Assembly: GCA_965223705.1 (NCBI GenBank)
Contig: OZ245015.1
Coordinates: forward strand, 1,184,001-1,248,000
Origin: Myxococcota bacterium
GTDB taxonomy: Bacteria; Myxococcota_A; UBA9160; UBA6930
Direction: 5' to 3'
Length of the DNA: 64,000 bases
In this document: piece by piece, positions 1-64,000 of the stretch
Layout: the number at the start of each line of letters is the position of its first letter
Numbering within the stretch: the stretch's first letter is position 1
The notes under the pieces: generated by a model
The model's input: the letters and a program-made list of their open reading frames with translations, nothing else
What the model was told of the DNA's origin: nothing
Database searches by the model: none
Program-made: the position numbers and the translations under genes

Positions 1-2129
1 AACTCGATCCGGGCGGCTTGTACCAGTGGCGAACGCGCGGCGAGAATCACACGTTCAATCCCGACGTCGTTTCCAAGCTTCAGATCGCTGTGCAGCGCGG
101 GAGCTACGAGGACTACAAATCGTTCTCCGCTGCGGCCGACCGCGATTCCGAGAGCGCGTGCACGCTGCGCGGCTTGTTCCGCTTCCGCGAAGCCGAGTCG
201 CCGATCCCTCTCGAAGAAATCGAGCCCGCGAGCGAGATCGTCAAGCGATTCTGCACCGGCGCCATGTCCTACGGCTCGATCTCTATCGAGGCTCACCAAT
301 CGCTCGCGATCGCGATGAACCGGCTCGGGGGCAAGAGCAACACCGGAGAGGGCGGCGAAGACGAGAGCCGCTTCCAGGCCGACGAGAACGGAGACCTGCG
401 TCGAAGCGCGATCAAGCAGGTCGCATCGGGCCGCTTCGGTGTCACGAGTTGGTATCTCGTGAACTCGGACGAGATGCAGATCAAGGTGGCGCAGGGGGCG
501 AAGCCTGGAGAAGGCGGAGAGCTACCCGGTCACAAAGTGGACGAGACCATCGCGAAGACCCGCCACTCGACGCCGGGAGTCGGGCTGATCTCACCCCCGC
601 CGCATCACGACATCTATTCCATCGAAGATCTCGCCCAGCTGATCTACGACTTGAAGAACGCAAACCGGCGCGCGCGCGTCAGTGTCAAGCTCGTTTCGGT
701 GACCGGTGTCGGAACAATCGCCGCCGGTGTTTCGAAAGGGAAGGCCGACGGCGTCCTCATCAGCGGTATGGACGGCGGGACCGGAGCCTCGCCCCAAGCC
801 TCGATCAAGTACGCGGGTATGCCGTGGGAGATCGGGCTCGCCGAGACACAGCAAACGCTGGTGTTGAACGACTTGCGCGGGCGTATTCGCGTACAAACCG
901 ACGGCGGGCTCAAGACCGGGCGCGACGTGGCGATCGCCGCGCTCCTCGGCGCCGACGAATTCGGCTTCTCCACGGGGCCGCTCGTCGCGTTGGGCTGCAT
1001 TCTGATGCGCGTTTGTCACCTCAACACGTGTCCCGTCGGGATCGCGACGCAAGATCCGGAACTCCGCGCGCGTTTCGCGGGGAAGCCCGAGAGCGTCGTT
1101 CGCTACTTGCTTTGGATCGCCGAAGAGCTGCGCGAGTACATGGCGCTCCTCGGGTTCCGCACCGTCGACGAGATGGTCGGCCGTGTGGACCGCCTCGACG
1201 TCGCGGAAGCGGGCGCGCACTGGAAACGGCAAGGGCTCGACTTCTCGGGTCTGTTCCATCGGCCCGACGTGCCCCATGCCATTCGAAACACCGAGGGCCA
1301 AACCCTCGCCGAAGAGCTCGAAGAAGTGTTCGATGCGAAGCTCCTCGAGCTCGCGGAGCCCGCGCTCGCGCGGCGCGAGCGTGTCGAGATCGATCTGCCG
1401 ATTCGCAACGTCAACCGGACCGTAGGTACGATCCTCGGTTCCGAAATTTCCCGCGCGTACGGCCCCGAAGGTCTTCCCGAGGATACGATTCAGCTTCGTC
1501 TTCGCGGAAGCGCCGGACAAAGTCTCGCCGCTTTCTGCACGCGCGGAATGACCTTCACGATCGAGGGCGACACGAACGACTACTGTGGCAAAGGTCTGTG
1601 CGGTGCCAAGATCGTCGTCCGCGTCCCCGAGGAAGCGACCTTCGATCCGTCTCGCAACGTGATTACCGGAAACGTGGTGCTCTACGGAGCGACGAGCGGT
1701 GAGGCGTACTTTCAGGGGCTCGCCGGCGAGCGCTTCTGCGTTCGCAACAGTGGCGCCCAGGCCGTTGTCGAAGGGGTCGGCGATCACGGTTGCGAATACA
1801 TGACCGGCGGATTGGTGGTCGTCCTGGGCCGCACCGGGCGCAACTTCGCCGCCGGTATGAGCGGCGGCATCGCTTACGTGCTCGACGAAGACGGCGGTTT
1901 CCCGGATCGCGTCAATCCCGAGACGGTCGATCTCGATCCCATGGGAGAGTCGGATCTCGAAACCCTGCAACGGCTGGTTCGGCGACACTTCCAGTACACG
2001 CGAAGCCGCAAAGCCGACGAAGTCCTGCGGAAGTGGGACAGCTTGGCACCGAAGTTCGTGAAGGTCTTTCCGAAAGACTACAAGCGCGCCTTGGGCGACC
2101 GCATTCAAGCCGAGAGCGGAAATGGCTGA
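1..2129 (+). CDS. gltB: glutamate synthase large subunit (5' part lies outside the window)
   Basis: FMN-binding domain motifs ([28 protein letters not shown]), 3Fe-4S motif [16 protein letters not shown]-terminal GXGXG domain; stop TGA 2127-2129. Confidence 0.97.
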
Positions 2130-2166
2130 TCCGCGAGGTTGTCTCCACAATGGCTGATCCGCGAGG
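2121..2166 (+). repeat. 18-bp direct repeat AATGGCTGATCCGCGAGG (2121-2138 and 2149-2166) duplicating the gltB stop/gltD start junction
   Basis: Exact repeat read directly; 10-bp spacer TTGTCTCCAC. Confidence 0.9.
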
Positions 2167-3619
2167 CTTCCTCAAATACGGCAGAGAGGGCGTCGCGTAC
2201 CGAGACGCAGACGAGCGCGTCAAGGACTATTCGCACGTTCAAGAGAACTTCCCGGCGGAGAAGACCAAGCAGCAGGCGGCGCGTTGTATGGATTGCGGGA
2301 TTCCGTTCTGCAACAACGGCTGCCCGCTCGGGAATATCATCCCCGACTTCAACGATTTGGTTTTCCGGGACAAGTGGGAAGACGCGCTCGTCCGGTTGCA
2401 CTCGACCAACAATTTTCCCGAGTTCACGGGAATGGTGTGTCCGGCTCCCTGTGAGCAAGCGTGCGTGCTGGGAATCAATCAAGACCCGGTCGCTATCAAG
2501 CAGGTCGAGTGGGAGATCGTTCGCAAAGGTTGGGAAGAGGGCTGGATCACACCGGTGCGCCCGGAACGTCGAAGCGGTCGCGCGGTGGCCGTCGTCGGTT
2601 CGGGTCCCGCCGGGCTGTCCGCTGCGCAACAATTGAACCGCGCGGGCCACACCGTCACGGTGTTCGAAAAAAACGATCGTCTCGGCGGTCTGCTGCGCTA
2701 CGGAATTCCGGACTTCAAGCTCGAGAAGTGGGTGATCGATCGTCGGCTCGAGCAGATGCGAGAGGAGGGCGTGTCGTTCCAGACCGGCGTCAACGTCGGT
2801 AGCGATCTCGCCGTTTCGGAGTTGCGCCGAAGTTTCGACGCCGTGCTCCTCGCCATGGGGAGCGAGGTTCCGCGCGATCTCGAGGTGCCGGGTCGCGAGC
2901 TCGACGGCGTTCATTTCGCGATGGAGTTCCTGCCGCAACAGAACCGCCGCGTCGCCGGTGACGTCGTCCCGGACGACGGGGCGATTCGCGCGGACGGGAA
3001 GCACGTGGTGATCTTGGGCGGCGGAGACACCGGCTCCGACTGCATCGGCACGTCTCATCGTCATGGGGCGGCCAGCGTCACGTCGATCGAGTTGCTTCCC
3101 GAACCGCCCGTGGGCCGACACCCGTCGGAGCCGTGGCCGCTTCCCAAGAAGATGTATTTCAACGTATCGAGTTCGCACGCGGAGGGCGGCGAGCGCTCCT
3201 ACGCCATGTTGACGAAAGGGCTGCGGGGCGAGAGCGGGCGCGTCCGTGAGCTTCTGGGCGTCGAAGTCGCTTTTGATCGCGATGAGCTCGACCGGCCGCG
3301 TATGGAGACGATGCGCGAAGTTCCGGGGAGCGAGTTCTCACTTTCCGCCGACCTCGTCCTCTTGGCCATGGGCTTCGTCCATCCGGTACACGACGGATTG
3401 GTCGAAGAGCTCGGTGTCGAGCTCGATCCCCGCGGCAATGTGCAAGCCGACACGAAGCGCTTCACGACCAGCGAGCCCGGTGTATTCGCGGCGGGCGATT
3501 GCCGTCGAGGTCAATCACTCGTCGTCTGGGCGCAGTGGGAAGGACGCGAAGCGGCACGTGCGATCGATCTTTATTTGACCGGCGACTCGCGTTTGCAAAC
3601 GCGTTACGCGCACGTTTAG
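2150..3619 (+). CDS. gltD: glutamate synthase small subunit
   Basis: [10 protein letters not shown] start, [15 protein letters not shown]e-S motif, GSGPAG and GGGDTG nucleotide-binding motifs, GQSLVVWA; follows gltB. Confidence 0.96.
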
Positions 3620-3674
3620 TCGCACAGCCTCGGTTACGCACACGCTAAACTTCGATAAACCGCCGCTTCGATGG

Positions 3675-3704
3675 TTGACGCGCTGACGTAGCCCTCGGTA
3701 CGAT
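3675..3704 (+). promoter_or_regulatory. putative sigma70 promoter for the zapB-zapA-ygfA-tyrS operon
   Basis: TTGACG-N18-TACGAT upstream of ATG 3731. Confidence 0.45.
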
Positions 3705-3730
3705 TCGCGAGTCGCAGCCGGGGGGAACTC

Positions 3731-4084
3731 ATGACCGATCGCATCGATCCCGCGGGCACCCGCCACAACGAACATTCGGAGCCGGAACGATCCCAACGGG
3801 AAGGCGACTTGGCCCGGCTCGAACGGGGTGTTCGGAAACTGGTCGAGCAGCTCGAAGCCGCTCAGTCTCGCAACCAGCAACTCGAGCGCGATCTGAAAGC
3901 CCGTGAAAGTCGCCTACACGAACTCGAGGCGGAGATCCTTTCGGCAAACCAACGTCGCCAAGACGTGGTGAAGCGCATCGACGATCTCGTCGCGTGGATC
4001 GATCGCGCGACGAGCAGTGACGGAACAGCGTTTGATCTCGAGTCCGAGCCGGCCCAAGCCCAGGCTGGCAGCGGCAACGCTTAG
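3731..4084 (+). CDS. coiled-coil cell division protein, ZapB-like
   Basis: Short heptad-rich ORF directly upstream of zapA; GGGGGA RBS. Confidence 0.6.
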   Translation: MTDRIDPAGTRHNEHSEPERSQREGDLARLERGVRKLVEQLEAAQSRNQQLERDLKARESRLHELEAEILSANQRRQDVVKRIDDLVAWIDRATSSDGTAFDLESEPAQAQAGSGNA

Positions 4085-4105
4085 TTTCGCCGGGCGGTCC
4101 AAGTC

Positions 4106-4408
4106 GTGACGAAGCAAACGATTCCGGTCGAGATTCAAGGTCAGCAGTACCGCATCCGGAGCGGCGGCGACCCGGAGTCGGTGCAAAAAGCCGCGAAAAT
4201 CGTCGACGAGACGATGGGAAAGCTTCGGCAGCGGGCGTCGACGGTCGATTCGCTCGACATCGCCGTCTTGGCCGCGCTGAATCTGGCGAACCAGTTGATC
4301 GCCCTCCAGAACGAGAGCGAGGCAGCTTCGAGCGAGTCTTCGCAGATTCAGGCGCTGATCAGTCTCGTGGAAGCGGCTCTCCCCGAGGGCTCGCTGTCTC
4401 CGCACTGA
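4106..4408 (+). CDS. zapA: cell division protein ZapA
   Basis: VEIQGQQYRI, AAKIVDETM and IAVLAALNLA ZapA motifs. Confidence 0.92.
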   Translation: MTKQTIPVEIQGQQYRIRSGGDPESVQKAAKIVDETMGKLRQRASTVDSLDIAVLAALNLANQLIALQNESEAASSESSQIQALISLVEAALPEGSLSPH

Positions 4409-4449
4409 ACGAGGCCATTTCGTCCGAAAAGCGCTCGCTGCGCGCAACA

Positions 4450-4992
4450 ATGAGGCGCGGGCTCCGCGACATACCCGAAGCGGTGCGCGCCCGAGCAGGA
4501 GCCGCCGCGGCCGAGGCCCTGGGGGATCTGCCTGCGTTCAGCCGCTGTGCCCGGGTCGCCGCGTACGCGACCCTTCCCGATGAGTTTCCCTCGGAATCGA
4601 TTGTCGAACTCGCGCGCGCGCGGTCGAAGCCAATCCTCTGGCCTCGCATTGCCGGCTCGCAACTGCAATTTGTCGAGGCACCCCCCAAGGCGCTTCGACC
4701 CGGAGCGTTCGGCATCCTCGAACCACCGGTAGGGCTTCCGGAAACGCTTCGCGAAGACGACCTCGTGCTGGTCTCGGGTTTGGCCTTTGACGACGAGGGC
4801 TTTCGTTTGGGACGAGGGCGCGGGTTCTATGACCGGGCGCTCGCGACCGGAACCGCTCGAAAAGCGTTTCGGCTCGGAGTCGGCTACGCATTCCAATGGG
4901 TTCCACGCATACCTCGGGACGAATGGGACCTCGCCGTTCACGCCGGGGTCACGGAAGAGGGGCTCCGAGACGTGAGGAGGCAGAGAACTTGA
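4450..4992 (+). CDS. ygfA: 5-formyltetrahydrofolate cyclo-ligase (true start may be the in-frame CTG at 4405)
   Basis: FGILEP, GLAFDDEGFRLGRGRGFYDR motifs; conserved position after zapA. Confidence 0.9.
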   Translation: MRRGLRDIPEAVRARAGAAAAEALGDLPAFSRCARVAAYATLPDEFPSESIVELARARSKPILWPRIAGSQLQFVEAPPKALRPGAFGILEPPVGLPETLREDDLVLVSGLAFDDEGFRLGRGRGFYDRALATGTARKAFRLGVGYAFQWVPRIPRDEWDLAVHAGVTEEGLRDVRRQRT

Positions 4993-6275
4993 GCGACGGT
5001 TTCCTGGAGGAACTCCGCTGGCGAGGTCTGCTCTACCAACAGACCGCCGAAGAAGAGTTGACCGCGCACCTCGCCGAGCAGCGTCGAACGGGCTACTGCG
5101 GCTTCGATCCCACCGCCGACAGCCTGACGATCGGCAACCTCATCGCGATCAAGCTGTTGATGCATTGGCAGCAGCACGGGCATCGGCCCGTCGTCGTGAT
5201 GGGCGGTGGGACCGGTCTCATCGGCGATCCGTCGGGGAAAGATGCCGAGAGGCCGCTTATCACCGACGAGCTCGTCGAAGCCAATATCGCCGGCCAACGT
5301 CGCATCTTCGAGAAGCTGCTCGACTTCGACCCTCAGCGAGAAAACCCCGCGGAGATCGTGAACAACGCCGAGTGGCTGCGGAAGCTCGGTTACATCGAGA
5401 TGCTTCGCGACGTCGGAAAGCACTTCTCTGTCAACGCCATGATCGCCCGCGATTCCGTACGGAAACGTCTGGAAGATCGCGCGCACGGAATCAGCTACAC
5501 GGAGTTCAGCTACATGCTGCTCCAGGCGTACGACTTTCTCGAGCTCAAGCGGAGCCGAGACTGTACGGTCCAGGTCGCGGGCTCCGATCAGTTCGGAAAC
5601 ATCGTCGCGGGCATCGATCTCATCCGCCGCGAATCCGGTGAATCGACCTACGGTGTGACGGCGCCGCTCGTGACTCACGCGGATGGGCGCAAGATCGGAA
5701 AGAGCGAGGCCGGCGCGGTTTGGCTCACCGCGGATCGCACCAGCCCCTACGCGTTCTATCAGTATTGGGTCAACGTGCCGGATGCGGACGTCGGCTCGTT
5801 CCTCCGATGGTTCACGCTCCTGCCCCAGGAGAGGATTCTCGAGCTCGAGGCCGAGCGGGAGCGAGCCCCGGAGAAGCGTCCCGCGCAGCATGCCCTGGCC
5901 GAGCACATGACGGATCTCTTGCACGGCGAGGACGAGCGGCGCGCGGTAGCCCAAGCCACGGAAGCGCTGTTCGGCGGCGGTGATCCTCGAGGCGTCCCGG
6001 AAAGGATCCTGCAGCAGGTTGTGGGGGAGCTTCCCAACAGCGAGCACCCTGTTTCGTCGCTTGGGGCCTGCCCCTTGGCAGAGCTTCTCCCCGAGACGAC
6101 GCTGGCGAACTCGAAAAGAGAAGCCCGGGAGTTCCTCAAGAATGGGGCGATCTGGCTCAACGGCGAGCGAGTTCCGGCGGATCGCGCGCTGACGTCCGAG
6201 GACCTTCTCCCCGGCGGGATCGCGCTGCTGCGCCGGGGAAAGAAGAACTGGCACGCGACGCGCTGGGTCCGCTAG
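4989..6275 (+). CDS. tyrS: tyrosine--tRNA ligase
   Basis: YCGFDPTADSL, GSDQFGNI, KIGKSE (KMSKS-like), C-terminal S4 domain; TTG start overlaps the ygfA stop. Confidence 0.96.
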   Translation: MSDGFLEELRWRGLLYQQTAEEELTAHLAEQRRTGYCGFDPTADSLTIGNLIAIKLLMHWQQHGHRPVVVMGGGTGLIGDPSGKDAERPLITDELVEANIAGQRRIFEKLLDFDPQRENPAEIVNNAEWLRKLGYIEMLRDVGKHFSVNAMIARDSVRKRLEDRAHGISYTEFSYMLLQAYDFLELKRSRDCTVQVAGSDQFGNIVAGIDLIRRESGESTYGVTAPLVTHADGRKIGKSEAGAVWLTADRTSPYAFYQYWVNVPDADVGSFLRWFTLLPQERILELEAERERAPEKRPAQHALAEHMTDLLHGEDERRAVAQATEALFGGGDPRGVPERILQQVVGELPNSEHPVSSLGACPLAELLPETTLANSKREAREFLKNGAIWLNGERVPADRALTSEDLLPGGIALLRRGKKNWHATRWVR

Positions 6276-6326
6276 CCGCGAGATGCGATCGTCGCGGTAA
6301 CCCTGGTCACCAGCGCGTTTTTCGGG

Positions 6327-6355
6327 TTGACGGCACCTTGCCCGAATCGTACCTT
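6327..6355 (+). promoter_or_regulatory. rrn promoter (sigma70-like)
   Basis: TTGACG-N17-TACCTT about 310 bp upstream of the 16S gene. Confidence 0.65.
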
Positions 6356-6489
6356 CCGCTTCCTGCCTCGGCGGGTGTAGACTCGCTGAACCATCTGCGA
6401 ATGCTGTTTACGCCCACGCTGTGCTCGATTCGCGCAGCGAAGAGGCAGCTCGCCCGAAGGGCCCGATACAGGCCCAGACGGCTACGGAC

Positions 6490-6516
6490 GGTCTTTGAAA
6501 ACCGAATAGCGTGTGG
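6490..6516 (+). promoter_or_regulatory. boxA-like antiterminator and 5' arm of the 16S processing stem
   Basis: GGTCTTTGAAAAC; CGAATAGCGTGTGG (6503-6516) is the exact reverse complement of 8379-8392. Confidence 0.75.
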
Positions 6517-6663
6517 TCCGATGAGAGTGACCTGACTCTCATCTGGACGGTGACGGGTCCTTATATATACGCCGCACCCTCGGAACGTCAGGCGTTCCTT
6601 GGGTGCAACTTAGGACTACGAGGGATCGCTCTCTCACGAGCGAGACCTCGAGCCAAATTCAAA

Positions 6664-8221
<1,558 letters not shown>

Positions 8222-8408
8222 GGGAGCATGGGTGAACGCCTCGTGTGTTCACTCGAGCAACCAGGTCAAAGTCGATCCTGCCTTGTGTGCAAACACACGG
8301 TCGCATGAAGTCTGAATCCCGGGTTCTCCCGGTAACTCGTTCAATCGGGGGACTTCGAGATCGATTCCCGCACCGTCGCCACACGCTATTCGTTTTTTGG
8401 AGACAGTC

Positions 8409-8495
8409 CTTGCGGTGCCCGCCGCGGCAAAGCCGCGCCGGCCGCACTACGCAACGCTCCGCGTTGCTGCGCGCGACGCTCCCGCGTCGCTTGCA
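8409..8495 (-). repeat. ~85-bp GC-rich REP-like element, inverted relative to 9059-9142
   Basis: Reverse complement reads TGCAAGCGACGCG...GCGCGCAGC...CGCGGCTTTGCCGCGGCGGG..GCAAG, matching 9059-9142. Confidence 0.6.
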
Positions 8496-8527
8496 AGGAG
8501 TGTCATCGTGAGTTGGATGCTCGATGG

Positions 8528-8604
8528 GGGCCTGTAGCTCAGTTGGTTAGAGCGTCCGCCTGATAAGCGGGAGGTCGATAGTTCAAATCTATCCAGGCCC
8601 ACCA
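8528..8604 (+). tRNA. tRNA-Ile(GAT)
   Basis: GGGCCTGTAGCTCAG...CT-GAT-AA...GTTCAAAT...CAGGCCCACCA cloverleaf in the ITS. Confidence 0.97.
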
Positions 8605-8744
8605 CCATCAGGCGTACCCGCCGTAGCAAGGCAACCTCCAATGCAAGCGGAGTGAGTGCGAAGCACGAACGAAGCGCGCAGTGAGCCGCAGGCGAACGGA
8701 GCGGGGTGGCGACGGCTCTGCCGGCGCCGGGACCACAAGATCCA

Positions 8745-8820
8745 GGGGCTGTAGCTCAGCTGGGAGAGCGCGGGCTTTGCAAGCCTGAGGTCGTCGGTTC
8801 GATCCCGTCCAGCTCCACCA
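8745..8820 (+). tRNA. tRNA-Ala(TGC)
   Basis: GGGGCTGTAGCTCAG...TT-TGC-AA...GGTTCGATCCC...CAGCTCCACCA. Confidence 0.97.
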
Positions 8821-8890
8821 ATTTTTCGCATCTCCGGATGCGTTGCGGATTCTTCGAGAATCCCTCGCCCGACACAGGCGAGCACGATGC

Positions 8891-8921
8891 GGTCTTTGAC
8901 AATCGAATAGCTTTCTGGGTC
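8891..8921 (+). promoter_or_regulatory. ITS boxA-like element and 5' arm of the 23S processing stem
   Basis: GGTCTTTGACAATCGAATAGC resembles the leader copy; AATAGCTTTCTGGGTC (8906-8921) pairs exactly with 13183-13198. Confidence 0.75.
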
Positions 8922-9058
8922 CACGTTTATTTTCGTGGATCGCGCTTTGGCAGAATACACAGCCTAGGGCTGTGTGCTCTGCAGCAGAATGCACAGCCTC
9001 GCGTTGTGCGCTCTGCAAAATGATTAGAGAAAACACAGAGCTTATTGGGCTACGTCCA

Positions 9059-9142
9059 TGCAAGCGACGCGAAAGCGGAGCGCGCAGCGAGGCGTAGCCG
9101 AGCGTAGGCATCGCCGCGGCTTCGCCGCGGCGGGACTGCAAG
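9059..9142 (+). repeat. ~85-bp GC-rich REP-like element
   Basis: TGCAAGCGACGCGAAAGCGGAGCGCGCAGCGAGGCGTAGCCGAGCG...CCGCGGC-TTC-GCCGCGG hairpin; a more diverged copy at ~8642-8732. Confidence 0.6.
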
Positions 9143-9195
9143 AATTAGGCTCTGGTCAAGCAAGTAAGAGCAGACGGTGGATGCCTTGGCACTAG

Positions 9196-9230
<35 letters not shown>

Positions 9231-9593
9231 TCGGGGAGCTGCTAAGCAAGCTTTGATCCGGAGATTTCCGAATGGGGAAACCCGGCTGGGGTCATGCCCA
9301 GTCATCCTGTACTGAATACATAGGTGCAGGAGGCGAACCAGGGGAACTGAAACATCTAAGTACCCTGAGGAAAAGAAATCAATTGAGACTCCCCTAGTAG
9401 CGGCGAGCGAACGGGGAACAGCCCAAACCGGCGGGAAGTGATTCCTTCCGGGGTTGTGGGACTCCAACGTGGGACTCTGAGGGATAGTGGAACGGTCTGG
9501 AAAGTCCGGCCATAGAGGGTGACAGCCCCGTATGCGAAATCCCAAAGAGCTCTAGGAGTATCCCGAGTACCACGGGGCACGGGAAACCCCGTG

Positions 9594-9624
<31 letters not shown>

Positions 9625-10055
9625 GTACTACCTAGTGACCGATAGTGAACCAGTACCGTGAGGGAAAGGCGAAAAGAACCCCGGTGAGGGGAGTGAAATA
9701 GATCCTGAAACCGTTTGCTTACATCCAGTGGGAGCACTATGGGGCTTGCCCCAAGTGTGACTGCGTACCTTTTGTTTAATGGGTCCGCGAGTTACTCCTC
9801 AGTAGCAAGGTTAAGCCGTTAGGTGTAGCCGTAGCGAAAGCGAGTCTGAATAGGGCGTTTAGTTGCTGGGGGTAGACCCGAAACCGAGTGATCTAGCCAT
9901 GGCCAGGTTGAAGCTCAGGTAAAACTGAGTGGAGGACCGAACCGTAGAAGGTTGAAAACTTCCCGGATGAGCTGTGGCTAGGGGTGAAAGGCCAATCAAA
10001 CTCGGAGATAGCTGGTTCTCCCCGAAATATATTGAGGTATAGCCTCATGTATCAC

Positions 10056-10102
<47 letters not shown>

Positions 10103-10176
10103 GAACCCAATCAAACTCCGAATACCGGCAAGTGCCAGCATGGGAGTCAGACTACGGGCGATAAGGTTCGTGGTCG

Positions 10177-10211
<35 letters not shown>

Positions 10212-10977
10212 CAAATCTACGCTAAGTGGGAAAGGAAGTGGGATTGCTGATACAACCAGGATGTTGGCTTAGAAGCAGCCACCATTTAAAAAGTGCGTAA
10301 TAGCTTACTGGTCTAGTGAACCCGCGCCGAAAATGTAACGGGGCTAAAGCGTAGTACCGAAGCTGCGGAGCCATACTTTGTATGGTTGGTAGGGGAGCGT
10401 TCTAGTAACTGTGAAGCTCGACGGTAACGACGGGTGGAGATGCTGGAAGTGCTTATGCGGACACGAGTAGCGATAAAGCAGGTGAGAAACCTGCTCGCCG
10501 TAAACCTAAGGGTTCCTGAGTAAAGCTAATCTTCTCAGGGTTAGTCGGCCCCTAAGCCGAGGGCGAAAGCCGTAGGTGATGGGAAACGGGTTAATATTCC
10601 CGTACCAGTAGATAAGTGTTTGACCGATGGGGGAACGGAGAAGGGTAGCCTGGCCGGGTGTTGGACATCCCGGTTTAAACCTGTAGGCAGGAGCTGTAGG
10701 AAAATCCGCAGCCCCGCTAATGCCGAGAGGTGATACCGAGGCCTTCGGGCCATAAAGCAGGTGATCCCACGCTTCCTAGAAAAGCCTCTAAGGGAGCTTG
10801 TCTGCTGACCGTACCGTAAACCGACACAGGTAGGTGGGCAGAGCATGCCAAGGCGCTTGAGAGAACCCTGGTTAAGGAACTCGGCAAATTGACACCGTAA
10901 CTTCGGGAGAAGGTGTGCCTCGGTTGGTGAAGGGACTTGCTCCCCGAGCTGGCTGAGGTTGCAGAGAGCAGGGGGTA

Positions 10978-11014
<37 letters not shown>

Positions 11015-11098
11015 AATAGAGGACGTATAGGGTCTGACGCCTGCCCGGTGCCGGAAGGTTAAGGGGACCTGTTAGCTCTTCGGAGCGAAGCGGTGAAC

Positions 11099-11129
<31 letters not shown>

Positions 11130-11884
11130 GAACCGTTGTAGTTACGTAAATAAATTCGGCCATATGCTGGGATACCCAGTCGAAGCGCGGGTACTCGCCA
11201 CTAGGAGCCAAGGCTCCGAAGAAGGTGGCAGTGAAAACCCCACGCGGATGGGCAATCAGCAGGAAAGGCTCGAGCCAATGCTCAAAGTTCGCCAGATAGA
11301 GCCCAAGATAGGGTGGTATCTCGCGGGTTTCACTGACGGCGAAGGAAGCTTCAACGTTTCCTTTCGTGCACGTCACGACTACAAGAACCCGTGGAAGATC
11401 TCACTCTGCTTCAACATCTCTCAAAAGGACCCTGTCATCCTCTCGCTGTTCAAGCGGCATCTCCACTGCGGAACGATGCGGCAGCGGAAGGACGGCATCT
11501 GGTACTTCGAAGTCAACAACTTCGAGGCCATCAAAGAGAATGTCATTCCTTTCTTCAATCGCTTTGGATTTCTTTCAGCGAAGAAGAAACGCGACTTCAG
11601 CAAGTTCAAACAACTCGCGAAGATCGTGGAAGAGGGGCGACACCTCGAAAAAGAAGGGGTTCGAGAGATACTGAAAATTCGAGAGGACATGAACGACGGC
11701 GGCAAGCGGCGGTATTCGGATGAGGACATCCTCAGCCGAATCGAGAATCCCCAGAGACCATACGCCGAACCAGCCAACAACGAAGTTGAAGCGCTGGATG
11801 ATATGGTCCGATCTCCGCGGGAACGCGGAGAGTCAGACGGAAACGATCTGACCACTCACCAACAAGGTGAGTCGTAACAACTCG
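11130..11884 (+). mobile_element. group I intron at 23S site equivalent to L1917 (755 nt), carrying a homing endonuclease
   Basis: 5' exon ends in U, intron ends in G; guide sequence ACCGTTGTAGTT pairs with 5' exon AACTAT (U.G) and 3' exon AACGGT; core elements ATGCTGGGA, AATCAGCAGG, CAGAGACCATACGCC, GATATGGTCCG; P3 TTCGGC/GCCGAA. Confidence 0.95.
11278..11877 (+). CDS. single-motif LAGLIDADG homing endonuclease (intron-encoded)
   Basis: YLAGFTDGEGSF, FNISQKD, VIPFF, K..DF..F motifs; AGGAAAGG RBS before ATG 11278 (alternative ATG 11248); lower GC than the host genes. Confidence 0.92.
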   Translation: MLKVRQIEPKIGWYLAGFTDGEGSFNVSFRARHDYKNPWKISLCFNISQKDPVILSLFKRHLHCGTMRQRKDGIWYFEVNNFEAIKENVIPFFNRFGFLSAKKKRDFSKFKQLAKIVEEGRHLEKEGVREILKIREDMNDGGKRRYSDEDILSRIENPQRPYAEPANNEVEALDDMVRSPRERGESDGNDLTTHQQGES

Positions 11885-11898
11885 AACGGTCCTAAGGT

Positions 11899-12174
11899 TG
11901 CATTGCAGCCCTCGCGCGTCGAAAGGCACGCGATGCATCTGGCTGTATGCTGGGAAGTCTGAGTATCTGGTGGTACTCGCTCCGCATGGAGCAGTGATAA
12001 TCCATCCAGTGCAGACAATCAGCAGGGAAGTTCATCGAAACGGCGGTGAACCCCTCAGAGACTGTACGCCGGACATCCCTCGGGATGATGAGACAGTCCG
12101 TTCCTCATGGCGACATGAGGAGGTCGACAGAAATGATCGACCCGCTCCGCTTCGGCGGAGAGGTAACAGTAAAG
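11899..12174 (+). mobile_element. group I intron at 23S site equivalent to L1931 (276 nt), no ORF
   Basis: Inserted after AAGGT, ends in G before AGCGAAATT; core ATGCTGGGA, AATCAGCAGG, CAGAGACTGTACGCC, GAGACAGTCCG; P3 TCTGGC/GCCGGA. Confidence 0.93.
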
Positions 12175-12221
<47 letters not shown>

Positions 12222-12479
12222 CGACTTCCCCACTGTCTCAACCAGGGACTCAGCGAAAATGAATTGCCGGTGAAGATGCCGGCGACCCGCGGCAGGACGG
12301 AAAGACCCCGTGCACCTTTACTACAACTTCGCAGTGATCATCGATTTAGCACGTGTAGGATAGGTGGGAGGCTTTGAAGCCGGGACGCCAGTCTCGGTGG
12401 AGCCAACCTTGAAATACCACCCTTGTTGTGTTGCTGATCTAACCTAGGCCCGTTATCCGGGTCGGGGACATTGCGTGGT

Positions 12480-12526
<47 letters not shown>

Positions 12527-12667
12527 GCGAAGGTTCTCTCACGCTGATTGGAAACCAGCGGAAGAGTGCAAAGGCATAAGAGAGCCTGACTGCGAGACAG
12601 ACATGTCGAGCAGGTGGGAAACCAGGTCTTAGTGATCCGGTGGTTCCGTATGGAAGGGCCATCGCTT

Positions 12668-12700
<33 letters not shown>

Positions 12701-12707
12701 TATCTCT

Positions 12708-12769
<62 letters not shown>

Positions 12770-12779
12770 GTGGAGCAGC

Positions 12780-12813
<34 letters not shown>

Positions 12814-12829
12814 CACGCGAGCTGGGTTT

Positions 12830-12875
<46 letters not shown>

Positions 12876-12888
12876 GATTTGAAGGGAG

Positions 12889-12933
<45 letters not shown>

Positions 12934-12978
12934 CCGGTTGTTCCGCCAGGAGCACCGCCGGGTAGCCATGTTCGGATG

Positions 12979-13011
<33 letters not shown>

Positions 13012-13246
13012 CACCCTAAGATGAGATCTCCCTGGAACTTCGGTTCCCTGAAGGGCCGTCCGAGACGAGGACGTCGATAGGTCGGAGGTGGAAGCGCAGC
13101 AATGTGTGGAGCTGACCGATACTAATCGCCCGTGAGGCTTGACCAAAGCCTTTGCAGTCGGCGCGACCCATGAGATGAACGTGACCCAGAAAGCTATTTG
13201 GTTGATCAAAGACCGGCGGCACGAGCCGCGGTTTTGAACACGGTTT

Positions 13247-13363
13247 TCCCACCGTTCATAGAGCGGGGGCCACACCCGTTCCCATACCGAACACGGAAGT
13301 TAAGCCCCGCTTCGGCGATGGTACTGCCGGGTTTCCCGGTGGGAGAGTAGCGCGACGGTGGGA
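13247..13363 (+). rRNA. rrf: 5S rRNA
   Basis: CCCGTTCCCATACCGAACACGGAAGTTAAG, GATGGTACTG, GGGAGAGTAG; terminal stem TCCCACCGT/ACGGTGGGA. Confidence 0.96.
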
Positions 13364-13371
13364 TTTCTTTG

Positions 13372-13410
13372 ACGGCGTCAGGCCTCACGGCCTGGCGCCG
13401 TTTTGCGTTT
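13372..13410 (+). terminator. rho-independent terminator of the rrn operon
   Basis: Hairpin ACGGCGTCAGGCC-TCAC-GGCCTGGCGCCGT followed by TTTGCGTTT. Confidence 0.8.
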
Positions 13411-13442
13411 CCGGATGGGTGTAGACTCGGGGCGGAGGCGCC

Positions 13443-14660
13443 GTGGCAGATCACAACACCCTCGACGTCGCGATCATCGGAGCGGGTTTCGCGGGTCTGG
13501 CCTGCGCCGCACGCCTGCGCGCGTTGGGCATCAAAAACTTCGCAGTGTTCGAGCAAGGTTCGGGCGTCGGAGCGGCCTGGCGCAAACACTACGACCGAAT
13601 ACGACTCCACAGTCCGTTCCACGATCTCCCCGACGACGGAGGGTTGCGTCGACGCTACGGGTTGTTCCTCTCGCGCCGAGAACTCCTCGATTATTTCGAA
13701 GCGTACGCCGAGCATCACGCGTTGGCGCCGCACTTGCGCTTCGGGCAACGCGTCCGTCAGATTGCGAAAGAGCGAGAATCGTGGCGGCTCGAGACAGACG
13801 AAGCGGTGCACGAGGCGCGCTCGTTGGTTGTGGCCACGGCTTACAACCGAAAACCGATCGTTCCCGAACTACCGGGTCGCTCCGAATTCCCCGGCCAGGT
13901 GATTCATTCCGGCGCGTATCGCAATGCGGATCCGTACCGCGGTGCGCGGGCGCTGGTGATCGGGAGCGGCAACTCCGCCGCGGAAATCGCGCTCGATCTC
14001 TGCGAAGGCGGCGCCGCTTCGGCGGCACTGCTCATCCGCGCGCCGCGACATGTGCTGTCGCAGAAAGCGATGGGTCGCATGGCCAAGATCGCGCGCTTGC
14101 TGCGAATCGAACTCACGCCGAAGCACATCGCGCGTTCGCATGCGTACACCCGAACGCACCCCGAGTTTCGCGACAAGCTCCGCGAGAAGGACGCGTTCTT
14201 CGGGAAGTTCGCGATCGATCTTTCCGAGTACGGTCTCGAGCAACCCGAAGACGGTCCGGCCACCGAAATGTATTTCCGGGGCCGCGTGCCTTGGATGGAT
14301 CAAGGTACGGTCGCGGCCGTCCGCGATGGCCGAATCGAGGTCATCGATGCGAAGCGAGAGCCGCTCTCGAAGCTCACGCCGTCGGGCGTCGCCCTCGGTG
14401 GGAGAGTCCTGCCCTGCGATCTCGTCGTGTTGGGGACCGGCTTTGAGCCCGGCCTCGACGACTTGTTCGTCGACGCCGATCGACTGCTCTATTGGAACCC
14501 GGATATGGGACGGCGAATGCCGCACACCGACGGTCGCTCCCGATCGGTGCCCGAACCGACGCTGTTCTTCCCGGGCTTCGACTTGTCCGCGAACGGCGGT
14601 CTCAGCCTCGGTCTCTGGGGCGTCGAAGTCGCCGACGCGATCAGCAACGCCCGGGCCTAG
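13443..14660 (+). CDS. flavin-containing monooxygenase (FMO/CzcO-like)
   Basis: GAGFAG FAD motif, FPGQVIHSGAY (FxGxxxHxxxY) fingerprint, GSGNSA NADPH motif. Confidence 0.88.
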   Translation: MADHNTLDVAIIGAGFAGLACAARLRALGIKNFAVFEQGSGVGAAWRKHYDRIRLHSPFHDLPDDGGLRRRYGLFLSRRELLDYFEAYAEHHALAPHLRFGQRVRQIAKERESWRLETDEAVHEARSLVVATAYNRKPIVPELPGRSEFPGQVIHSGAYRNADPYRGARALVIGSGNSAAEIALDLCEGGAASAALLIRAPRHVLSQKAMGRMAKIARLLRIELTPKHIARSHAYTRTHPEFRDKLREKDAFFGKFAIDLSEYGLEQPEDGPATEMYFRGRVPWMDQGTVAAVRDGRIEVIDAKREPLSKLTPSGVALGGRVLPCDLVVLGTGFEPGLDDLFVDADRLLYWNPDMGRRMPHTDGRSRSVPEPTLFFPGFDLSANGGLSLGLWGVEVADAISNARA

Positions 14661-15636
14661 GCCCACTTCGCCGGCGCTGATACGCCGCCACGCCGAGTAG
14701 AGCGAACAAAAACAAAACCGCCGCGCCGGGTTCCGGAATGGCGGCTTCGACGAGCTTTTCTCCGACGATCTGATGGATCGCCGTAGTCGGGTGGACCGGG
14801 TCGAAGAACGCGAAGCCTTCGCACGTCGGCGGGCCTGCCGGGGGAGCCGAGCCGCTGAAAAGGCACGCGTCCGTGACGTTGATGCCACTCGGCAACCCGA
14901 AAGCCGTCGGATCGGCGCCGATGCCGTCTGAAATCGCGAGGACATCGACGAAGATCGCTTGCCCGCCGATCGCCGCCGCGATCTTGGCGTTGATCTCCTC
15001 GCTCGCAGCGCGGCCTTCGGCGCTCGCGGCCCCGCCGAGCGCGAGCGTTTCCGGAATGCCGCCGACGTCACCGACGCCGGCCACAATAATGTGCTGCGCG
15101 CCCGTGGTCTTGAGAGCCGACACGCTTGTCGCGATCGCGACGACTGCGTCGTCAATGACATCCTGCCGCGCGCTTCCGGTGAGCCCGCCTTGCACGATGT
15201 CACGGATGTCGTTCCCACCCGCATTGATCAGGTAAAGCGCTTGGGGATCGGAGACGCCCGAGACGTTCAGGGAGTAGGCGCCGACCTGGGCGACAAGATC
15301 GGGGATCAAGTCGACGTCCGCTCGCGCTCGCGCGCCGCCAAAAGCGTAGTTGTCGCCACCGGACAAGAAGCCTTGAGAATTCGTGCCCTCGACGAACTGG
15401 TTCAAGACGTCGCCCGAATGGATTCCGTTGGTAAAGCGACCCTGGAAGTAACCCGCGCTCGCCGGGGCGACATCCGGCCCCCCGGCCGCGAGCACCGACG
15501 CTTGGGTGTTGCCCTGATCGACGATGCTGTCTCCGAAGATGTACAGGTCGCTAAACGCGGCGGCCCCGAGCGGGGCGAAAACGACGAGGGCTACGAGAAC
15601 AAAGAGGATCCAGCGGCGGCTGTGGTGCCTCATCAT
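14641..15636 (-). CDS. SGNH/GDSL hydrolase with PEP-CTERM sorting signal
   Basis: Signal peptide, FGDSIVDQGN, GRFTNG, NYAFGGA, GGND, FFDPVHPT; C-terminal IPEP-hydrophobic helix-RRR. Confidence 0.88.
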   Translation of the reverse strand: MMRHHSRRWILFVLVALVVFAPLGAAAFSDLYIFGDSIVDQGNTQASVLAAGGPDVAPASAGYFQGRFTNGIHSGDVLNQFVEGTNSQGFLSGGDNYAFGGARARADVDLIPDLVAQVGAYSLNVSGVSDPQALYLINAGGNDIRDIVQGGLTGSARQDVIDDAVVAIATSVSALKTTGAQHIIVAGVGDVGGIPETLALGGAASAEGRAASEEINAKIAAAIGGQAIFVDVLAISDGIGADPTAFGLPSGINVTDACLFSGSAPPAGPPTCEGFAFFDPVHPTTAIHQIVGEKLVEAAIPEPGAAVLFLFALLGVAAYQRRRSGPRPGRC

Positions 15637-15726
15637 CGACCTCTTCGACGCGCACCCCCGAAACGCCTCGATGAGGTGATATTAACACGAGGCAACGGTC
15701 CGAGACTGACTCCGAGTCGGGCGAGG

Positions 15727-16701
15727 CTAGTTGCGAGCTAGGTCTCGACCGGCACCGAACTGCGCTCGGCAGTGGAGACCGCTCGGGATGGCGAGATCGG
15801 GATTCGCCAAGGTGAGCTCTACGTTGAACGTATCGCTCGTCGCATCAATGATCGGGTCGACCACATCGATTGTGGCTCGCAACCGCCGACGCAGGGGGGC
15901 TTCGGCCTCGATCTCGGCGCTCGCTCCCGGTTTGAGCGAGCCGTACAGGTGACTCGGCACGACGACGCGCACCCGCAGTGGGTCGAGGCGCACGATCTTG
16001 ACGATCGGAGCGTCGCCCACGCGCTCCCCTTCGAACTTGAGCTGTTCGACGACGACGCCGTCGATCGGGCTCGTGAGACGTCGCCGGTTCGCGTCCGCGT
16101 AAGCGCGTTGCAACTCGAGTTGGGCAATGCGACGTCGATCGCGCGCGAGTTCGAGTTCCAGCTCCGCGAGCTTCACATCGGTTTCCGCCTGGTCGCGCGC
16201 GTCCACTGAGATCGCACGCCCGGCAAACATCTCGCCGCTGCGCTCGTTCTGTCTCTGCTCGAGTTCGAGCTGCGCTTCGCGCGTACGCACTTCGCCGGTG
16301 GTTTGCGCGCGTGCTTTCGCGACGGCCACTTGCGCCCACTCGACGCTCGATTCGAGCTCGGCGATGACTTCACCGGCTTCGACGGGTTCGCCTCGGGTCA
16401 CGTATAGCGACGAGAGTACGCCTGGAACCGGAGCCCCCAATTCGACGACGCGATCGGGCTCGATCACACAGTCGAGGGCTTCGGCACCGAGCGGTGTATC
16501 GGGAAAGTCCGGGACAAACGGGGCGGGGTTGCGCGAAGAATCCGTTCCAACGGGCGGAAGCGTTGTCGAGACGGCAACGGAGACGTCGGTCGGCACTTCG
16601 CGGGGTTTCGCCTGTTCGACAATCGCCCAGGCCAGGCACAGCGCGAGGGTGGCCCCAACGACAGCGATTCGCTGGCCCATGGTGTCTTCGATCGGTCCCA
16701 A
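15727..16701 (-). CDS. HlyD/RND-type periplasmic adaptor (membrane fusion protein)
   Basis: N-terminal TM, lipoyl halves (APVPGVL..V..GE.V.AGE; SPIDGVV), coiled-coil hairpin, DPIIDATSDTF, PSGLHC. Confidence 0.85.
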   Translation of the reverse strand: MGPIEDTMGQRIAVVGATLALCLAWAIVEQAKPREVPTDVSVAVSTTLPPVGTDSSRNPAPFVPDFPDTPLGAEALDCVIEPDRVVELGAPVPGVLSSLYVTRGEPVEAGEVIAELESSVEWAQVAVAKARAQTTGEVRTREAQLELEQRQNERSGEMFAGRAISVDARDQAETDVKLAELELELARDRRRIAQLELQRAYADANRRRLTSPIDGVVVEQLKFEGERVGDAPIVKIVRLDPLRVRVVVPSHLYGSLKPGASAEIEAEAPLRRRLRATIDVVDPIIDATSDTFNVELTLANPDLAIPSGLHCRAQFGAGRDLARN

Positions 16702-16713
16702 AGAGGTCCTCGC

Positions 16714-18735
16714 CTACTCCGTACCACCCGCGAACGCGAACCGTTGCCGGCGGCCCTCCTCTTCGCGAAGGACCGCGTTTCGCTCGGCAGCGTGTCTTCT
16801 TTCAACGGCAACTTGGGCGTAAGAATTGAGCAGGGATCCGATCTTTGAGGTGAGTTTCAGCGCCGAGATCCCGCGAGAAGCCGCAATTCGCAGGATTGGC
16901 GGGGCGAAAACCTCCCGGAGCAGTCGGTCGTCCAACGACAGGAGAACCTCGTACCGGCCGGGATCCCCACGACGTCCGGAGCGGCCGGCCAGCTGACGGT
17001 CGATGCGCGCGGAATCCCCGCGACCCGTAGAGAGCACGAACAGTCCGCCGGTCTCGAGAACACCGTCGCCCAAGCGGATGTCGGTGCCGCGCCCAGCCAT
17101 GTTCGTCGCAACCGTCACGGCACCGGGTTGGCCGGCGACTCCGATAATGTCGGCTTCCTCGCGGTGAGTTGATGCGTTGAGGAGGCGGTGCGTCACACCG
17201 GCTTTCGCGAGCCAACGACTGACGGCGAGGGAAGCTTCGACAGTCTGGGTGCCGATGAGCAGCGGTTGCCCGGTCTTCCGCAGCTCCTTTACCCGAGCGA
17301 GAACCGCACGTTCTTGTTCGGCGCTGTTGCGGAACACGCGCTCGCCGAGGTGCACGCGCCGCACTGGACGCGCCGGCGGAACGCGGACGACCGCAAGCTC
17401 GTAGACCCTCGACAGCTCGCGCGCGACTTCGCGTGCCGTGCCTGTCATGCCTCCGAGTTGTCGGTAGCGCCGATAGAACTGTTGAAAACTGATGCGCGCG
17501 AGCGTCTCTTTGCCGGCGGTGGTTTCGCAGGATTCTTTGCACTCGATGAGCTGATGCAGACCGAGCTCCCACGATCGGTCGGGCAGTGCTCGTCCTGTGC
17601 GCGGATCGATGATCGAAACCCGACCCTCGTCGACCAAGTAGTCGATGTCGCGCCGGAAGAGGTGAAGCGCTGCCAGGGCCAAGTCAATGAGCTCACGCAC
17701 CGTTTGCGGGCGAAAATTCCGAAGCGCTGTTGAAGCGAGGTCCCGCGCGACCTCGGGTAGCGCCGCATCGAAAACCAGCGCGCGCTTTCCTTTTTCGTCG
17801 AGCTCGAAGTGCTCTCCTTCCCGCAACGAGCCCGCCAGTGCGAGGGCGGCCTCGTACGCCTCGCGGGTAAACCGATCGGGTCGTTCTTGGGAGAGGATCA
17901 ACGGTGTTCGCGCCTCGTCGATGAGCACGTGATCCGCTTCGTCGATGAGCGCGAAACACAGCCCCCGCAAGAGCGGCGCTTCGGCCGGTCCGCTTTCCCG
18001 CAAAGCCGCCATGGCGCGTTCCGCAGGCGTTCCGGCACCCGGAATCCGTCCGGCGGTCCGATCGCGCAAGTAATCGAACGCGAGCTGTTGGCCGGTCGTA
18101 TAGACGATCGCCTTGGCGTAGGCCGCGCGTCGGGCCCCTTCGTCGAAGTCATCCGCCGTGACGGAAGCCACTTCGAGCCCGAGTGCACCGTAGATCGGGC
18201 TCATCTCCTTCGCGTCGCGCGCAGCGAGGTAGTCGTTCGAGGTAATCACATGCACGGGACAGCCGGCGAGTGCGGCGGCACTGGCGGGCAACGTTGCCGA
18301 TAGGGTCTTGCCCTCGCCAGTTGCCATTTCTGCGATCCCGCCCCGGATCATGATCCAGCCGGCGAGGAGCTGGGTGTCGAGCGGGCGCAAACCCAGCGTG
18401 CGCTCTGCGACTTCTCGCGTGAGGGCGAAGCTGCGAATGAGAAGGGTTTGTTCAAAGCCGCGGCGATGGAGGGCCGCGCGGAGCTCGGTCGCTGCCGCCG
18501 TCAGCTCAGCGTCGCTCGCGTCGCGAAAGGCTTCTCCGGCGGCGCCGATCGCTCGCACGACGTCGTCTAGCGCGCGGCGTTGAAAGCGCCTGGCGCGACG
18601 GCGCGCGGCGAGCATCCGCCCGATGCGGTGATCGAAGCCCCGCTCGATGCGCTCACGGTTCTCCGGGTAGGGATCGCTCCGCGTCGGCCTCGGAGCCTGC
18701 TCCCCGCGCTCTTTCGTCGCCCCGTGGCTAGACAC
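16714..18735 (-). CDS. SecA paralogue (short, ~673 aa; DEAD motor)
   Basis: EMATGEGKT Walker A, VITSNDYLAARDA, IDEADHVLIDEARTPL, GMTGTA, ATNMAGRGTDI, RIDRQLAGRSGRRGDPG; GTG start overlaps the upstream stop. Confidence 0.9.
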   Translation of the reverse strand: MSSHGATKERGEQAPRPTRSDPYPENRERIERGFDHRIGRMLAARRRARRFQRRALDDVVRAIGAAGEAFRDASDAELTAAATELRAALHRRGFEQTLLIRSFALTREVAERTLGLRPLDTQLLAGWIMIRGGIAEMATGEGKTLSATLPASAAALAGCPVHVITSNDYLAARDAKEMSPIYGALGLEVASVTADDFDEGARRAAYAKAIVYTTGQQLAFDYLRDRTAGRIPGAGTPAERAMAALRESGPAEAPLLRGLCFALIDEADHVLIDEARTPLILSQERPDRFTREAYEAALALAGSLREGEHFELDEKGKRALVFDAALPEVARDLASTALRNFRPQTVRELIDLALAALHLFRRDIDYLVDEGRVSIIDPRTGRALPDRSWELGLHQLIECKESCETTAGKETLARISFQQFYRRYRQLGGMTGTAREVARELSRVYELAVVRVPPARPVRRVHLGERVFRNSAEQERAVLARVKELRKTGQPLLIGTQTVEASLAVSRWLAKAGVTHRLLNASTHREEADIIGVAGQPGAVTVATNMAGRGTDIRLGDGVLETGGLFVLSTGRGDSARIDRQLAGRSGRRGDPGRYEVLLSLDDRLLREVFAPPILRIAASRGISALKLTSKIGSLLNSYAQVAVERRHAAERNAVLREEEGRRQRFAFAGGTE

Positions 18736-20866
18736 CGAGTCGATCCAGCAGCAAGCGCCGGAGGCCACGCGCGACGCGCACGGCCAGAGCCTCACGCCCG
18801 TGGTCGAACAAGACGTATACCCGGCTGCCGATCTCCGCGTGAGCGGGCGAGATGGCGAGAACCAGGTCGAGCTGAAAAACGCGGTCGAGCGTTTGCAGCG
18901 CGTCGGGATCATCGGGGTCGACGGGGAAACGGCCGCCGCCCTCGCTTCCCAGCGCGCGCGTCGGCAACCGGTAGGACGCGGCGGGGACTTCGCGCTTGAG
19001 CGCCGCATCGTACGTCTCGGAAAGATCTGTCGCGAACCGCACGCGAATGCGATCCGCGCGCTCCCGGACCATCGCGATTTCGTCCTGAGACACGACCACG
19101 CGAACGGTGGGCGTATTTTCGTCGGTGACGAACCCGATGACATCGCCCTTACGCAACAAGCGCCCGGATAGATCGCGACTTCCCGGGAGGACGAGGTTGC
19201 CCGATTCGGGGCTCTTCACACTGAGCGACGCGACGTCTTTTTCGACCCGTCGCAGCTTCTCTTCAGCGGCTTCGATTTCATCGTCGATCTGGCGAACCCG
19301 AAGCGGGTCGGACTGCAAGGCGGCTGAGCGCTCGGCGTGGAGCACGCGGAGCTCGGCTTGCGCGACCGTGAGTCGCGCCGTCAAGAGCGGATCCTCGGTC
19401 TCGATCACGGTTTCAAACTTCTCGACCTTGGAGCCGTCGAGCCTCTGGAAGAACCGGACGAAGCCGTCCGTATTCACGCGAATCTCCCGCCCCGGCGGCG
19501 CCCAGACAACTCCTTCGGCGCGCGTCATGTTCGGCACCGGGAACACGCACACCAAGGTGATGAGGCCGCCGGCCACGGCGGCCGCAGTCGTGACGGCGCG
19601 CGTCCGGCGATGCATGAGTTCGGGGCTTGTCGCGAGATATCGGACCACGCGAGCCGCGGGGAGGCCGAATTGTTGGACACCGAAGTAGAGGACGAGCAGG
19701 ACGCCGGCCGTGACCCACACCTCGCCGACGATGATCGCGATCGCCGTCAGGATCGAGATTCGGTAGAGGAAGGACAACAGACCGTAGGCCGCGAGCCAGC
19801 CTTCCTCGTCGGGTGCGTCCGCCGGGCTCTCGCTCTCGCGAAGTTGGAGGATCCAACGCTTCGCCAAGTAGACCCAGTACCGGCTCGAGCGCTGTCCGAG
19901 GTTCGGAATGCCGATGAGATCGGTGAGGACGTAGTAGCCGTCGTAACGCAGGAGTGGATTCGCATTGAACACGACGGTCGAAGCCGCACCGAGCCAAACG
20001 AGCTGCCAAGCAAAGGTCCGGAGACCGCCCGGCTCGAGCGAAAGCCAGAGAAACAGAGCGGCGGAAGAGATGAGGACTTCGACGGCAATACCGGCGGCGG
20101 CAACGGCGACGCGTTTTCGCCGACTCGGAAACACGGCCGACGCCGACGCGTCGACGTACGGCATCGGGAACAGGGCGAGGAGCATCACACCCGCTTCGTG
20201 GACCGCACCACCGAAATAGCGTGCGACCAACCCGTGACCGAGCTCGTGGAAGAGCTTGAGCAGGAGATACGCCAGCACCAGGGCGGGGAGGTTTTCCGCC
20301 GCCAAAATGCGCTCGCTCGTCGCGTGGGTGAGATCCTGCCAGTGCATCATGGCGGCGACGGCCGCGAACGCGATCAGTGCGGCGGCAGCCAACATCGGTA
20401 GCGGACGACACACGACGCGCGCGATGGGCAACAGGCGAACGAGTAGGGCGTCGGGATCCACGAGCGGAATCCGGATCGCCAACGGGTTCGTGCGTTCCTT
20501 CCGACGTTTCGTCCTCTGCTTCTGGAATCGCTCACTGAGCTCGTCCCCTGCGTGGGTCTCCGCGCGACGCAGGAGTTCCGCGCCGTCGAGCCGCGCGAGA
20601 AGGTCGATCGTCTGATCTTGCGTCGGAGTGCGATCCCCGAGCTCGGCTTCTGCCTCGCGGTAGATCTCGTCGAGCGTCCGGCGACCGTCAAAGCACCGAA
20701 TGATGGGATGGGCTTCCGCCGGGTAGCGGTGATGTCGGCCGCTTAGCGTGTCTTCGAGGACATACCAGTCTCGGCCCCGCACGGGTTGGCGAATACTCCG
20801 TACGTGACTTCGGAGCTCTGGGCGCAGGTTGGCCACCCGGTACCAATCCGCGGAGTGTTGTTTCAC
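18728..20866 (-). CDS. peptidase M50 (site-2 protease) fused to a C-terminal HlyD-like adaptor domain
   Basis: HELGH zinc motif, NANPLLRYDG, multiple TMs, C-terminal lipoyl/coiled-coil region; GTGA overlap with the upstream gene. Confidence 0.87.
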   Translation of the reverse strand: MKQHSADWYRVANLRPELRSHVRSIRQPVRGRDWYVLEDTLSGRHHRYPAEAHPIIRCFDGRRTLDEIYREAEAELGDRTPTQDQTIDLLARLDGAELLRRAETHAGDELSERFQKQRTKRRKERTNPLAIRIPLVDPDALLVRLLPIARVVCRPLPMLAAAALIAFAAVAAMMHWQDLTHATSERILAAENLPALVLAYLLLKLFHELGHGLVARYFGGAVHEAGVMLLALFPMPYVDASASAVFPSRRKRVAVAAAGIAVEVLISSAALFLWLSLEPGGLRTFAWQLVWLGAASTVVFNANPLLRYDGYYVLTDLIGIPNLGQRSSRYWVYLAKRWILQLRESESPADAPDEEGWLAAYGLLSFLYRISILTAIAIIVGEVWVTAGVLLVLYFGVQQFGLPAARVVRYLATSPELMHRRTRAVTTAAAVAGGLITLVCVFPVPNMTRAEGVVWAPPGREIRVNTDGFVRFFQRLDGSKVEKFETVIETEDPLLTARLTVAQAELRVLHAERSAALQSDPLRVRQIDDEIEAAEEKLRRVEKDVASLSVKSPESGNLVLPGSRDLSGRLLRKGDVIGFVTDENTPTVRVVVSQDEIAMVRERADRIRVRFATDLSETYDAALKREVPAASYRLPTRALGSEGGGRFPVDPDDPDALQTLDRVFQLDLVLAISPAHAEIGSRVYVLFDHGREALAVRVARGLRRLLLDRLGV

Positions 20867-22650
20867 AGCCAAAAGCCCCAGGTCGCCAGGCGGAACCAGT
20901 CCGCCGCGCGATGCGAGGCGACCCAGTACAAGGAGCGGCGCCCGATCTCAATTTTCGCGAGGCCTTCCATTCCCGGCCGAAGTCCGAGCGTATCGTCGGC
21001 GAGGCCGGCTTCGACCCGGAAAAAGTTCCGGCCTTCTTCGGCCGAGGCCATCGGTGTCACCCGTTCGATGCGGAACGGGTGTTGTTGATGGGGCAGGGCC
21101 GTCAGGGCCAGTCGGCCCGTCTGCCCGATGGCGACGTGCGCGACGTCTCGCTCGTCGACTTCGAGCGTGACCCGATAGGAATCCAAGGGGGCGATTTCGA
21201 AGAGGACTTCGCCTCGCTCCACCGGCGCTCCGAGTGAACGACTGAGGTCGCCCTTGACGATCACCCCGTGAAAAGGGGCGACGAGGCGACTGCGTTCGAT
21301 CTGCACTTCGAGCGCCGCGAGTTCCGCGTCGGCTTGCGCCAGGCGAGCGGCCAGGATTTTCGCTTCCGCGTATTCGCGGCGCGCCCGGGCTTGGCGCTGC
21401 TCCTTTCGGGTTTGCGCGCGGCGCGTCTCCCACTGGACTTTTTCGAGCTCGAGTTCCGTCGCATCGAGCGCCGCGATCAATTCGCCTTCCTCGACGACAT
21501 CGCCGGCTCGGGCCCGGGCCTCGCCGATGTAGCCGTCGCTCGCCGCAACGACCGCTCGTTGAACGGTGCCTTCAAGAACGGCGTCGGCGGATACGCGATG
21601 AGGAACGGGAAGGAACGCGAGGAGGAAGAAGAGGAGGGCGCCAACGGCTGTGGCCTTGCCGACGAAGCGGTTCGGTCCGAGCCAATCTCTGAGTTTCTCC
21701 GTCGCGCGCGCTCTCAGGATGCGCAGAGCCGGTTGCGATTCGCGCTGTCGCGTGGCGAGGACTGGTCCGATCATGGTCGCTGCCGCGTCGCAGAGAGCCT
21801 CCGTCTGCGCGGTGAAGGCCGAGTCTTCGGCCGTCTCGACGAGAACGACGCCACTCGGCACCGCCGTCGAGCGTTCGGAATCCGAACCGCCGAAGGGAAA
21901 CGTCGCTACCACACCGCCGGCGTGCTCTTTCTGGAGAGACGCGTGAGCTGGGAACGTTCCCGCCTCGGCCTCTTCTCCCGGATATCGGATCGGCTCTCCC
22001 TCCGACAGGGTTTCTTCCATCGCTTGCTCGATCGCCGATGCGAGGTCGCTGCTGCGATCGAATTCCGCCGCGTGGGAAATTGCGTGGAGCTCGATTCGCG
22101 TACCCAGCCGAAAGCCGAGGCTCACGCGCGTCAGTCCACCGCGACCGGCGAGCTCCGTGACGAATCGGACGAGAGACGGCTTGAGCTCAGGCGTGTCCGT
22201 CGTCATCGCGAGCAACTCGAGCACGTCTTTCGCCGTCGATGCGCCTTCGCTACTGCCGGTCCGCAAGGTTTCGAGCCACACGGCTCCGCACAAGAGATGC
22301 TGGATCACGGCTTGTTGTGTCGCCGCCGGACGGTGTGGCATGTCGACGACGAGCCCGCCGCGGGTTTGCCCGCTGCTGTGGAGCGGGACGGCCAGCGTGT
22401 CGAAGATCTTGTCGTCGCGCTTGCGCGTCTGGGGATGGAGAGCGGGCTTACCGCTTCCCGCGACCCGCCGCGCTTCGGCGACGCGAGCGGGTTCGGGTTT
22501 TCCGACGCCCTCCGGCCACGCGATCACGTGGCCCCCCGGTGACGGATCGAGGACGGCGACGGCGCGATCTGCGCCCGGCGTCATCGAGCACAACACATGA
22601 AGCCAGCGCGCGGCGAGCGCCTCGGGAGGGCTCGGCACGGAAGCGTTCAA
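20863..22650 (-). CDS. HlyD-family adaptor with N-terminal GAF-like domains
   Basis: Cytoplasmic GAF-like region (LAVPL, AMEE..., GVVLVE), one TM, then lipoyl-coiled coil-lipoyl (APFHGVI, GAPVERGEVLFEIAP, LRPGMEG). Confidence 0.8.
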   Translation of the reverse strand: MNASVPSPPEALAARWLHVLCSMTPGADRAVAVLDPSPGGHVIAWPEGVGKPEPARVAEARRVAGSGKPALHPQTRKRDDKIFDTLAVPLHSSGQTRGGLVVDMPHRPAATQQAVIQHLLCGAVWLETLRTGSSEGASTAKDVLELLAMTTDTPELKPSLVRFVTELAGRGGLTRVSLGFRLGTRIELHAISHAAEFDRSSDLASAIEQAMEETLSEGEPIRYPGEEAEAGTFPAHASLQKEHAGGVVATFPFGGSDSERSTAVPSGVVLVETAEDSAFTAQTEALCDAAATMIGPVLATRQRESQPALRILRARATEKLRDWLGPNRFVGKATAVGALLFFLLAFLPVPHRVSADAVLEGTVQRAVVAASDGYIGEARARAGDVVEEGELIAALDATELELEKVQWETRRAQTRKEQRQARARREYAEAKILAARLAQADAELAALEVQIERSRLVAPFHGVIVKGDLSRSLGAPVERGEVLFEIAPLDSYRVTLEVDERDVAHVAIGQTGRLALTALPHQQHPFRIERVTPMASAEEGRNFFRVEAGLADDTLGLRPGMEGLAKIEIGRRSLYWVASHRAADWFRLATWGFWL

Positions 22651-24461
22651 CGCGCTTTATTCTTCTGACGAAGAAGTTCGTTCCAGCGCTCGGCGGGCAT
22701 CGGTGGACTGAAATAGAAGCCCTGCACGTGATCACACCCGGATTCCACCATGAAGTCGAGCTGGTCGCTGCGCTCGACTCCTTCGGCGACGACCGACAGG
22801 CCCATCCCGTGCGCCAACGCGATGATCGATCGAACGATCGAGACGTCGTCGCCGTCATCGGGGACGCCTTTGACGAAGGAGTGATCGATCTTGAGTTCGC
22901 TGATCGGAAAGCGTTTGAGATAGGCGAGTGAGGAGTAGCCCGTTCCAAAATCATCGATGGAGATTCGTACACCCATCTTGCGGAACTGACCGAGCGTGAG
23001 TGCAGCATGCTCCGGATTCCCCATCAGAATGCTCTCGGTGAGTTCGAGGGTGAGTCGTTCGGGTTCGAGTTGTGTCTCCTCGAGCGCCGTTGCGAGTACG
23101 TGCCGGAGATCGCCGTACTGGAACTGCTCGGCCGAGACATTGACGGCCACACTGAGCGGGAAGTCCGTAAATGCGCCCCAGGACTTTGCCTGTCGACAAG
23201 CTTCGCGGATCGCCCAGCTCCCGAGGCTCCGAATCGTTCCGGTTTCCTCTGCCAACGGAATAAAGCGGGCCGGTGAGAGCTCGCCCAACTTCGGATGAAC
23301 CCACCGCATGAGCGCTTCCGCCCCGATGACTTTCTTCGTGCGGAGATCGATCTTGGGCTGGTAGTGAAGGCGGATCTCGTTCCGATCGAGAGCGCCCCGT
23401 AGCAGGTTCTCGAGCTGCAGTCGCTCCGCCGACTCGGCGTTCTGGCGCGCATTGTAGAACTCGTAGCCGCCGCCACTCGATGAGCCGGCGTGGGTCATGG
23501 CGATCTCGGCGTGGCTCAAGAGTTCCCCGGCTTCGCCGCTGTCGTCCGGGTAGAACGCGATCCCCACGGTGCAGCCGAGGTGAAGGGATTGGCGATCGAG
23601 CAAGAACGGCCGTTCGAAACTCGCAATGACGCGCTTTGCGATCCGGCGCGCATCCTCGCTAGAGCGAGCCCACGGGAGGAACATGGCGAACTCATCGCCG
23701 CCGACACGCGCGATGATGCCGTTGTCGCCGAGCGCGTCTCCGGGTCGTACGGATTCTTCCAAACGCGTCGTCGCGGACTTGAGCAAGAGATCGCCCGCAT
23801 CCCGTCCCAGGGCGTCGTTGATCTTCTGGAAGCGCTGCAAGTCGATATACAGGAGGGCGCAAGAAGCGCGATCGTGGTCGATCCGGCGCAGCGCGCGCTG
23901 CATCTGTTCGGTCAGGGAGAGCCGATTGGGAAGCCCGGTCAGCGGGTCGAAGTACCGCAGGCGGTCTTGGTAGGCCTTCGCGGCGAGCGTGTTGCGGAGG
24001 CGAAGGGCCAACTCACTGGGGTCGACGGGTTTTCCCAGAAAATCCGTGGCACCGAGTTCGAGCGCTTTCAGTTTCGTGTCCGCGTCAGTCGACGACGTCA
24101 GGATGATGATGTTCGAATACTGCAGGGCTTCGTCGTTGCGAACCGCTTGCAGAATCTCGAACCCACCCACGTGGGGCATGTTGAGATCGAGGAGCACGAC
24201 GTCGGGACGGACCCGCGCCAGGGTTTCGAGTGCGTTCCGGGAGTCGGTCTCGCGGACGAAATTGCGATAACCCGCGTCCTGCAGGGCCATTTCCAGGACA
24301 TCGATGGTCGTCTCCTCGTCGTCGACCATCATGACGGTGGCCGATTCGAGGAGGCTCTCTGAGGGACCGCGCAAATCCGGGGTTGTCGCCCGGTTGGCGT
24401 CGACACGTAGAACGGAGGCTTCGGCGAAGCCCGTGTTCTCGGTCTTGTCCTGATCAGACAT
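22647..24461 (-). CDS. response regulator diguanylate cyclase/phosphodiesterase (REC-GGDEF-EAL)
   Basis: VDDE...LLDLNMP...KP receiver; DPLTGLPNR, RVGGDEF; EALMRW, DDFGTGYSSL, AEGVE, QGFY. Confidence 0.93.
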   Translation of the reverse strand: MSDQDKTENTGFAEASVLRVDANRATTPDLRGPSESLLESATVMMVDDEETTIDVLEMALQDAGYRNFVRETDSRNALETLARVRPDVVLLDLNMPHVGGFEILQAVRNDEALQYSNIIILTSSTDADTKLKALELGATDFLGKPVDPSELALRLRNTLAAKAYQDRLRYFDPLTGLPNRLSLTEQMQRALRRIDHDRASCALLYIDLQRFQKINDALGRDAGDLLLKSATTRLEESVRPGDALGDNGIIARVGGDEFAMFLPWARSSEDARRIAKRVIASFERPFLLDRQSLHLGCTVGIAFYPDDSGEAGELLSHAEIAMTHAGSSSGGGYEFYNARQNAESAERLQLENLLRGALDRNEIRLHYQPKIDLRTKKVIGAEALMRWVHPKLGELSPARFIPLAEETGTIRSLGSWAIREACRQAKSWGAFTDFPLSVAVNVSAEQFQYGDLRHVLATALEETQLEPERLTLELTESILMGNPEHAALTLGQFRKMGVRISIDDFGTGYSSLAYLKRFPISELKIDHSFVKGVPDDGDDVSIVRSIIALAHGMGLSVVAEGVERSDQLDFMVESGCDHVQGFYFSPPMPAERWNELLRQKNKAR

Positions 24462-24559
24462 GAAGCCACCGTTCGGGTGCGCAACGCACCCGCCCACCTG
24501 ACCCATCGGCCCACGGGAGCGCTCCCTTGAGCCTGTAACTAATTGTTTTCACGTAGGAT

Positions 24560-27325
24560 TTAGGAAAGCTTGCCGGCGACTTTCCGGATTTCGGAGAGAA
24601 GGCCTTCGATGCCCTCGGGCGAGCCTGACTTCGCTTCGGTCTCGAGCGCGGAGGCGGGCTCGACCAGTAGGTCATACCCCACGGTTCCGGACGCGCCCTT
24701 CAGCCAATGAGCAAAGCCGGCTACGGCGTCCGGGCTCGCGCCGTCGTAGGGGGTCGGGAGCTCTGCGAGCCTCGTCGTCAGGTTCTCGCGGAATTTCACG
24801 AGGACCTTCGCAAAGCGGTCATTGTCGGCAAACCGCGAGCGCAGGTCGCCGTTCTCGAGATCGAACGAAGCGGCGCTCCTCGAAGCTCCGACGGGCGCGA
24901 GTGCGATGCGGTTCGCCATATCGTGGAGCGTGTTGACGAGCGCTTCACATTCCGGCTCTTTCGACTGCAGAGCCGCTTGCTCCAGTTCGGCCGCCGGCTG
25001 TGTGAAGTCATCGAACCCTACGGTTCCGCCGGCGCCTTTCAGCCAATGGGCGAGCTGTGCGAGCTCTCCGAACGCACGCTTGGCAACGGCCGCGTCCATT
25101 TCGCCGAGCTTTTCGGACAAGCGGCCGGCGAACCGTTCGATCGTCGGCTTGAGCTTCGGGTTGTCCGCCAAACGCGAAACGATCGGAGCGGCGACACTCG
25201 GGCGGGGCGCGCTCGTCGGTGCGGGCGATCGATCCGCAGTCTCCGCGGTCGCTTGATGCCGCGTACCGTTGAGAAAGCCGCCGAGACATTCGAGCAGGGC
25301 AGCGATGTCGATGGGCTTCGTGAGGTAGGCGGTGCAACCCGCCTCGATGCATTCCCGCTCGAAACCCTTCATCGCGTTCGCCGTCAGGGCGACGATGGGT
25401 GTCTCCACACCGTGTTCTCGGATTTTTTGGGTCGCCGTGAAACCGTCCATCACGGGCATCTGCATGTCCATCAGAATGGCATCGAACGACTCGCGCTGCG
25501 CGGCCTCCAGCGCGGCCAGGCCGTGCTCCGCCTGCGCGACTTCGAGCCCGGCTTCCTCGAGGACGACCCGGACGAGCTCGCGGTTTTCATCCCCGTCGTC
25601 CACGACGAGGACCCGCGCGGACTCGAATCGCCAGGTCCATTCTTCGCGCTCGGTCTCAGCGCGAGCGGCTTCGTAAGCCTCCTGGGGCGACAAGAAGCGC
25701 TGTTCGCTCACTTCTCCGAGGAGGAGCGTCACCGTAAACGTGCTGCCGACACCCGCGCGACTGGTCGCTTTGATGTCGCCGCCCATGAGCCTCGCAAAGC
25801 GACGACTGATCGGGAGGCCGAGCCCCGTCCCGCCGAACTTCCGCGTGACGGAACTGTCGGCTTGCACGAAGGGATCGAAGATGGCTTCGAGCTTGTCTTC
25901 CGGAACGCCAATACCGCTGTCCTTCACATCGATGGCCAGGGTCTCGTCGTCGACGGCGCGCACCACGAGTTCGACCGCCCCTTCGTCGGTGAACTTGATC
26001 GCGTTGTTGACGAGGTTCGTGATGATCTGACGCAAGCGCGTCGGATCCGACTTCATGAGCGCCGGCGTGTCGCCCTCGGCGCGGACGCTCAAGGTGATGC
26101 CCTTCTCGCGGGCTTTCACGTCGAGTGTCGTCAATACGTCGTGGATCACCGCGTGAGGAGAGAACTCGAGCTCTTCGGTCTCGAGTCGGCCCGACTCGAT
26201 TTTGGAAAGATCGAGGAGGTCGTTGATGAGATCGAGCAAGTGCTGGCCGCTGGTGTGGATGGTCTCGAGATAGCGGTCGCGATCGGTCTCCTCGCGCACC
26301 AGTCCTTGTCGAAGGACGTCCGTAAAACCCAGGATGGCGTTCATCGGCGTTCGAATCTCGTGACTCATGTTGGCCAGGAAGTCGCTCTTCGCACGATTCG
26401 CGGCTTCGGCGTTGCCCTTCGCTTCTTCGAGCTCGGTGACGTCGTCGAGGCTGACCAGCACACCACCGAACTGGCCGCCGGCGCCCAGCACCGGTGAGCA
26501 GTTCGCGATGAACGTGCGTCGCGGTGTTCCCGGGATCTCCAAATGGAGAAGGTCGTTTCGCAGAGGCGCGCCGGCTTCGAGGGCGCGGTCCCACGGAAAC
26601 TGCCCCTCGGGCAGCTCTTCATCTTCTGCGCTCTTCCAGGGTAGTTTCGCCGCCGAGCGCCCAGTGAGCTTATCCGCGTCTTCGCGCGCGAAGGACGCAA
26701 ACGCTTGGTTCGCGAGGACAATCTGGCCGCGCAAGTCGACGACGAGGAGTCCCTCGGCGAGGGTGTCGAGCGCTGAGCGAACGTGGGTCGGCACGGCTTG
26801 CGAAGGGTCGAGTTGCTTCAGGGTCTTCCACAGGTAGACCCAGAATACGAAGAAAGAGACGACGGTCAGCAAGCCGATCAGCCGGAGTCGCGGCTCGTTG
26901 ACAGCGCCCCAGATCCCCGGGCTCGTGAGCGGCTCGAAGCGAAGCTCGACCTGTCCCCAACGGACGCCGGCGGAATACAGCGGAACGACCACTTGCGCGT
27001 CGCTTTTGACATGGGGGTCCCAAGCTTCGTGAGCACCGGTCTGCGTGACGAGCGAGCCGTCTGGCCGGCGAATTCCCGCAGAATGGAGGTCGTCATTGCG
27101 GCCGACGATGAATTCGAGTGTCGCCGTCAGGCGGCGGATGTCGTGGGTGCTCAAGAGCGCCGATCCGCTCGCAGCGATCGATTCCGCCAACATCGCGCGG
27201 CCGGAGCGTTCGGCGCCGATGCGGTCCGGAATCAAGCCAAGACCCGACGCCGCGAGGAGGAGCGTCGAGAGCAAGAAGCTCAGACCCACGGCGATATGGG
27301 TCTTTGCACCCAAGTTGATCTTCAC
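24560..27325 (-). CDS. membrane hybrid histidine kinase (TM-PAS-HisKA-HATPase-REC-Hpt-Hpt)
   Basis: [46 protein letters not shown], two AHWLKGAxGTVG Hpt motifs. Confidence 0.93.
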
Positions 27326-27395
27326 AGATTGGACTACCCGGGGGTGGGACGTTCCTCTGCCCGTATCGGCAGCCGGCCAACCGAGCCGTAGAACG

Positions 27396-30300
27396 CTAGG
27401 ACGGTGCTCGCGTGGTGTCCGGGCGCTTCCGCTCTTCCGAATCCGCGCCTTCTTCGTCCTGCTCGGCTTCGAGGAGCTCCTCGAGGGATTCGCCGTCTTC
27501 GGTCATACCCCCGGCGAGGCTCGCCAGAATCGGCGTCGGGTCCATCAGCTGCCACGCCGGCATGGACGAGACGAGACTCGCGAGGAGCAAGCCACCGCGC
27601 GTGAGCCAGACGACGTAGCCCACCGAGAGGCCGGTCGTCACCGCGAACGCGGAACCGACCACGGTCTGCTCGATTTCCAGCGCGCCGGTGAATTGATCTC
27701 GGAGCGCGTCGAGTTCACCCAACAAGCTCTCCTGGGCATTCGCGAACAAGAGCTCACTGAGCGAGACCTCGGGAAGAACTTTTTCGATCAGTTTTTCGAC
27801 CAGTGCCCGCACCGCCGGGTGATCGACGTCGAGCGTGGCCGAGGCGTCCACCGTCGCGGCCGCCGCTTCGAACGTGAACGCCGTTGTGGTCGCCGCGTCG
27901 GATTCGTCGCGCTGAGCCTCTTCTAGAATGCCGCGACCCAGACGATCTTGGCCTGATTCCGTCGACGCGACCGGTCCGGCGACAGGCCCCGGGGCCTCGG
28001 CTGCGCTCTCTCCCGAGTCTTCGCCAGCGGCCTCCTCGCCGCCGCTCTCACCGACATCCGGCGTCGGAGCCGGCGCGGGCGGTGGGGTGGGGGTGTTGCC
28101 GACGAATGTACCGATGCGGGAGTACGCCCCACTGATAGCGGTGGTACCGCCGTGAATACTCGCGTCGCAATTCGTTCGGTTCTCGATTCCACCGTTCGTC
28201 GAGGAAAATCCCCCGCTGTAGGTGTTGTCGATGGCCCGCAACACGAGAGGCGGGGGCGTTCCGGCGAAACCCGGCTGCGGTACGAACCGCACGCGCGCGT
28301 TCGCATGGAGGACCAGCGCGGTCGCATCGTCGCCGACGCTACCGATGTCGGCCCAGTTCGTTCCGTCCGTCGAGTATTGCCAACTGCCGCCGCTCCAGGT
28401 GGCGCTCGGGTTTCCAACCACTGCAACACCCGCGAGGCTCGATCCGGCATCGACGTCGCCGATGGCGCCGCCGAGGAGCGCCGCAATCCGCTCGCCGAGG
28501 GGCTTCGCCTGACCGTTCGGAAGGGGAGCGAGCCCAACGCTCGCGGCGCCGGGTGCGTCGTTGACGGCGCTCGTCGAGACCGAGGCGACGTTGCCGGCCA
28601 CCGAGAAGGGCGTCTGACCGCCGCGTATCGACGCGTCCGCTAAGCCGCCGGCGACTCCTTGGGATTGATCCCAGCCGTGGAACGCCAAGTTACCGCCGCC
28701 GGCGTTCATGCCGTCGGGGCGGAAACGGACGAGGTCGGTAGCGCGCAGGAGTTTCGCCGCGCTGGTGGAAGTTCCGGCGAGCAGGTTCCAGTTCGCACCA
28801 CCGTCGGTGGAGTACTGCCAAAAACCGTTCATCGCATTGGTCGTCGTGACGGCAATGCCTTCGACCGACAGCACGTCCGGGTCGCTCAGCGAGCCGCCCA
28901 AGATCGACGCCACGGTGACGCCGCCGTTCGCGACGTCGTCCTCGGTGATCCCCGGGAGTGCAGGGGAAGCGTTGGCCAGCGTCGGCGCATCGTTGACGGA
29001 TGAGGTCACCACGGATGAGGTGGTGTCCGAATATGTCCCGCCCGACGAGTCCTGGACCCAGATCGTGAACTGCGTGGTTTCGCTCAAGCCGGGTTGCACG
29101 CGATTCGGGGTGGGCGTGAAGACGAGGCTTCGGATCGCGCCCTCGGCCGCGGCCGCTGTGCCCGTGAATTGGTAGACGCCGCCCCCGAGGTTGGAGAAGC
29201 CGCCGCCCGCCAGGGTGCCCTTCGCGCCGTTGTCGAGCCGGACTTCGACGACGAGATTCTCCGCGTCGAGGTCGCTGAACGTAACGGTTCCGAACGGCGC
29301 CATGGGAGTGTTGTCGGTCGCGGGTTGTCCCGCGGCGGTGCCGCCGATGACGGTCGCGTCGTTGATCGAAGTGGAGACCACCGTGGTGGTGTTGTCGATG
29401 ACCGGGCCGCTGCTGTCGGTCACGGCAATCGAGAAGGTCGTGGTCTCGGTGAGGCCCGGCGCGACGCGGTTTTCCGTCGGGTCGAAGACGAGTGCGCGGA
29501 TCGCAGTTTGGGCGGACGCGGCAGTTCCCGAGAACTGGTAGTGCCCGCCGCCCAAGTCCGTGAAGCCGCCTCCGCTGAGCGCGCCCTTCGTCGCGGTGTC
29601 GAGCTGGACGTCCACGGTCAGGATCTCGCCGTCGGGTTCGGCAATCGTGACACCCGAGAACGGGGCCAGTGTCGCGTTGTCGTTGACCGATTGACCGGAG
29701 ACAGCTCCTCCGATCGACGCCGGGTCGCCGACGGAGGTCGACACGACCGTCGTGGCGTTGTTCGAGACCGGTCCCGCGCCGTCCGTGACGGTGATCGTGA
29801 ATGTGGTCGTTTCGGTAAGGCCGGGCGCGACACGATTCTCGGTGGGATCGAAGGTCAGGTTGCGGATGGCGGCCTGCGCGGCAGCCGCCGAACCCGTGAA
29901 TCGGTAGCTACCACCGCCGAGGTCGGTGAAACCGGCGCCGGTGAGGACGCCTTTCGCGCCGTCATCGAGTTGAACGTCGACGACGAGGTTCTCGCCGTCG
30001 GGGTCGGCAATCGACGCTCGAAAACGGCGCGATCGTCGCGTTGTCGTTGACGGGCGTTGGCCACCGTGCCACCGATCGGTCGCGTCGTTGATCGAGGTCG
30101 ATACGACCGTCGTGGCGTTGTTCGAGACCGAACCCACGCCGTCCGCCACGGTGATGGTAAATCCGGTGGTCTCGGTGAGCCCCGGTGCGACTCGATTCTC
30201 CGTCGGGTCGAAAACGAGCGCGCGAATCGCGGTCTGCGCTGCGGCCGCTGTGCCCGTGAACTGGTAGAGCCCGCCGCCGAGATCGGTGAAACCGCCGCCG

Positions 30301-33300
30301 GTCAGTACGCCTTTGGCCCCGTCGTCGAGCTGGACATCGACGACCACGTTCTCCGCATCGGGATCGGCAATGGAAACGGTCGCAAACGGAGCGATGGAAG
30401 CGTTGTCGTTCACCGCCTGATTCGCGACGGTGCCGGCGATGCTCCCAGAATCGTTGATCGAGGTCGAGACGACGGAGGTCGTGTTGTCGATCACCGGTCC
30501 GCTGCTGTCGGTGATCGTGATGCTGAACGTCGTGGTTTCCGTGAGCCCGGGGGCCACGCGATTGTCGGTCGGGTCGAACACGAGCGCGCGGATCGCCGTC
30601 TGCGCCGCAGCCGCTGTGCCCGTGAACTGATAATGCCCTCCGCCGAGGTCGGTGAAACCGCCGCCGGTCAGTACGCCTTTCGCGCCGTCGTCGAGCTGGA
30701 CATCGACCACGACGTTCTCGGCGTCGGGGTCGGCGATGGTGACGGTGGAGAAGGGCGAGATCGAAGCGTTGTCGTTCACGGCCTGGTTGGCGACGGTGCC
30801 GCCGATGGCGCTCGGATCGTTGACCGAGGTGGAGATCACCGGTGGCGTTGTTCGAGACCGGCCCACCGGAGTCCGTGACCTTGATCTCAAAGCTGGTCGT
30901 TTCAGTGGCACCCGGTGCGACTCGATTCTCCGTCGGGTCAAACACGAGCGCGCGAATCGCGGTCTGCGCTGCGGCCGCTGTGCCCGTGAACTGGTAGAGC
31001 CCGCCGCCGAGATCGGTGAAACCGCCGCCGGTCAGTACGCCTTTGGCCCCGTCGTCGAGCTGGACATCGACCACGACGTTCTCGGCGTCGGGGTCGGCGA
31101 TGGTAACGGTGGAGAAGGGCGAGATCGAAGCGTTGTCGTTCACGGCCTGGTTGGCGACGGTGCCACCGATCGCGCTCGGATCGTTGACCGACGTCGAGAT
31201 CACCGTGGTGGTGTTGTTCGATACCGGGTCGATGCCATCCGAAACGGTCACGGAGAACGTCGTGGTCTCGGTCAGGCCGGGTGCCACGCGATGGTCCGTA
31301 GCATCGAAGATGAGGGCACGGATCGCGGTTTGCGCTGCGGCCGCCGACCCGGAGAACTGGTAGAGGCCGCTGCCCATGTCGGTGAACCCACCGCCGGCAA
31401 GCGTTCCCTTCGCGGGGTCGTCGAGCTGGATCTTGATGGTCAAGGCGTTGCCGTCGACGTCGTCGACGGTCACCGCCGCGAACGGGGCGATGTTCTGATC
31501 GTCGTCGACGGTCTGACCCACTTGGAAGCCGCCGATGCTCGGCGCCGTGTTTGCGGCGGGGGCGACGAGCGTGAACGCGTCGAGCTCTTCTCCGCCCGCA
31601 CCTCCCAACCCGACGTCGGCGCCTTCGAACACGAGCTCGGCCGTGGCGCTGCTGTTGCCGACGCCGGCCCCGAGCTCGGTCGCCGTCACGTGGAGCGCAA
31701 AGATGTCGTTTTCCGTGACGGACACGTTGTTCGTTCCCAACGTATCGCTGCTGTGCACGGTGGCCAGCAGCGTGCCGGCCGCGAACGTTCGCCCGCCAAT
31801 CACGGTCGCGGATTCAAGCAGCTCGAGGCCATGGAGATGCTGATCGATGCCAAAGACGTCGCCTTCGAGCAATTTGCTCGCTGTGCCCGTCGTGTTTCCG
31901 GCGCCCACGGTCCCTGTCTCGAACACCCAGACGTCTTCATCATCCGAGCCACCGCTCCGCGTAAAGAGGAAATCACCTGCGTCCACGGTGTAGTCGCCGA
32001 TCGTCGTGTTCGATTCGACGAGCGTGATGCCGCGGATGTTGTTGCCGCCAGCGGGGGATTCGAGGAGCATCGCGAAGGTCCCGTCGCTGTAGTCGCCCGG
32101 CGCGACGGGTCGATAGACGAACACATCCTCATCGGTCTGCGGAAGCGAGTTGGAAAAGCCCGGGTCGAGGACCGGTGCCGTCGACGACAACGTCCCATTC
32201 GACGAGAGGGACATCAGAAGGTCGCCCGCCTTCAACTGAAAACCGGCGACCACCATATCCCGACTGACGTAGTGGACGGCGTTCGTCTCGGCACCGTTCG
32301 CGAAATCGACGGCGACCGAAAAGTTGCCGCCAGAGACGCCCGGTTCGATCTGGACGTCGGAAATTTGGACAACGTCGTCGCTGTCCCACGACGTCGCGCC
32401 GTTCGTCGGCGCACCGGACACGTTGCCTTTCGTGGAGATCCAGAACGACTCTCCGGAGCTTCCGACCGGACTGTCCTGATCCCACAGGAACAAGAAAGGC
32501 TGGCCGATGATGGTTCCGGCGCCCCCCTCGACTTCGGTGGGGGTCCCCCAGGTGCTCCCGTCCCACAGGGTGAAGTTTACGTCCAGCAAGCTGTCGAGTG
32601 TCGAGGCCATGATCCGGTCCGAGTCCGGATCGGAGCTCAGCGTGATCGTGCTCGTGACGGCGAAGCTGCCGAGATCGAATGCGACGGATTCACCCGACCA
32701 GGTGCCTCCGCTCCAGGTCTTGTAGTAGACGGTCGAACTGAATTCGGAGTACAGCGCCATCGCGTCGCCACTCTGGCTCTCAAACGCGACAGCGATTCCG
32801 TACGTGCTCGTGCCGGCACCATCGGTGGTTCCCAACTCGGAAGCTTCCCAGGTACTGCCGTCCCAGACGCTGAAGAACTTGTCGCGATCACTGGTCGTCG
32901 CGCCCATGATGATGCGGTCGCTGTTGGGGTCCGACGCAGCAACGGTCCATTGCGTGACGCCCGTGACACTCGCGTGGGCGGGAATGCTGGATTCACCGCC
33001 CCAGGAGCTCCCGTTCCACATCCGGTAGTAAGCGTTCTGGTCCGCCTTGCCGTAGATGACCATGGCGTCGCCACTTTGTTGCTCGTATGCGACCGAAATA
33101 TCGGTGTTGCCCACGGCGCCGGTGCCGTCGCTTAGATAGGTCCCGTTGCCCCAGCTGTCTCCGTCCCATACCAGCGCGTAGTCTTCGTTGGATGCGTTGG
33201 TCACCGCGAGCACCATCTCGTCGCTCCCCGGGCTTGTGGCGAGCTTCATATGGCTCATCTCGCCGTTGTAGGAGGGAGTGTTGATGGCAGTTGCCGCGGA

Positions 33301-34416
33301 CCACGATGTTCCGTCCCACGTACGGAAGCTGAGGCCGTTGCTCCCCGTCGTGCCGTTGTTGTAGACGAGCATGGCATCGCCGCTCGATGACTCGTAAGCG
33401 ACGGCGAAACCCCAGCGGTTGGCGTCCGTAACGGTGGCGAAATCGTTGAACGCGAACGCCGTCCAGTTCGAGCCGTCCCACATCTGGCCGCTCAGGTTCC
33501 CGCTCGAGTCGACGCCGACGACGATTTTTTCGTCTCGCGTGGGCGCTTCGGCGCCGTCCATGGTGCGCCACGGCCCGCCGATGTTCGCGGTATTGGTTTC
33601 CGGATCGAGGGCCGCACCATTCAGCTCGCTCGTCTGAGGGGTCGGCACGCTGTTTTCGGACCAGATCGCCGTTCCGTCGAGCGTTCCGACAAAGCCGGCT
33701 TGCGCTGCTGCACTGAGCGCGTTCGAGGTCTCGACGCTCCCGTACTGGAACTCGAGCTGCCAATCGCCACCGCGGGTTGTGGCGCCCGTGAGGTCATCGC
33801 TCGCTGCGACATCGGCGCCGGTGACTTCCGCCAGGTCCGAAAGGAACGCGCGTCCGTCGTCGGTCGACGCGAGGTTGCAGCCGTAGAGGAGGAGGTCCGC
33901 TTCGCCCGTCAGCGCGCGCTGCCACGTTCCAACCCCCGCATTCGGATCTCCGAGATCCGCGTGCGTGAACCAGTCGTTGCCGAGCAGCAAGCCCTCTTCA
34001 CTGCCGTGAGAAAGGATGTGAAGCGCATCGAGGTCGCCCGCGTAGCCGGCCAGCACCCGACTGATCTGTGCCGTGCCCGATTCTTGATCGTTGAGCAGAA
34101 GGACGTCGAATTCGACGTTACTCGTGCTCTTCGATCGCAGGTCCGCGAACAGCGCGTCGGCATTGTCGAGACGTCCATCGATCACGACGAGCTCCCGCCG
34201 GGGCTCCGTTTCTGCGGACACGACCGAAGTTCCGTGCTCGCTCTCGATGGGCGCCGTTCCGATCGGGTCGCTCGGCGGCGCCGCGATCTCCGCGGGCAAC
34301 ACCGGGAGATCGGCCGAAAGGAGGAGCCTCGGCTCGAGCGGCTCGAGAAGCGGGCGCCGCCGGCGGGTCGGGTTCCGGCGGGGTGAGGGAGGGCGCGTGC
34401 GTCGTTTCCTGGACAT
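27396..34416 (-). CDS. giant repetitive extracellular protein (LEPR-XLL leader, DUF4347-like domain, WDG repeats, 120-aa repeats, hydrophobic C-terminal domain); reading frame broken by apparent 2-bp deletions
   Basis: [20 protein letters not shown]...LLLYGCNLA...[12 protein letters not shown]...GGDWQLE; ORFs 29962-34440 and 27396-30941 carry the same repeat and join at ~30840; C-terminal [26 protein letters not shown]. Confidence 0.85.
28990..31545 (-). repeat. about seven tandem ~360-bp (120-aa) intragenic repeats
   Basis: Recurrent [25 protein letters not shown]...[55 protein letters not shown]; near-identical DNA in the central copies. Confidence 0.88.
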
Positions 34417-34563
34417 ACAGGGGGGATATCGACCCGACAAACCGCACTGCTAAGACATATCGGGTGACTAAAGCCACGTTCGCTGCAGTCCGTCGGGAGA
34501 TTCGCATCGGCCTTACGCATGAGTTGCTCCAGTTCTGCCGATCACCGACCGAAACCGAGAACT

Positions 34564-36165
34564 ATGAACCGGACCGCCGGAAGATTCCGCGTGCTGGCTG
34601 CGCACGGCGGAGTTTTCGCCCTTGCGACGTTGCTGGGCGTCAGTTGCGCGTGGGGCCCCCGGGAAACGACTCCCGAGGAAGTCCGCGAACGAATCGCGCG
34701 GGATCGCGAGGCCTTGGCGTTGGCCGAGCCCGTCCCGGACGAGCTCACCCTGTACGAGGCCGTCGCGCGCGCCGTCTACCAGAACCTGGAGTTCCGCGCG
34801 GCGCTGCTCGAAGAAGCCCTGGCCCACGCCGAGTTTGAGGAAGGACGCCTCGACCTCCTTCCCAGTGTTGTCGCGACGAACGAGTACTACGGACGGAACA
34901 ACCGACTCGCGTCCGTGAGCGAGTCGGTGCTCACTGGGAACCAATCTCTCGAACCTTCTACATCATCCGATCGCCACGGCTGGCGATCCGATGCGACCGC
35001 CGCGTGGAGCGTTCTCGATTTTGGCGTCGGCTACTTGCGATCGCGTCAGGCGGCAAACGAGGCATTGCTCGCCCGGGAACGCCGAGCCAAGGCGCTGCAG
35101 GATCTTGTTCTCGATGTGAGCGTGGCGTATTGGCGGGTCGCGGCGTCGCAGCGGCTGCTCGAGGATATCGGCACGGTTCGGGCCGACCTTCGCGATGCCG
35201 CGCGCCAGTCGCGAGAGCTGTCCGACAAGCGCCTGCTCGACCCCGCCAACGCGACGGGGTATCAGCGCGACATTCTCGAACAGATGCGGACCTTGGATGC
35301 GATCGAGCGCGACGCGGCGAACGCGCGAATCGAGTTGGCGCGCGCGATCAATGCGCCGGCGAACGCGCGCTTGCGCGTCCGCTCGCTCGACCCGGCGCGC
35401 GCCCGGATTCCCGAACTGAAGGTGCCCGTCGAGCAGCTCGAGTACGACGCGTTGCGCCTGCGTCCCGAGTTGCGCGGCGCCGACTACGAGCACCGCATCT
35501 CACGGCTCGAGGTTCGCCGGGCGCTGCTACAGGCATTGCCCGGATTGGAACTTCGCGTCGGTTACAACCGCGACACCAACGACTTCCTCGTGAATGACGG
35601 CTGGTGGAACTACAGCGGCACCCTCTCGAAAAATCTCGTCGAACTGGTCACCGCGCCGAAGCGCATCGAAGTCGCCGAGGAGCGCTCGACACTGGCCGAG
35701 GCACGACGCTTGGCGCTCAGCACCGCGGTGATGGCTCAGGTCCAACTCGCGTATCGAGACTTCCGCCACGCCCAGGCACAAGCCGAGATCGCTGCTCATC
35801 GGAGAGCGCTCGAAGCGGACGCCAGCGCGGTCACCGAGCTGCGCTTCGCGGCGGGGACGGCTTCGGGGCTCGACGCCGCCCGCGCTGCCGGACGCCGCCG
35901 CGTTGCGGACCTGCAATACGCGAACAGCTACGCCCGGGTGCGCGAGTCGTTTGCCCGTCTCCAGAACGCGGTGGGGGAGGCGCCGGCGCCGCGCTTCGAG
36001 CACCTCGAAGACCTCGCCGCGCTGACCGCCTGGGCCGAGGTCTGCCTCTCGGATTGGGAGCGCCGCGCGGCGTACGGGCGTGGCTCGGCTCGTCTGGCCT
36101 ACAGGAATCTCGCGCCGTTCCGCTGGCACTACGGCGCGCAGCAACCCGCCGTCTCCTCGAAATAA
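34564..36165 (+). CDS. TolC-family outer membrane efflux protein (probable lipoprotein)
   Basis: Lipobox-like LGVSC, LTLYEAVARA...NLE, DLLP, WSVLDFGVGY, V..AYWR, A...RPELR; divergent from the giant protein gene. Confidence 0.87.
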   Translation: MNRTAGRFRVLAAHGGVFALATLLGVSCAWGPRETTPEEVRERIARDREALALAEPVPDELTLYEAVARAVYQNLEFRAALLEEALAHAEFEEGRLDLLPSVVATNEYYGRNNRLASVSESVLTGNQSLEPSTSSDRHGWRSDATAAWSVLDFGVGYLRSRQAANEALLARERRAKALQDLVLDVSVAYWRVAASQRLLEDIGTVRADLRDAARQSRELSDKRLLDPANATGYQRDILEQMRTLDAIERDAANARIELARAINAPANARLRVRSLDPARARIPELKVPVEQLEYDALRLRPELRGADYEHRISRLEVRRALLQALPGLELRVGYNRDTNDFLVNDGWWNYSGTLSKNLVELVTAPKRIEVAEERSTLAEARRLALSTAVMAQVQLAYRDFRHAQAQAEIAAHRRALEADASAVTELRFAAGTASGLDAARAAGRRRVADLQYANSYARVRESFARLQNAVGEAPAPRFEHLEDLAALTAWAEVCLSDWERRAAYGRGSARLAYRNLAPFRWHYGAQQPAVSSK

Positions 36166-36233
36166 CGGGTTTCGCACGAGCCCTCACGGGTCTGGCATAC
36201 TAGGTCGCTCGCAACGACCTAGAAGGAAGACCC

Positions 36234-37133
36234 ATGAGACTCGACGGAAAAGTGGCGATTGTGACCGGCGGCGGACGCGGCATCGGGAAGACCGAGTGCG
36301 AGCAGCTCGCGGCGGCCGGCGCGGCCGTGGTGGTGAACGATTTCGGTGGCGGAGCCGACGGTTCCGGAACAGGCGAGGGCCCGGCGAACGAAGTCGCGGA
36401 CGCCATCGTGGCCGCAGGAGGCAAGGCTACCCCGCACTACGGCGACGTGTCGAAGATGGAGACCGGCACCGATCTCGTACAGACGGCACTACGCGAATTC
36501 GGCCGCGTCGACATCCTGATCAACAACGCCGGCATTCTGCGCGACCGCATGCTCCACAAGATGAGCGAAGCGGAGTGGGACGCCGTGATCGCCGTTCACT
36601 TGAAAGGCACCTTCGTCTGCACGCGCGCTGTCGCCGAGGTCTTTCGCGAGCAACGCTCGGGCGTCATCGTCAACACGAGCAGCGAGTCCGGGCTCGGCAA
36701 CATGGGGCAGTCGAACTACGCCGCGGCGAAGGAAGGCATCGCCGGTTTCACGCGCACCGTCGCACTCGATCTCGGCCGCTACGGCGTCCGGGCCAACGCG
36801 ATCCGGCCGCGCGCCGCAACGCGGATGACGCTCTCCGATCAATTGCGTGAAGCCGTCGAGCGCGCGAAGAAAGCGGGCGAGCCCCACGTCGATCTCGATC
36901 GCCTCGAATCCTGGACGCCGGACGTGGTGGGCGCCTTCGTCACGTGGTTGTGCACGGATGCGGCGAAGGATCTCACCGGCCAGGAATTCCTCGTCAGCAG
37001 CGAAGGCATCGCGCTGATGACGCAACCTCGTCCGACGAGCAACGTGACGCTCGAAGGCGGCTTCGATCTCGGCGAGCTCGACAAGAAGCTCGTCGGGGCC
37101 TGGAAGCCCATCGCGCCGTACCACGGCGGTTAG
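36234..37133 (+). CDS. short-chain dehydrogenase/reductase
   Basis: TGGGRGIG, NNAGILRD, YAAAK; AGAAGGA RBS. Confidence 0.92.
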   Translation: MRLDGKVAIVTGGGRGIGKTECEQLAAAGAAVVVNDFGGGADGSGTGEGPANEVADAIVAAGGKATPHYGDVSKMETGTDLVQTALREFGRVDILINNAGILRDRMLHKMSEAEWDAVIAVHLKGTFVCTRAVAEVFREQRSGVIVNTSSESGLGNMGQSNYAAAKEGIAGFTRTVALDLGRYGVRANAIRPRAATRMTLSDQLREAVERAKKAGEPHVDLDRLESWTPDVVGAFVTWLCTDAAKDLTGQEFLVSSEGIALMTQPRPTSNVTLEGGFDLGELDKKLVGAWKPIAPYHGG

Positions 37134-37147
37134 GACCGGGAGAACGC

Positions 37148-38038
37148 GTGGCGCGCCGAGACGGACCCGTTGTCATCGAAGTGGCGCTAAACGGCGTCGC
37201 CACGAAGGGAAAGAACCCGCACGTACCGATCGGAGTCCAGGAGATCGTCGAGGATGCGCGTGCGTGCCTCGCCGCCGGCGCGCAGATCGTCCATCAACAC
37301 GACGAAATCGGAGAGGCCGGGAAGCTTGGCGGAACCTCGCCCGACGAGATGGCACAGCGCAGCGCTGCCGTCTATCGCGAGGTCCTCGCCGAAGCTTCCG
37401 ACGCGGTGCTCTACCCGACGACGAATTGGGGTGGCACCCACGAAGAGCGCTGGCGACATCAGGAAATCCTGGCCGAAGCGGGGCTCCTGCGAATGGCGTT
37501 TCTCGACCCGGGCTCGGTCAACCTCGGCGGCCTCGGTGCGGATCGTCTGCCCGCCGGCAACTTCGTGTACGACCACAGCTTCGATGAGATCCGCCGACTG
37601 TTCGACCGGTGTCGCGAGCTGAAGCTCGCTCCGAGCATGGCGATCTTCGAGCCGGGTTTTCTGCGGGTCGCGCGCGTGTACGAACGGGCCGGCGCGTTGC
37701 CCACGGGCGCATTCGCGAAGCTCTATTTCGGGGATCGCATGCTGTTCGGTCTTCCGCCCACGCGCGCTGCGCTCGCAGCCTACTTGGAACTTCTCGAGGG
37801 AAGTGAGATGCCGTGGGCGGTTGCGGTGCTTGGTGGCGACGTCGTCGAAAGTGGCCTCGCTCGCGCGGCCCTCGAAGCGGGCGGGCATTTGCGGGTCGGC
37901 CTCGAAGATTTCGCGGGCGACGGGCAACCGTCGAACCGGGAGCTCGTCGAAGCGGCGGTCGCGCTGTGCGCCGAGGTGGGCCGACCGGTCGCAACGCGCA
38001 AGGAAGCGGCTCGGCTGCTCGGTATACCGCGGGCCTAG
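37148..38038 (+). CDS. beta-keto acid cleavage enzyme (BKACE/Kce, DUF849)
   Basis: VIEVALNG, NPHVP, AGAQIVHQH, FEPG, GGHLRVGLED, SNRELV. Confidence 0.88.
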   Translation: MARRDGPVVIEVALNGVATKGKNPHVPIGVQEIVEDARACLAAGAQIVHQHDEIGEAGKLGGTSPDEMAQRSAAVYREVLAEASDAVLYPTTNWGGTHEERWRHQEILAEAGLLRMAFLDPGSVNLGGLGADRLPAGNFVYDHSFDEIRRLFDRCRELKLAPSMAIFEPGFLRVARVYERAGALPTGAFAKLYFGDRMLFGLPPTRAALAAYLELLEGSEMPWAVAVLGGDVVESGLARAALEAGGHLRVGLEDFAGDGQPSNRELVEAAVALCAEVGRPVATRKEAARLLGIPRA

Positions 38039-38053
38039 GGCCTCGCGCGGAGG

Positions 38054-39529
38054 ATGACGATGGCGGAAGATCTCGGAGCGAAACTCGCGGCGACCGTCGG
38101 GGAGGAACACGTTCTTCGCGAAGACGGCGACCGGGCGTACTACTCAAACGACCTCAGCATGGAAACCCGGGAGCTCGCCGCGTGGGTCGTCAAGCCCGGC
38201 AGCGCGGAGGAAGTCGCGGCTGTCGTCCGTCTCGCGGCGGACGCGTCCGCTCCTGTCGTGCCGCGCGGCGGCGCCATGTCCTACACCCACACCTTCGTGC
38301 CGGGATCCGCGGGCTCGGTGCTTCTCGACATGCGGCGGCTCAACACCGTGCACGACGTATCGATCGAAGACCTGGTCGTCGTCGCCGACACCGGTGTGAC
38401 GTGGGAAGAGATCTACCTGGCCGTCAGCGAGCAGGGCGGTCGCACCCCGTATTGGGGGCCGCTGTCCGGGCGCTTCGCGACCGTGGGCGGCACGCTCTCG
38501 AACAACAGCTCCTTCTTCGGCTCGGGTCGCTACGGTCTCGCCTCGGAAGCGGTTCTCGGCCTCGAAGTCGTGCTCGCGGACGGTCGGCGCATCAAGACCG
38601 GTGCCTGGTCCCACCGCAACAGCGGCCCCTTCATGCGCTACCACGGGCCGGATCTGACGGGCCTGTTCCTGGGTGACGCCGGAGCGATGGGCGTCAAGAC
38701 AAAAGCGGCGCTCCGCCTCATCCCCTTGCCCGAAGCCACGGTCGGCTTGTCCTTCGAAGTACCCGATGTCGATGCGTCGAACGCCTGCATCCTCGAGATG
38801 GGGCGCACCGAGCTCGCGACGGAAGTCTACGGGTTCGATCCCCTCTACAACGGCGTCTTCGCGGACGCCGGTTTCTCGTTCTTGGAAGGCGTCGATTGGA
38901 CGGTCTTCGTCGCGATCGACGCCGCGGACGACGCGCTCGCCGAAGCGGCTGCGGATCACTTGCGGGAGATCGGGCTCCGCTACGGCAAGGAGATCGATCC
39001 GAGCGTGCCCCTGGCGGTGCGGGCGGATCCCTTCGGAGCCGTACCACAAGTGCTCACCGGGCCGAAGGGCGAGTTGTGGATTCCCCTCCACGGCCTCTTC
39101 CCGCCGTCGAAAGCGAAAGCCGCGACGGACGTCACGCTCGCGTTTCTCGACGAGCACGCCGCGCTGATGGCGGAACACGGCATTCAATACTCGCTGCTCA
39201 CCGCAGCGAACGGAAAAGACTTCTTGTTCGAGCCGAGTTTCTACTGGTCCGACGCGCTGGGACAGTTTCGGCTGGAGAAGCTCACGCCCGAACGCGCGGA
39301 GAAGCTCCGCGACGTGCCCGACAATCTACCGGTTCGCGAAATCGCGCTTCGGCTCAGGCGTGAGCTCACGACGAGACTCGATGAGCTCGGCGCGATCCAT
39401 CTCCAGATCGGAAAATGGTACGAGTACGGTCGCTGGCTCCACGACGACAGCATGGACTTGCTCCGCACCGTCAAGCGCGGGCTCGATCCGATGTCGCTTC
39501 TCAATCCGGGTGCCCTGGGAATCGACTGA
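38054..39529 (+). CDS. FAD-binding oxidoreductase (GlcD/VAO family)
   Basis: VKPGSAEEV, PRGG, ATVGG, GLEVVLADG, GDAGAMGV, DPMSLLNPG. Confidence 0.87.
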   Translation: MTMAEDLGAKLAATVGEEHVLREDGDRAYYSNDLSMETRELAAWVVKPGSAEEVAAVVRLAADASAPVVPRGGAMSYTHTFVPGSAGSVLLDMRRLNTVHDVSIEDLVVVADTGVTWEEIYLAVSEQGGRTPYWGPLSGRFATVGGTLSNNSSFFGSGRYGLASEAVLGLEVVLADGRRIKTGAWSHRNSGPFMRYHGPDLTGLFLGDAGAMGVKTKAALRLIPLPEATVGLSFEVPDVDASNACILEMGRTELATEVYGFDPLYNGVFADAGFSFLEGVDWTVFVAIDAADDALAEAAADHLREIGLRYGKEIDPSVPLAVRADPFGAVPQVLTGPKGELWIPLHGLFPPSKAKAATDVTLAFLDEHAALMAEHGIQYSLLTAANGKDFLFEPSFYWSDALGQFRLEKLTPERAEKLRDVPDNLPVREIALRLRRELTTRLDELGAIHLQIGKWYEYGRWLHDDSMDLLRTVKRGLDPMSLLNPGALGID

Positions 39530-39532
39530 TCG

Positions 39533-40069
39533 ATGCTCCTCGATCGCGTGGCGCCCGAGGGCGCTTACGAGCAGACCGACACGCGCACAATGGCCGCGGC
39601 GCCGGGCGACGTGTTCGCGGCGCTTCAGCAAATCGCGCCCGGCGAGCTTCCGACGCTGGGGCACTTCTTCCGGCTAGTCGGTCCGGTCGCGCCGTTCAAA
39701 GCGGGGAAGCCCCTTTACGCGCAGATGCTCGACGCGGGTTTCGTCGTCATGGGTGTGACCCCGCTGCGCGAAGTCGTATTGGCTCGGCCCGCAAAGTTGC
39801 TGGGCCTCTTTCGACCGGAGCCGCGCGTGAAGAACCGTCGCGAGCTCGCGGCGTTCGACACGCCGGGCCACGTCAAAGTCGCGCTCGGCTTCTCCCTCCG
39901 AGCGGCCTCGGAAGGAGAAGCCACGTCGGTGACCGCGGCGCTCCGCATGTGGCCCGTCGAGGACCGCTCGGCGCGTCGCCTGCGTCTCGTCTGGCCGCTG
40001 CTGCGCGCCGGAGGAGGCGTGTTTTCCCGAGCCTGGCTCAAGGCGCTCGCCGAGCGAACCCGCGGCTAG
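39533..40069 (+). CDS. hypothetical protein (possibly DUF2867/SRPBCC-like)
   Basis: Closely follows the oxidoreductase; host-like codon usage. Confidence 0.55.
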   Translation: MLLDRVAPEGAYEQTDTRTMAAAPGDVFAALQQIAPGELPTLGHFFRLVGPVAPFKAGKPLYAQMLDAGFVVMGVTPLREVVLARPAKLLGLFRPEPRVKNRRELAAFDTPGHVKVALGFSLRAASEGEATSVTAALRMWPVEDRSARRLRLVWPLLRAGGGVFSRAWLKALAERTRG

Positions 40070-41241
40070 CTCGGTACGGGACCGCCGACGGCGATCCCCT
40101 CTTCGATGATGTCGCCGAGCTCCCGCGCGAGTCGCTTTCGACGAGGGGGGCGCCGGGCCGAACCCGCGAGTGTCGCGACGCGGTGCTGCCAGTAGAACTG
40201 ATCGAGCAGGTGGGGGACGATGCGTTGCGGAGCGCGCGCTCGGAACGCGGTGTGTGTGGATCCCGCGCCGCCGTGGTGGATGACGAGGGAGCAGCGCGGA
40301 AACAGCGCGGCGTGAGACAGCGAGCCGGCACGATGCGCGAAGGTCGGCAACGCGACCCTCCCGAGCTCAGCCCAACCGGAGCCGATCAGGACGCGCTGTC
40401 GTGTTCGGGCCGCCGCTTCGACGATGGCCTGGGTCGTCGCGATCGGATTCGGGTCCGGCATGCTTCCGAAACCGATGTAGACCGGTGGCGGCCCGGCCTC
40501 GAGGAAGCGCTCGATGTCCTCGGACAGCGTCGCGTCGCCTTCATCCGCGTAGAGAAAACCCAGGCGAACCACTTCGTGCGGTAGTTCCGCCGGGATCGGA
40601 GCCAGTTCTTCGTCGGCCGCCAAACGCGGCACGTCCGTCAGCAAATGTCGATAGATGTCCCGCACGGGAGCCAGCCCGAGCCGCGCGCGGCGGCGGTTGA
40701 TGAAGCGACGAAAGATCGGCGAGAACACGACGTCGAGTAGCGTCCACGAAAGACGATTCGCGACGCGACCCCAACCGGCGCCGGGAACGTAAAACGGCGT
40801 GACGTCGGGCGAACGCAACAGGTTCGGGCAGTAGATGACGTACTCGTAGGTCAAGCCGTGAAGCTCTGCGCAGCTCGGTCCGGCGGCTTGTGCACCGGCG
40901 CCCACGATGTGGTCGACGTCGCTCGTCGCTTCGGCCAACCGCTGGAACTGCGCGTCCAACGAAGCCTCGAGGTATCGAATGAAGGTGTGTAACTGCCTGG
41001 GATTCGACCGGGTCGCCGCACTCGCGTTGTCCGAGAGGAAAGCCTTCGCGTCGCTTCCCACCTCGCGGAATTCGAACGCGCGCCCTTGTGCGAATGCTTC
41101 GAAACCCGGCGGTGCGCAGAGGACGATCTCGTGCCCCTTCGCGGCGAGCTGTTCTCCCAAGGCGACGAGGGGCTGTACGTCGCCGCGTGTTCCTTCCGGA
41201 CAGAGGGCGATACGGCGCGGCGCTTCCATAGCCGACTTCAT
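40066..41241 (-). CDS. UDP-glycosyltransferase (GT1/GT28, sterol/antibiotic type)
   Basis: GTRGDVQPLVAL, PPVYIGFGSM, HAALFPR, HHGGAGS, DQFYW. Confidence 0.87.
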   Translation of the reverse strand: MKSAMEAPRRIALCPEGTRGDVQPLVALGEQLAAKGHEIVLCAPPGFEAFAQGRAFEFREVGSDAKAFLSDNASAATRSNPRQLHTFIRYLEASLDAQFQRLAEATSDVDHIVGAGAQAAGPSCAELHGLTYEYVIYCPNLLRSPDVTPFYVPGAGWGRVANRLSWTLLDVVFSPIFRRFINRRRARLGLAPVRDIYRHLLTDVPRLAADEELAPIPAELPHEVVRLGFLYADEGDATLSEDIERFLEAGPPPVYIGFGSMPDPNPIATTQAIVEAAARTRQRVLIGSGWAELGRVALPTFAHRAGSLSHAALFPRCSLVIHHGGAGSTHTAFRARAPQRIVPHLLDQFYWQHRVATLAGSARRPPRRKRLARELGDIIEEGIAVGGPVPS

Positions 41242-41251
41242 CGGCGAGCTC

Positions 41252-41953
41252 TCAGAGTTGGTCGAGTGCGAGGTGCGCTTCACCAAGCTCCGCAAACGCC
41301 TTCGGTGACCGGCAACGTTCCGGCAACACGTACGGAAGGTGGCCGAAAAAAGGGAGGTTCGAGAATTGTTGGATCATGGCTCGATGGGTTTTATGGGCGA
41401 GGGATTCGTCGGGCGAAGGGAGCACTTCATTGAGGATCCAACCCGCGATCGGAAGGCGGCGGGACGCTAAGGCGTCGAACGTCAAGAGCGCGTGATTGAT
41501 GCAACCGAGCTTTGCGCCGACGACGACGATGACCGGGAGGCCGAGCTCGGCGGCGAAGTCGGCATAGGTGACACCTTCGCCGAAGGGGACGAGTAAGCCG
41601 CCGGCACCTTCCACGAGTACGGGATCGAAGCGTTCGGCGAGGCCGCGAGCCATCGACACCAGGTGGTGCGTGTCGACTTCCGCGCCCGCGGCGCGCGCGG
41701 CAGCGAGGGGCGCGGCGGGGTCCGGAAAACGGACGGGACACACCTCGGCGTCGGACTGCCCGCTCTCGCTCATCGCGAGCAGTTGCGCTCCGTCGGCTGC
41801 GTAGTAGCCGCCGCCGAGTTTCTCGCAGCCGGTTTCGGCGGGTTTGAAGACGCCTACCGGGCGTCCTCTTCGTTTCAGCCCGGCCGCAATCGCGCAGGTC
41901 GCAAACGTCTTCCCCACGCCCGTGTCCGTTCCCGTGACGAAAAACCCAGGCAC
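41252..41953 (-). CDS. bioD: dethiobiotin synthase
   Basis: FVTGTDTGVGKT, KPAETG, VEGAGGLLVP, LGCINHALL. Confidence 0.95.
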   Translation of the reverse strand: MPGFFVTGTDTGVGKTFATCAIAAGLKRRGRPVGVFKPAETGCEKLGGGYYAADGAQLLAMSESGQSDAEVCPVRFPDPAAPLAAARAAGAEVDTHHLVSMARGLAERFDPVLVEGAGGLLVPFGEGVTYADFAAELGLPVIVVVGAKLGCINHALLTFDALASRRLPIAGWILNEVLPSPDESLAHKTHRAMIQQFSNLPFFGHLPYVLPERCRSPKAFAELGEAHLALDQL

Positions 41954-41955
41954 CG

Positions 41956-43326
41956 CTAGCCCTCGGTGACTCGCGCGATCGCGCGCGCGGTCACTTCGAC
42001 CACCCGTTCGACGAGTTCCGCCGGCATCCCGGGCGCGGGCATGAGCACCATGGTGTCTCCCAGGGGACGGATCACGACGCCGTCTTCGCGGGCTGCGAGG
42101 ACCGCGCGGTGGGCGATACGCAGATCGGGGTCGTAGCGCTCGCCAGCCTCGGGATCGCGCTGGATGTCGAACCCCACCATGAGGCCCACCTGACGAACGG
42201 GCCCGGTGTGGGCGAGCGGTTCGATGCACTCTGCGAGGGCTTTCGCCATTCGACCGGAGCTGTGGCGCGCGTTCTCGAGGGTGCCCTCGCGTTCGTACAC
42301 CTCGAGGTTGGCGAGCGCGGCGGCACAACCGAGGGGATTTCCGCCGTAGGTGTGGCCGTGGAAGAGGGCGCGATACGACGAGTAGGGGCCTTGAAACGCT
42401 TCGAAGATCTCTTCGCGAGCGAGGGTCGCGGCGACGGGCACCATGCCTCCCGTCAATCCTTTCGCCAAACACAGGATGTCGGGCGCGATGTCCGCTTGGT
42501 CGACGGCGAAGGTCGAGCCGGTTCGGCCGAAGCCCGTTGCGACTTCGTCGCATACGAGAAGGACGTCATGGGCGTCGCACAACGTCCGCACCCGCCGCAG
42601 GAACGAGGGCGGTTGCGGCCAGATACCGGCGGCGCCCTGGACCAAGGGCTCGAGAAACACCGCCGCCGTTTCGTCGGCGTGGGTTTGCAAATGACGCTCG
42701 AGGACCGCTTCGCTTCGCCGCGCCGCTTCTTCGAGTGCATCGGGGGTGATCTCGCCGAGGCCCGACAACGGCTCGCACAAGAACGGCGGCGGAATCTTTG
42801 CCACGGGAAACACGAGCGGCTCGTAACCGCGGTGGAACGGCTCGGAAAAGCCCAGGCTCACCGAGCCGATCGTGTCCCCGTGATACGCCTCGTCGAGGGT
42901 GACGAAGCCTTTTTTCTCCGGCCGACCTCGCTGAATCCAGTACTGGAACGCGATGCGGAGCGCTGCTTCGACGGCGGTGGCGCCGGCGTCGGTGAAGAAC
43001 ACGCGCGTCAGCGGTTCGGGCGTCCATCGGCAGAGAACTTCGGCGAGCTCGATCGCCGGCGCGTGCGATAAACCGAGCAACGTCGAGTGGGAGACCCGAT
43101 CGAGCTGCGCCTTCATGGCTGCGACGATGTGGGGATGGTTGTGCCCGTGAACGTTGCACCAAAGGGAGGAGACACCGTCGAGGTAGCGGCGCCCCTCGGT
43201 GTCGATGAGCTCGTAGCCGTCCGCGCGTTCGACGATCAGCGGATCGTACGAAGCCCATTCCCGATGCTGCGTAAAGGGGTGCCAGAGGTACTTGCGATCG
43301 GCTTTGACGTACTGCGCGTGTTTCAT
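41956..43326 (-). CDS. bioA: adenosylmethionine--8-amino-7-oxononanoate transaminase
   Basis: LWHPFTQ, SSLWCNVHGH, YHGDT, DEVATGFGRTG, AKGLTGG, HGHTYGGNPL; ATGA overlap with bioF. Confidence 0.95.
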   Translation of the reverse strand: MKHAQYVKADRKYLWHPFTQHREWASYDPLIVERADGYELIDTEGRRYLDGVSSLWCNVHGHNHPHIVAAMKAQLDRVSHSTLLGLSHAPAIELAEVLCRWTPEPLTRVFFTDAGATAVEAALRIAFQYWIQRGRPEKKGFVTLDEAYHGDTIGSVSLGFSEPFHRGYEPLVFPVAKIPPPFLCEPLSGLGEITPDALEEAARRSEAVLERHLQTHADETAAVFLEPLVQGAAGIWPQPPSFLRRVRTLCDAHDVLLVCDEVATGFGRTGSTFAVDQADIAPDILCLAKGLTGGMVPVAATLAREEIFEAFQGPYSSYRALFHGHTYGGNPLGCAAALANLEVYEREGTLENARHSSGRMAKALAECIEPLAHTGPVRQVGLMVGFDIQRDPEAGERYDPDLRIAHRAVLAAREDGVVIRPLGDTMVLMPAPGMPAELVERVVEVTARAIARVTEG

Positions 43327-44510
43327 GTCGGCTCGTTGACGCACTCGGGGAGTGCCTTGACCAGGGTTTCGAGGTGATCTTCCCGGTGGCTCGCCATCAC
43401 GCTCAAGCGAAGCCGCGCGGTGCCGGGGGGCACGGTGGGTTCGCGAATCGCCGCTACGTAGAGGCCGCGTTCGAGAAGCCTTTCGGCGGCGCGCACGGCG
43501 CGGCGCGCGTCTCCCACAAGAACCGGCAGGATCTGGCTCTCGCAGTGCGGGACGTCGAGGCCTGCTGTACGGAGGGCCGTGCCCAATTTCGCCACTCTCT
43601 GCCGGAGGCCCGAAGCTCGCTCCGGTTCGCGCTGGCAAAGCGCAATGGCCGCGTCCGCGGCGGCCGCCGCGGCGGGGGGCAGGCCAGTCGTAAAGATGAA
43701 CGAGCGCGCGCGATTGATGAGAAGGTCGATGAGCTCGCGACTTCCGGCGACGTAGGCACCGAAGGAGCCGAGCGCTTTTCCGAGGGTGCCGATTTGAACA
43801 TCGACCGCGTCGGTCAAGCCGAGTTCGTGAACCAAGCCGGCGCCGGTCTTTCCGAAAACGCCGACAGCGTGCGCCTCATCCACCATGAGCCACGCGCCGT
43901 GCTTCTGACACACGGCGACCATATCGGCCAAGGGAGCGCAATCGCCGTCCATCGAGAACACAGATTCGGTGACGACCAGCAATCGCCGAGCCGCGTTCGC
44001 GTGCTGTTCAAGGAGAGATTCCAGGTGCGACACGTCGCTGTGTCGAAAGATCTCGATCTGTGCCTTCGACAGACGACAGCCGTCGATGATGCTCGCGTGG
44101 TTGAGGCTGTCGGAAAGCACCAGGTCGCCGGAGCGCACCAGGCTTCCAATGACGCCTAAGTTGGCCTGAAAGCCCGTCGAAAAGGCGAGCGCGGCGGCGG
44201 AGCCCTTCCAATCGGCGAGACGTTCTTCCAGGTTTGCGTGCGGCGTCATGTGGCCGGAGATGAGACGCGAGGACACGCTGCTCGTTCCGTAGCGCGACGT
44301 CGCGTCGAGAGCGGCTTGAACGACCTCGGGGTGATCCGCCAGTCCCAAATAGTTGTTGGAGCAGAAGAGCAGAACTTCGCGCCCGGCCAACGTGACCGAC
44401 GGGCCTTGGGCGCTTTCAATTTCTCGGAGATGGCGCCACAAGCCCCGCTCACGGGTCGCGTCGAGCTCGCTGCGAGCGGCGCTCACGAGGTCGGGTCGGA
44501 ATTCCGGCAT
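43323..44510 (-). CDS. bioF: 8-amino-7-oxononanoate synthase
   Basis: SNNYLGL, LNHASIIDG, ESVFSMDGD, DEAH, GTLGKALG, PTVPPG. Confidence 0.95.
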   Translation of the reverse strand: MPEFRPDLVSAARSELDATRERGLWRHLREIESAQGPSVTLAGREVLLFCSNNYLGLADHPEVVQAALDATSRYGTSSVSSRLISGHMTPHANLEERLADWKGSAAALAFSTGFQANLGVIGSLVRSGDLVLSDSLNHASIIDGCRLSKAQIEIFRHSDVSHLESLLEQHANAARRLLVVTESVFSMDGDCAPLADMVAVCQKHGAWLMVDEAHAVGVFGKTGAGLVHELGLTDAVDVQIGTLGKALGSFGAYVAGSRELIDLLINRARSFIFTTGLPPAAAAAADAAIALCQREPERASGLRQRVAKLGTALRTAGLDVPHCESQILPVLVGDARRAVRAAERLLERGLYVAAIREPTVPPGTARLRLSVMASHREDHLETLVKALPECVNEPT

Positions 44511-44595
44511 CTCGGCGTGGTAAGCCAGTCACGGCGCTCCTGTCAACTCATCGTTTGTGGCGGGTTGACAGAGGGCAGCGCCCCCGAGGGGCTGG

Positions 44596-45603
44596 CTAGC
44601 GGCGGCGAAGTACGAGCCACGCCATGCGCACGCCGAGGAGTAGTACCAGCAGGGCGGCGACGAAGAAGCCGCGCTGAATGTTCAGCAGTGTCGCGACGGC
44701 AGCGGCATTGCTCCGGGTCGGGAGTGGCGCGATTCGCGGGTGCTGCCCGCGCAGAATCGCGACGAGAATCTCGGCGACGCGCGACCACCGTGCGGCCAGC
44801 GCTACGAGCGCATCGCCTTCGTAGCTGAACACCGCGTTGCTTGTATACAGGTAGAAATAATCGACCGCGCGCGCGTAGTAGTCGATGGCGCCGGCGGCAT
44901 CCTTGAATCCGAACTGGTCCGCGTCCAGCGGCACGACTGCGATCACGTCCGCCGGGCGCTCCGACCGCAGACGCTTGTTGAATTCGGCAACCGAGAGCGG
45001 GATCCGGCTCACCGGGTCGACGACGCGGAACGCGTTGAAGACGTCGAAGAACACCCACTTCGAGAAGCGACGTGAATAGATCTCGTTGAACGCGTGGCCG
45101 GCACCGAAACCACCGAGGCCGTAGCCCCATTCGCGCACGGGAATATCCGCTGCCAGCGCGAGTCCCATGAAGGTCTGGCTGTAATCCGCGCAGTAACCGC
45201 GGCCCTCGTTTCGGATTTCGTCCAGCGCCCTCACGGTGTCGGCGCGGATTGGGCTTCCCACGCGCGGGTTGTCGCCGAGCGCGACACCGAGCCGAAGGGC
45301 CTTCTCGAGCGGGGTGATGTGCGGGCCGTCGTCACCGACCATCGCGTCTGCGGCCGAGCGCAGCGCCGGCGGCGCCAACTGGGTTTCTCGTGTGAAGGCG
45401 GGTGGGCCTTGGCCCGGAACCCAGTCGAAACGCTCGATTGACGCAGTGTTCAGGGAAAGGCTGTTACGGGCCAGGGTGCCGTAGCGATCGGAAGTGCCGA
45501 ACGCGATGACACCGACGGTGACGATCATCGCGAGTGGGGCATCAACCCATAGTTCTCTCGGTATCACGCCGCACCAGAAGGCCCCCCGAGTACTCGCCGG
45601 CAT
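44596..45603 (-). CDS. membrane-anchored transglutaminase-like protein (start uncertain)
   Basis: GYCADYS, GHAFNEIY, WVFFD (Cys-His-Asp spacing typical of transglutaminase cores); N- and C-terminal hydrophobic segments. Confidence 0.65.
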   Translation of the reverse strand: MPASTRGAFWCGVIPRELWVDAPLAMIVTVGVIAFGTSDRYGTLARNSLSLNTASIERFDWVPGQGPPAFTRETQLAPPALRSAADAMVGDDGPHITPLEKALRLGVALGDNPRVGSPIRADTVRALDEIRNEGRGYCADYSQTFMGLALAADIPVREWGYGLGGFGAGHAFNEIYSRRFSKWVFFDVFNAFRVVDPVSRIPLSVAEFNKRLRSERPADVIAVVPLDADQFGFKDAAGAIDYYARAVDYFYLYTSNAVFSYEGDALVALAARWSRVAEILVAILRGQHPRIAPLPTRSNAAAVATLLNIQRGFFVAALLVLLLGVRMAWLVLRRR

Positions 45604-45700
45604 CCAGTATATCCGAGCCGTCTGTTCGGAGTTCGATCAAAGCGAGCGTGCGACCTCGATCGCTCCGGAACCCCCCTAGGGGCGTGTTAGACTTTTCTCC

Positions 45701-46867
45701 ATGGACTTCAGACTCGACTCCGAACTCGAAAGCATTCAGCACGAGGCTCGTCGCCTCGCGCACAAGTTCGACGACGACTACTGGCGCGATCACGACGAGA
45801 AACACGAATTCCCCTGGGAGTTCTACAACGCGTTCGCCGAGCAGGGCTGGATCGGAATCTTGGTGCCGGAGGAATACGGCGGCGGCGGCCTCGGCGTGAG
45901 CCACGCGGCGGTTTTGCTGAATGCCGTCGCGCACAGTGCCGGCGTGCAGAATGCCGCGTCGGCGCTGCATCTATCGATCTTCGGCATGGGGCCGGTCATC
46001 CATCACGGCTCCGACGAGCTCAAGCAGCGGACGTTGCCTCCGACCGCGACTGGCGAGCTTCACGTTTCCTTCGGTGTGACGGAAGACGATGCCGGAACCG
46101 ACACGTCGAGGATCCGAACGTTCGCGAAGCGCGACGGCAACCGCTGGATCGTGAACGGGAAAAAGATCTGGAACACGAAGGCTCAGCAGGCCCAGAAAGT
46201 GCTGTTGCTCACGCGGACGACGCCGCGTGAAGAATGCGCGAAGCCCCTTCAAGGCATGACGCTCTTCCTGGCGAATCTCGACCCGAACCACTGCGAGATC
46301 CGACCGATCGACAAGTGCGGTCGCAACGCCGTGAATTCGAATGAGCTCTTCATCCACGACCTTCCCGTCGAAGACGCCGACGTCGTCGGAGAAGTCGGTC
46401 GCGGCTTCTACTACCTCCTCGATGGTCTCAACCCGGAGCGGATCGTGATCGCGTCGGAATGTTGCGGTATCGGTCGTCAGGCGATCGACAAGGCCGTTCA
46501 CTACGCCAAAGAGCGAGAAGTGTTCGATCGACCCATCGGGATGAACCAGGCCATCGCCCACCCACTGGCGGACGCGTACTCCGAACTCGAGGCGGCGGAT
46601 CTCCTCTGGCAGAAGGCCGCTTGGGCCTACGACAACGGCGAACCCTGCGGTCCGCTCGCCAACATGGCGAAGCTCCGCGCGAGTGAGGCTTCGTTCAAGG
46701 CCTGCGATCGCGCAGTCCAGACGTTCGGCGGCATGGGCTACGCGAGAGAGTGCAATGTCGAGCGCTACTGGCGGGAGTCGCGGATGTCGCGCATTGCGCC
46801 GATCTCGAACGAGATGGTTCTGAACTTCGTCTCGGAGCACGTGCTCGGGCTACCCCGAAGCTACTGA
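45701..46867 (+). CDS. acyl-CoA dehydrogenase
   Basis: PEEYGGGG, FGVTE..AGTD, NGKKIW, FDRPIG.NQAI, QTFGGMGY. Confidence 0.93.
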   Translation: MDFRLDSELESIQHEARRLAHKFDDDYWRDHDEKHEFPWEFYNAFAEQGWIGILVPEEYGGGGLGVSHAAVLLNAVAHSAGVQNAASALHLSIFGMGPVIHHGSDELKQRTLPPTATGELHVSFGVTEDDAGTDTSRIRTFAKRDGNRWIVNGKKIWNTKAQQAQKVLLLTRTTPREECAKPLQGMTLFLANLDPNHCEIRPIDKCGRNAVNSNELFIHDLPVEDADVVGEVGRGFYYLLDGLNPERIVIASECCGIGRQAIDKAVHYAKEREVFDRPIGMNQAIAHPLADAYSELEAADLLWQKAAWAYDNGEPCGPLANMAKLRASEASFKACDRAVQTFGGMGYARECNVERYWRESRMSRIAPISNEMVLNFVSEHVLGLPRSY

Positions 46868-47628
46868 GCGGCGCGCTTCCTCCGGGAAGCGACCGAACGC
46901 GGGCGCGCCGCTGCGGCGAGTTCGACGAAACGCGCCGCGAACTTCGGCCCGGCGCCCGCGTCCTCGTGTTTGAAGAACACGAACGTCTCGGCGACTTCCG
47001 ACCGACGGATCCGCTTCACCCAGTCGCGAAGCTCGCCCGCCTCGTATCCGGAGCGACGCAGGCGTAGGTAGCTCCAATCGGCCGTAGGCTCGAACGTCAC
47101 GGCCGGCTCCTCCTCGGCGTCGACCGCGACCCGGGCAAAGTTCCGGGCGCGAAGGCGTTCGTCGACGGCGGTGTCGCGCCACGACGGGTGCCGGAACTCG
47201 AAGGCGCAGCGGGCCGTTTCCGGCAGAGCGTCGATAAAGCGATCCAAACGCTCGAGATCGAGCTTCAGGTTGGGCGGGAGTTGGAACAACACGCAACCCA
47301 AGCGCTCGCCCAGTGCCGCGAGGTTGCCGAGGAGAAACTCGAGCTCGTCGCTCGTGTCCTTGAGCCTTTTGTGGTGCGTGATCCTCCGCGATGCCTTCAC
47401 CGCAAAGCGGAACGTTTCGGGAACCTGCTCCGCCCAACCCGCTAGGACCTCGCGCTTCGGCATGCGATAGAAGGTGTTGTTGACCTCGACCGAATCGAGC
47501 CGCGCCGCGTAGTAGGCGAGCATTTCCCTCGCCGGAAGCTTCTCGGGGTAGAAGGGACCCTTCCATTCCTTGTAGCTGTAGCCGCTGGTACCGACGTGGA
47601 GATCCATCGCTCGCATTCTACCGGTCAA
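46861..47628 (-). CDS. DUF72 (YecE-like) protein (start TTG 47628 or ATG 47607)
   Basis: VGTSGYSYKEW, VEVNNTFYRMP, FAVKA.RRITH, LFQLPP, FEFRH.SW, YLRLR. Confidence 0.9.
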   Translation of the reverse strand: MTGRMRAMDLHVGTSGYSYKEWKGPFYPEKLPAREMLAYYAARLDSVEVNNTFYRMPKREVLAGWAEQVPETFRFAVKASRRITHHKRLKDTSDELEFLLGNLAALGERLGCVLFQLPPNLKLDLERLDRFIDALPETARCAFEFRHPSWRDTAVDERLRARNFARVAVDAEEEPAVTFEPTADWSYLRLRRSGYEAGELRDWVKRIRRSEVAETFVFFKHEDAGAGPKFAARFVELAAAARPRSVASRRKRAAQ

Positions 47629-48392
47629 CGCATCGTCGTGTAACCGCCGTCGACGGCGAGTGTCTGGCCCGTGACCATTCGTGCGGCGTCACCGGCGAGG
47701 TAGATCACCGCCGCCGCCATTTCGTAGGGCTCCGCGAGACGGCCCATCGGGACTTTCTCGAGATGGCGCGCGAAGTCCGGGTTCTTGACGGCCTCTTCGA
47801 GGAGCGGCGTCCGCGTAAAGGTGGGAGCGACACAATTGACGGTGATTTGGTGGGTCGCCCACTCGCCGGCGAGAGACCGCGTCATTTGGTGGACCGCACC
47901 TTTCGCGGCGCCGTAAGGCACGCGCTGCGGCGCGCCGATAATGCCCGCCTGGGACGTGATCGAAATGACGCTTCCGGGAATGCCCGCCTCGATCATGCGT
48001 CTGCCGTTCGCGAGGGTCATGCGCAGGGTGCCCTTGAAGTTCACGTCGATGATTTCGTCGAGTTCGTTGTCGTCGTACGCGATGGCGTCTTTGGGCGTAT
48101 TGATGCCGGCGTTGTTGACGAGCACGTCCACGCGGCCGAACGCGCTCCACGCGCTTTCCGTAAAGGACGCGATACTCGCCGCGTCTCCGATATCGAGTCG
48201 AAACGCCTCGGCCCGGACACCCGCTTCCCGGCAGCTCTTCGCGACGGCTTCGCATTCGGAGACGTTCCGGCTCCCCAGAACGACGTCGCCTCCAAAAGCC
48301 GCCACTTCTGTGGCGATGGACTTACCGATTCCCCGGCCGGCACCGGTGACGATGACGGTCTTTCCCGAGAGATCAAAGCGCACTTGATTCAA
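47625..48392 (-). CDS. short-chain dehydrogenase/reductase
   Basis: TGAGRGIG, NNAG, YGAAK, VDGG; overlaps the ligD stop. Confidence 0.9.
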   Translation of the reverse strand: MNQVRFDLSGKTVIVTGAGRGIGKSIATEVAAFGGDVVLGSRNVSECEAVAKSCREAGVRAEAFRLDIGDAASIASFTESAWSAFGRVDVLVNNAGINTPKDAIAYDDNELDEIIDVNFKGTLRMTLANGRRMIEAGIPGSVISITSQAGIIGAPQRVPYGAAKGAVHQMTRSLAGEWATHQITVNCVAPTFTRTPLLEEAVKNPDFARHLEKVPMGRLAEPYEMAAAVIYLAGDAARMVTGQTLAVDGGYTTMR

Positions 48393-50929
48393 TTCGTTGC
48401 TCCTTCGGCTGAGACACCTTCGAGGTGTTCGACGAGCGACTGAAGTAGGCGCCCGAGATCGAGCGACGCCGACAACAGATCCTGCATCGGGTCGCCGCGC
48501 TGCGCCATTTGGCGGGGCGTGCGGACCACGTTCCAGCGGTTCGGATCGAGACGGCGCGTGACCTGCCCCCAGGTGAGCGGCGTCGAAACCGGCGCACCGG
48601 GGAGCGGCCGAACGGAGAACGGCGCGGCGATGAGCTTACCGCGGCCGTTTTGCAGGTAGTCGACGTAGACCTTGTCCCCGCGCGCCGCCACGGGTCGCGT
48701 CACCGTCGCGATCTCCGGAAGCTCCGCGCACAACACCCGCGCGAGAATTTCGGCGAGGTGCTTCGCTTCTTCGTGACCGATCGCTTCCGCTCCAGCCAGC
48801 GGAACGAGGATGTGGAGGCCCGCCTGGCCGGAAGTTTTCACGAAGTGGGGTGTCGCGAGTTCGGTCAGCAAGCGGTGTGCGACACGAGCGATCTCGACCA
48901 CGTGACGAAACGGCGCCTCCTTCGGATCGAGATCGAGGATCAACCAGTCGGGGCGGTCGAGCCGCCCGCGGCGGGCGGTCCAGACGTGGAGCGGGATCGC
49001 GCCGGAGTTGATGACATAGAGCAGGGTGCGAAGATCGTTGCAAATGAAGTAGTCGGTGTCGTCGATAGGTTCTCGCGTCACCCACGGCGGAGTAAACTCC
49101 GGCGCATTCTTTTGATAGAAGTGCTTGCCGTCGATGCCGTCCGGGTAGCGGGTGAGAACCACCGGTCGGTCGCGCAAGTATGGGGCGAGCCAGGGCCAGA
49201 TCGTTTCGTAGTAGCGAAGGAGATCGCCCTTCGTGTACCCGTCGACTGGCCAAAACACTTTATCGAGTCGCGTGAGGTTGGGCTCCGCGGGTTCTGACTT
49301 CGCAATCGGAGAAGCATTGCGATCGGCGGCGCGGGTTTCCGGGGCCGCGCACGTCTCCGGCGCAACGTCGTCGCGCCACTCGAGGAACACCGGGTGGCGC
49401 ATGACGCCGGCGTTCGTGAGCTCCGTATAGCGGCCTTCGCAGACCAGAAGTGGCTCGAGGAGCCGCGTGCCGCGCGGCAGGGGCGCAGGGAGCCCCTGCA
49501 CCGTCGAAGTGTCTCGCTCGTGATCCGCTGCGAACGACAAGGCGCGGGAAACGGAATCTTCGCTGAGTCCCGATCCCAAGTTCCCGGCATACGTGAGCAC
49601 GCCGTCGCGGTACCAGCCGCACATGAGGGAGCCGAGTGCCTTGCGCGAGCCTTTGCCGGGCGAAATGCCGACGACCACGAGATTCGCGGTGCGCGGGATC
49701 TTGAGTTTTTGCCAATCGGGGGATCGTTGACCGGATCGATACGGAGAATCCATCCGCTTCGCGACGACGCCTTCGAGGCCAAAGTCTCGTGCGGCTTCGT
49801 ACAGGCGTTCGCCATCGACTTCGACGTGATCGGCGAAGCGCACAACGCCGCGCTGGGGGCAGAACTCGGCGAGGATTTCCTTTCGCTTGACGAGCGGCAA
49901 CCCGCGCAGATCCCGACCGAGGACAGACAGAGCGTCGAATGCCACGAACGTCACCGGGAGCTCTGCCGCAGCAGCCGCGACTCCATCGGGGTCGGTCTGC
50001 GTAAAACGCCGCTGGATTTTTTCGAATGAGCTGCGCCCCGAGTTGTCAAACACCGCGATCTCACCGTCGATGGCGAACTCGTCGATGGGTACGTGGCGAA
50101 GCGCATTCACGAGCTCGGGATAGAGCGCCGCGCGATCGGCGCCGCTCCGCACGCGGAGCGTGACGTCATCGCCCCGTCGGATGGCGACCGCGCGCACCCC
50201 ATCGACCTTGAGCTCGAACAACCAACCCGCCCGCGAAAAGGGGCCGTCTCCTCGTGCTGCCAACATGGGCGCGTAGTCGTCACCACCGAGCTCTCGATTG
50301 CGAACGCCTCGCTTCGGTAGAGCCGCTTCGACTTCGTCTTTTCGCGTGACGCCCTGCGCGACTTCCTCGACGCGCAGCCCGCTGAAGACCGACTCCGGTG
50401 CCCGCATGGCTTCCGCAGCGGACGCGTCGAGCGCGCGGCCCTTTCGGAAAAGGAGCCAGTCGCGACCTTCACCGCGCTTCGTCTGCACCAGAGCGAAACG
50501 CCCGCGCAGTTTGTGTCCGTCGATTTCGAGGTCGAGCTTTCCGGCATCGAGAGCAGCGGCGGGACTCCGCCCGTCGACGCTTCGATAGACGCCGCAGTCC
50601 CAGACGATCATCGCCCCGGCGCCGTAGTTTCCTTCGGGGATGACGCCCTCGAAAGCCGCGTATTCGATCGGGTGGTCTTCGGTCCGAACGGCGAGACGCT
50701 TTTCCTCGGGATCGATGCTGGGTCCTTTGGGCACCGCCCAGCTGACCAGAACGTCACCGATTTCGAGACGTAAATCCCAGTGGAGCTGTCTGGCCGCATG
50801 TTGCTGTACGACAAACCGATAAGAAGCGTCGGGGGCGCGCCGCAGGGGAGGGCGCTCCTCGCCGAACGGTTCGGGAGTGCGTGTGGCGTCGCGCTTCGCG
50901 CGATATGCACGGAGATCTCGCGGGCTCAA
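48389..50929 (-). CDS. ligD: NHEJ DNA ligase D (phosphoesterase-ligase-polymerase)
   Basis: PE: FVVQQHAARQLHWDLRLE, SWAVPKGPS; LIG: ELKVDGVR, EGVVAK; POL: RYPDG, PDWLILDLDP, KTSG..GLH, YVDYLQN. Confidence 0.95.
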   Translation of the reverse strand: MSPRDLRAYRAKRDATRTPEPFGEERPPLRRAPDASYRFVVQQHAARQLHWDLRLEIGDVLVSWAVPKGPSIDPEEKRLAVRTEDHPIEYAAFEGVIPEGNYGAGAMIVWDCGVYRSVDGRSPAAALDAGKLDLEIDGHKLRGRFALVQTKRGEGRDWLLFRKGRALDASAAEAMRAPESVFSGLRVEEVAQGVTRKDEVEAALPKRGVRNRELGGDDYAPMLAARGDGPFSRAGWLFELKVDGVRAVAIRRGDDVTLRVRSGADRAALYPELVNALRHVPIDEFAIDGEIAVFDNSGRSSFEKIQRRFTQTDPDGVAAAAAELPVTFVAFDALSVLGRDLRGLPLVKRKEILAEFCPQRGVVRFADHVEVDGERLYEAARDFGLEGVVAKRMDSPYRSGQRSPDWQKLKIPRTANLVVVGISPGKGSRKALGSLMCGWYRDGVLTYAGNLGSGLSEDSVSRALSFAADHERDTSTVQGLPAPLPRGTRLLEPLLVCEGRYTELTNAGVMRHPVFLEWRDDVAPETCAAPETRAADRNASPIAKSEPAEPNLTRLDKVFWPVDGYTKGDLLRYYETIWPWLAPYLRDRPVVLTRYPDGIDGKHFYQKNAPEFTPPWVTREPIDDTDYFICNDLRTLLYVINSGAIPLHVWTARRGRLDRPDWLILDLDPKEAPFRHVVEIARVAHRLLTELATPHFVKTSGQAGLHILVPLAGAEAIGHEEAKHLAEILARVLCAELPEIATVTRPVAARGDKVYVDYLQNGRGKLIAAPFSVRPLPGAPVSTPLTWGQVTRRLDPNRWNVVRTPRQMAQRGDPMQDLLSASLDLGRLLQSLVEHLEGVSAEGATN

Positions 50930-50993
50930 CGGGCCCTATGTTAGGTTCACCGGCCCGCTTCCCGCGAACTTGCCCCTCCCCGAGGTACCCCGA

Positions 50994-51878
50994 ATGGCAG
51001 CTCGAGCGACGGCCTCCGGAACGATCAGCTTCGGCTTGGTTTCGATCCCCGTAAAGCTCTACACGGCGGCGAGCTCCAAAGCCGTGCGCTTCAACATGCT
51101 CGATCCCTCCGACCATTCGCGGGTGAAGCAGCAGTACGTAAACGCCACGAGCGGGGAAGTGGTCGAACGGACCGCCCTGGTCAAAGGCTACGAGTACGCC
51201 CGCGGCCAATACGTCGTGATGTCGGAAGAGGAGTTGAAAGAGCTCGAAGCGAAGAGCGATCGGTCGATCGAGATCGAAGCGTTCGTCCCGATCGAGAGCG
51301 TCGACCCGGTCTACTTCGAGAAGTCGAACTTGCTCGGTCCGGACAAGGGCGGCCAAAAGGCGTACCGACTGCTCAATCAGGCGATGAACAAGATGGGCGT
51401 CGTGGCGGTGGGGCGCTTTGCGACGCGCGGTCGGCGACAGCTCGTGTTGATCCGGCCGCTCGGCGAGGGCCTGGTGCTCCAGGGTTTGTACTACGCCGAC
51501 GAAGTGCGTCGCTTCGACGATATCGAATTCGGCGACGCCGTTGAGATCAAGAAGACAGAGCTCGACCTCGCCGAACAGCTCGTTGAACAACTCACGCAGA
51601 AGAGTTTCCGAGCCGACGCGTACGAAGACGACTACCGCAAGGCCGTGCTCGACGCCGTCGATCGGAAAGTCGCCGGGGAAGAGTTCGTGGTCGTCCGCGA
51701 AGAAGAAGAACGCGAGCAGATCATCGATCTCGTCGCCGCGCTCAAAAAGAGTATCGAAGAGCGAGGCGACGGGGGCACAGCCACTTCCGCGACCGGTCGA
51801 CCGCGGAAGGCGGCGAAGTCAAAAGGCAAGTCCACGAAGAAAACGGCGAAGGCGAGTCGCAAGCGCGCTGCAAAGTAA
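50994..51878 (+). CDS. ku: NHEJ protein Ku
   Basis: GTISFGLVSIPVKLY, VKGYEY, IIDLVAALKKS, Lys-rich tail; GAGG RBS. Confidence 0.95.
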   Translation: MAARATASGTISFGLVSIPVKLYTAASSKAVRFNMLDPSDHSRVKQQYVNATSGEVVERTALVKGYEYARGQYVVMSEEELKELEAKSDRSIEIEAFVPIESVDPVYFEKSNLLGPDKGGQKAYRLLNQAMNKMGVVAVGRFATRGRRQLVLIRPLGEGLVLQGLYYADEVRRFDDIEFGDAVEIKKTELDLAEQLVEQLTQKSFRADAYEDDYRKAVLDAVDRKVAGEEFVVVREEEEREQIIDLVAALKKSIEERGDGGTATSATGRPRKAAKSKGKSTKKTAKASRKRAAK

Positions 51879-51900
51879 ATCGGCGCGCTAGACTCGCCGC

Positions 51901-52710
51901 GTGAGCCGGACGCTTTCCACGGCCGAGGCCGCCCGCATCACGGGCCTGAGTGAAGTGCAAGTGCGTCGCATCGCCCGCTCCGGGCTGCGGCGGCCGGCGC
52001 GCTCCAGCCGGCGCTACGCGTTTACGTTTCAAGATCTCGTCGTGCTGCGCGCGGCCCAGACGTTGATCGAGTCCGGAGTCGCCCCGGGACGCACCGCGCG
52101 TGTGCTGTCCGATCTCGCCGCCGCACTGCCCGGCGAGCGCGCACTCTCGGCGGTGCGTGTGTACGCCGAAGGACGCCGGGTCGCCGTGCGGGATGAAGCC
52201 GGCGCGTGGGACGCCGAAACCGGGCAAGTGCTTCTCGATTTCGACGTGGCGGATTTTGCCGAGGCGACGGGTCCGGCCTTCCGCGTTGGCGGTGCGGACG
52301 ACGACGCGTCTCCGTTCGATCGTGCCCTCGATCTGGAGGAGTCCGATCCCAAGGCCGCCGCCGAGGCATACCGCGAGGTCCTGCGGCTCGCGCCGGATCA
52401 TATCGACGCTCATGTCAATCTCGGCAGGCTCTGCCACGAAGCGGGCGATCTGGAAGGAGCCGAGGCGCTCTACCGCGAAGCGTTCGAGCTGTGCCCGGAC
52501 GATCCGGTCGTCCTCTTCAACCTGGCCCTCGTGCTCGAGGACGCCCGTCGGCTCGAGGAGGCCGTCGCTTGCTATCGCGAAGTCCTACAGATCGATCGTG
52601 ATTTCAGTGACGCGCACTTCAACATCGCGAGTCTCTTCGAAGAGCTGCAGCGCCCCGCCGAGGCGCTGCGCCACTATCGCGACTACCAGCGTTTGCGCGA
52701 TCGGGATTGA
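51901..52710 (+). CDS. MerR-type HTH + tetratricopeptide repeat protein
   Basis: STAEAARITGLSEVQVRR and FTFQDLVVLR (MerR-like), GQVLLDF, three to four TPR repeats. Confidence 0.8.
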   Translation: MSRTLSTAEAARITGLSEVQVRRIARSGLRRPARSSRRYAFTFQDLVVLRAAQTLIESGVAPGRTARVLSDLAAALPGERALSAVRVYAEGRRVAVRDEAGAWDAETGQVLLDFDVADFAEATGPAFRVGGADDDASPFDRALDLEESDPKAAAEAYREVLRLAPDHIDAHVNLGRLCHEAGDLEGAEALYREAFELCPDDPVVLFNLALVLEDARRLEEAVACYREVLQIDRDFSDAHFNIASLFEELQRPAEALRHYRDYQRLRDRD

Positions 52711-52756
52711 GCGCGATCCGTTAAACTGATGTCCCCCTCTATAAGGAGCCTCCCCC

Positions 52757-53623
52757 ATGAAGTTCGGCGTCTTCTTCTCCTCCGTCGGTCCGTTTGTTCA
52801 GCCCGACAATCTCGCTCACCTAGCCCGGACGGCAGAGACCACCGGTTTTGAGTCGATGTGGAGCGTCGAGCACGTGGTGATCCCGGTGGGCTACGAGTCC
52901 GCCTATCCGTATGACAAGAGCGGCCGGATCCCGATGCCCGAAGACGTCCCGTTGGCCGATCCGCTGCTTCCTTTCGCCTACGCCGCCGCCGTCACGAAGA
53001 CGCTGAAGTTCGGCAGTGGCGTCTTGATTCTTCCGCAACAGCATCCGCTCTACGTGGCGAAGCAAGCGGCTACGCTCGACCAGCTGACCCAGGGGCGATT
53101 CCTGATGGGCGTCGGGATCGGCTGGCTCGAAGAAGAGTTCGATGCACTGGGCATTCCGTTCTCGGAGCGCGCTCCGCGAACCGAAGAAGCGATTCAGGCG
53201 ATCCGCTCGCTCTGGAAAGACACGCCCGAGGCGTTCGACGGGAAGTTCTACAAGTGGGGGCCGGTACATTCCCAGCCGAAGCCCGCTCAGCAAGGCGGCG
53301 TTCCCATCATCGTCGGCGGCCATGTGGCCGGCGCGGCGCGGCGTGCGGCTCGCTACGGCGACGGCTTCTTCCCCGGAACGTTCGATGCCGAGTCCTTGGC
53401 CAAGGCGCTCGCGGTGATGAAGGACGAGTGCGGCAAGATCGATCGCGATCCTTCCGAGATCGAGATCACGGCGGGTGTCGCGGGAGATGCCGTAGACACG
53501 ATCAAGCGCTGCGAAGACATGGGCGTGTCTCGGGTCCTCATGTTGGATTTTCCCGGTGGTACCCAGGACGAAGTCTCTGCGAACCTCGAGCGCTACGGGA
53601 ACGAGGTCATCGCAAAGGTTTGA
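52757..53623 (+). CDS. LLM-class (probably F420-dependent) oxidoreductase
   Basis: GFESMWSVEH, AKQAATLDQL..GRF.MGVGIGW..EEF, PIIVGG; AAGGAG RBS. Confidence 0.87.
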   Translation: MKFGVFFSSVGPFVQPDNLAHLARTAETTGFESMWSVEHVVIPVGYESAYPYDKSGRIPMPEDVPLADPLLPFAYAAAVTKTLKFGSGVLILPQQHPLYVAKQAATLDQLTQGRFLMGVGIGWLEEEFDALGIPFSERAPRTEEAIQAIRSLWKDTPEAFDGKFYKWGPVHSQPKPAQQGGVPIIVGGHVAGAARRAARYGDGFFPGTFDAESLAKALAVMKDECGKIDRDPSEIEITAGVAGDAVDTIKRCEDMGVSRVLMLDFPGGTQDEVSANLERYGNEVIAKV

Positions 53624-53662
53624 TCGCGACCCGAACGTGAGCGACGTACCGAGCGAGCGGAT

Positions 53663-54439
53663 GTGAGCGAAGCACTTTCGGGTGGCGGCTCACCCGGGCG
53701 CCCCTACCGCAATCCCAATCCCGGTGCGGATTGGCCCATCCTCGATTGGTTGTCCGATCTTCGGGGCCGTCTGTTTCGGATCATCCTGCTGGGTCTCGTC
53801 GCCACGGTCGTCGCGTGGGGGTTCCGCGAGGAGATCTTCCGACTCCTCCTCCGTCCGGCGACGCGCGCCCTCGGTAGCGAGGGCGCGCTGCAGGCGATCG
53901 CCCCGACCGAGATCTTCTTCACGTACCTAAAGGCGTCGCTTCTCGCGGGATTCATCGCGATCATCCCGGTCTTCTTCTGGGAACTTTGGCAATTCGTTCG
54001 CAAGGCGACCGGGGGGGGTCGTTCCTGGACGACGCTCGCGTTCGCACTCGCATCGACGATCTTGTTCGCATCGGGGGTGGCGTTCGGCCATTTCTTGGTG
54101 TTCCCCCTGGTCTTCGATTTCTTCGCGTCGTTTTCGTCCTCTTACGTCGAAGCGGCGTGGACGATGCGGGAAGTCTTCAACCTGTCGATTCGACTCATCT
54201 TGGCGTTCGGCATCGGTTTCGAGCTCCCGCTGCTCACCTTCTTCCTCGCCGCAACGGGAATCGTCTCTCCCGAGCGCCTGCTGCGCTTCACGCCCTACGG
54301 CATCCTCGTGGCCTTTGTCCTGGCCGCGATTCTCACGCCGCCCGACGTCATCAGCCAGCTCTTGTTGGCTGCGCCGTTGTCGGTGCTCTACTTGATCGGT
54401 GTCGGCGCCGGAATGCTGGTGGCGCGCCGAGGGTCCTGA
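53663..54439 (+). CDS. tatC: TatC-family protein (degenerate signal-binding motifs)
   Basis: LRGRL, PTEIFFTYLK, FGIGFELP, AAILTPPDVISQLLLAAPL..LY; six TMs. Confidence 0.85.
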   Translation: MSEALSGGGSPGRPYRNPNPGADWPILDWLSDLRGRLFRIILLGLVATVVAWGFREEIFRLLLRPATRALGSEGALQAIAPTEIFFTYLKASLLAGFIAIIPVFFWELWQFVRKATGGGRSWTTLAFALASTILFASGVAFGHFLVFPLVFDFFASFSSSYVEAAWTMREVFNLSIRLILAFGIGFELPLLTFFLAATGIVSPERLLRFTPYGILVAFVLAAILTPPDVISQLLLAAPLSVLYLIGVGAGMLVARRGS

Positions 54440-54443
54440 GGCC

Positions 54444-56378
54444 TCAGGCGTCCGAAGGATCGCGGAGTGCGCGCACCGGGGCGAGCCGGCCCGAAGCGGC
54501 GAGCGCTTCGGCAATGCAGCGCCGCAGTGCGACGTCGCCGAAGGGTTTGGGCAAGAAGTGAGGGAACCCATCGGGAAGGGGCCGTTCGCTGGCGAACCCG
54601 CTGGTCAGAATGATTGCCGCTTCGCACCCGTCCCGTCTCAACCGCTCCGCGATAACGAGTCCGGAAATGTCCGGAAGCGTGATGTCGATGAGGATCGCAT
54701 CGAACGCGGCCTGCGGTGCGGCGATGGCTTCCAGGCCTTCGCGTGCGGTTTCTGCGGTGACGACTACACAGCCGGCTAGCTCGAGAATCCGGGAAGCGAT
54801 CTCGCGGACGGAGACCTCGTCGTCGATGATGAGAACCCGCGCGTAGATCTTTTCGTGGCGCTTGGGAGAGCCGGTCTCTTCCGCTTGCGCGTGTTCCGGA
54901 TCGCGAAGCGGGAACAACGCGCGAAAGGTCGTCCCGCGCCCGACCTCGCTTTCGACTTCGAGAATGCCGCCATGGGCCCGAACAATCCCGATCACCGCCG
55001 AAAGCCCGAGACCGCGACCCTGGCCCTTGGTCGTGAAGAAAGGATCGAACATGCGCTCGCGGGTATCGGCGTCGACGCCGTGGCCTTCGTCGCGAACACA
55101 GAGTTCGGCGTACCAGCCCGGCCGCGCGTCCTGGGCGCCCAGGTGGCCGGCCAATCGCGCAGTGCCAACCTCGACGGGCCGGGTTGAAATCCAGACCGCC
55201 CCGTCGCCTCCGGCGAGGGCTTCCGCACCGTTCAAGATCGCGTTGAGTCCCATTTGAAGGACCTCGATCTCGTTGCCGAGAATCGGCAGCGGCGTCGGGT
55301 GAAGATCGATCGAGAGTCGCGTGCCCTTCCCGAGCGAAGGGCGCGCGAGCGAAGCCGATTCGCGCACCACCTGGGACAGGTCGAGGTCCGACGGGCTCTC
55401 GAGTGTCCTCCCGCCGTAGGTCAGGATCCGTTCGCAGAGCTGTCCCGCCCGCTCCGCGAGAACGCCGATTTCGTGCGCGTACCCGGAGGGCTCGGAGTCT
55501 TCGGGAAGCGCGCGCCCGAGCAGATCGGCGTAGCCGAGAATCCCCGTCAAGAGGTTGTTGAAGTCGTGTGCGATACCTCCGGCGAGCACTCCCAGACTTT
55601 CGAGTTTCTGCACCTGTCGCAGGTGACGCTCCGACTCGCGGATCGATTCTTCGCGTTCGCGCTGCTCGGTAACGTCGAGGGCCGTGCTGAGCACGGACCG
55701 AACGTCGCCCTGGGGGCCGAGGCCAAACACGGAATCCCACGTGTGGATGCGGCGCCATTGTCCGTGGGCATTCTGAATCCGGTACTCACTCTCGATGACG
55801 GCGCCTTCCTCGGCCTCGCCGAGTTGTTGGGCGACGGAATAGAAGAGGCCCAGGTCTTCGGGATGAATGCGCTCAGTGAGCAGTCGCAGCCCGCCTTTCT
55901 CCATTTCCGCTTCGGTCAGCCCGTGGAGTTCTTGCCAGCGCACGTTCGCGAAGGCGGTGGTCTGCTTCTCGAGATCGAAGATCGACACCAGGTTGGGACC
56001 CAGATCGGTAATGCGCCGAGCCATCGGTTCTTGGAGGCCTGCGGGAGACGTCGAGACCTCGGAGTAGATCGCGAAGCCGTCGTCGGTTTCCACGCGGTGG
56101 ACGCAGCAGGGAAGCGGCGGGGGCGACGCCCCTTCGCCCGGGCTGTCGTCCGACGCGTGGGGCAGGTGGGTGCGGGCGTAATCGATCAGGGACTGGGTAC
56201 GGGAAGGCCCGAGTTGCGAAAACGCGGCATTTGCGAACGCGAGCTCGCCGTCGGACCGCAGCCAAAAGAGAGGCGCGGCGAGCGCATCGTAGGCGGTACG
56301 CGCGAGCTCGAAAGCTTCGCCGCTGCCCTCGGCGACCACGACTTGCGCCATCACTTCCAGCGCGTTTTCGCCTCTCAT
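54444..56378 (-). CDS. cytoplasmic PAS hybrid histidine kinase (PAS-HisKA-HATPase-REC)
   Basis: IHPED/EYRI PAS-PAC, LAGGIAHDFNNLL, DEGHG, FDPFFTTK.GRGLGL, C-terminal receiver (IDDE, D.TLP, KP). Confidence 0.92.
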   Translation of the reverse strand: MRGENALEVMAQVVVAEGSGEAFELARTAYDALAAPLFWLRSDGELAFANAAFSQLGPSRTQSLIDYARTHLPHASDDSPGEGASPPPLPCCVHRVETDDGFAIYSEVSTSPAGLQEPMARRITDLGPNLVSIFDLEKQTTAFANVRWQELHGLTEAEMEKGGLRLLTERIHPEDLGLFYSVAQQLGEAEEGAVIESEYRIQNAHGQWRRIHTWDSVFGLGPQGDVRSVLSTALDVTEQREREESIRESERHLRQVQKLESLGVLAGGIAHDFNNLLTGILGYADLLGRALPEDSEPSGYAHEIGVLAERAGQLCERILTYGGRTLESPSDLDLSQVVRESASLARPSLGKGTRLSIDLHPTPLPILGNEIEVLQMGLNAILNGAEALAGGDGAVWISTRPVEVGTARLAGHLGAQDARPGWYAELCVRDEGHGVDADTRERMFDPFFTTKGQGRGLGLSAVIGIVRAHGGILEVESEVGRGTTFRALFPLRDPEHAQAEETGSPKRHEKIYARVLIIDDEVSVREIASRILELAGCVVVTAETAREGLEAIAAPQAAFDAILIDITLPDISGLVIAERLRRDGCEAAIILTSGFASERPLPDGFPHFLPKPFGDVALRRCIAEALAASGRLAPVRALRDPSDA

Positions 56379-56501
56379 GCTCTTTTTGTTGCGGATAATA
56401 AAGTCATTTAAAAACAGTTACTTAGAAAAAAATTAACGCTTCCGTGAAAGTTGCCGATACGGGGTTTTGTACTGAGTAATTGAAATTCTAAAGGAGCCCA
56501 C
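56379..56501. promoter_or_regulatory. AT-rich divergent promoter region between the kinase and scyA
   Basis: Runs such as TTTAAAAACAGTTACTTAGAAAAAAATTAA in otherwise GC-rich DNA; AAGGAG RBS before scyA. Confidence 0.6.
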
Positions 56502-58286
56502 GTGTCCGAGCACCCGAATCCCGAAAGCGTACTGGATCCCGAACGCCCGCTCCCTGGTTGGGATGGGGCCAAGACCGTCTCCGGACTCAAGGACATTCCT
56601 CTCCTCGCGGAACAACAAACGCAGGAGCCTCGAGAATGCCGTGTGGCCGATGCCCTGGTCGGCGCCTTCGCCGACATGGGAATCCGCCGGGCCTACGGCG
56701 TTTCGGGCGGCGCGATGGCGACGTTCTGGGAAGCGCTCACCTTGAGCGACCTCTCGGTGCTCCATTTCCGTCACGAAGGTGGGGCCGCTTTCGCAGCGAT
56801 CGAGGCCCACTTCGCCTCGGACGAACCGGTGCTGCTTTTCACGACGGCGGGTCCGGGCATTACGAACGCCCTGACGGGGATCCTCGCCGCGAAAGGAGAG
56901 GGCGCGAAAATCGTGATGGTTTCCGCGTGCACGCCGGCCGGTCAGCGCGGCCGCTTCGGCACACAGGAAACCGACTTTCAAACCTTGCCCGCATCCGGGA
57001 TTTTTTCGTCCGGTCCACTTTTCGATTGCGCCGAAGTCATCGAGAGCGCCGATCAACTGCCGCAACTGGTGCGCCGACTGAAGAGTGGGCTCGAGGGCCC
57101 GGGCGGGTTCACCGCTCACGTGAGCTTGACGACCCGTGTTCAGACGGAAGCGGCGCCGCGAGAGTTCGCATCGATCACCCGAGCGCCGGCACCTGAGAGC
57201 GATCGCGGTAGTGCGGCCGACGTCGCCGCGCGACTCGCGGGAAAGCGCTTCGCCCTCTGGGTCGGGTTCGGAGCACGTCACGCTTCGCGCGAGATCGTTC
57301 GCTTTGCCGAGCGCTACGGCACGCCTGTGTTCGCTACGCCTCGCGGAAAGGGCGTTTTTCCCGAGTCGCATCTGCTTTACACGGGCGTGACGGGCCTCGG
57401 TGGTCACACCAGTGTCGCGGAGACGCTGTCGAGCTACGCACCGGAGTTCGTGCTGGTCCTCGGCACCCGTCTACACGAATCGAGCTCGTTCTGGTCCGGC
57501 GACTATGCGCCGCCCGGTGGCTTCATCCACGTCGACGTGGATCCTACGGTTCCCGGACAGGCTTACTGCGATCAGCCCACCGTCGTCGTACAGGCCGAGA
57601 TCGCCGCGTTCCTCGCGGTCCTCACCGAAGAGCTCGGCGATGCGTCGCCCGATGATGACTGGCTTCCGCGCAAGCCGATCCCGGCGAACCCCGGCACTTC
57701 GCAACCCGGACGCGTGCGCCCCGAGTTCCTGATGGAGGCGATTCAATCCGGCGTCATCGACGACACGGACGCCATCGTGATCGCAGAGTCCGGCAACTCG
57801 TTCATCTGGAGCCAGCACCACCTGTCGTTCGATCAGCCGCGTCGGTATCGCGCGAGTACCCAGGTCGGCTCGATGGGTCACGCCGTCGCTGGTGTGGTCG
57901 GCGCGGCCCACGCCACGGGTCGGAAGGCCGTCGCCATCACCGGCGATGGGTCCATGCTCATGAACAACGAGATCAGCACGGCGGTCGCGCACGGCATTCC
58001 GGCGGTCTGGGTCATCCTGAACGACGGCCATTACAACATGTGTCGCCAGGGAATGGCGTCCCTCGGTCTGTCGCCTGCGGATACCGCGATTCCGCCGACG
58101 GATTTCGTCGGGATCGCGCGGGCGATGGGGGCGGACGGTCTGCGCGTCGGGTGCGAAGACGATCTCAAGACCGCCTTCGACCGCGCCCTCTCCTCGAACC
58201 GGCCGTTCGTGTTGGACGTCCTGGTAGACGTCGACGCCCAGGCGCCGTCGCACGGTCGCAATCGCCGCCTCGCGGCCCAACGCTAG
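56502..58286 (+). CDS. scyA: ScyA-like ThDP-dependent acyloin synthase
   Basis: GVSGGAMAT.W, FRHE.GAAFAA.EA, TTAGPGITNALTG, GEGAK, QRGR..QET, AESGNSF.W, GSMGHAV.GVVG, GDGSMLMNNEISTAV; matches my recollection of cyanobacterial ScyA; adjacent to scyC. Confidence 0.8.
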   Translation: MSEHPNPESVLDPERPLPGWDGAKTVSGLKDIPLLAEQQTQEPRECRVADALVGAFADMGIRRAYGVSGGAMATFWEALTLSDLSVLHFRHEGGAAFAAIEAHFASDEPVLLFTTAGPGITNALTGILAAKGEGAKIVMVSACTPAGQRGRFGTQETDFQTLPASGIFSSGPLFDCAEVIESADQLPQLVRRLKSGLEGPGGFTAHVSLTTRVQTEAAPREFASITRAPAPESDRGSAADVAARLAGKRFALWVGFGARHASREIVRFAERYGTPVFATPRGKGVFPESHLLYTGVTGLGGHTSVAETLSSYAPEFVLVLGTRLHESSSFWSGDYAPPGGFIHVDVDPTVPGQAYCDQPTVVVQAEIAAFLAVLTEELGDASPDDDWLPRKPIPANPGTSQPGRVRPEFLMEAIQSGVIDDTDAIVIAESGNSFIWSQHHLSFDQPRRYRASTQVGSMGHAVAGVVGAAHATGRKAVAITGDGSMLMNNEISTAVAHGIPAVWVILNDGHYNMCRQGMASLGLSPADTAIPPTDFVGIARAMGADGLRVGCEDDLKTAFDRALSSNRPFVLDVLVDVDAQAPSHGRNRRLAAQR

Positions 58287-58297
58287 GAGCCCATCCG

Positions 58298-59248
58298 ATG
58301 GAAAAGAACACGTTTGCTACGTCGGCCTACATCGACGCACCGATGGACGACATCTTCGCCTACCTCGGCGATCTAAAGAATCTCGGTGAGTGGACACTGT
58401 TCAGCAAAATGCAGGAGCAGGTCGACGACGACACCTGGATCGGAACCGCGTCGGGCTACCAAAGCGAGCTCTACTACCACGTGCGTCGCTTCGAAAGCTC
58501 GAAGTTCCGTGGCATCGAGTGGCACTGCGGGCTCACCTACAACGAGTACCACCAGGTCTACCCGGTGTTGCTGTTTCCGTCGCAGTACATCGATCCCGCG
58601 TCCACCGAAACCGGTGCGTACTTCCATTGGGTGAGCTTCGTCGATCCCAAACGCCGAACGCGTATGATCAAAGAAGGCATCGATACGGTGCACAATTCCG
58701 AGTGTCGCTCTCTCAAAGCGAACCTCGAGCGCAAGGCCGGCCATAGCGGAGCCGTTCCCGCGAACTACCGCATCGAGACCGACACTATCTTCGTGGACGC
58801 GCCCGTCGCGATCGGCGTCAATTTCCTGCAGGACATCTCGCACGTCGCCGAATGGGCGCATTTGCTGACCCCCGAGAATCCGAACGATCCCGGTGCCGGG
58901 AAGTTTCTCGACGAGTACGGGCAGCGCGTCGAGGCGAGTGTGCATGTGCGCGAGATGGGTGGCTACTTCCTGCTCGAGCAAGACTTCGCCTACACCGACA
59001 GCCACTTCGTGCAGCGCTGCCCGGCGATCCTCATTCCGTGTTCGTACGCGTTCGGCGACAATTCGGCCTTGGGATTCCTGCTGCACCGCATCGCCTTTTT
59101 TCCCGAAGGCGAGAAGCTTCGCAACGGTCACTTGACGATCGATGACTACGGAGCCGAGAGCATCAACATCAAACGCATGATCGAAGCGCGCGCGGGAAAC
59201 CTGAAGAGCTTCGGGGAGGGTCGAAGCTACCGACCGGACTTGCCCTAG
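58298..59248 (+). CDS. scyC: ScyC-like cyclase/decarboxylase
   Basis: MEKNTFATSAYI, EWTL.S.M.EQ.D.DTW.GTASGY, GIEWHCG, QVYPVLLFP, HW.SFVDPKR, ECRSLKANLERKAG, GAES.NIKR..EA.AGNLKSF recalled as near-diagnostic for ScyC; AGGAG RBS. Confidence 0.85.
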   Translation: MEKNTFATSAYIDAPMDDIFAYLGDLKNLGEWTLFSKMQEQVDDDTWIGTASGYQSELYYHVRRFESSKFRGIEWHCGLTYNEYHQVYPVLLFPSQYIDPASTETGAYFHWVSFVDPKRRTRMIKEGIDTVHNSECRSLKANLERKAGHSGAVPANYRIETDTIFVDAPVAIGVNFLQDISHVAEWAHLLTPENPNDPGAGKFLDEYGQRVEASVHVREMGGYFLLEQDFAYTDSHFVQRCPAILIPCSYAFGDNSALGFLLHRIAFFPEGEKLRNGHLTIDDYGAESINIKRMIEARAGNLKSFGEGRSYRPDLP

Positions 59249-59499
59249 CGCGGAGGATCGCTCGGCTCAGGTGCTGCGCGGCCTACGGCCCGTTCCGCGT
59301 GCCTCCGGACGGCCGCGAGCCACCGCCGCGCGAAGGCGAACTCGAGGGACAAGATGGCGAGTCCGGCCGGGATGACCACAAACGCGGGGCCCGGCAGCAC
59401 CAGGAGTGCGATCCCCACGAGGAGGACGGTCACGCCTACGACGGTGACGACGACCCGCCGAGCCGTCTTGTAGCTCGCTTCTAAAAACTTCTGGAACAC
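59245..59499 (-). CDS. PGPGW-family small membrane protein
   Basis: GIALLVLPGPAFVVIPAGLAILSLEF.FARRWL. Confidence 0.8.
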   Translation of the reverse strand: MFQKFLEASYKTARRVVVTVVGVTVLLVGIALLVLPGPAFVVIPAGLAILSLEFAFARRWLAAVRRHAERAVGRAAPEPSDPPR

Positions 59500-59606
59500 G
59501 CTGACCCTGATACGAAATGAGCGGTCGGAACGTTCGTTTCCCCGTGGGGGCAGGGATCTTCCCGCGCCCGCTGCGGTATTATGGGAACTCATCCTGGAGG
59601 AAGCGA

Positions 59607-61013
59607 ATGCGAGGACTCGCCGCTTACGGCGTCTATCTACCCCACTATCGACTCGACCGGAACCGGATCAAGGGCACCTTGGGGCAGGGAGGCGGAAAGG
59701 GGACCCGAGCCGTCGCTTCCTACGACGAAGACACGACGTCGATGGGCGTCGAGGCGGCGCGAGCCTGCCTCTCGAGCGTCGACGTAGTCCCCGAGCGCCT
59801 CTTCTTCGCGACGGCGAACCCGGCGTATCAGGACAAGACGAACGCGACGACCATCCACGCGGCCCTCGATCTCCCCCGCAACGCTTTCGCCGGTGACGCG
59901 ACGGGTTCGGTGCGCTCGAGCGTCGTCGCTGCCATGGCCTCCGTCGGTTCCCAGGGCCCCGCGCTCGCGGTCGCGGCAGACCTTCGCGTCGGCCTACCGT
60001 CCGGCAAAGACGAATCCGAAGGGGGGGACGCCGCCGCCGCGCTGCTCTTCGCCGACGACGGCGACACCCCGGTGATCGCGGAAATGCTCGGTCGGGCGAG
60101 TAGCACCGGGGAGTTCCTCGATCGCTGGCGAACGCCCGGCGACCCGGCCTCGAAGGTTTGGGAAGAACGCTACGGCGAAGCCATCTATCTCGATCACGTC
60201 AAGGAAGCGACGCAGGAAGCGCTCGCTGCTGCCGGGATCAGCGCAGATCAACTGTCGAAGGTGGTCATCTCGGGCCTTCACAGCCGCGCGGTTCGAGGGG
60301 CGGCGCGCACGATTGGGGCGAAGCCCGAGGCGTACGTCGACGACCTGACCGGCGTAATCGGCAATACCGGCTCGGCGCATCCCTATCTCCTGCTGGCATC
60401 CGTCCTCGACACGGCGGAGCCGGGACAGACGATCGCACTGGTCGTCCTCGCCGACGGCTGCGACGTCGCGATCTTGCGCACGACCGATGCGATCGCGAGC
60501 TACCAGCCCGCCCGCACGGTCGCCGAGAGCGTCGCCGGCGGCGGCGACGATCTCGACTACGCGCTCTACCTCTCCTGGCGAGGATTCCTCAACCGCGAGC
60601 CCCCGCGCCGACCCGACCCTGTGCGCCCGGCGGCTCCGCCGGCGGGGCGCGCCGAGGACTGGAAGTTCGCCTTCGTCGGCTCTCGCGACCGGAAGAGCGG
60701 TGCGATCCACTTGCCGCCGCAACGCACGTCGATGAAGGGCGGTAACGTCGATGACATGGAGCGGGTCCGTATGGCCGATGTACCCGCCACGATTGCTACC
60801 TTTACCATCGATCGCCTGGCGTATTCGCCGAGCCCGCCGATGGTGGTGGCCGTGATCGATTTTGACGGTGGGGGCCGGTTCCGCTGCGAGATGACCGATG
60901 TCGATCCGAATCAGGTCAAGATCGGCGATCGGGTACAGATGACGTTCCGCAAGCTCTTCACCGCAGACGGTGTGCACAACTACTTCTGGAAGGCTCGCCC
61001 GATCTCGGGCTGA
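59607..61013 (+). CDS. HMG-CoA-synthase/KASIII-like domain fused to a DUF35 OB-fold
   Basis: YGVYLPHYRL, RAVASYDEDTTSMGVEAA, GGDAAAA, IGNTGSAHP; C-terminal TFTIDRLAYSPSPP...DFDGGGR...IGDRV.MTFR...NYFWKARP; GGAGG RBS. Confidence 0.85.
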   Translation: MRGLAAYGVYLPHYRLDRNRIKGTLGQGGGKGTRAVASYDEDTTSMGVEAARACLSSVDVVPERLFFATANPAYQDKTNATTIHAALDLPRNAFAGDATGSVRSSVVAAMASVGSQGPALAVAADLRVGLPSGKDESEGGDAAAALLFADDGDTPVIAEMLGRASSTGEFLDRWRTPGDPASKVWEERYGEAIYLDHVKEATQEALAAAGISADQLSKVVISGLHSRAVRGAARTIGAKPEAYVDDLTGVIGNTGSAHPYLLLASVLDTAEPGQTIALVVLADGCDVAILRTTDAIASYQPARTVAESVAGGGDDLDYALYLSWRGFLNREPPRRPDPVRPAAPPAGRAEDWKFAFVGSRDRKSGAIHLPPQRTSMKGGNVDDMERVRMADVPATIATFTIDRLAYSPSPPMVVAVIDFDGGGRFRCEMTDVDPNQVKIGDRVQMTFRKLFTADGVHNYFWKARPISG

Positions 61014-61025
61014 GAGGAGACCACA

Positions 61026-62216
61026 ATGGCTTCTAAGGGAATCAAAGACCGTGTCGCAATCGTCGGTATGGGCTGCACGCCTTTCGGCGAGCACTGGGAT
61101 AAGAGCGCAGACGACTTGCTCGTCGATGCGACGGAAGAATGTTTCGCGAGCTCGGGCATCGATAAGTCCGACGTCGACGCCTATTGGTTTGGCACCATGG
61201 CGTCGGGCGTTTCGGGGCTCGCGCTTTCCGCGCCGCTCCAGCTCGACTACAAGCCCGTGACACGGCTCGAGAACATGTGCGCCACGGGTTCCGAGGCGAT
61301 TCGCAATGCCGCTTATGCCGTAGCGTCGGGCGCGTACGACATCGTGATGGCGGCCGGCGTCGAGAAGCTCAAGGACTCCGGCTACTCGGGCCTCGTCGTC
61401 CAGGATCCGCCGAACGATGGGACGCTCCCGGCGATGACGCCGCCGGCCACGTTCAGCCTGCTCGCCCCGGCGTACCAGGAAAAGTACGGCCTGACGGATG
61501 AAGAGCTGCGCGACGCGTTGGCGCACATCGCTTGGAAGAACCACGCGAACGGCGCACTGAACCCGCGCGCCCAGTTCCAGAAAGAAGTTCCGAAAGACGC
61601 GATCTGCCAGTCACCGTTGGTCGCCGGAAAGCTCGGCATCTTCGATTGCTCGGGCGTTTCCGACGGTTCGGCCTGCGCGATCTTGGTGCGCGAGGAAGAC
61701 GCGCACAAGTACACGGACAAGCCGCTCTACATCAAGGCGCTGTCCTTCGCGTCGGGCCCGGCCACCGGCGGGATCGATTCGAGCTACGACTACACCACGT
61801 TCCGCGAGGTCGTCGCTTCCGCCGAGGATGCCTACCAGCAAGCGGGAGTTACGAACCCCCGAGCAGAAATCGCCATGGCAGAAGTTCACGACTGCTTTAC
61901 ACCGACCGAGATGGTGTTGATGGAGGACCTCCAGTTCTGCCCGCGCGGCACGGCTTGGAAGGAGGCCCTCGACGGTACGTTCGATCTCCACGGCGAGCTG
62001 CCGATCAACCCCGACGGAGGGTTGAAGAGCTTCGGCCACCCGATCGGCGCTTCCGGCCTTCGCATGATGTTCGAAAACTGGCTCCAGCTCCGGAAAGAAG
62101 CGCCGGCGGATCGCCAGATCGACAACGGCAAGACGCTCGGCATGACCCACAACCTGGGCGGCCAGCCCGGCGCCTGCGTCTCCTTCGTTTCGATCGTGGG
62201 AGCCGAGAAGGGCTAA
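61026..62216 (+). CDS. SCP2-type thiolase / acetyl-CoA acetyltransferase
   Basis: ENMCATGSEA, DCSGVSDG, EVHDCF, NPDGGLKSFGHPIGASG, HNLGG. Confidence 0.9.
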   Translation: MASKGIKDRVAIVGMGCTPFGEHWDKSADDLLVDATEECFASSGIDKSDVDAYWFGTMASGVSGLALSAPLQLDYKPVTRLENMCATGSEAIRNAAYAVASGAYDIVMAAGVEKLKDSGYSGLVVQDPPNDGTLPAMTPPATFSLLAPAYQEKYGLTDEELRDALAHIAWKNHANGALNPRAQFQKEVPKDAICQSPLVAGKLGIFDCSGVSDGSACAILVREEDAHKYTDKPLYIKALSFASGPATGGIDSSYDYTTFREVVASAEDAYQQAGVTNPRAEIAMAEVHDCFTPTEMVLMEDLQFCPRGTAWKEALDGTFDLHGELPINPDGGLKSFGHPIGASGLRMMFENWLQLRKEAPADRQIDNGKTLGMTHNLGGQPGACVSFVSIVGAEKG

Positions 62217-62245
62217 AGCGCACGCGACCGTGTGGCAACGAACCG

Positions 62246-62283
62246 GGGGGCCGGAGCGTCGCGCTCCGGCCCCCGTTCTTTTT
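62246..62283 (+). terminator. hairpin with U-tract (terminator-like) after the thiolase
   Basis: GGGGGCCGGAGCG-TCG-CGCTCCGGCCCCC followed by GTTCTTTTT. Confidence 0.7.
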
Positions 62284-62297
62284 GACGAGGGGAACCC

Positions 62298-63449
62298 ATG
62301 GCACACCGAAACGCCTACATGACCGATGAGCTGCAAGCGATCTACGATCAGACGGTTTCGTTTGTCGAGAAGGAGGTCATGCCCGAAGGCACGGCGTGGG
62401 AAGAAGCCGGCAAGGTTCCGCGGGATGTGCTCCGCAAGATGGGGAGCCTCGGCATGTTCGGGCTTCGCGTTCCCGAAGAGCTGGGAGGTGTCGGGCTCGG
62501 CCCGCTCGCATCGGCCGCATTCTCCGAGGCCTTGGGCGCTTCGACGTTCGCCGGCTTCGACGTGACCGTGCTGGTTCACACCGACATGGCGGGTCCTCAC
62601 CTGGTCAATTCCGGCAGTCGCGCGCAGTGGGAACGTTATCTGCCGGCGGCGTTGTCCGGGGAGCTCATCCTCTCGATCGCCGTGACGGAGCCCGACGCGG
62701 GATCGGACGTGGCGGGCATTCGCTCGACGGCTGTTCGCGACGGGGACGGCTGGCGGATCAACGGACGCAAGACGTTCATCACGAACGCGGTTTACGGCGA
62801 TCTGACGATCGCAGCGGCGCGAACGGATCCCGACAACAAGTACGGGATCTCCATGTTCTTGGTTCCGGCGGGCACCGAAGGATTCACGGTCGCCAAGAAA
62901 CTCGACAAACACGGCTGGCGCTGTTCGGATACCGCCGAGCTCGTGTTCGATGATGTGTTCGTGCCCGACGATCAACTGCTCGGTACCCCCCATCGCGGCT
63001 TCTACGAGACGATGAAGAATTTTCAGAACGAGCGGATGGTCCTGGTCGGAATGGGGATCGGAGCCGCTCAGGCCGCGATCGACATGACGCTCACGTACAC
63101 ACAAGAGCGGCGCGCGTTCTCGGGACATCTGTTCGATCTCGGCGCCATCCGCCAGCGGCTGGCGATGAATCAGGCCAAGGTCGACGCGGTCCGGGCGAGT
63201 ATGTACCACGCGGCTTGGCTGGGAGAACAAGGCGTCGACAACGTGAAAGAGATGTCGGGCGTAAAGGCGTGGGGCTGCGAAGTCGTGAACCAGGTGATGT
63301 ACGACTGCGTCCAGTTCCACGGCGGCACGGGCTTCATGAGCGAGTCGAATATCGAGCGGATGTATCGCGACGCCCGCGTTCTTCCGATCGGCGGCGGGGC
63401 CACCGAAGTGATGCTCGAAGAAGTCGCGAAACGCTCGTTGCGGGGCTAG
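62298..63449 (+). CDS. acyl-CoA dehydrogenase
   Basis: PEELGG, AVTEPDAGSD, NGRKTFITN, QFHGGTGF, IGGGATEVM. Confidence 0.93.
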   Translation: MAHRNAYMTDELQAIYDQTVSFVEKEVMPEGTAWEEAGKVPRDVLRKMGSLGMFGLRVPEELGGVGLGPLASAAFSEALGASTFAGFDVTVLVHTDMAGPHLVNSGSRAQWERYLPAALSGELILSIAVTEPDAGSDVAGIRSTAVRDGDGWRINGRKTFITNAVYGDLTIAAARTDPDNKYGISMFLVPAGTEGFTVAKKLDKHGWRCSDTAELVFDDVFVPDDQLLGTPHRGFYETMKNFQNERMVLVGMGIGAAQAAIDMTLTYTQERRAFSGHLFDLGAIRQRLAMNQAKVDAVRASMYHAAWLGEQGVDNVKEMSGVKAWGCEVVNQVMYDCVQFHGGTGFMSESNIERMYRDARVLPIGGGATEVMLEEVAKRSLRG

Positions 63450-63934
63450 AAGAGCTCTTTCTGGCTCGTCTCGCGCTCGTCGACCGCGAGGGGTAAGCCG
63501 CGCAGCTCGTCGAGATACGCGGCGGGCAAGCGATGGTGTCGCGCGCCCCGAAGAAGCAAGTTCAAGTAGCGGCGCGAAGGGCGACGCCCCGGGGTTCTTC
63601 GACCCGAGAAGTACGTGAACGCTTCGACCGCTCCGGCGTCCGTTTCGAGGGAGACGGGGTGGCGAACGTAGAAGCCGCGGTGCACACCTTCGCTTCGATC
63701 GAGACGCCCCGCATCCTCGAAAGCAAGCCAGTATCCGACACCGAACACCCGCTCGCCCGCAGCGGGTTCGAGGTTCGCGACGCCGCGTTCTCCCGAGCCA
63801 ACCGGAAGGTCGAAAACCAGTCGATAGTCATCCAGGCGGGCGCAGGTCGCGCGTGCCGGGCGCATCCTTCGACGCCCGAGGAACGTTCGGGGATCGAGGT
63901 TGCTTCCGTACGCGAAGTACACCAGCTCAGACAA
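63446..63934 (-). CDS. gamma-glutamylcyclotransferase family protein
   Basis: YFAYGSNL, LDRSEG, PSRRYL; probable TTG start overlapping an upstream stop. Confidence 0.85.
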   Translation of the reverse strand: MSELVYFAYGSNLDPRTFLGRRRMRPARATCARLDDYRLVFDLPVGSGERGVANLEPAAGERVFGVGYWLAFEDAGRLDRSEGVHRGFYVRHPVSLETDAGAVEAFTYFSGRRTPGRRPSRRYLNLLLRGARHHRLPAAYLDELRGLPLAVDERETSQKELF

Positions 63935-64000
63935 ACTTCTGCATGTGCTCCGCGGTGGCGTCGATCGTGCGCATCGCTTTGTCTTCACCGTAGTCGGGGA
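63927..64000 (-). CDS. 3' end of an upstream gene (partial, ...PDYGEDKAMRTIDATAEHMQKFV*)
   Basis: Open frame with host-like codons ending in a TGA that overlaps the GGCT start. Confidence 0.4.
   Translation of the reverse strand, partial: PDYGEDKAMRTIDATAEHMQKFV

What the first reader, a model, noticed from the sequence alone, without database searches (positions are those of the whole stretch)
11130..12174. Two group I introns in 23S rRNA separated by a 14-nt micro-exon
Seen: inserts of 755 and 276 nt at sites equivalent to L1917 and L1931 leave AACGGTCCTAAGGT (11885-11898) as an exon. Both have the U before the 5' splice site, a terminal G and intact core elements. P7 covaries between them (GACCA/TGGTC versus GACTG/CAGTC), which argues that both are under selection to splice. 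Established: bacterial rRNA group I introns are rare, and these sites lie in the essential helix 69-70 region. Inference: the exon's 5' part pairs with intron 1 (P10) and its 3' part with intron 2 (P1), so splicing order and folding may be coupled.
Basis: partly seen in the sequence, partly recalled or inferred. Interest (0 to 1): 0.75.

Follow-up and report, generated by a model that had tools for sequence, protein, structure and literature searches.

The report
Two adjacent 23S rRNA self-splicing introns
The only large-subunit ribosomal RNA gene of this uncultured bacterium is interrupted by two self-splicing introns 14 bases apart, the first carrying a DNA-cutting mobility gene; this is real, but the same arrangement is already published and is common in public genomes.

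Summary
Single contigs from two samples span both, so it is not a collapse of rRNA copies. Best reading: two ordinary site-specific introns that each splice on their own, using non-overlapping parts of the exon (P10: nt 1-6; P1: nt 12-14). Coupled splicing is not supported: close relatives of each intron occur alone, and guide sequences of paired and solitary introns do not differ. Splicing itself was not observed here. The same pair is published (Synechococcus sp. C9; Navicula plastid) and common: 34 of 77 sampled L1931 introns have an L1917 neighbour. New host (probably Myxococcota-related), known kind. Side leads: three other tandem pairs carry the endonuclease of the neighbouring site, and 24 of 96 L1931 introns lack the terminal G.

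The parts
9154..11129 (+). 23S rRNA 5' exon, ending at U1917 in the loop of helix 69; its last 9 nt form P1 of intron 1
   Evidence: Rfam LSU model; P1 11121-11129/11138-11146
11130..11884 (+). Group I intron 1 (L1917, 755 nt, no P2, terminal G). P10 11132-11137, P3 11155-11160/11764-11769, P4 11165-11169/11257-11261, P7 11756-11760/11804-11808, P9 11813-11830
11278..11877 (+). Single-motif LAGLIDADG homing endonuclease gene (199 aa from the inferred ATG at 11278) inserted in P6; frame runs on through P7, P8 and P9 and stops 7 nt before the 3' splice site
   Evidence: PF00961 E 3.8e-18; dN about 0.18 against dS above 2 with nearest relatives; start codon inferred from alignment with relatives and the SD-like site
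11262..11268 (+). Shine-Dalgarno-like GGAAAGG, 9 nt before the ATG, overlapping the 5' strand of P6 (inferred ribosome-binding site)
   Evidence: 7 of 7 pairs with the 3' tail of this genome's 16S, 8214-8220
11885..11898 (+). 14-nt exon AACGGTCCTAAGGT (23S 1918-1931): 3' strand of helix 69 and following loop; nt 1-6 in P10 of intron 1, nt 12-14 in P1 of intron 2
11899..12174 (+). Group I intron 2 (L1931, 276 nt, no ORF, has a P2 hairpin, terminal G). P1 11896-11901/11905-11910, P10 11903-11906, P3 11938-11943/12068-12073, P4 11948-11952/12020-12024, P6a 12030-12051, P7 12060-12064/12094-12098, P8 12074-12087, P9 12103-12120
   Evidence: RF00028 61.1 bits; fold z -4.8
12175..13146 (+). 23S rRNA 3' exon, starting at A1932; no further large insert
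6661..13363 (+). Host operon: 16S, tRNA-Ile, tRNA-Ala, 23S, 5S; the only rRNA operon in the assembly

Best explanation
Two ordinary, site-specific group I introns sit at the known sites L1917 and L1931 of the only 23S gene. Each folds its own core and is removed from pre-rRNA by the standard two guanosine-dependent transesterifications, in either order; the 14-nt exon is ligated on both sides and helix 69 can form only after intron 1 is out. Intron 1 is the mobile one: its P6 LAGLIDADG gene should give a homodimeric endonuclease that cuts intron-free L1917 alleles. Intron 2 descends from L1931 introns that carried an endonuclease gene in P6 and has lost it cleanly. Shown here: anatomy, pairings, co-location, single copy, family placement, purifying selection on the endonuclease lineage. 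Inferred: splicing in this organism, independence of order, endonuclease activity and target.
For: All core and splice-site helices pair. One rRNA operon, so unspliced helix 69 would leave no working 23S (established knowledge). P10 of intron 1 and P1 of intron 2 leave 5 exon bases between them. Nearest relatives of intron 1 (L004, L007, about 72% identity) have no L1931 neighbour; a 77% relative of intron 2 (L257) has no L1917 neighbour. Intron 2's best matches are L1931 introns (L139 81%, L257 77%, L267 73%); the endonuclease groups with L1917 enzymes. A relative at the same junction (L036, enzyme 60% identical) is efficiently removed in vivo: intron coverage 14 versus 263,770 for mature 23S (PMC13153191). 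No difference between paired and solitary guide sequences.
Against: No RNA from this organism was found; the RNA run laid had no cover of either intron and its intron-free joints come from other bacteria. Intron 2's P1 uses only 3 exon bases (-2.5 kcal/mol for the exon part), weaker than the 7 of most L1931 introns, so it may splice slowly or need help. Intron 1's guide can also pair 4 bp with the exon after intron 2 (-3.1 versus -7.3 kcal/mol), so some exon skipping is possible. Contig depth over the introns was 0.4-0.8 of the depth on an upstream exon stretch, which the tool says is no copy number but leaves an intron-free relative or strain open.
Confidence: 0.85

Rival explanations
1. Splicing of the two introns is obligately ordered or coupled through the shared 14-nt exon, or the pair yields a regulated exon-skipped product.
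For: The exon is short and both ribozymes must dock on it; P1 of intron 2 is weak and intron 1's guide can pair with the downstream exon. Exon skipping across a 34-nt exon is reported for the Coxiella 23S pair (as summarised in the introduction of PMC10136302).
Against: Helices do not overlap; relatives of both introns occur alone; P10 discrimination in 48 paired versus 47 solitary L1917 introns p 0.94, P1 length in 56 paired versus 46 solitary L1931 introns p 0.41. A kinetic preference for one order would not show in these tests.
Confidence: 0.1
2. About spread, not splicing (compatible with the best explanation): the pair moves as one cassette, with the endonuclease-less intron 2 carried along by co-conversion when intron 1 homes.
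For: The sites co-occur more than expected: 2 of 134 resolved genomes of the phylum have both against 5 and 6 with each (Fisher p 0.016); 34 of 77 L1931 introns have an L1917 neighbour. Distances between L1917 cores and L1931 cores correlate after allowing for host distance (partial r 0.22, p 0.047, 17 collapsed pairs). Same-phylum genome G312 has the same layout and is among the nearest for both introns. Short L1931 introns sit beside an endonuclease-bearing L1917 intron in 6 of 30 cases, endonuclease-bearing ones in 2 of 40 (p 0.066).
Against: Short L1931 introns are no more often paired than endonuclease-bearing ones (13 of 30 versus 18 of 40, p 1.0). Shared vertical descent or permissive hosts explain the same pattern; host distance was measured on only about 400 nt, 23 of 49 pairs were dropped for short or interrupted flanks or unparsed cores, and kin are not independent.
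Confidence: 0.3
3. The introns are not ligated out; the 23S is fragmented or one intron is a dead remnant.
For: No direct RNA evidence here. Some relatives lack the terminal G, so decayed members may exist in the family.
Against: Both introns here keep U.G, terminal G and the G-C pair of the guanosine site; the only difference seen in the runs within the introns (11957 G>A) lies outside the listed helices; single operon.
Confidence: 0.04
4. Assembly artefact: two introns from different rRNA copies or organisms collapsed into one locus.
For: rRNA regions of metagenomes are prone to chimeras; the runs may include the source sample.
Against: Single contigs span 11104/11114-12201 in three runs from two samples; one operon on a 4.54-Mb contig; the same layout in many other genomes.
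Confidence: 0.01

Closest known systems
Synechococcus sp. C9 23S introns L1917, L1931 and L2593 (Haugen et al. 2007, PMC1995217; abstract, background, results, conclusion and part of methods read)
   Same: Group I introns at L1917 and L1931 in one bacterial 23S gene, hence the same 14-nt exon; L1917 intron of 743 nt with a single-motif LAGLIDADG ORF that starts in P6 and runs through P7, P3 and P8 into P9; no P2 in the L1917 intron.
   Different: There both introns carry an endonuclease gene and lack P2, and a third intron is present; here intron 2 has no ORF and has a P2 hairpin, and the host is not a cyanobacterium.
Navicula vanseea plastid rrl introns L1917 and L1931, IB4 (PMC11019260; passages read)
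   Same: Same two sites in one gene.
   Different: Plastid; both introns carry LAGLIDADG genes.
Ca. Velamenicoccus archaeovorus 23S L1917 intron (PMC13153191; abstract, introduction, results and start of discussion read; locus L036)
   Same: Same insertion point and endonuclease family (60% identity); shown to be removed from nearly all 23S molecules in vivo.
   Different: Solitary: no L1931 intron.
Coxiella burnetii Cbu.L1917 and Cbu.L1951 (seen only through passages of PMC4990558 and the introduction of PMC10136302; the primary paper was not held)
   Same: Two self-splicing introns around a short exon of 23S; exon skipping detected by RT-PCR.
   Different: 34-nt exon, second site L1951; terminal A in Cbu.L1917 is recalled, not read.
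CPR 23S group I introns with LAGLIDADG_1 at 1917, 1931, 1952, 2593, 2604, 2657 (PMC11270868; passages and first part of section 5 read)
   Same: Both sites are listed as frequent sites with LAGLIDADG_1; ORF-less group I introns are common.
   Different: Host here is not CPR; that paper's passages do not discuss the 14-nt exon.

Membership tests
Group I intron (both inserts) | U.G pair in P1 at the 5' splice site | tested here: met
   P1 9 bp (intron 1), 6 bp of which 3 exon bases (intron 2)
Group I intron (both inserts) | Core P3, P4, P6, P7, P8, P9 with the guanosine-site G-C pair | tested here: met
   P6 registers were mis-set and corrected; intron 1 P6a (11269-11273/11741-11745) read
Group I intron (both inserts) | Terminal G and P10 at the 3' splice site | tested here: met
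   G11884, G12174; P10 6 bp and 4 bp
Group I intron (both inserts) | Score above the Rfam RF00028 gathering threshold | tested here: inconclusive
   met by intron 2 (61.1 bits), not by intron 1 (16.9 bits, split by its ORF); intron 1 recovered by a family profile
Group I intron (both inserts) | Guanosine-dependent self-splicing with exon ligation | not testable with these tools
   no RNA of this organism among the runs found
23S L1917 intron family | Insertion after U1917, with a related core and a site-specific endonuclease clade | tested here: met
   same junction as L036, published as position 1917; enzyme in the clade of 79 L1917 rows (quick tree)
23S L1931 intron family | Insertion 14 nt downstream, after U1931, core closest to other L1931 introns | tested here: met
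   (L1931 profile 171 bits versus L1917 profile 142 bits)
Subgroup IB4 as published for L1917/L1931 | No P2 element | tested here: inconclusive
   intron 1 has no room for P2 (8 nt between P1 and P3); intron 2 has a P2 hairpin, so it is not filed as IB4; no subgroup models available
Single-motif LAGLIDADG homing endonuclease | One LAGLIDADG motif with acidic catalytic residue, intact alpha-beta domain | tested here: met
   PF00961 positions 1-100 of 102; motif LAGFTDGEG; matches to solved LAGLIDADG enzymes down to E 2e-33
Single-motif LAGLIDADG homing endonuclease | Homodimer that cleaves the intron-free site | not testable with these tools
   needs a cleavage assay

The most novel reading that the evidence does not exclude
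Tandem L1917/L1931 introns behave as one mobile cassette that needs only one endonuclease gene, and that gene can move between the P6 loops of the two neighbours while keeping its old target. The window (enzyme in L1917, none in L1931) would be one state of this system; L049 and L202 (L1917-type enzyme inside the L1931 intron, L1917 intron empty) and L142 (the reverse) would be others, in which each intron depends on the other, one for mobility and one for protection from self-cleavage.
Probability: 0.25. Interest if true: 0.45.

Novelty: new member of a known kind. Interest (0 to 1): 0.15.

Why it matters
As it stands it adds one host, probably near the Myxococcota, to a known and common arrangement, and reminds that such introns are much less rare outside cultured bacteria than older papers suggest (10 of 148 genomes of the phylum with a match to this region had an intron at one or both sites). 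The pair is a compact natural substrate for asking how two ribozymes share a 14-nt exon of an essential helix and avoid skipping it. If the cassette reading holds, it would give a simple route by which endonuclease genes change introns without changing targets.

Tried and rejected
Splicing from public RNA: the ten runs on record as RNA held only 0.24-0.31 of the words; the one laid (X4) had no cover of either intron, and its joints over the introns are intron-free 23S of other bacteria, so they say nothing. Similar intron-skipping joints in the three holder runs have short sides (22-26 letters) and were set aside. Intron 2 as a recent duplicate of intron 1: rejected, only short core motifs match. 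Endonuclease-less L1931 introns needing an L1917 neighbour: rejected (17 of 30 are solitary). The open frame over the whole of intron 1 from an ATG across the 5' splice site (11128): 2 of 75 L1917 introns, the window's included, are open from intron start past the S element, so taken as chance. Viral contigs: 23 matches to the exon pattern, none in rRNA context. Two same-genus genomes gave no match to the region (75-87% complete), so vertical inheritance in the genus could not be tested. The endonuclease tree is the quick version; the careful search did not finish. The automated P10 count mis-assigned guides for many L1917 introns and is not used. Two primary papers (Coxiella exon skipping; spread of LAGLIDADG genes in rDNA) were not in the library. 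No structure or complex prediction was run. No supplements were read.

Full report
What is there. The window holds one rRNA operon (16S 6661-8218, tRNA-Ile, tRNA-Ala, 23S 9154-13146, 5S), and it is the only one in the 4.56-Mb, two-contig assembly. The Rfam model of bacterial 23S puts two inserts in helix 69 and just after it. The sequence gives them as 11130-11884 (755 nt) and 11899-12174 (276 nt) around AACGGTCCTAAGGT, and removal leaves 2962 nt. The numbering L1917 is anchored by locus L036, which has the same junction and is published as position 1917 (PMC13153191); L1931 follows 14 nt later. The exons are closest to a Myxococcota MAG among the 80 named loci (86-88% identity), so the host is probably in or near that group; this is an inference from those 80 loci only.

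Both inserts are group I introns. Intron 2 passes the Rfam threshold (61.1 bits) and folds better than all 100 shuffles (z -4.8). Intron 1 does not pass Rfam (16.9 bits for its 3' half) because an ORF sits in P6, but profiles built from 22 short L1917 and 47 short L1931 introns, window excluded, find its two halves and intron 2 and nothing else in the genome. P1, P3, P4, P7, P9 and P10 pair fully in both; P8 pairs 5 of 6 and 6 of 6; P6 was fixed. Intron 1 has no P2, intron 2 has one.

Intron 1 encodes a single-motif LAGLIDADG endonuclease (PF00961, E 3.8e-18; 70 solved-structure sequences matched). The likely start is ATG 11278, 9 nt after a GGAAAGG that pairs 7 of 7 with this genome's 16S tail and overlaps P6, so translation may compete with folding (inference). 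The frame runs through P7-P9, as published for Synechococcus C9; in 55 of 75 L1917 introns it passes the 5' strand of P7. Against eight relatives dN is 0.18-0.28 with dS above 2 or saturated, so the lineage is under purifying selection. Intron 2 has no such gene; its best matches are L1931 introns (L139 81%, L257 77%, L267 73%), and the match to endonuclease-bearing L210 is split at P6, so it most likely lost a P6 gene.

How it most likely works. Each intron has its own guide and core and should splice by the standard pathway (established knowledge; not observed here). P10 of intron 1 uses exon nt 1-6 and P1 of intron 2 uses nt 12-14, so both can form at once. P1 and P10 of intron 1 take both strands of helix 69, which can form only afterwards (inference from the pairings). 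A relative at the same site is removed from almost all 23S molecules in vivo (coverage 14 versus 263,770; PMC13153191). With one operon, failure would be lethal (inference). Against this stand the lack of RNA data, a weak P1 in intron 2 and a possible 4-bp mis-pairing of intron 1's guide with the exon after intron 2 (-3.1 versus -7.3 kcal/mol); skipping of a 34-nt exon is reported for Coxiella (second-hand).

Is splicing coupled? No sign of it. The nearest relatives of intron 1 (L004, L007) and a near relative of intron 2 (L257) stand alone with the same exon bases. Guide strength for the right versus the skipped exon is the same in 48 paired and 47 solitary L1917 introns (p 0.94; rows sharing their first 40 nt were merged, which put the window's own intron under a solitary twin), and P1 length is the same in 56 paired and 46 solitary L1931 introns (p 0.41). 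The P7 argument is only half right: of 201 distinct complete introns 196 were parsed, and compensated P7 variants are common, but GACCA/TGGTC (14 at L1917, 10 at L1931) and GACTG/CAGTC (8 and 12) both occur at both sites.

How common. Of 92 GTDB loci with a relative of the endonuclease 80 were kept; 75 gave a complete L1917 intron and 24 of these a complete L1931 intron, 17 of them 305 nt or shorter; nine of the 24 are close gammaproteobacterial kin. A metagenome scan anchored on L1931 stopped at 120 matches and fetched 80; 3 were dropped as not rRNA; of 77, 34 have an intron at L1917 (6 cut by a contig end), 41 have none and 2 have one after 1911. That pattern misses L1931 introns with another P motif. 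Among 401 genomes of the phylum 148 matched the region; by my reading of the rows and follow-ups, 10 including the window's genome have an intron at one or both sites, 3 have both (G000, G312, G007, the last also holding an intron-free copy on another contig), and 13 were unresolved, one of which (G262) later proved intron-free. Most of the 26 close relatives with a match were intron-free; G030 and G042 have short L1917 introns. The pair is published for Synechococcus sp. C9 (PMC1995217) and a diatom plastid (PMC11019260), the only two papers holding all three terms of search, and both sites are frequent in CPR bacteria (PMC11270868). Earlier notes of this scan reached the same verdict for other genomes; I treat them as leads only.

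The most novel thread. The two sites co-occur more than chance (p 0.016 in the phylum sample), and the cores of paired introns co-vary weakly after allowing for host distance (partial r 0.44, p 0.001 for 26 of 49 pairs; 0.22, p 0.047 after collapsing to 17). In a quick tree of 122 endonucleases the clades follow the site with three exceptions, all in tandem pairs whose other intron is empty: L049 and L202 carry an L1917-type enzyme (67% and 63% identical to the window's) in the L1931 intron, and L142 the reverse. Only two of the three are informative about the neighbour, since L142 was found through its L1931 intron. This fits a cassette sharing one endonuclease, but short L1931 introns are not more often paired than endonuclease-bearing ones (13 of 30 versus 18 of 40), and shared descent or permissive hosts remain as likely. 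I did not find the swap described in the listings of searches; movement of such genes among neighbouring rDNA sites was, from recall, discussed by Haugen and Bhattacharya 2004, which I could not read.

Verdict. Observation confirmed; interpretation partly supported; a new member of a known and common kind. Interest 0.15.

Noticed in passing
L049 (introns at 1925-2340 and 2355-3123), L202, L142: Endonuclease gene sits in the P6 of the 'wrong' intron of a tandem pair: L1917-type enzyme in the L1931 intron (L049, L202), L1931-type enzyme in the L1917 intron (L142); the other intron is empty in each case.
   Followed up: partly
L136, L141, L144-L146, L155, L160, L165, L170, L172, L181, L184, L188, L190, L192, L194, L195, L198, L201, L202, L204, L205, L213, L063: 24 of 96 distinct complete L1931 introns end in A (15), C (8) or T (1) instead of G, and 7 of 105 L1917 introns end in A, with exact exon junctions on both sides. 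Most are metagenome contigs, unchecked against reads. Search one search found no paper with 4 of its 5 terms.
   Followed up: partly
L137 and L207, upstream of the exon match: A short group I-like intron appears to be inserted after U1911 (6 nt before 1917), together with an L1931 intron.
   Followed up: partly
window 11276-11741, run X2: One contig joins the two sides of intron 1's P6a with four letters between, as an endonuclease-free version would; only 24 letters on the short side, so it may be another organism's intron.
   Followed up: no
window 11957: G>A difference inside intron 2 in two of three holder runs, including one of two runs of the same sample.
   Followed up: no
window 11128-11877: The whole of intron 1 is one stop-free frame starting at an ATG that spans the 5' splice site; rare among relatives (2 of 75), taken as chance.
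   Followed up: yes
L114-L116, L118, L119, L121, L122, L124, L126-L130, L133 at about 1180-1230: Many viral contigs share a conserved non-rRNA element containing 16-18 nt identical to the helix 69-70 stretch of 23S; no Rfam family in the five loci tested. Unexplained.
   Followed up: partly
G007 contigs C155 and C8 (L271, L273): One same-family genome holds both a two-intron 23S fragment and an intron-free copy with different exon identity to the window (95% versus 85%), possibly contamination.
   Followed up: partly
G159, G117 (L256, L258): L1931 intron with the endonuclease in P8 plus a further intron about 20-24 nt downstream (L1951-type), showing at least two L1931 intron lineages in the phylum.
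   Followed up: no

Follow-up and report, generated by a model that had tools for sequence, protein, structure and literature searches.

A type I secretion substrate carries an uncleaved C-terminal signal, usually together with GGxGxD repeats, and the LapA/LapBCE/LapD/LapG pathway is a type I secretion of a giant adhesin that is placed under c-di-GMP control. Canonical SecA inserts its two-helix finger into SecY, and the activity known for site-2 proteases is proteolysis rather than channel formation. A module of the kind analysed here, without ABC transporter, was found by genome comparison by Kamneva, Poudel & Ward (PLoS One 2015, PMC4452313). In the part of that article available to us, the SecA_DEAD protein was proposed to be the ATPase and the M50 protein a possible pore, no cargo was named, the biological role was called completely unknown and only the GAF gene was expressed in M. 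extorquens arrays. The core idea of a SecA motor and an M50 membrane part with no ABC transporter is therefore not new, and the article bears out the comparative-genomics precedent that the first-pass annotation of the present locus had mentioned. Two other reports touch on single components, as far as their available parts go. MpaP removes the leader in daptide biosynthesis (Ren et al., bioRxiv 10.1101/2023.03.08.531785). Tce1 (PA0256), which contains DUF4347, belongs to the P. aeruginosa H3-T6SS (PDB 9QPE; Nat Microbiol 2026, PMC13323088), and the depositors aligned the His and Cys of 9qpe_G with the TcdB protease dyad.

The present locus lies in a window of 64,000 nucleotides, the whole stretch of DNA that was analysed, from a Myxococcota bacterium. 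The ORF listing together with Pfam and NCBIfam scans displays a minus-strand run encoding a LEPR-XLL/DUF4347 giant, a hybrid kinase, a REC-GGDEF-EAL protein, a GAF-HlyD, an M50-HlyD, a 673-aa SecA paralogue and a small HlyD, with a TolC gene divergent from it on the plus strand:

34416 (ATG; open from 34440) to 27396, minus strand: gene of the giant presumed cargo, with the LEPR-XLL tag (NF012209, E 1.6e-5) and DUF4347 (E 9e-46)
34309-34350, minus strand: LEPR-XLL leader motif, residues 23-36 of the giant (NF012209 LEPR-8K, E 1.6e-5, above cut-off)
33679-34191, minus strand: DUF4347 (PF14252) domain of the giant (Pfam E 9e-46)
27399-27758, minus strand: conserved C-terminal module of the giant (alignment of 4 cargo tails from 3 lineages)
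27325-24560, minus strand: hybrid histidine kinase, PAS-HisKA-HATPase-REC-Hpt (Pfam)
24506-22647, minus strand: REC-GGDEF-EAL protein (Pfam)
22650-20863, minus strand: GAF-HlyD (Pfam)
20872-18728, minus strand: M50-HlyD (Pfam/NCBIfam)
18735-16714, minus strand: short SecA paralogue, 673 aa (Pfam)
16701-15727, minus strand: small HlyD-type adaptor, 324 aa (Pfam)
34519-36165, plus strand: TolC-family outer-membrane channel, 548 aa (Pfam OEP E 5.5e-20)

Three junctions of the operon overlap: the REC-GGDEF-EAL stop and the GAF-HlyD start share TTGA, GAF-HlyD and M50-HlyD overlap by 10 nt, and the M50-HlyD stop and the SecA start share GTGTCTAG (8 nt). Pfam scans revealed no ABC or RND pump among the high-GC3 ORFs of the window, and of the 51 six-frame matches to the HlyB model and the 4 RND matches in the genome none falls inside it (0/51 and 0/4). 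Most of what the first-pass annotation had read here thus stands, namely the co-directional run with a divergent TolC, the overlapping start and stop codons, and the three adaptor domains and channel without ABC or RND pump. Its gene list was right to include the giant gene, which however occupies two frames switching near 30840 in the assembly, and its GAF-HlyD label holds clearly for the HlyD part but weakly for the GAF part of this copy (GAF_3 E 0.012).

If read in one frame, the giant protein comprises about 2,340 aa, is acidic (pI 4.05), contains 2 Cys and displays near-identical tandem repeats of about 122 aa, with no GGxGxD repeat. The split into two frames near 30840 is indicated by the GC3 frame switch and the repeat register. 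A contig of 202 nt (depth 5), derived from the reads of run X1 and spanning 30771-30969, contains two extra bases exactly at 30839/30840 that put both halves of the gene in one frame. The apparent frameshift is thus probably an assembly error, a correction that comes from this one contig at depth 5, obtained from what may be the source sample.

An Arg/Lys run precedes the LEPR-XLL motif, which was found in all 16 aligned DUF4347 N-termini with E25, E28, R30, L32 and S34 invariant, and the leader region is disordered in the AF2 model. Inspection of the cargo N-terminus revealed no uncharged hydrophobic core of the Sec or Tat type. At the other end, the conserved module, which matches no Pfam family and is a putative membrane anchor or retention signal, combines an amphipathic stretch, a P-x-W...D-P motif and an acidic tail with two short hydrophobic segments parted by R-G-G. 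Its profile was detected in 31 of 225 genomes of the class, 28 of which are M50-positive, and it shares a giant frame with DUF4347 in at least 8 cases.

The DUF4347 domain was modelled with a pLDDT above 83 over residues 71-210. Foldseek placed 9qpe_G on top (E 4.9e-6, rmsd 3.2 A), ahead of CHAT domains and caspases, and in a profile alignment His137 and Cys180 of the cargo align with the His and Cys of 9qpe_G. H137, G138 and C180 are invariant in 16/16 sequences. By its predicted structure, the domain adopts a caspase-like (clan CD-type) fold, and the invariant His/Cys pair is a putative catalytic dyad.

M50-HlyD is made of an N-terminal domain, a membrane core of the site-2-protease type (Peptidase_M50, E 2e-6) and a periplasmic adaptor with a long alpha-hairpin. 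Its zinc-protease motifs, HELGH at 209 and NANPLLRYDG at 303, are intact, and H209, E210, H213, N303, P306 and D311 are invariant in 37 sequences. The best NCBIfam relative is the daptide HExxH protease family NF041824 (E 6e-50), at 170 bits below the cut-off of 300. In the AF2 model (pLDDT 83.8) the C-terminal part shows an adaptor (MFP) fold, for which Foldseek returned MexA, MacA and AcrA at E 1e-11 over about 270 columns and profiles matched MacA, HlyD and LipC. The N-domain is modelled with the order E24-31, E34-41, E47-50, H52-58, H67-81, H85-97, as in RRE/PqqD-like domains, and the NF041824 match begins at model position 24. It can be called RRE-like from this secondary-structure order and the below-cut-off NCBIfam match; Pfam PqqD gave no match, and Foldseek with the whole model matched the adaptor part and nothing for this domain.

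The two other adaptors each display one predicted membrane helix. GAF-HlyD consists of a cytoplasmic GAF-like region of about 327 aa, a TM helix at 328-354 and a periplasmic adaptor (HlyD_3 3.7e-16, HlyD_D23 1.8e-15), and its GAF call leans on the paralogue of the same genome, in which the domain is clear (GAF E 1e-8). The small HlyD has its TM helix at 10-31 and matches HlyD_3 (5.9e-19), HlyD_D23 (3.5e-17) and Biotin_lipoyl_2. The TolC protein, with a hydrophobic N-terminal stretch at residues 23-44, contains two OEP repeats and matches TIGR01844 below cut-off (E 1e-12). Its gene starts about 100 nt from the divergent cargo gene; it adjoins an SDR gene, with no MFP or RND gene beside it, and an OEP gene likewise adjoins the start of the giant gene in 5/5 other class genomes sampled.

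The short SecA paralogue retains NBD1, the preprotein cross-linking domain, NBD2 and the start of the scaffold helix (SecA_DEAD 2.5e-90, SecA_PP_bind 1e-21, P-loop_SecA 8e-48), with the ATPase motifs GEGKT, DEAD, NMAGRGTD and GRSGRRG intact. It aligns to SecA structures with E 5e-117 and covers residues 21-608 only of B. subtilis SecA (3jv2); the wing domain, the two-helix finger and the C-terminal tail are absent, and SecA_SW is not matched even at E<=1. By alignment and Pfam scan, the parts by which canonical SecA enters SecY are missing. The protein also stays below every NCBIfam SecA or SecA2 cut-off (553 vs 862 for PRK09200, 476 vs 930 for secA2). A separate housekeeping secA was found, which carries the SecA_SW that the short copy lacks; its open frame is 939 aa long, of which 916 aa were scanned, running off locus L001.

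The genome thus contains three SecA_DEAD genes, one housekeeping and two short. The second short copy belongs to a second complete module with its own DUF4347 giant, and the genome has exactly two DUF4347 genes, one at each short-SecA locus. At the second locus the TolC gene is followed by MFP and RND pump genes, so that this TolC may belong to that RND system, a point against the exporter reading. No HlyB-type ABC exceeds the TIGR01846 cut-off anywhere in the genome (best 349 bits vs 725.55), and none lies at either locus. Four ABC_membrane exporters are encoded outside the module loci. The neighbours of three are glycosyltransferase, AIR-synthase-like or SMC genes, and the fourth adjoins a glycosyltransferase gene where its contig ends; no HlyD gene was found beside any of them.

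Two signalling genes sit between the giant and the adaptors. The hybrid kinase has two TM helices (9-33, 145-169) followed by PAS, HisKA, HATPase_c, REC and Hpt domains, and its closest paralogue in the genome is the kinase of the second locus (39.5% identity). HK matches occur at 6/20 class loci, and a kinase of the same type directly follows the giant gene in class genome G041. The REC-GGDEF-EAL protein (EAL 2.9e-74, GGDEF 7e-35, REC 1.6e-23) has intact GGDEF, EAL and DDFGTG motifs and an orthologue in the same gene order in class genome G194 (53% identity, SH-aLRT 100). C-di-GMP signalling genes recur at module loci: both loci of this genome contain them, and GGDEF/EAL matches were found at 10/20 class loci and 12/50 distant loci. 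The locus-linked GGDEF-EAL genes are not one clade, which counts against the exporter reading.

Co-occurrence was surveyed in 225 genomes of the same class, which are mutually kin, with thresholds set after the scores were seen. M50-HlyD is present in 52 of them, and all 37 genomes with DUF4347 at E<1e-20 are among these 52, no strong match being found in the 173 genomes that lack M50-HlyD. The short SecA (E<=1e-125) was detected in 44 genomes, 43 of them within the 52. Counted by hand, 34/47 strong DUF4347 matches have an M50 match on their contig at a distance of no more than about 25 kb. Against the exporter reading count the M50-positive genomes without strong DUF4347 (15/52) and those without short SecA at the chosen threshold (9/52).

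The order of the core genes is also kept. GAF-HlyD lies directly upstream of M50-HlyD in 50/50 loci from other phyla and in all 20 class loci, which were picked for long contigs. A SecA-like gene follows M50-HlyD in 44/50 of the former, the remaining 6 contigs ending at M50, and in 19/20 of the latter; class genome G113 shows no SecA-like match between small HlyD and M50, a further point against the exporter reading. The small HlyD is adjacent in 39/50 and 19/20 loci, respectively. An ABC match was found at none of the 20 class loci and, 1.4-5 kb away, in 5/50 distant ones. DUF4347 matches fall inside the 10-kb flank of only 3/50 distant loci, where the N-termini of many giants are unseen because their frames run off the flank; 7 further ORFs with a LEPR motif were found there. 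The neighbourhood and phylogenetic profiles therefore agree that short SecA, M50-HlyD and DUF4347 co-occur tightly in the class and that the core order extends to other phyla.

The locus is a member of the second SecA/M50-HlyD/GAF-HlyD/small HlyD (with TolC) module, and we lean slightly towards its acting as a dedicated envelope-spanning exporter of the adjoining LEPR-XLL/DUF4347 giant. The individual roles, with the M50 fusion as inner-membrane component, SecA as motor and the giant as cargo, are those we infer from gene content. The proposal of a distinct export machine made in the first-pass annotation accordingly gains from the separate housekeeping SecA, gene order, co-occurrence and the lack of a HlyB-type ABC over the NCBIfam cut-off in the genome, while the roles it assigned continue to be read from gene content and the idea had already been published.

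In such an exporter, recognition of the unfolded cargo would take place in the cytoplasm, where its basic LEPR-XLL leader would be bound, probably by the RRE-like N-domain of M50-HlyD. Driven by the motor-only SecA paralogue, the cargo would enter a putative inner-membrane conduit with its N-terminus leading. The M50 membrane core would form this conduit together with the one TM helix that each of the other two adaptors contributes, and the three adaptor domains would build a periplasmic tunnel to TolC. The leader might be removed by the M50 site, by analogy with the RRE-fused site-2 protease MpaP. The cargo may then be tethered to the envelope by its C-terminal hydrophobic module with the caspase-like DUF4347 head outermost, and the hybrid kinase and REC-GGDEF-EAL pair, presumably translationally coupled to the export genes, could tie display or release to c-di-GMP. 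Taken as a whole, this scheme would amount to a new Gram-negative secretion type, in which a motor-only SecA and an RRE-site-2-protease-adaptor fusion replace the T1SS ABC, read a cleavable N-terminal LEPR-XLL leader and pass giants, N-terminus leading, through a three-adaptor tunnel and TolC, the cargo remaining tethered with its caspase-like protease head and its display or release being set through c-di-GMP by the dedicated kinase/REC-GGDEF-EAL pair; we advance it tentatively, as a possibility that falls somewhat short of probable.

The same genes could also form a processing or control device and not a translocon. The giant would then cross the inner membrane otherwise, its trimming or release under c-di-GMP would fall to M50, alone or together with the DUF4347 protease, as it does to LapG/LapD for LapA, and the SecA paralogue would be an unfoldase or chaperone. 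Site-2 proteases are generally proteases, the closest curated relative of M50-HlyD is a leader peptidase, c-di-GMP genes sit in both loci of the genome and at 10/20 class loci, and the hydrophobic C-terminal module of the cargo could be cleaved by a membrane protease. We nevertheless hold such a device unlikely, as a set of three adaptor domains with a linked TolC would be hard to explain if no inner-membrane partner were dedicated to it, a Sec/Tat-type hydrophobic core is absent from the cargo N-terminus, and there is neither a HlyB-type ABC over cut-off in the genome nor an ABC match at any of the 20 class loci. The resemblance of the M50 part to RiPP leader peptidases further raises the idea of a different substrate for export or maturation, for instance a small peptide with a leader or some other component of the envelope, with the giant gene as no more than a co-regulated neighbour. 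The 15/52 M50-positive genomes without strong DUF4347 and the 3/50 distant flanks with it point the same way. Yet all 37 strong-DUF4347 genomes carry the module and 0/173 module-less genomes have a strong match, the two modules and two DUF4347 giants of the genome are paired one-to-one by position, many distant giant frames leave the flank while 7 further distant ORFs have the LEPR motif, and Pfam scans found no RiPP-modifying enzymes among the window ORFs; we give this idea a small probability.

TolC and HlyD-type adaptors beside a giant acidic repeat protein are also the usual picture of a T1SS, and one of the four ABC_membrane exporters could in principle be the transporter encoded elsewhere. 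However, 0/4 of them reach the HlyB cut-off and none has a HlyD gene found beside it, the cargo lacks GGxGxD repeats and has its conserved signal at the N-terminus, and the SecA paralogue is kept in 43/52 module genomes, which makes an ordinary T1SS quite improbable. Finally, the giant gene is read in two frames in the window sequence, as expected if the locus were decaying and the cargo a pseudogene broken by frameshift. The two extra bases that join the frames at the switch point in the read-derived contig (one, depth 5), the intactness of all other genes and the conserved catalytic motifs leave decay hardly any probability.

If the exporter function holds, some of the largest surface proteins of bacteria in several phyla are secreted outside the numbered secretion systems, through a TolC-dependent and ABC-independent route that has a SecA paralogue as its motor and a membrane protease as its gate. 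It would bear on what SecA-type motors can do away from SecYEG, and would mean that a giant adhesin is recognised by an N-terminal leader instead of a C-terminal signal and that the coupling of c-di-GMP to surface display is not confined to the Lap paradigm. The parts list (leader motif, RRE-like domain, protease site, C-terminal module, DUF4347 His/Cys and culturable carriers) makes the 2015 comparative-genomics observation experimentally approachable.

Compared with known systems, the locus resembles a T1SS (ABC-MFP-OMF) in its three HlyD-type domains and OEP, and differs from it by the lack of a HlyB-type ABC and by a cargo without GGxGxD repeats, whose C-terminus is hydrophobic with an acidic tail and whose conserved tag is N-terminal. 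As in Lap, HlyD-type adaptors and a TolC-type channel accompany an acidic repeat protein of giant size, c-di-GMP enzymes are linked, and there is a protease which could control whether the protein is retained or released. Unlike Lap, it has no ABC transporter or C-terminal RTX-type signal and displays a conserved N-terminal leader instead. Its protease is a membrane M50 enzyme, whereas LapG is periplasmic, and no LapG-like family was found in Pfam scans of the window ORFs; its GGDEF-EAL protein, unlike LapD, is cytoplasmic and REC-controlled with intact motifs (129.6 bits with the LapD model vs a cut-off of 1020).

Like the accessory SecA2 of Gram-positives and mycobacteria (TIGR03714, TIGR04221, TIGR04397), which serves only certain exported proteins, frequently large ones of the cell surface, the short SecA is a second SecA ATPase. 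It is however below all SecA2 cut-offs, lacks the wing/scaffold and finger regions, and is paired with adaptors and TolC and not with SecY2/Asp proteins or SecYEG. With the daptide proteases MpaP/DapP (NF041824), as described in the available part of the source, M50-HlyD shares an HExxH and NxxPxxxxDG membrane protease, and its RRE-like N-domain in front of it would be a putative counterpart of their leader-recognition domain. Unlike them, it is below cut-off, fused to a periplasmic adaptor and encoded beside SecA-like and TolC genes, and its presumed substrate has about 2,340 aa where theirs is a short peptide. The cargo DUF4347 shares its predicted fold with Tce1 (PDB 9QPE), its invariant His/Cys align with the putative dyad of Tce1, and through Tce1 it is related to the TcdB and MARTX toxin cysteine protease domains; protease activity is putative for both proteins. 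Tce1 is, in the consulted part of its report, a 310-aa effector loaded into Hcp, whereas the cargo domain heads a giant repeat protein behind a LEPR-XLL leader.

The closest likeness is to the module of Kamneva et al. The locus holds the features that define it, namely a second SecA_DEAD, an adjacent M50-HlyD, GAF-HlyD and small HlyD, and no ABC in the locus, so that the four core proteins are common to both and the OEP, occasional in their loci, is linked here. Beyond what the available part of their article describes, co-occurrence links a LEPR-XLL/DUF4347 giant to the module, the operon includes a pair of c-di-GMP signalling genes and the genome carries two full module copies. To the 2015 description the present analysis adds the probable assembly error in the giant gene, the conserved C-terminal cargo module, the caspase-like DUF4347 and the recurrent c-di-GMP genes.

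The locus consists of seven genes read in one direction and of a TolC-family gene that diverges from them, and several of its junctions overlap. ORF and domain scans bear out the gene description of the first-pass annotation, and gave the following features:

34416 down to 15727, minus strand: seven-gene run (domain scans), in the order giant gene, hybrid kinase, REC-GGDEF-EAL, GAF-HlyD, M50-HlyD, SecA paralogue and small HlyD
starting at 34416, minus strand: giant gene, carrying DUF4347 and, at its N-terminus, a LEPR-XLL tag that scores above the NF012209 cut-off
33679-34191, minus strand: DUF4347 of the giant gene
27399-27758, minus strand: C-terminal module of the giant gene
second gene of the run, minus strand: hybrid histidine kinase, PAS-HisKA-HATPase-REC-Hpt
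18735, minus strand: GTG start of the SecA paralogue, giving 673 aa
34519-36165, divergent from the giant gene: TolC-family gene

Three overlaps were observed, namely between the REC-GGDEF-EAL stop and the GAF-HlyD start, between the GAF-HlyD stop and the M50 start, and between the M50 stop and the SecA start (GTGTCTAG). The REC-GGDEF-EAL gene is, on sequence grounds, translationally coupled to GAF-HlyD. A scan of 15000-34999 for promoter-like sites (0) and terminator-like sites (10 against 14.3 expected by chance) was uninformative. The gene that comes next after small HlyD, on its downstream side, encodes a GDSL-type lipase (14641-15636, minus strand), whose PEP-CTERM tail is weak (E 0.0028).

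Elsewhere the window contains an rRNA operon together with ordinary genes of metabolism and repair. Among these are the neighbouring genes of Ku and LigD at 48389-51878, a bacterial end-joining pair in which LigD has 3'-phosphoesterase, ligase and primase-polymerase domains, and a TatC gene at 53663-54439. The 23S rRNA gene (9154-13146) is 3,993 nt long and contains a group I intron at 11889-12120 (Rfam RF00028, 61 bits), with a LAGLIDADG endonuclease ORF of 249 aa just upstream of the matched intron core (11128-11877, plus strand; Pfam E 4e-18). Group I introns are uncommon in bacterial rRNA.

No ABC, RND or MFS pump was found by ORF domain scans in the window outside the genes of the locus, and six-frame searches placed in the window 0 of the genome's 51 matches to the HlyB model and 0 of its 4 RND matches, so that the absence of an ABC or RND pump noted at first holds across the whole window. 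The ABC survey was extended to the window's own genome (G000, 95% complete), where the window occupies C1:1184001-1248000 and in which four ABC_membrane exporters were found:

exporter 1: MsbA-like, adjoining glycosyltransferases
exporters 2 and 3: a pair, between an AIR-synthase-like gene and SMC
exporter 4: adjoining a glycosyltransferase, at a contig end

None of the four has an HlyD-family match beside it, and all HlyB-model matches of this genome stay below that family's cut-off of 725.55 bits, the best at 349.

The same genome contains three SecA_DEAD genes, of which two are short and one is the separate housekeeping secA whose presence was to be checked, recognizable by its wing/scaffold domain (E 1e-63). 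Around the second short SecA (C1:1636000-1667000), a second complete module was found at G000:C1:1632642-1667000 (extracted as loci L004 and L005), with the following genes:

giant gene: 4,757 aa, with DUF4347, cadherin-like, Big_9 and LamG domains
putative export genes: GAF-HlyD, M50-HlyD and SecA-like (divergent), and small HlyD
signalling genes: PAS-GGDEF, hybrid kinase and REC-PAS-GGDEF-EAL
TolC gene: after the giant gene, with an adaptor and an RND pump behind it in a CzcCBA-like arrangement

Since an adaptor and an RND pump come next, the TolC of this second locus may serve the RND pump instead, be shared, or be unrelated to the module. The genome contains two DUF4347 genes and no more, one at each module locus.

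The association between the components was then followed in 225 genomes of the same class, with thresholds that were set after score gaps had been seen (M50-HlyD profile E<=1e-20, DUF4347 E<1e-20, short SecA E<=1e-125, the last leaving out housekeeping SecA). The M50-HlyD profile matched in 52 of the 225 genomes, strong DUF4347 in 37 and short SecA in 44. The components co-occur in that all 37 DUF4347 genomes and 43 of the 44 short-SecA genomes are M50-positive, the genomes being kin, so that such counts overstate independence. The lone short-SecA genome without an M50-HlyD match is 66% complete. Among the 173 M50-negative genomes just four DUF4347 matches were obtained, all weak (E 2.6e-8 to 8.7e-4), while 15 of the 52 M50-positive genomes are without strong DUF4347 and 9 without short SecA at E<=1e-125. 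By hand count, 34 of 47 strong DUF4347 matches were located on the same contig as an M50 match and within about 25 kb of it, the remainder being mostly on short contigs.

Gene order is also maintained. In 20 loci of the class, chosen for long contigs out of the 52 positive genomes, GAF-HlyD and M50-HlyD were found in all 20, SecA-like and small HlyD in 19 each and DUF4347 in 11, with ABC matches in 0/20. Fifty distant loci, which come from Burkholderiales-type MAGs, Amphritea, Verrucomicrobiota, Desulfobulbaceae and Alphaproteobacteria, were compared by tblastn with the window proteins. One of them, L027 of the culturable Amphritea atlantica DSM 18887, has the core genes together with a giant frame upstream and a GGDEF-EAL gene. 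In the fifty loci, GAF-HlyD immediately precedes M50-HlyD (50/50) and SecA-like immediately follows it in 44, the contigs of the other six stopping at M50; small HlyD was present in 39, and an ABC-ATPase match was seen in the flank of five, 1.4-5 kb off the core. In 5/5 further genomes viewed at the giant gene's start, an OEP gene adjoins it; with the far end viewed in four, it was absent in 0/4. Local HMM iteration on the distant loci (DUF4347 in 3, TolC in 0) was not kept as a measure, since many of the giant frames exceed the 10-kb flank and the two TolC genes of G000 miss each other in tblastn. Three loci of other class genomes and of the extracted set stand as variants or decayed copies: one in G113 (L072, G113:C1:4807100-4827099) with no SecA-like match between small HlyD and M50, one (L048) in which the M50-HlyD and SecA-like matches each come in three pieces, and one at G181:C8:593469-595594 with an M50-HlyD match broken into three frames.

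The SecA paralogue is composed of a DEAD-like motor, a preprotein cross-linking domain and a second nucleotide-binding domain, with complete GEGKT, DEAD, NMAGRGTD and GRSGRRG motifs. Its alignment to B. subtilis SecA is confined to residues 21-608 of the latter, and it stays under every NCBIfam SecA and SecA2 cut-off. A wing/scaffold domain was not detected in it even at E<=1, unlike in the housekeeping SecA. In M50-HlyD, HELGH and NANPLLRYDG are invariant among 37 homologues. In its AF2 model (pLDDT 83.8), three strands and then three helices make up the N-terminal domain, the membrane core is helical and includes a beta-hairpin, and the periplasmic part has a long alpha-hairpin. This periplasmic part matches MexA, MacA, AcrA and HlyD-type adaptors both in fold (E 1e-11) and by sequence profile. 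Foldseek with the whole model returned adaptor proteins alone and no RRE or site-2 protease fold. The best curated relative is the daptide RRE-site-2 protease family (E 6e-50, yet under cut-off). In GAF-HlyD a single TM helix joins some 327 cytoplasmic residues to an adaptor domain, and small HlyD has one TM helix, at its N-terminus.

The coding frame of the giant gene changes near 30840, within a near-identical tandem repeat of about 122 aa, as seen from the GC3 profile and the repeat register. Contigs from four public runs, all on one sample, were compared with this stretch, and a contig from one run (X1; 202 nt, depth 5) spanning 30771-30969 carries two additional bases exactly at 30839/30840, which join the two frames. 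An assembly error of two bases is thus the most likely explanation, on the basis of a single contig perhaps from the source sample, and the giant would be a single gene coding for about 2,340 aa, probably intact. The protein is acidic (pI 4.05) with two Cys, and a motif search found no GGxGxD repeats in it. The two best PDB matches of profile A5, de novo TIM barrels, were set aside as low-complexity-like repeats.

All 16 readable DUF4347 N-termini share a leader in which a basic run precedes [LVI]ExxExRxL[LMY]S, with E25, E28, R30, L32 and S34 invariant. The leader sequence has no uncharged hydrophobic core and is disordered in the AF2 model, and the cargo N-terminus searched alone gave no PDB match. 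Complex prediction of M50-HlyD residues 1-125 (A2) with the leader (A3) gave scores of 0.23 and 0.25 against a mark of 0.32 and was counted neither way. In the DUF4347 domain that follows, His137-Gly138 and Cys180 are invariant, each after a strand, and Cys180 is the sole Cys within the first 1,192 residues of the giant. A PDB profile search with DUF4347 found 9qpe_G, deposited as a DUF4347 protein, to whose chain positions 77 and 131 the His and Cys align; these are His186 and Cys240 if the chain begins at residue 110, as PMC13323088 gives. That source likens Tce1 (the T6SS effector of 9QPE) to the TcdB cysteine protease domain, with the dyad of which the putative dyad His186/Cys240 aligns. 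The AF2 model of the window domain (pLDDT >83 at residues 71-210) retrieved 9qpe_G as best Foldseek match (E 4.9e-6, rmsd 3.2 A, 153 columns), then flavodoxin-like folds, CHAT domains and caspases. Motifs and model point to a protease-like domain of caspase-like fold, and from a His/Cys pair and a fold like those of Tce1 the giant may carry a putative protease head.

At the other end, a conserved module of about 100 aa was found. Two short hydrophobic segments with R-G-G between them are followed in it by P-x-W...D-P, and the tail is acidic. Besides the window it occurs in the extracted loci L004 (3215-3574), L021 (17469-17828) and L072 (1819-2178). It matches no Pfam family. Of the 225 class genomes, 31 gave a match to a profile built from the four tails, and 28 of these are M50-positive. 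The module shares one giant frame with DUF4347 in both G000 loci and in six further genomes (G189, G194, G041, G108, G118 and G113). At Burkholderiales-type loci the giants carry another conserved C-terminal motif, I/V-D/E-W-x-x-R ... S-P-F ... N-F-A-D-F, at the 3' ends of upstream giant frames (L010, L015, L016 and L020), which suggests a second cargo class.

Both G000 loci include a hybrid kinase and a REC-GGDEF-EAL gene, and the GGDEF, EAL and DDFGTG motifs of the window copy are complete. Of the 20 class loci, 10 have GGDEF/EAL matches and 6 have kinase matches; of the 50 distant ones, 12 and 3 respectively. By comparison, some 16 GGDEF/EAL sites and 27 kinase sites are present in all 4.56 Mb of the window's genome. 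The class genome G194 repeats the window's order from giant through kinase and REC-GGDEF-EAL to GAF-HlyD, and its GGDEF-EAL is an orthologue at 53% identity. The link of c-di-GMP genes to the module is therefore recurrent. In a tree of 23 GGDEF-EAL domains (L022, at 22% identity, was left out beforehand), the copies linked to module loci are not joined in a single clade and most of the inner branches are open, so that a single origin of the link lacks tree support.

Beyond gene content, motifs, folds and co-occurrence, we infer the following scheme. The leader of the cargo would be recognised first, and the motor-only SecA would thread the protein through an inner-membrane conduit made of the M50 core and the TM helices of the adaptors. 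A tunnel of three adaptors would lead to TolC, M50 might remove the leader, the C-terminal module might tether the cargo, and c-di-GMP could control the system.

Searches of the openly accessible literature found neither a later or mechanistic study of the module nor any work on export of LEPR-XLL or DUF4347 proteins. A paper from 2026 that names DUF4347 as a domain of biofilm proteins gives no route of export for it. The comparative-genomics study of Kamneva, Poudel and Ward 2015 (PMC4452313) already describes the module and the SecA/M50 idea, and it gives META1p2399-2402 as the genes of the module in the culturable Methylobacterium extorquens AM1. This kind of module is thus known from the 2015 genome comparison, and the window locus is a further member of it, with a function predicted from its sequence.

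Follow-up and report, generated by a model that had tools for sequence, protein, structure and literature searches.

The window (the whole stretch of DNA that was analysed, 64,000 nucleotides) contains a scyA-like gene followed by scyC; both open reading frames are intact, lie on the same strand and are 11 nt apart (Table 1). The motif at the scyA stop codon suggests that translation of scyC may be coupled to that of scyA, and the AT-rich region is probably the promoter region of both scyA and the divergent kinase gene; no sigma-70 promoter consensus and no intrinsic terminator consensus were found at the cassette. GC3 is 0.77 in scyA and 0.80 in scyC, against 0.34-0.58 in three cyanobacterial scyC genes; the codon-adaptation percentiles among 2254 long open reading frames are 0.46 and 0.83, respectively. 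Together with the coordinates and the AGGAG motifs, these values agree with the original prediction of a two-gene operon in host-like codons.

Table 1. Genes and sequence signals at the scyA-scyC cassette and its boundaries.
Feature	Position	Strand	Remarks
tatC	53663..54439	+	Bounds the indel on the left; outside the cassette
Divergent hybrid histidine kinase gene	54444..56378	-	PAS_3, HisKA, HATPase and receiver domains
AT-rich intergenic region	56379..56501		35-36% GC (window, 64% GC); common to the divergent kinase gene and scyA
AAGGAG ribosome-binding motif	56491..56496	+	5 nt before the scyA start; read from sequence
scyA-like ThDP-dependent carboligase gene	56502..58286	+	594 aa, GTG start; profile and motif evidence
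AGGAG motif	58285..58289	+	8 nt ahead of the scyC ATG; overlaps the stop codon of scyA; read from sequence
scyC cyclase/decarboxylase gene	58298..59248	+	316 aa, ATG start; profile and structure model
PGPGW membrane protein gene	59245..59592	-	Bounds the indel on the right; outside the cassette; convergent with scyC

The ScyC product begins MEKNTFATSAYI, exactly as had been quoted earlier. It scores 495 bits on the NCBIfam ScyC model NF035924 (positions 1-312 of 312) and thus passes the curated cut-off of 400; of the 126 columns with at least 97% conservation across 86 cyanobacterial ScyC it retains 117, which is within the range of other scyB-less ScyC. A PDB sequence search gave no match. 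The predicted structure (pLDDT 88.7, pTM 0.89) models the protein as two tandem SRPBCC/Bet v1 (helix-grip) domains. The top Foldseek matches of this model are DynU16, BexL, StfQ and CqsB2. Structurally it comes closest to the indole-ring cyclase CqsB2 (Z 16.2, rmsd 2.3, 145 aligned), ahead of the next row at Z 13.5. We infer that this ScyC would cyclise and decarboxylate the beta-keto acid made by ScyA.

The ScyA-like protein scores 747 bits on ScyA NF035923, 697 bits on "ScyA-related" NF035927 and at most 190 on any other model. It falls below the cut-offs of both families (1020 for NF035923, an equivalog, and 1000 for NF035927); the other scyB-less ScyA tested are also under the NF035923 cut-off, at 787-922 bits. 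The three TPP domains, the catalytic Glu (RHE92) and the GDG...N cofactor motif are those of an AHAS-like ThDP-dependent carboligase. The four diagnostic motifs GGAMA, ESGNSF, VGSMGH and YNMC carry ScyA-type, not ScyA-related, residues; the AFQE and FGxMGH type motifs of ScyA-related proteins are absent, the motifs being ScyA-type or private. The profiles and full-length alignments uphold the predicted identity of both genes; the words "very closely" were an overstatement, because the proteins of the Nostoc punctiforme NIES-2108 locus (L052) are only 50% (ScyA, over 602 aa) and 58% (ScyC, over 315 aa) identical.

The host is, judging by its genome, a non-phototrophic, Myxococcota-like bacterium. 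The Photo_RC profile has no match in it, and the best named matches of its TyrRS are "Myxococcota bacterium" (69% and 66%); with the host-like codons, this rules out a cyanobacterial host or contaminant and confirms the non-cyanobacterial host proposed originally. The ten best full-length matches of the host 16S gene in the plasmid collection are at about 80%.

The cassette is flanked by the PAS hybrid histidine kinase gene, tatC, the PGPGW gene and a thiolase module. scyAC and the kinase gene together fill a 4.8-kb gap, with tatC and the PGPGW gene abutting in two congeners (G001 and G002); that the kinase gene sits in the same indel was missed in the original prediction. The kinase is not orthologous to the cyanobacterial scy kinase, just 77 aa of the ATPase domain being alignable; it may nevertheless control scyAC expression. 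The downstream HMG-CoA-synthase-like/OB-fold and thiolase genes are ruled out as pathway members, since congeners that have no cassette carry them in synteny with tatC-PGPGW. In none of nine non-congeners does tatC lie within 1.5 kb of the PGPGW gene, so gain and loss of the cassette are not polarised. The indel boundaries show no repeats beyond chance-like short pairs, and scyC was not found in plasmids or viral contigs.

Annotation of the flanks bears out that scyB, scyD, scyE, scyF and ebo genes are absent there. The host genome (95% complete) was searched with profiles judged against NCBIfam cut-offs. The best ScyB match is an unlinked dehydrogenase about 620 kb away (36% identity, 217 bits; cut-off 600); the best matches for ScyD/ScyE (NF033206) and ScyF (NF035926) score 29 bits (cut-off 80) and 57 bits (cut-off 350). 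The EboE profile has no match, nor did tblastn with EboC, EboE and EboF return one. A complete scytonemin pathway elsewhere in the genome, which had been named as a possible objection, was thus not found, with ScyB, ScyD/E, ScyF and EboE all below cut-off. The genome encodes prephenate dehydrogenase and has 16 class I/II aminotransferase matches; no HPPD match reaches its cut-off.

Outside cyanobacteria the locus is not unique, and the original prediction overstated this point. Tamre and Fournier 2022 (PMC9796282) had already reported ScyA-like proteins of Myxococcales and Acidobacteria and, from Methylocaldum marinum, homologues of ScyA, ScyB and ScyC; M. marinum resembles our case in its non-cyanobacterial host and in ScyA and ScyC (its ScyC is 53% identical to that of N. 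commune) and differs in having ScyB. Twelve metagenome loci carry scyA and then scyC without an intervening scyB, in most cases with a CypX-like P450 gene next; a P450 gene is found downstream in 8 of the 10 that have DNA past scyC and is absent at the window locus. As in the window, the complete single-contig myxobacterial genome G613 has a bare scyA-scyC pair (12 nt apart); neither a ScyB above the cut-off nor an orthologue of the cassette-type P450 (best 34%) occurs in it. Its proteins are 53% and 57% identical to those of the window, its flanks are different, and its ScyA is nearer to canonical ScyA (922 bits). The G613 ScyC is identical to P0122, labelled by NCBI as ScyC of Polyangium aurulentum. 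On our reading, scattered non-cyanobacteria share a scyB-less scyAC type, of which the window cassette is the form without a P450.

The N. punctiforme scyABCDEF and ebo operon likewise encodes ScyC together with a ScyA-type ThDP carboligase, and a sensor kinase lies upstream in both. The window, however, lacks scyB between A and C, scyD/E/F, ebo and the dedicated trp/aro/tyr copies; its kinase is not an orthologue, and its host is not a phototroph. In scytonemin operon loci scyB was present in 80 of the 80 genome loci examined. The high-GC metagenome contigs with scyA-scyC(-DUF4386)-P450 and the ScyC-P450 fusions likewise dispense with scyB; what sets them apart is a CypX/CYP134A1-like P450, often accompanied by a DUF4386 membrane protein, both missing here. 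In the concatenated tree these loci and the window are on the same side (SH-aLRT 82, not firm). The carbazole pathways (CqsB3/NzsH with CqsB2/NzsI) also employ a ThDP carboligase on indole-3-pyruvate and then a Bet v1-fold ring closure on indole; they differ in needing KASIII and ACP and in building a six-membered ring, and CqsB2 is a single-domain protein, 18% identical to the window ScyC and with no match at the sequence level.

The locus does bear on the origin of the pathway, as was proposed; on the direction of transfer the three ScyA analyses disagree. In one ScyA tree the cyanobacterial proteins are monophyletic (100/100) within a grade of scyB-less proteins, and the window branches earliest with weak support (89/60); this grouping is lost after amino-acid recoding. 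By AU tests two groupings are not rejected: one single clade of non-cyanobacterial ScyC (p 0.41), and a clade that unites cyanobacterial ScyA-related proteins with Myxococcota proteins (p 0.29). A recent transfer from a cyanobacterium is ruled out, since the codons are host-like and identity to any row of the concatenated tree is at most 56% (867 columns). It is tempting to propose that the scyAC module arose in heterotrophic bacteria as a two-enzyme pathway to an undescribed monomeric indole alkaloid, the window holding one of its deepest-branching living forms, and that its later uptake by cyanobacteria was followed by the addition of scyB, scyDEF and ebo for the dimeric sunscreen; we hold this tentatively and think it rather doubtful. 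If true, scytonemin would have been built up from a metabolite of non-cyanobacteria, and the presence of ScyC would not be diagnostic of it.

We presume, with a probability of about 0.55, that the two enzymes would convert indole-3-pyruvate and an aryl-pyruvate to a monomeric cyclopenta[b]indol-2-one and not to scytonemin. p-Hydroxyphenylpyruvate would come from prephenate dehydrogenase as a housekeeping supply, and indole-3-pyruvate from an aromatic aminotransferase or from an unlinked Leu/Phe-type dehydrogenase, the ScyB-like protein mentioned above being an equal candidate to the former. In carbazole pathways the aminotransferase CqsB7 supplies indole-3-pyruvate (PMC7466098). The ScyA-like enzyme would decarboxylate the aryl-pyruvate on ThDP and add it to indole-3-pyruvate, yielding a labile beta-keto acid; ScyC would hold this acid in its Bet v1-type pocket, close a five-membered ring onto indole C2 and then decarboxylate. 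Both steps have been shown for the Nostoc enzymes. Air oxidation would give a yellow monomer or a close aryl analogue. ScyE is essential for dimerisation; without ScyE or Ebo neither export nor dimerisation is expected, and therefore no scytonemin. The monomer is the most economical product, because scyABC alone yields it in E. coli (m/z 276.10, 407 nm; PMC4870267 and PMC6282210). In open-licence PMC and bioRxiv we found no literature on a scyB-less scyAC cassette, no published product of the G613 pair and no report that ScyA and ScyC suffice without ScyB, which the published E. coli experiments included. Other non-cyanobacteria with the bare pair probably make a related single-unit indole compound. 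Our guess is that a sheath sunscreen is the less likely function, compared with a redox, antioxidant or chemical-interaction role.

Because the P450 of most scyB-less loci is missing here, the pathway may be an incomplete one. It is conceivable, if unlikely, that the cassette is a front end only, and that an unlinked enzyme, such as a host P450, turns its cyclised ketone into a different alkaloid by oxidation, coupling or decoration. Among 14 high-GC metagenome loci, 8 have a CypX-like P450 gene directly after scyC; fusions of ScyC to a P450 also exist (P0126, by Pfam; P0129, by its sequence), and the host genome has 14 P450 matches; however, a cassette-type orthologue is absent from it at E<=1e-50 (best 31%, against 56-84% among full-match loci), as it is from G613. 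Slightly less likely still is a substrate shift beyond close analogues, in which the keto acids coupled by ScyA would be a different pair (two indole-pyruvates, or an aliphatic acid, following the chemistry of NzsH and Cbei2730) and ScyC would cyclise or merely chaperone a different acyloin. The window ScyA is the most divergent among the full-length locus-derived rows tested: of 220 conserved columns it keeps 188 (0.85; nine other scyB-less ScyA keep 0.89-0.94), and it departs from canonical ScyA at W152F/A153G/I154T, P327S/T328S and T438Q. W152F/A153G/I154T, P327S and T438Q lie at positions at least 97% conserved in 83 cyanobacterial ScyA. The changed loop before the QE motif presumably lines the substrate site, as in acetolactate synthase, so that these lineage-specific changes may shift the substrate. 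The concatenated tree has just one long end branch, that of the window (1.39). The ThDP partner of ScyC can vary, because in G686 the ScyC gene follows a far more distant ThDP gene (30% to ScyA, broken), and related enzymes take other keto acids (PMC9822442). On the other side, the window ScyC is as conserved as in other groups, and there is no ScyA structure from which to judge substrate contact of the changed residues, the closest solved relatives being BbmA (E 1e-53) and CsmA (E 1e-41).

We find it very improbable that the cassette is what is left, silent and decaying, of a transferred cluster, or that it was created by faulty assembly. Its presence in just 1 genome among 225 from the class, the long branches and the absence of scyB and a P450 fit such an origin; but both frames are intact and preceded by ribosome-binding motifs, the codons are fully host-like, and all seven scyA strain variants are synonymous (the sole scyC variant, N255D, is not). 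Relatives are present in other assemblies: a full-length ScyC 80% identical to that of the window (P0004) and a partial ScyA 76% identical (P0220). In X1 and X3 single contigs cover both flanks together with the cassette, and one in X4 runs from inside the kinase gene through the cassette to the right flank, all at even depth; these independent contigs rule out the chimera that had been raised as an objection.

ScyC with ScyA and ScyB has been used as a genomic marker diagnostic of scytonemin and to date scytonemin against the rise of oxygen (PMC9796282). Because the scyB-less family is scattered in non-phototrophs, metagenome scyC matches should not be read as sunscreen capacity; the same family supplies outgroups for rooting the pathway. 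It also points to undescribed cyclopenta[b]indole natural products, for which two genes should suffice, and the question is directly testable, since a complete genome (G613), its ScyC labelled from a named myxobacterial species, shares the layout.

The window carries a scyA-like gene followed on the same strand, after 11 nt, by scyC; by analogy with the cyanobacterial pathway, the pair would perform the early half of the scytonemin route, and it is not a scytonemin cluster. Against the NCBIfam ScyC equivalog (cut-off 400), the ScyC protein reaches 495 bits. The ScyA protein scores 747 bits on the ScyA model and 697 bits on the ScyA-related model, under their cut-offs of 1020 and 1000; these scores nevertheless far exceed those of every other model, and a domain search finds all three TPP domains. 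The original prediction of adjacent ScyA and ScyC homologues in host-like codons is thus borne out: both reading frames are intact, ScyC scores over its cut-off and ScyA far above all other models, and codon use agrees with the host. The proposed identities stand, although ScyA falls short of its own model.

Features of the window (positions in nt)
Feature	Position	Strand	Basis or remark
LAGLIDADG homing endonuclease ORF in 23S intron	11128-11877	+	PF00961, E 4e-18
23S rRNA intron region	11889-12120		group I intron, Rfam RF00028
scyA-like ThDP enzyme ORF	56502-58286	+	594 aa, intact, AGGAG motif in front
scyC ORF	58298-59248	+	316 aa, intact, AGGAG motif in front

Relative to the Nostoc punctiforme NIES-2108 scytonemin locus, identity is 50% for ScyA and 58% for ScyC. 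ScyC retains 117 of 126 near-invariant cyanobacterial columns and ScyA 188 of 220 conserved ones; the ScyA motifs (GGAMA, ESGNSF, VGSMGH, YNMC) are those of canonical ScyA, not of the ScyA-related group. Other changes are private to this ScyA, above all RFGTQE in place of RWAIQE and LHESSSFW in place of LGEPTSFW; by analogy with acetolactate synthase, these presumably line the substrate site. In the predicted ScyC structure (pLDDT 88.7), two helix-grip domains lie in tandem. The leading Foldseek matches are di-domain aromatase/cyclases and CqsB2, and the top match of a wide VIA structure search is the carbazole synthase CqsB2 (Z 16.2, rmsd 2.3, 145 residues). The modelled fold would fit a cofactor-free pocket closing a ring on indole, although a fold alone does not establish function.

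According to PMC4870267, PMC6282210 and PMC9822442, ScyA joins p-hydroxyphenylpyruvate as the donor to indole-3-pyruvate as the acceptor; ScyC then cyclises this product and decarboxylates it, which gives a ketone of m/z 278.12, one oxidation before the monomer (m/z 276.10, 407 nm); the monomer accumulates in E. coli expressing scyABC; and dimerisation requires Ebo-dependent export and ScyE. Unlike the cyanobacterial cluster, the window's genome has nothing over the cut-off for ScyB (best 217 bits against 600, about 620 kb from the cassette), ScyD/E (29 against 80) or ScyF (57 against 350), and no match to EboE anywhere. It contains prephenate dehydrogenase, no HPPD over the cut-off and 16 class I/II aminotransferase matches; therefore, both keto acids are plausibly available, the aminotransferases being candidates for action on Trp.

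We presume that the pair would halt at a monomeric cyclopenta[b]indol-2-one (probability about 0.55), each chemical step being one that we infer for this organism; within this reading the authentic scytonemin monomer is perhaps the likelier product, and the rest falls to a close aryl analogue. It is unlikely that an unlinked enzyme completes the product. Slightly less likely still is a different keto-acid chemistry, with the private ScyA changes in its favour. A remnant or an artefact is improbable. The cassette is real and apparently maintained; scyA differs between strains at seven sites, every one of them silent, and scyC at one (N255D). A chimeric join, which would have undone the prediction, is ruled out: in four assemblies, which come from no more than two samples of a single study (one sample possibly the window's own source), single contigs cover 50637-62575, 50700-63326 and 55348-63326 with even depth. 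The genome (4.56 Mb, two contigs, 95% complete, 0.6% contamination) is non-cyanobacterial, as supposed: it has no photosynthetic reaction-centre match, with a positive Synechococcus control, and its TyrRS, which gives a placement by one gene and not a phylogenomic one, is closest among named sequences to those labelled Myxococcota (69%, 66%) and Deltaproteobacteria (65%).

Other non-cyanobacteria share the cassette, so the pair is not as exceptional as first thought. In another family of the phylum, two of 301 genomes carry scyC. The complete single-contig genome G613 shows the bare two-gene layout of scyA and scyC and has neither a ScyB over the cut-off nor a P450 of the cassette type; the ScyC of G613 matches P0122 exactly, a protein labelled by NCBI as the ScyC of Polyangium aurulentum. 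In G686, scyC lies behind a distant, broken ThDP gene (L185:195-2427), which is acetolactate-synthase-like, split into two frames and 30% identical to ScyA. The nearest homologue of the window's ScyC is P0004 (80% identical), and that of its ScyA is the partial P0220 (76%). Of 400 other genomes in the phylum, 13 encode ScyA-like enzymes but no ScyC over the cut-off (e.g. L146:6672-9524); in G168 the next gene encodes a KASIII-like protein, recalling carbazole-type clusters.

An alignment scan across species genomes gave 280 matches; all of the best 80 have scyB within the locus, and 78 of these bear cyanobacterial titles. The remaining two (L063, L064; on contigs titled Gracilibacteria and Tatlockia) are full scy loci whose ScyC falls among cyanobacterial ScyC, in a tight group with those of Hydrococcus and Chlorogloea, which suggests cyanobacterial contigs that were misbinned. 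Scytonema PCC 10023, a Crocosphaera MAG and the protein P0042, labelled Moorea, form a second clade of cyanobacterial scyC. Its two loci, L013:4274-10933 and L069:330-6604, combine scyC with a ScyA-related enzyme (orders scyA-scyB-P450-...-scyC and scyB-scyA-scyC) and probably make variant products.

A scan of metagenomes yielded 25 loci. Every one of the 11 whose GC is below 55% contains scyB, whereas the 14 of higher GC all lack it, though these latter contigs are short and a scyB upstream of scyA, as in cyanobacterial L069, is excludable only in L094, L097, L102 and L109. In the higher-GC set scyA runs directly into scyC in nine loci, a DUF4386 gene intervenes in three, and scyA is absent from the stretch covered in two. 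A P450 directly follows scyC in eight, four end too early, and two (L105, L106) lack it; the closest solved relative of this P450, including the fused form P0126, is CypX. P0126 and P0129 are ScyC fused to a CypX/CYP134A1-like P450. The DUF4386 membrane protein, whose gene sits either between the two scy genes or beyond the P450 (L099, L104, L110, L094), may serve the P450 form as an exporter or in resistance.

In both congeneric genomes tatC and the PGPGW gene are direct neighbours, and the OB-fold and thiolase genes come next, as they do in the window. In the window, the 4.8 kb between tatC and the PGPGW gene holds a divergent PAS hybrid kinase, an AT-rich 123-nt spacer, scyA and scyC. Since the congener genomes are small and incomplete (2.1-2.3 Mb, 75-87% complete, 48-49% GC at these loci), loss there is as possible as gain here; the presence of ScyC in the window's genome alone among 225 genomes of the class, and over the cut-off in it alone among 401 sampled from the phylum, favours gain.

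In an unrooted concatenated ScyA+ScyC tree of 23 selected rows, seven scyB-less loci stand apart from 16 cyanobacterial ones (SH-aLRT 82), and the window forms a long branch. With one distant ThDP enzyme as root, scyB-less ScyA is a clade (99) inside cyanobacterial sequences; with a Myxococcota outgroup (14 ScyA-like proteins from 13 genomes of the 401-genome sample, which has no other ScyC over the cut-off), the cyanobacterial sequences form a single clade (100/100) nested in a scyB-less grade; six-class recoding places the scyB-less proteins as sister to canonical ScyA, with weak support. The groups differ strongly in their amino-acid composition. The trees proposed for the direction of transfer have an unstable ScyA rooting and point different ways in the three analyses; a recent transfer from a sampled cyanobacterium is nevertheless excluded.

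The supposed novelty of scytonemin chemistry outside cyanobacteria is lessened by PMC9796282, which lists 71 cyanobacterial ScyC and a single one in Methylocaldum marinum, where ScyA and ScyB occur too, as well as ScyA-like proteins in Myxococcales and Acidobacteria; the scyB-less cassette and its product are, however, undescribed in the open-licence literature that we found. According to PMC6939163, scyB always adjoins scyA in its cyanobacterial set, and variant products are predicted from altered clusters; the portions available of PMC6529634 and PMC10742547 contain nothing on non-cyanobacterial scyC. The cassette is cheaply testable.

The congeners (G001:C119, G002:C126; loci L144, L145) are about half the size of the window's genome and have 48-49% GC at these loci against 65%, yet their thiolase is 93% identical to the window's; hence, there is strong genome reduction within one genus. 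The window's single 23S rRNA gene (9154-13146) is interrupted by the group I intron (61 bits), and 48389-51878 holds divergent LigD-like and Ku-like genes of non-homologous end joining, an assignment made purely by reading their translated products.
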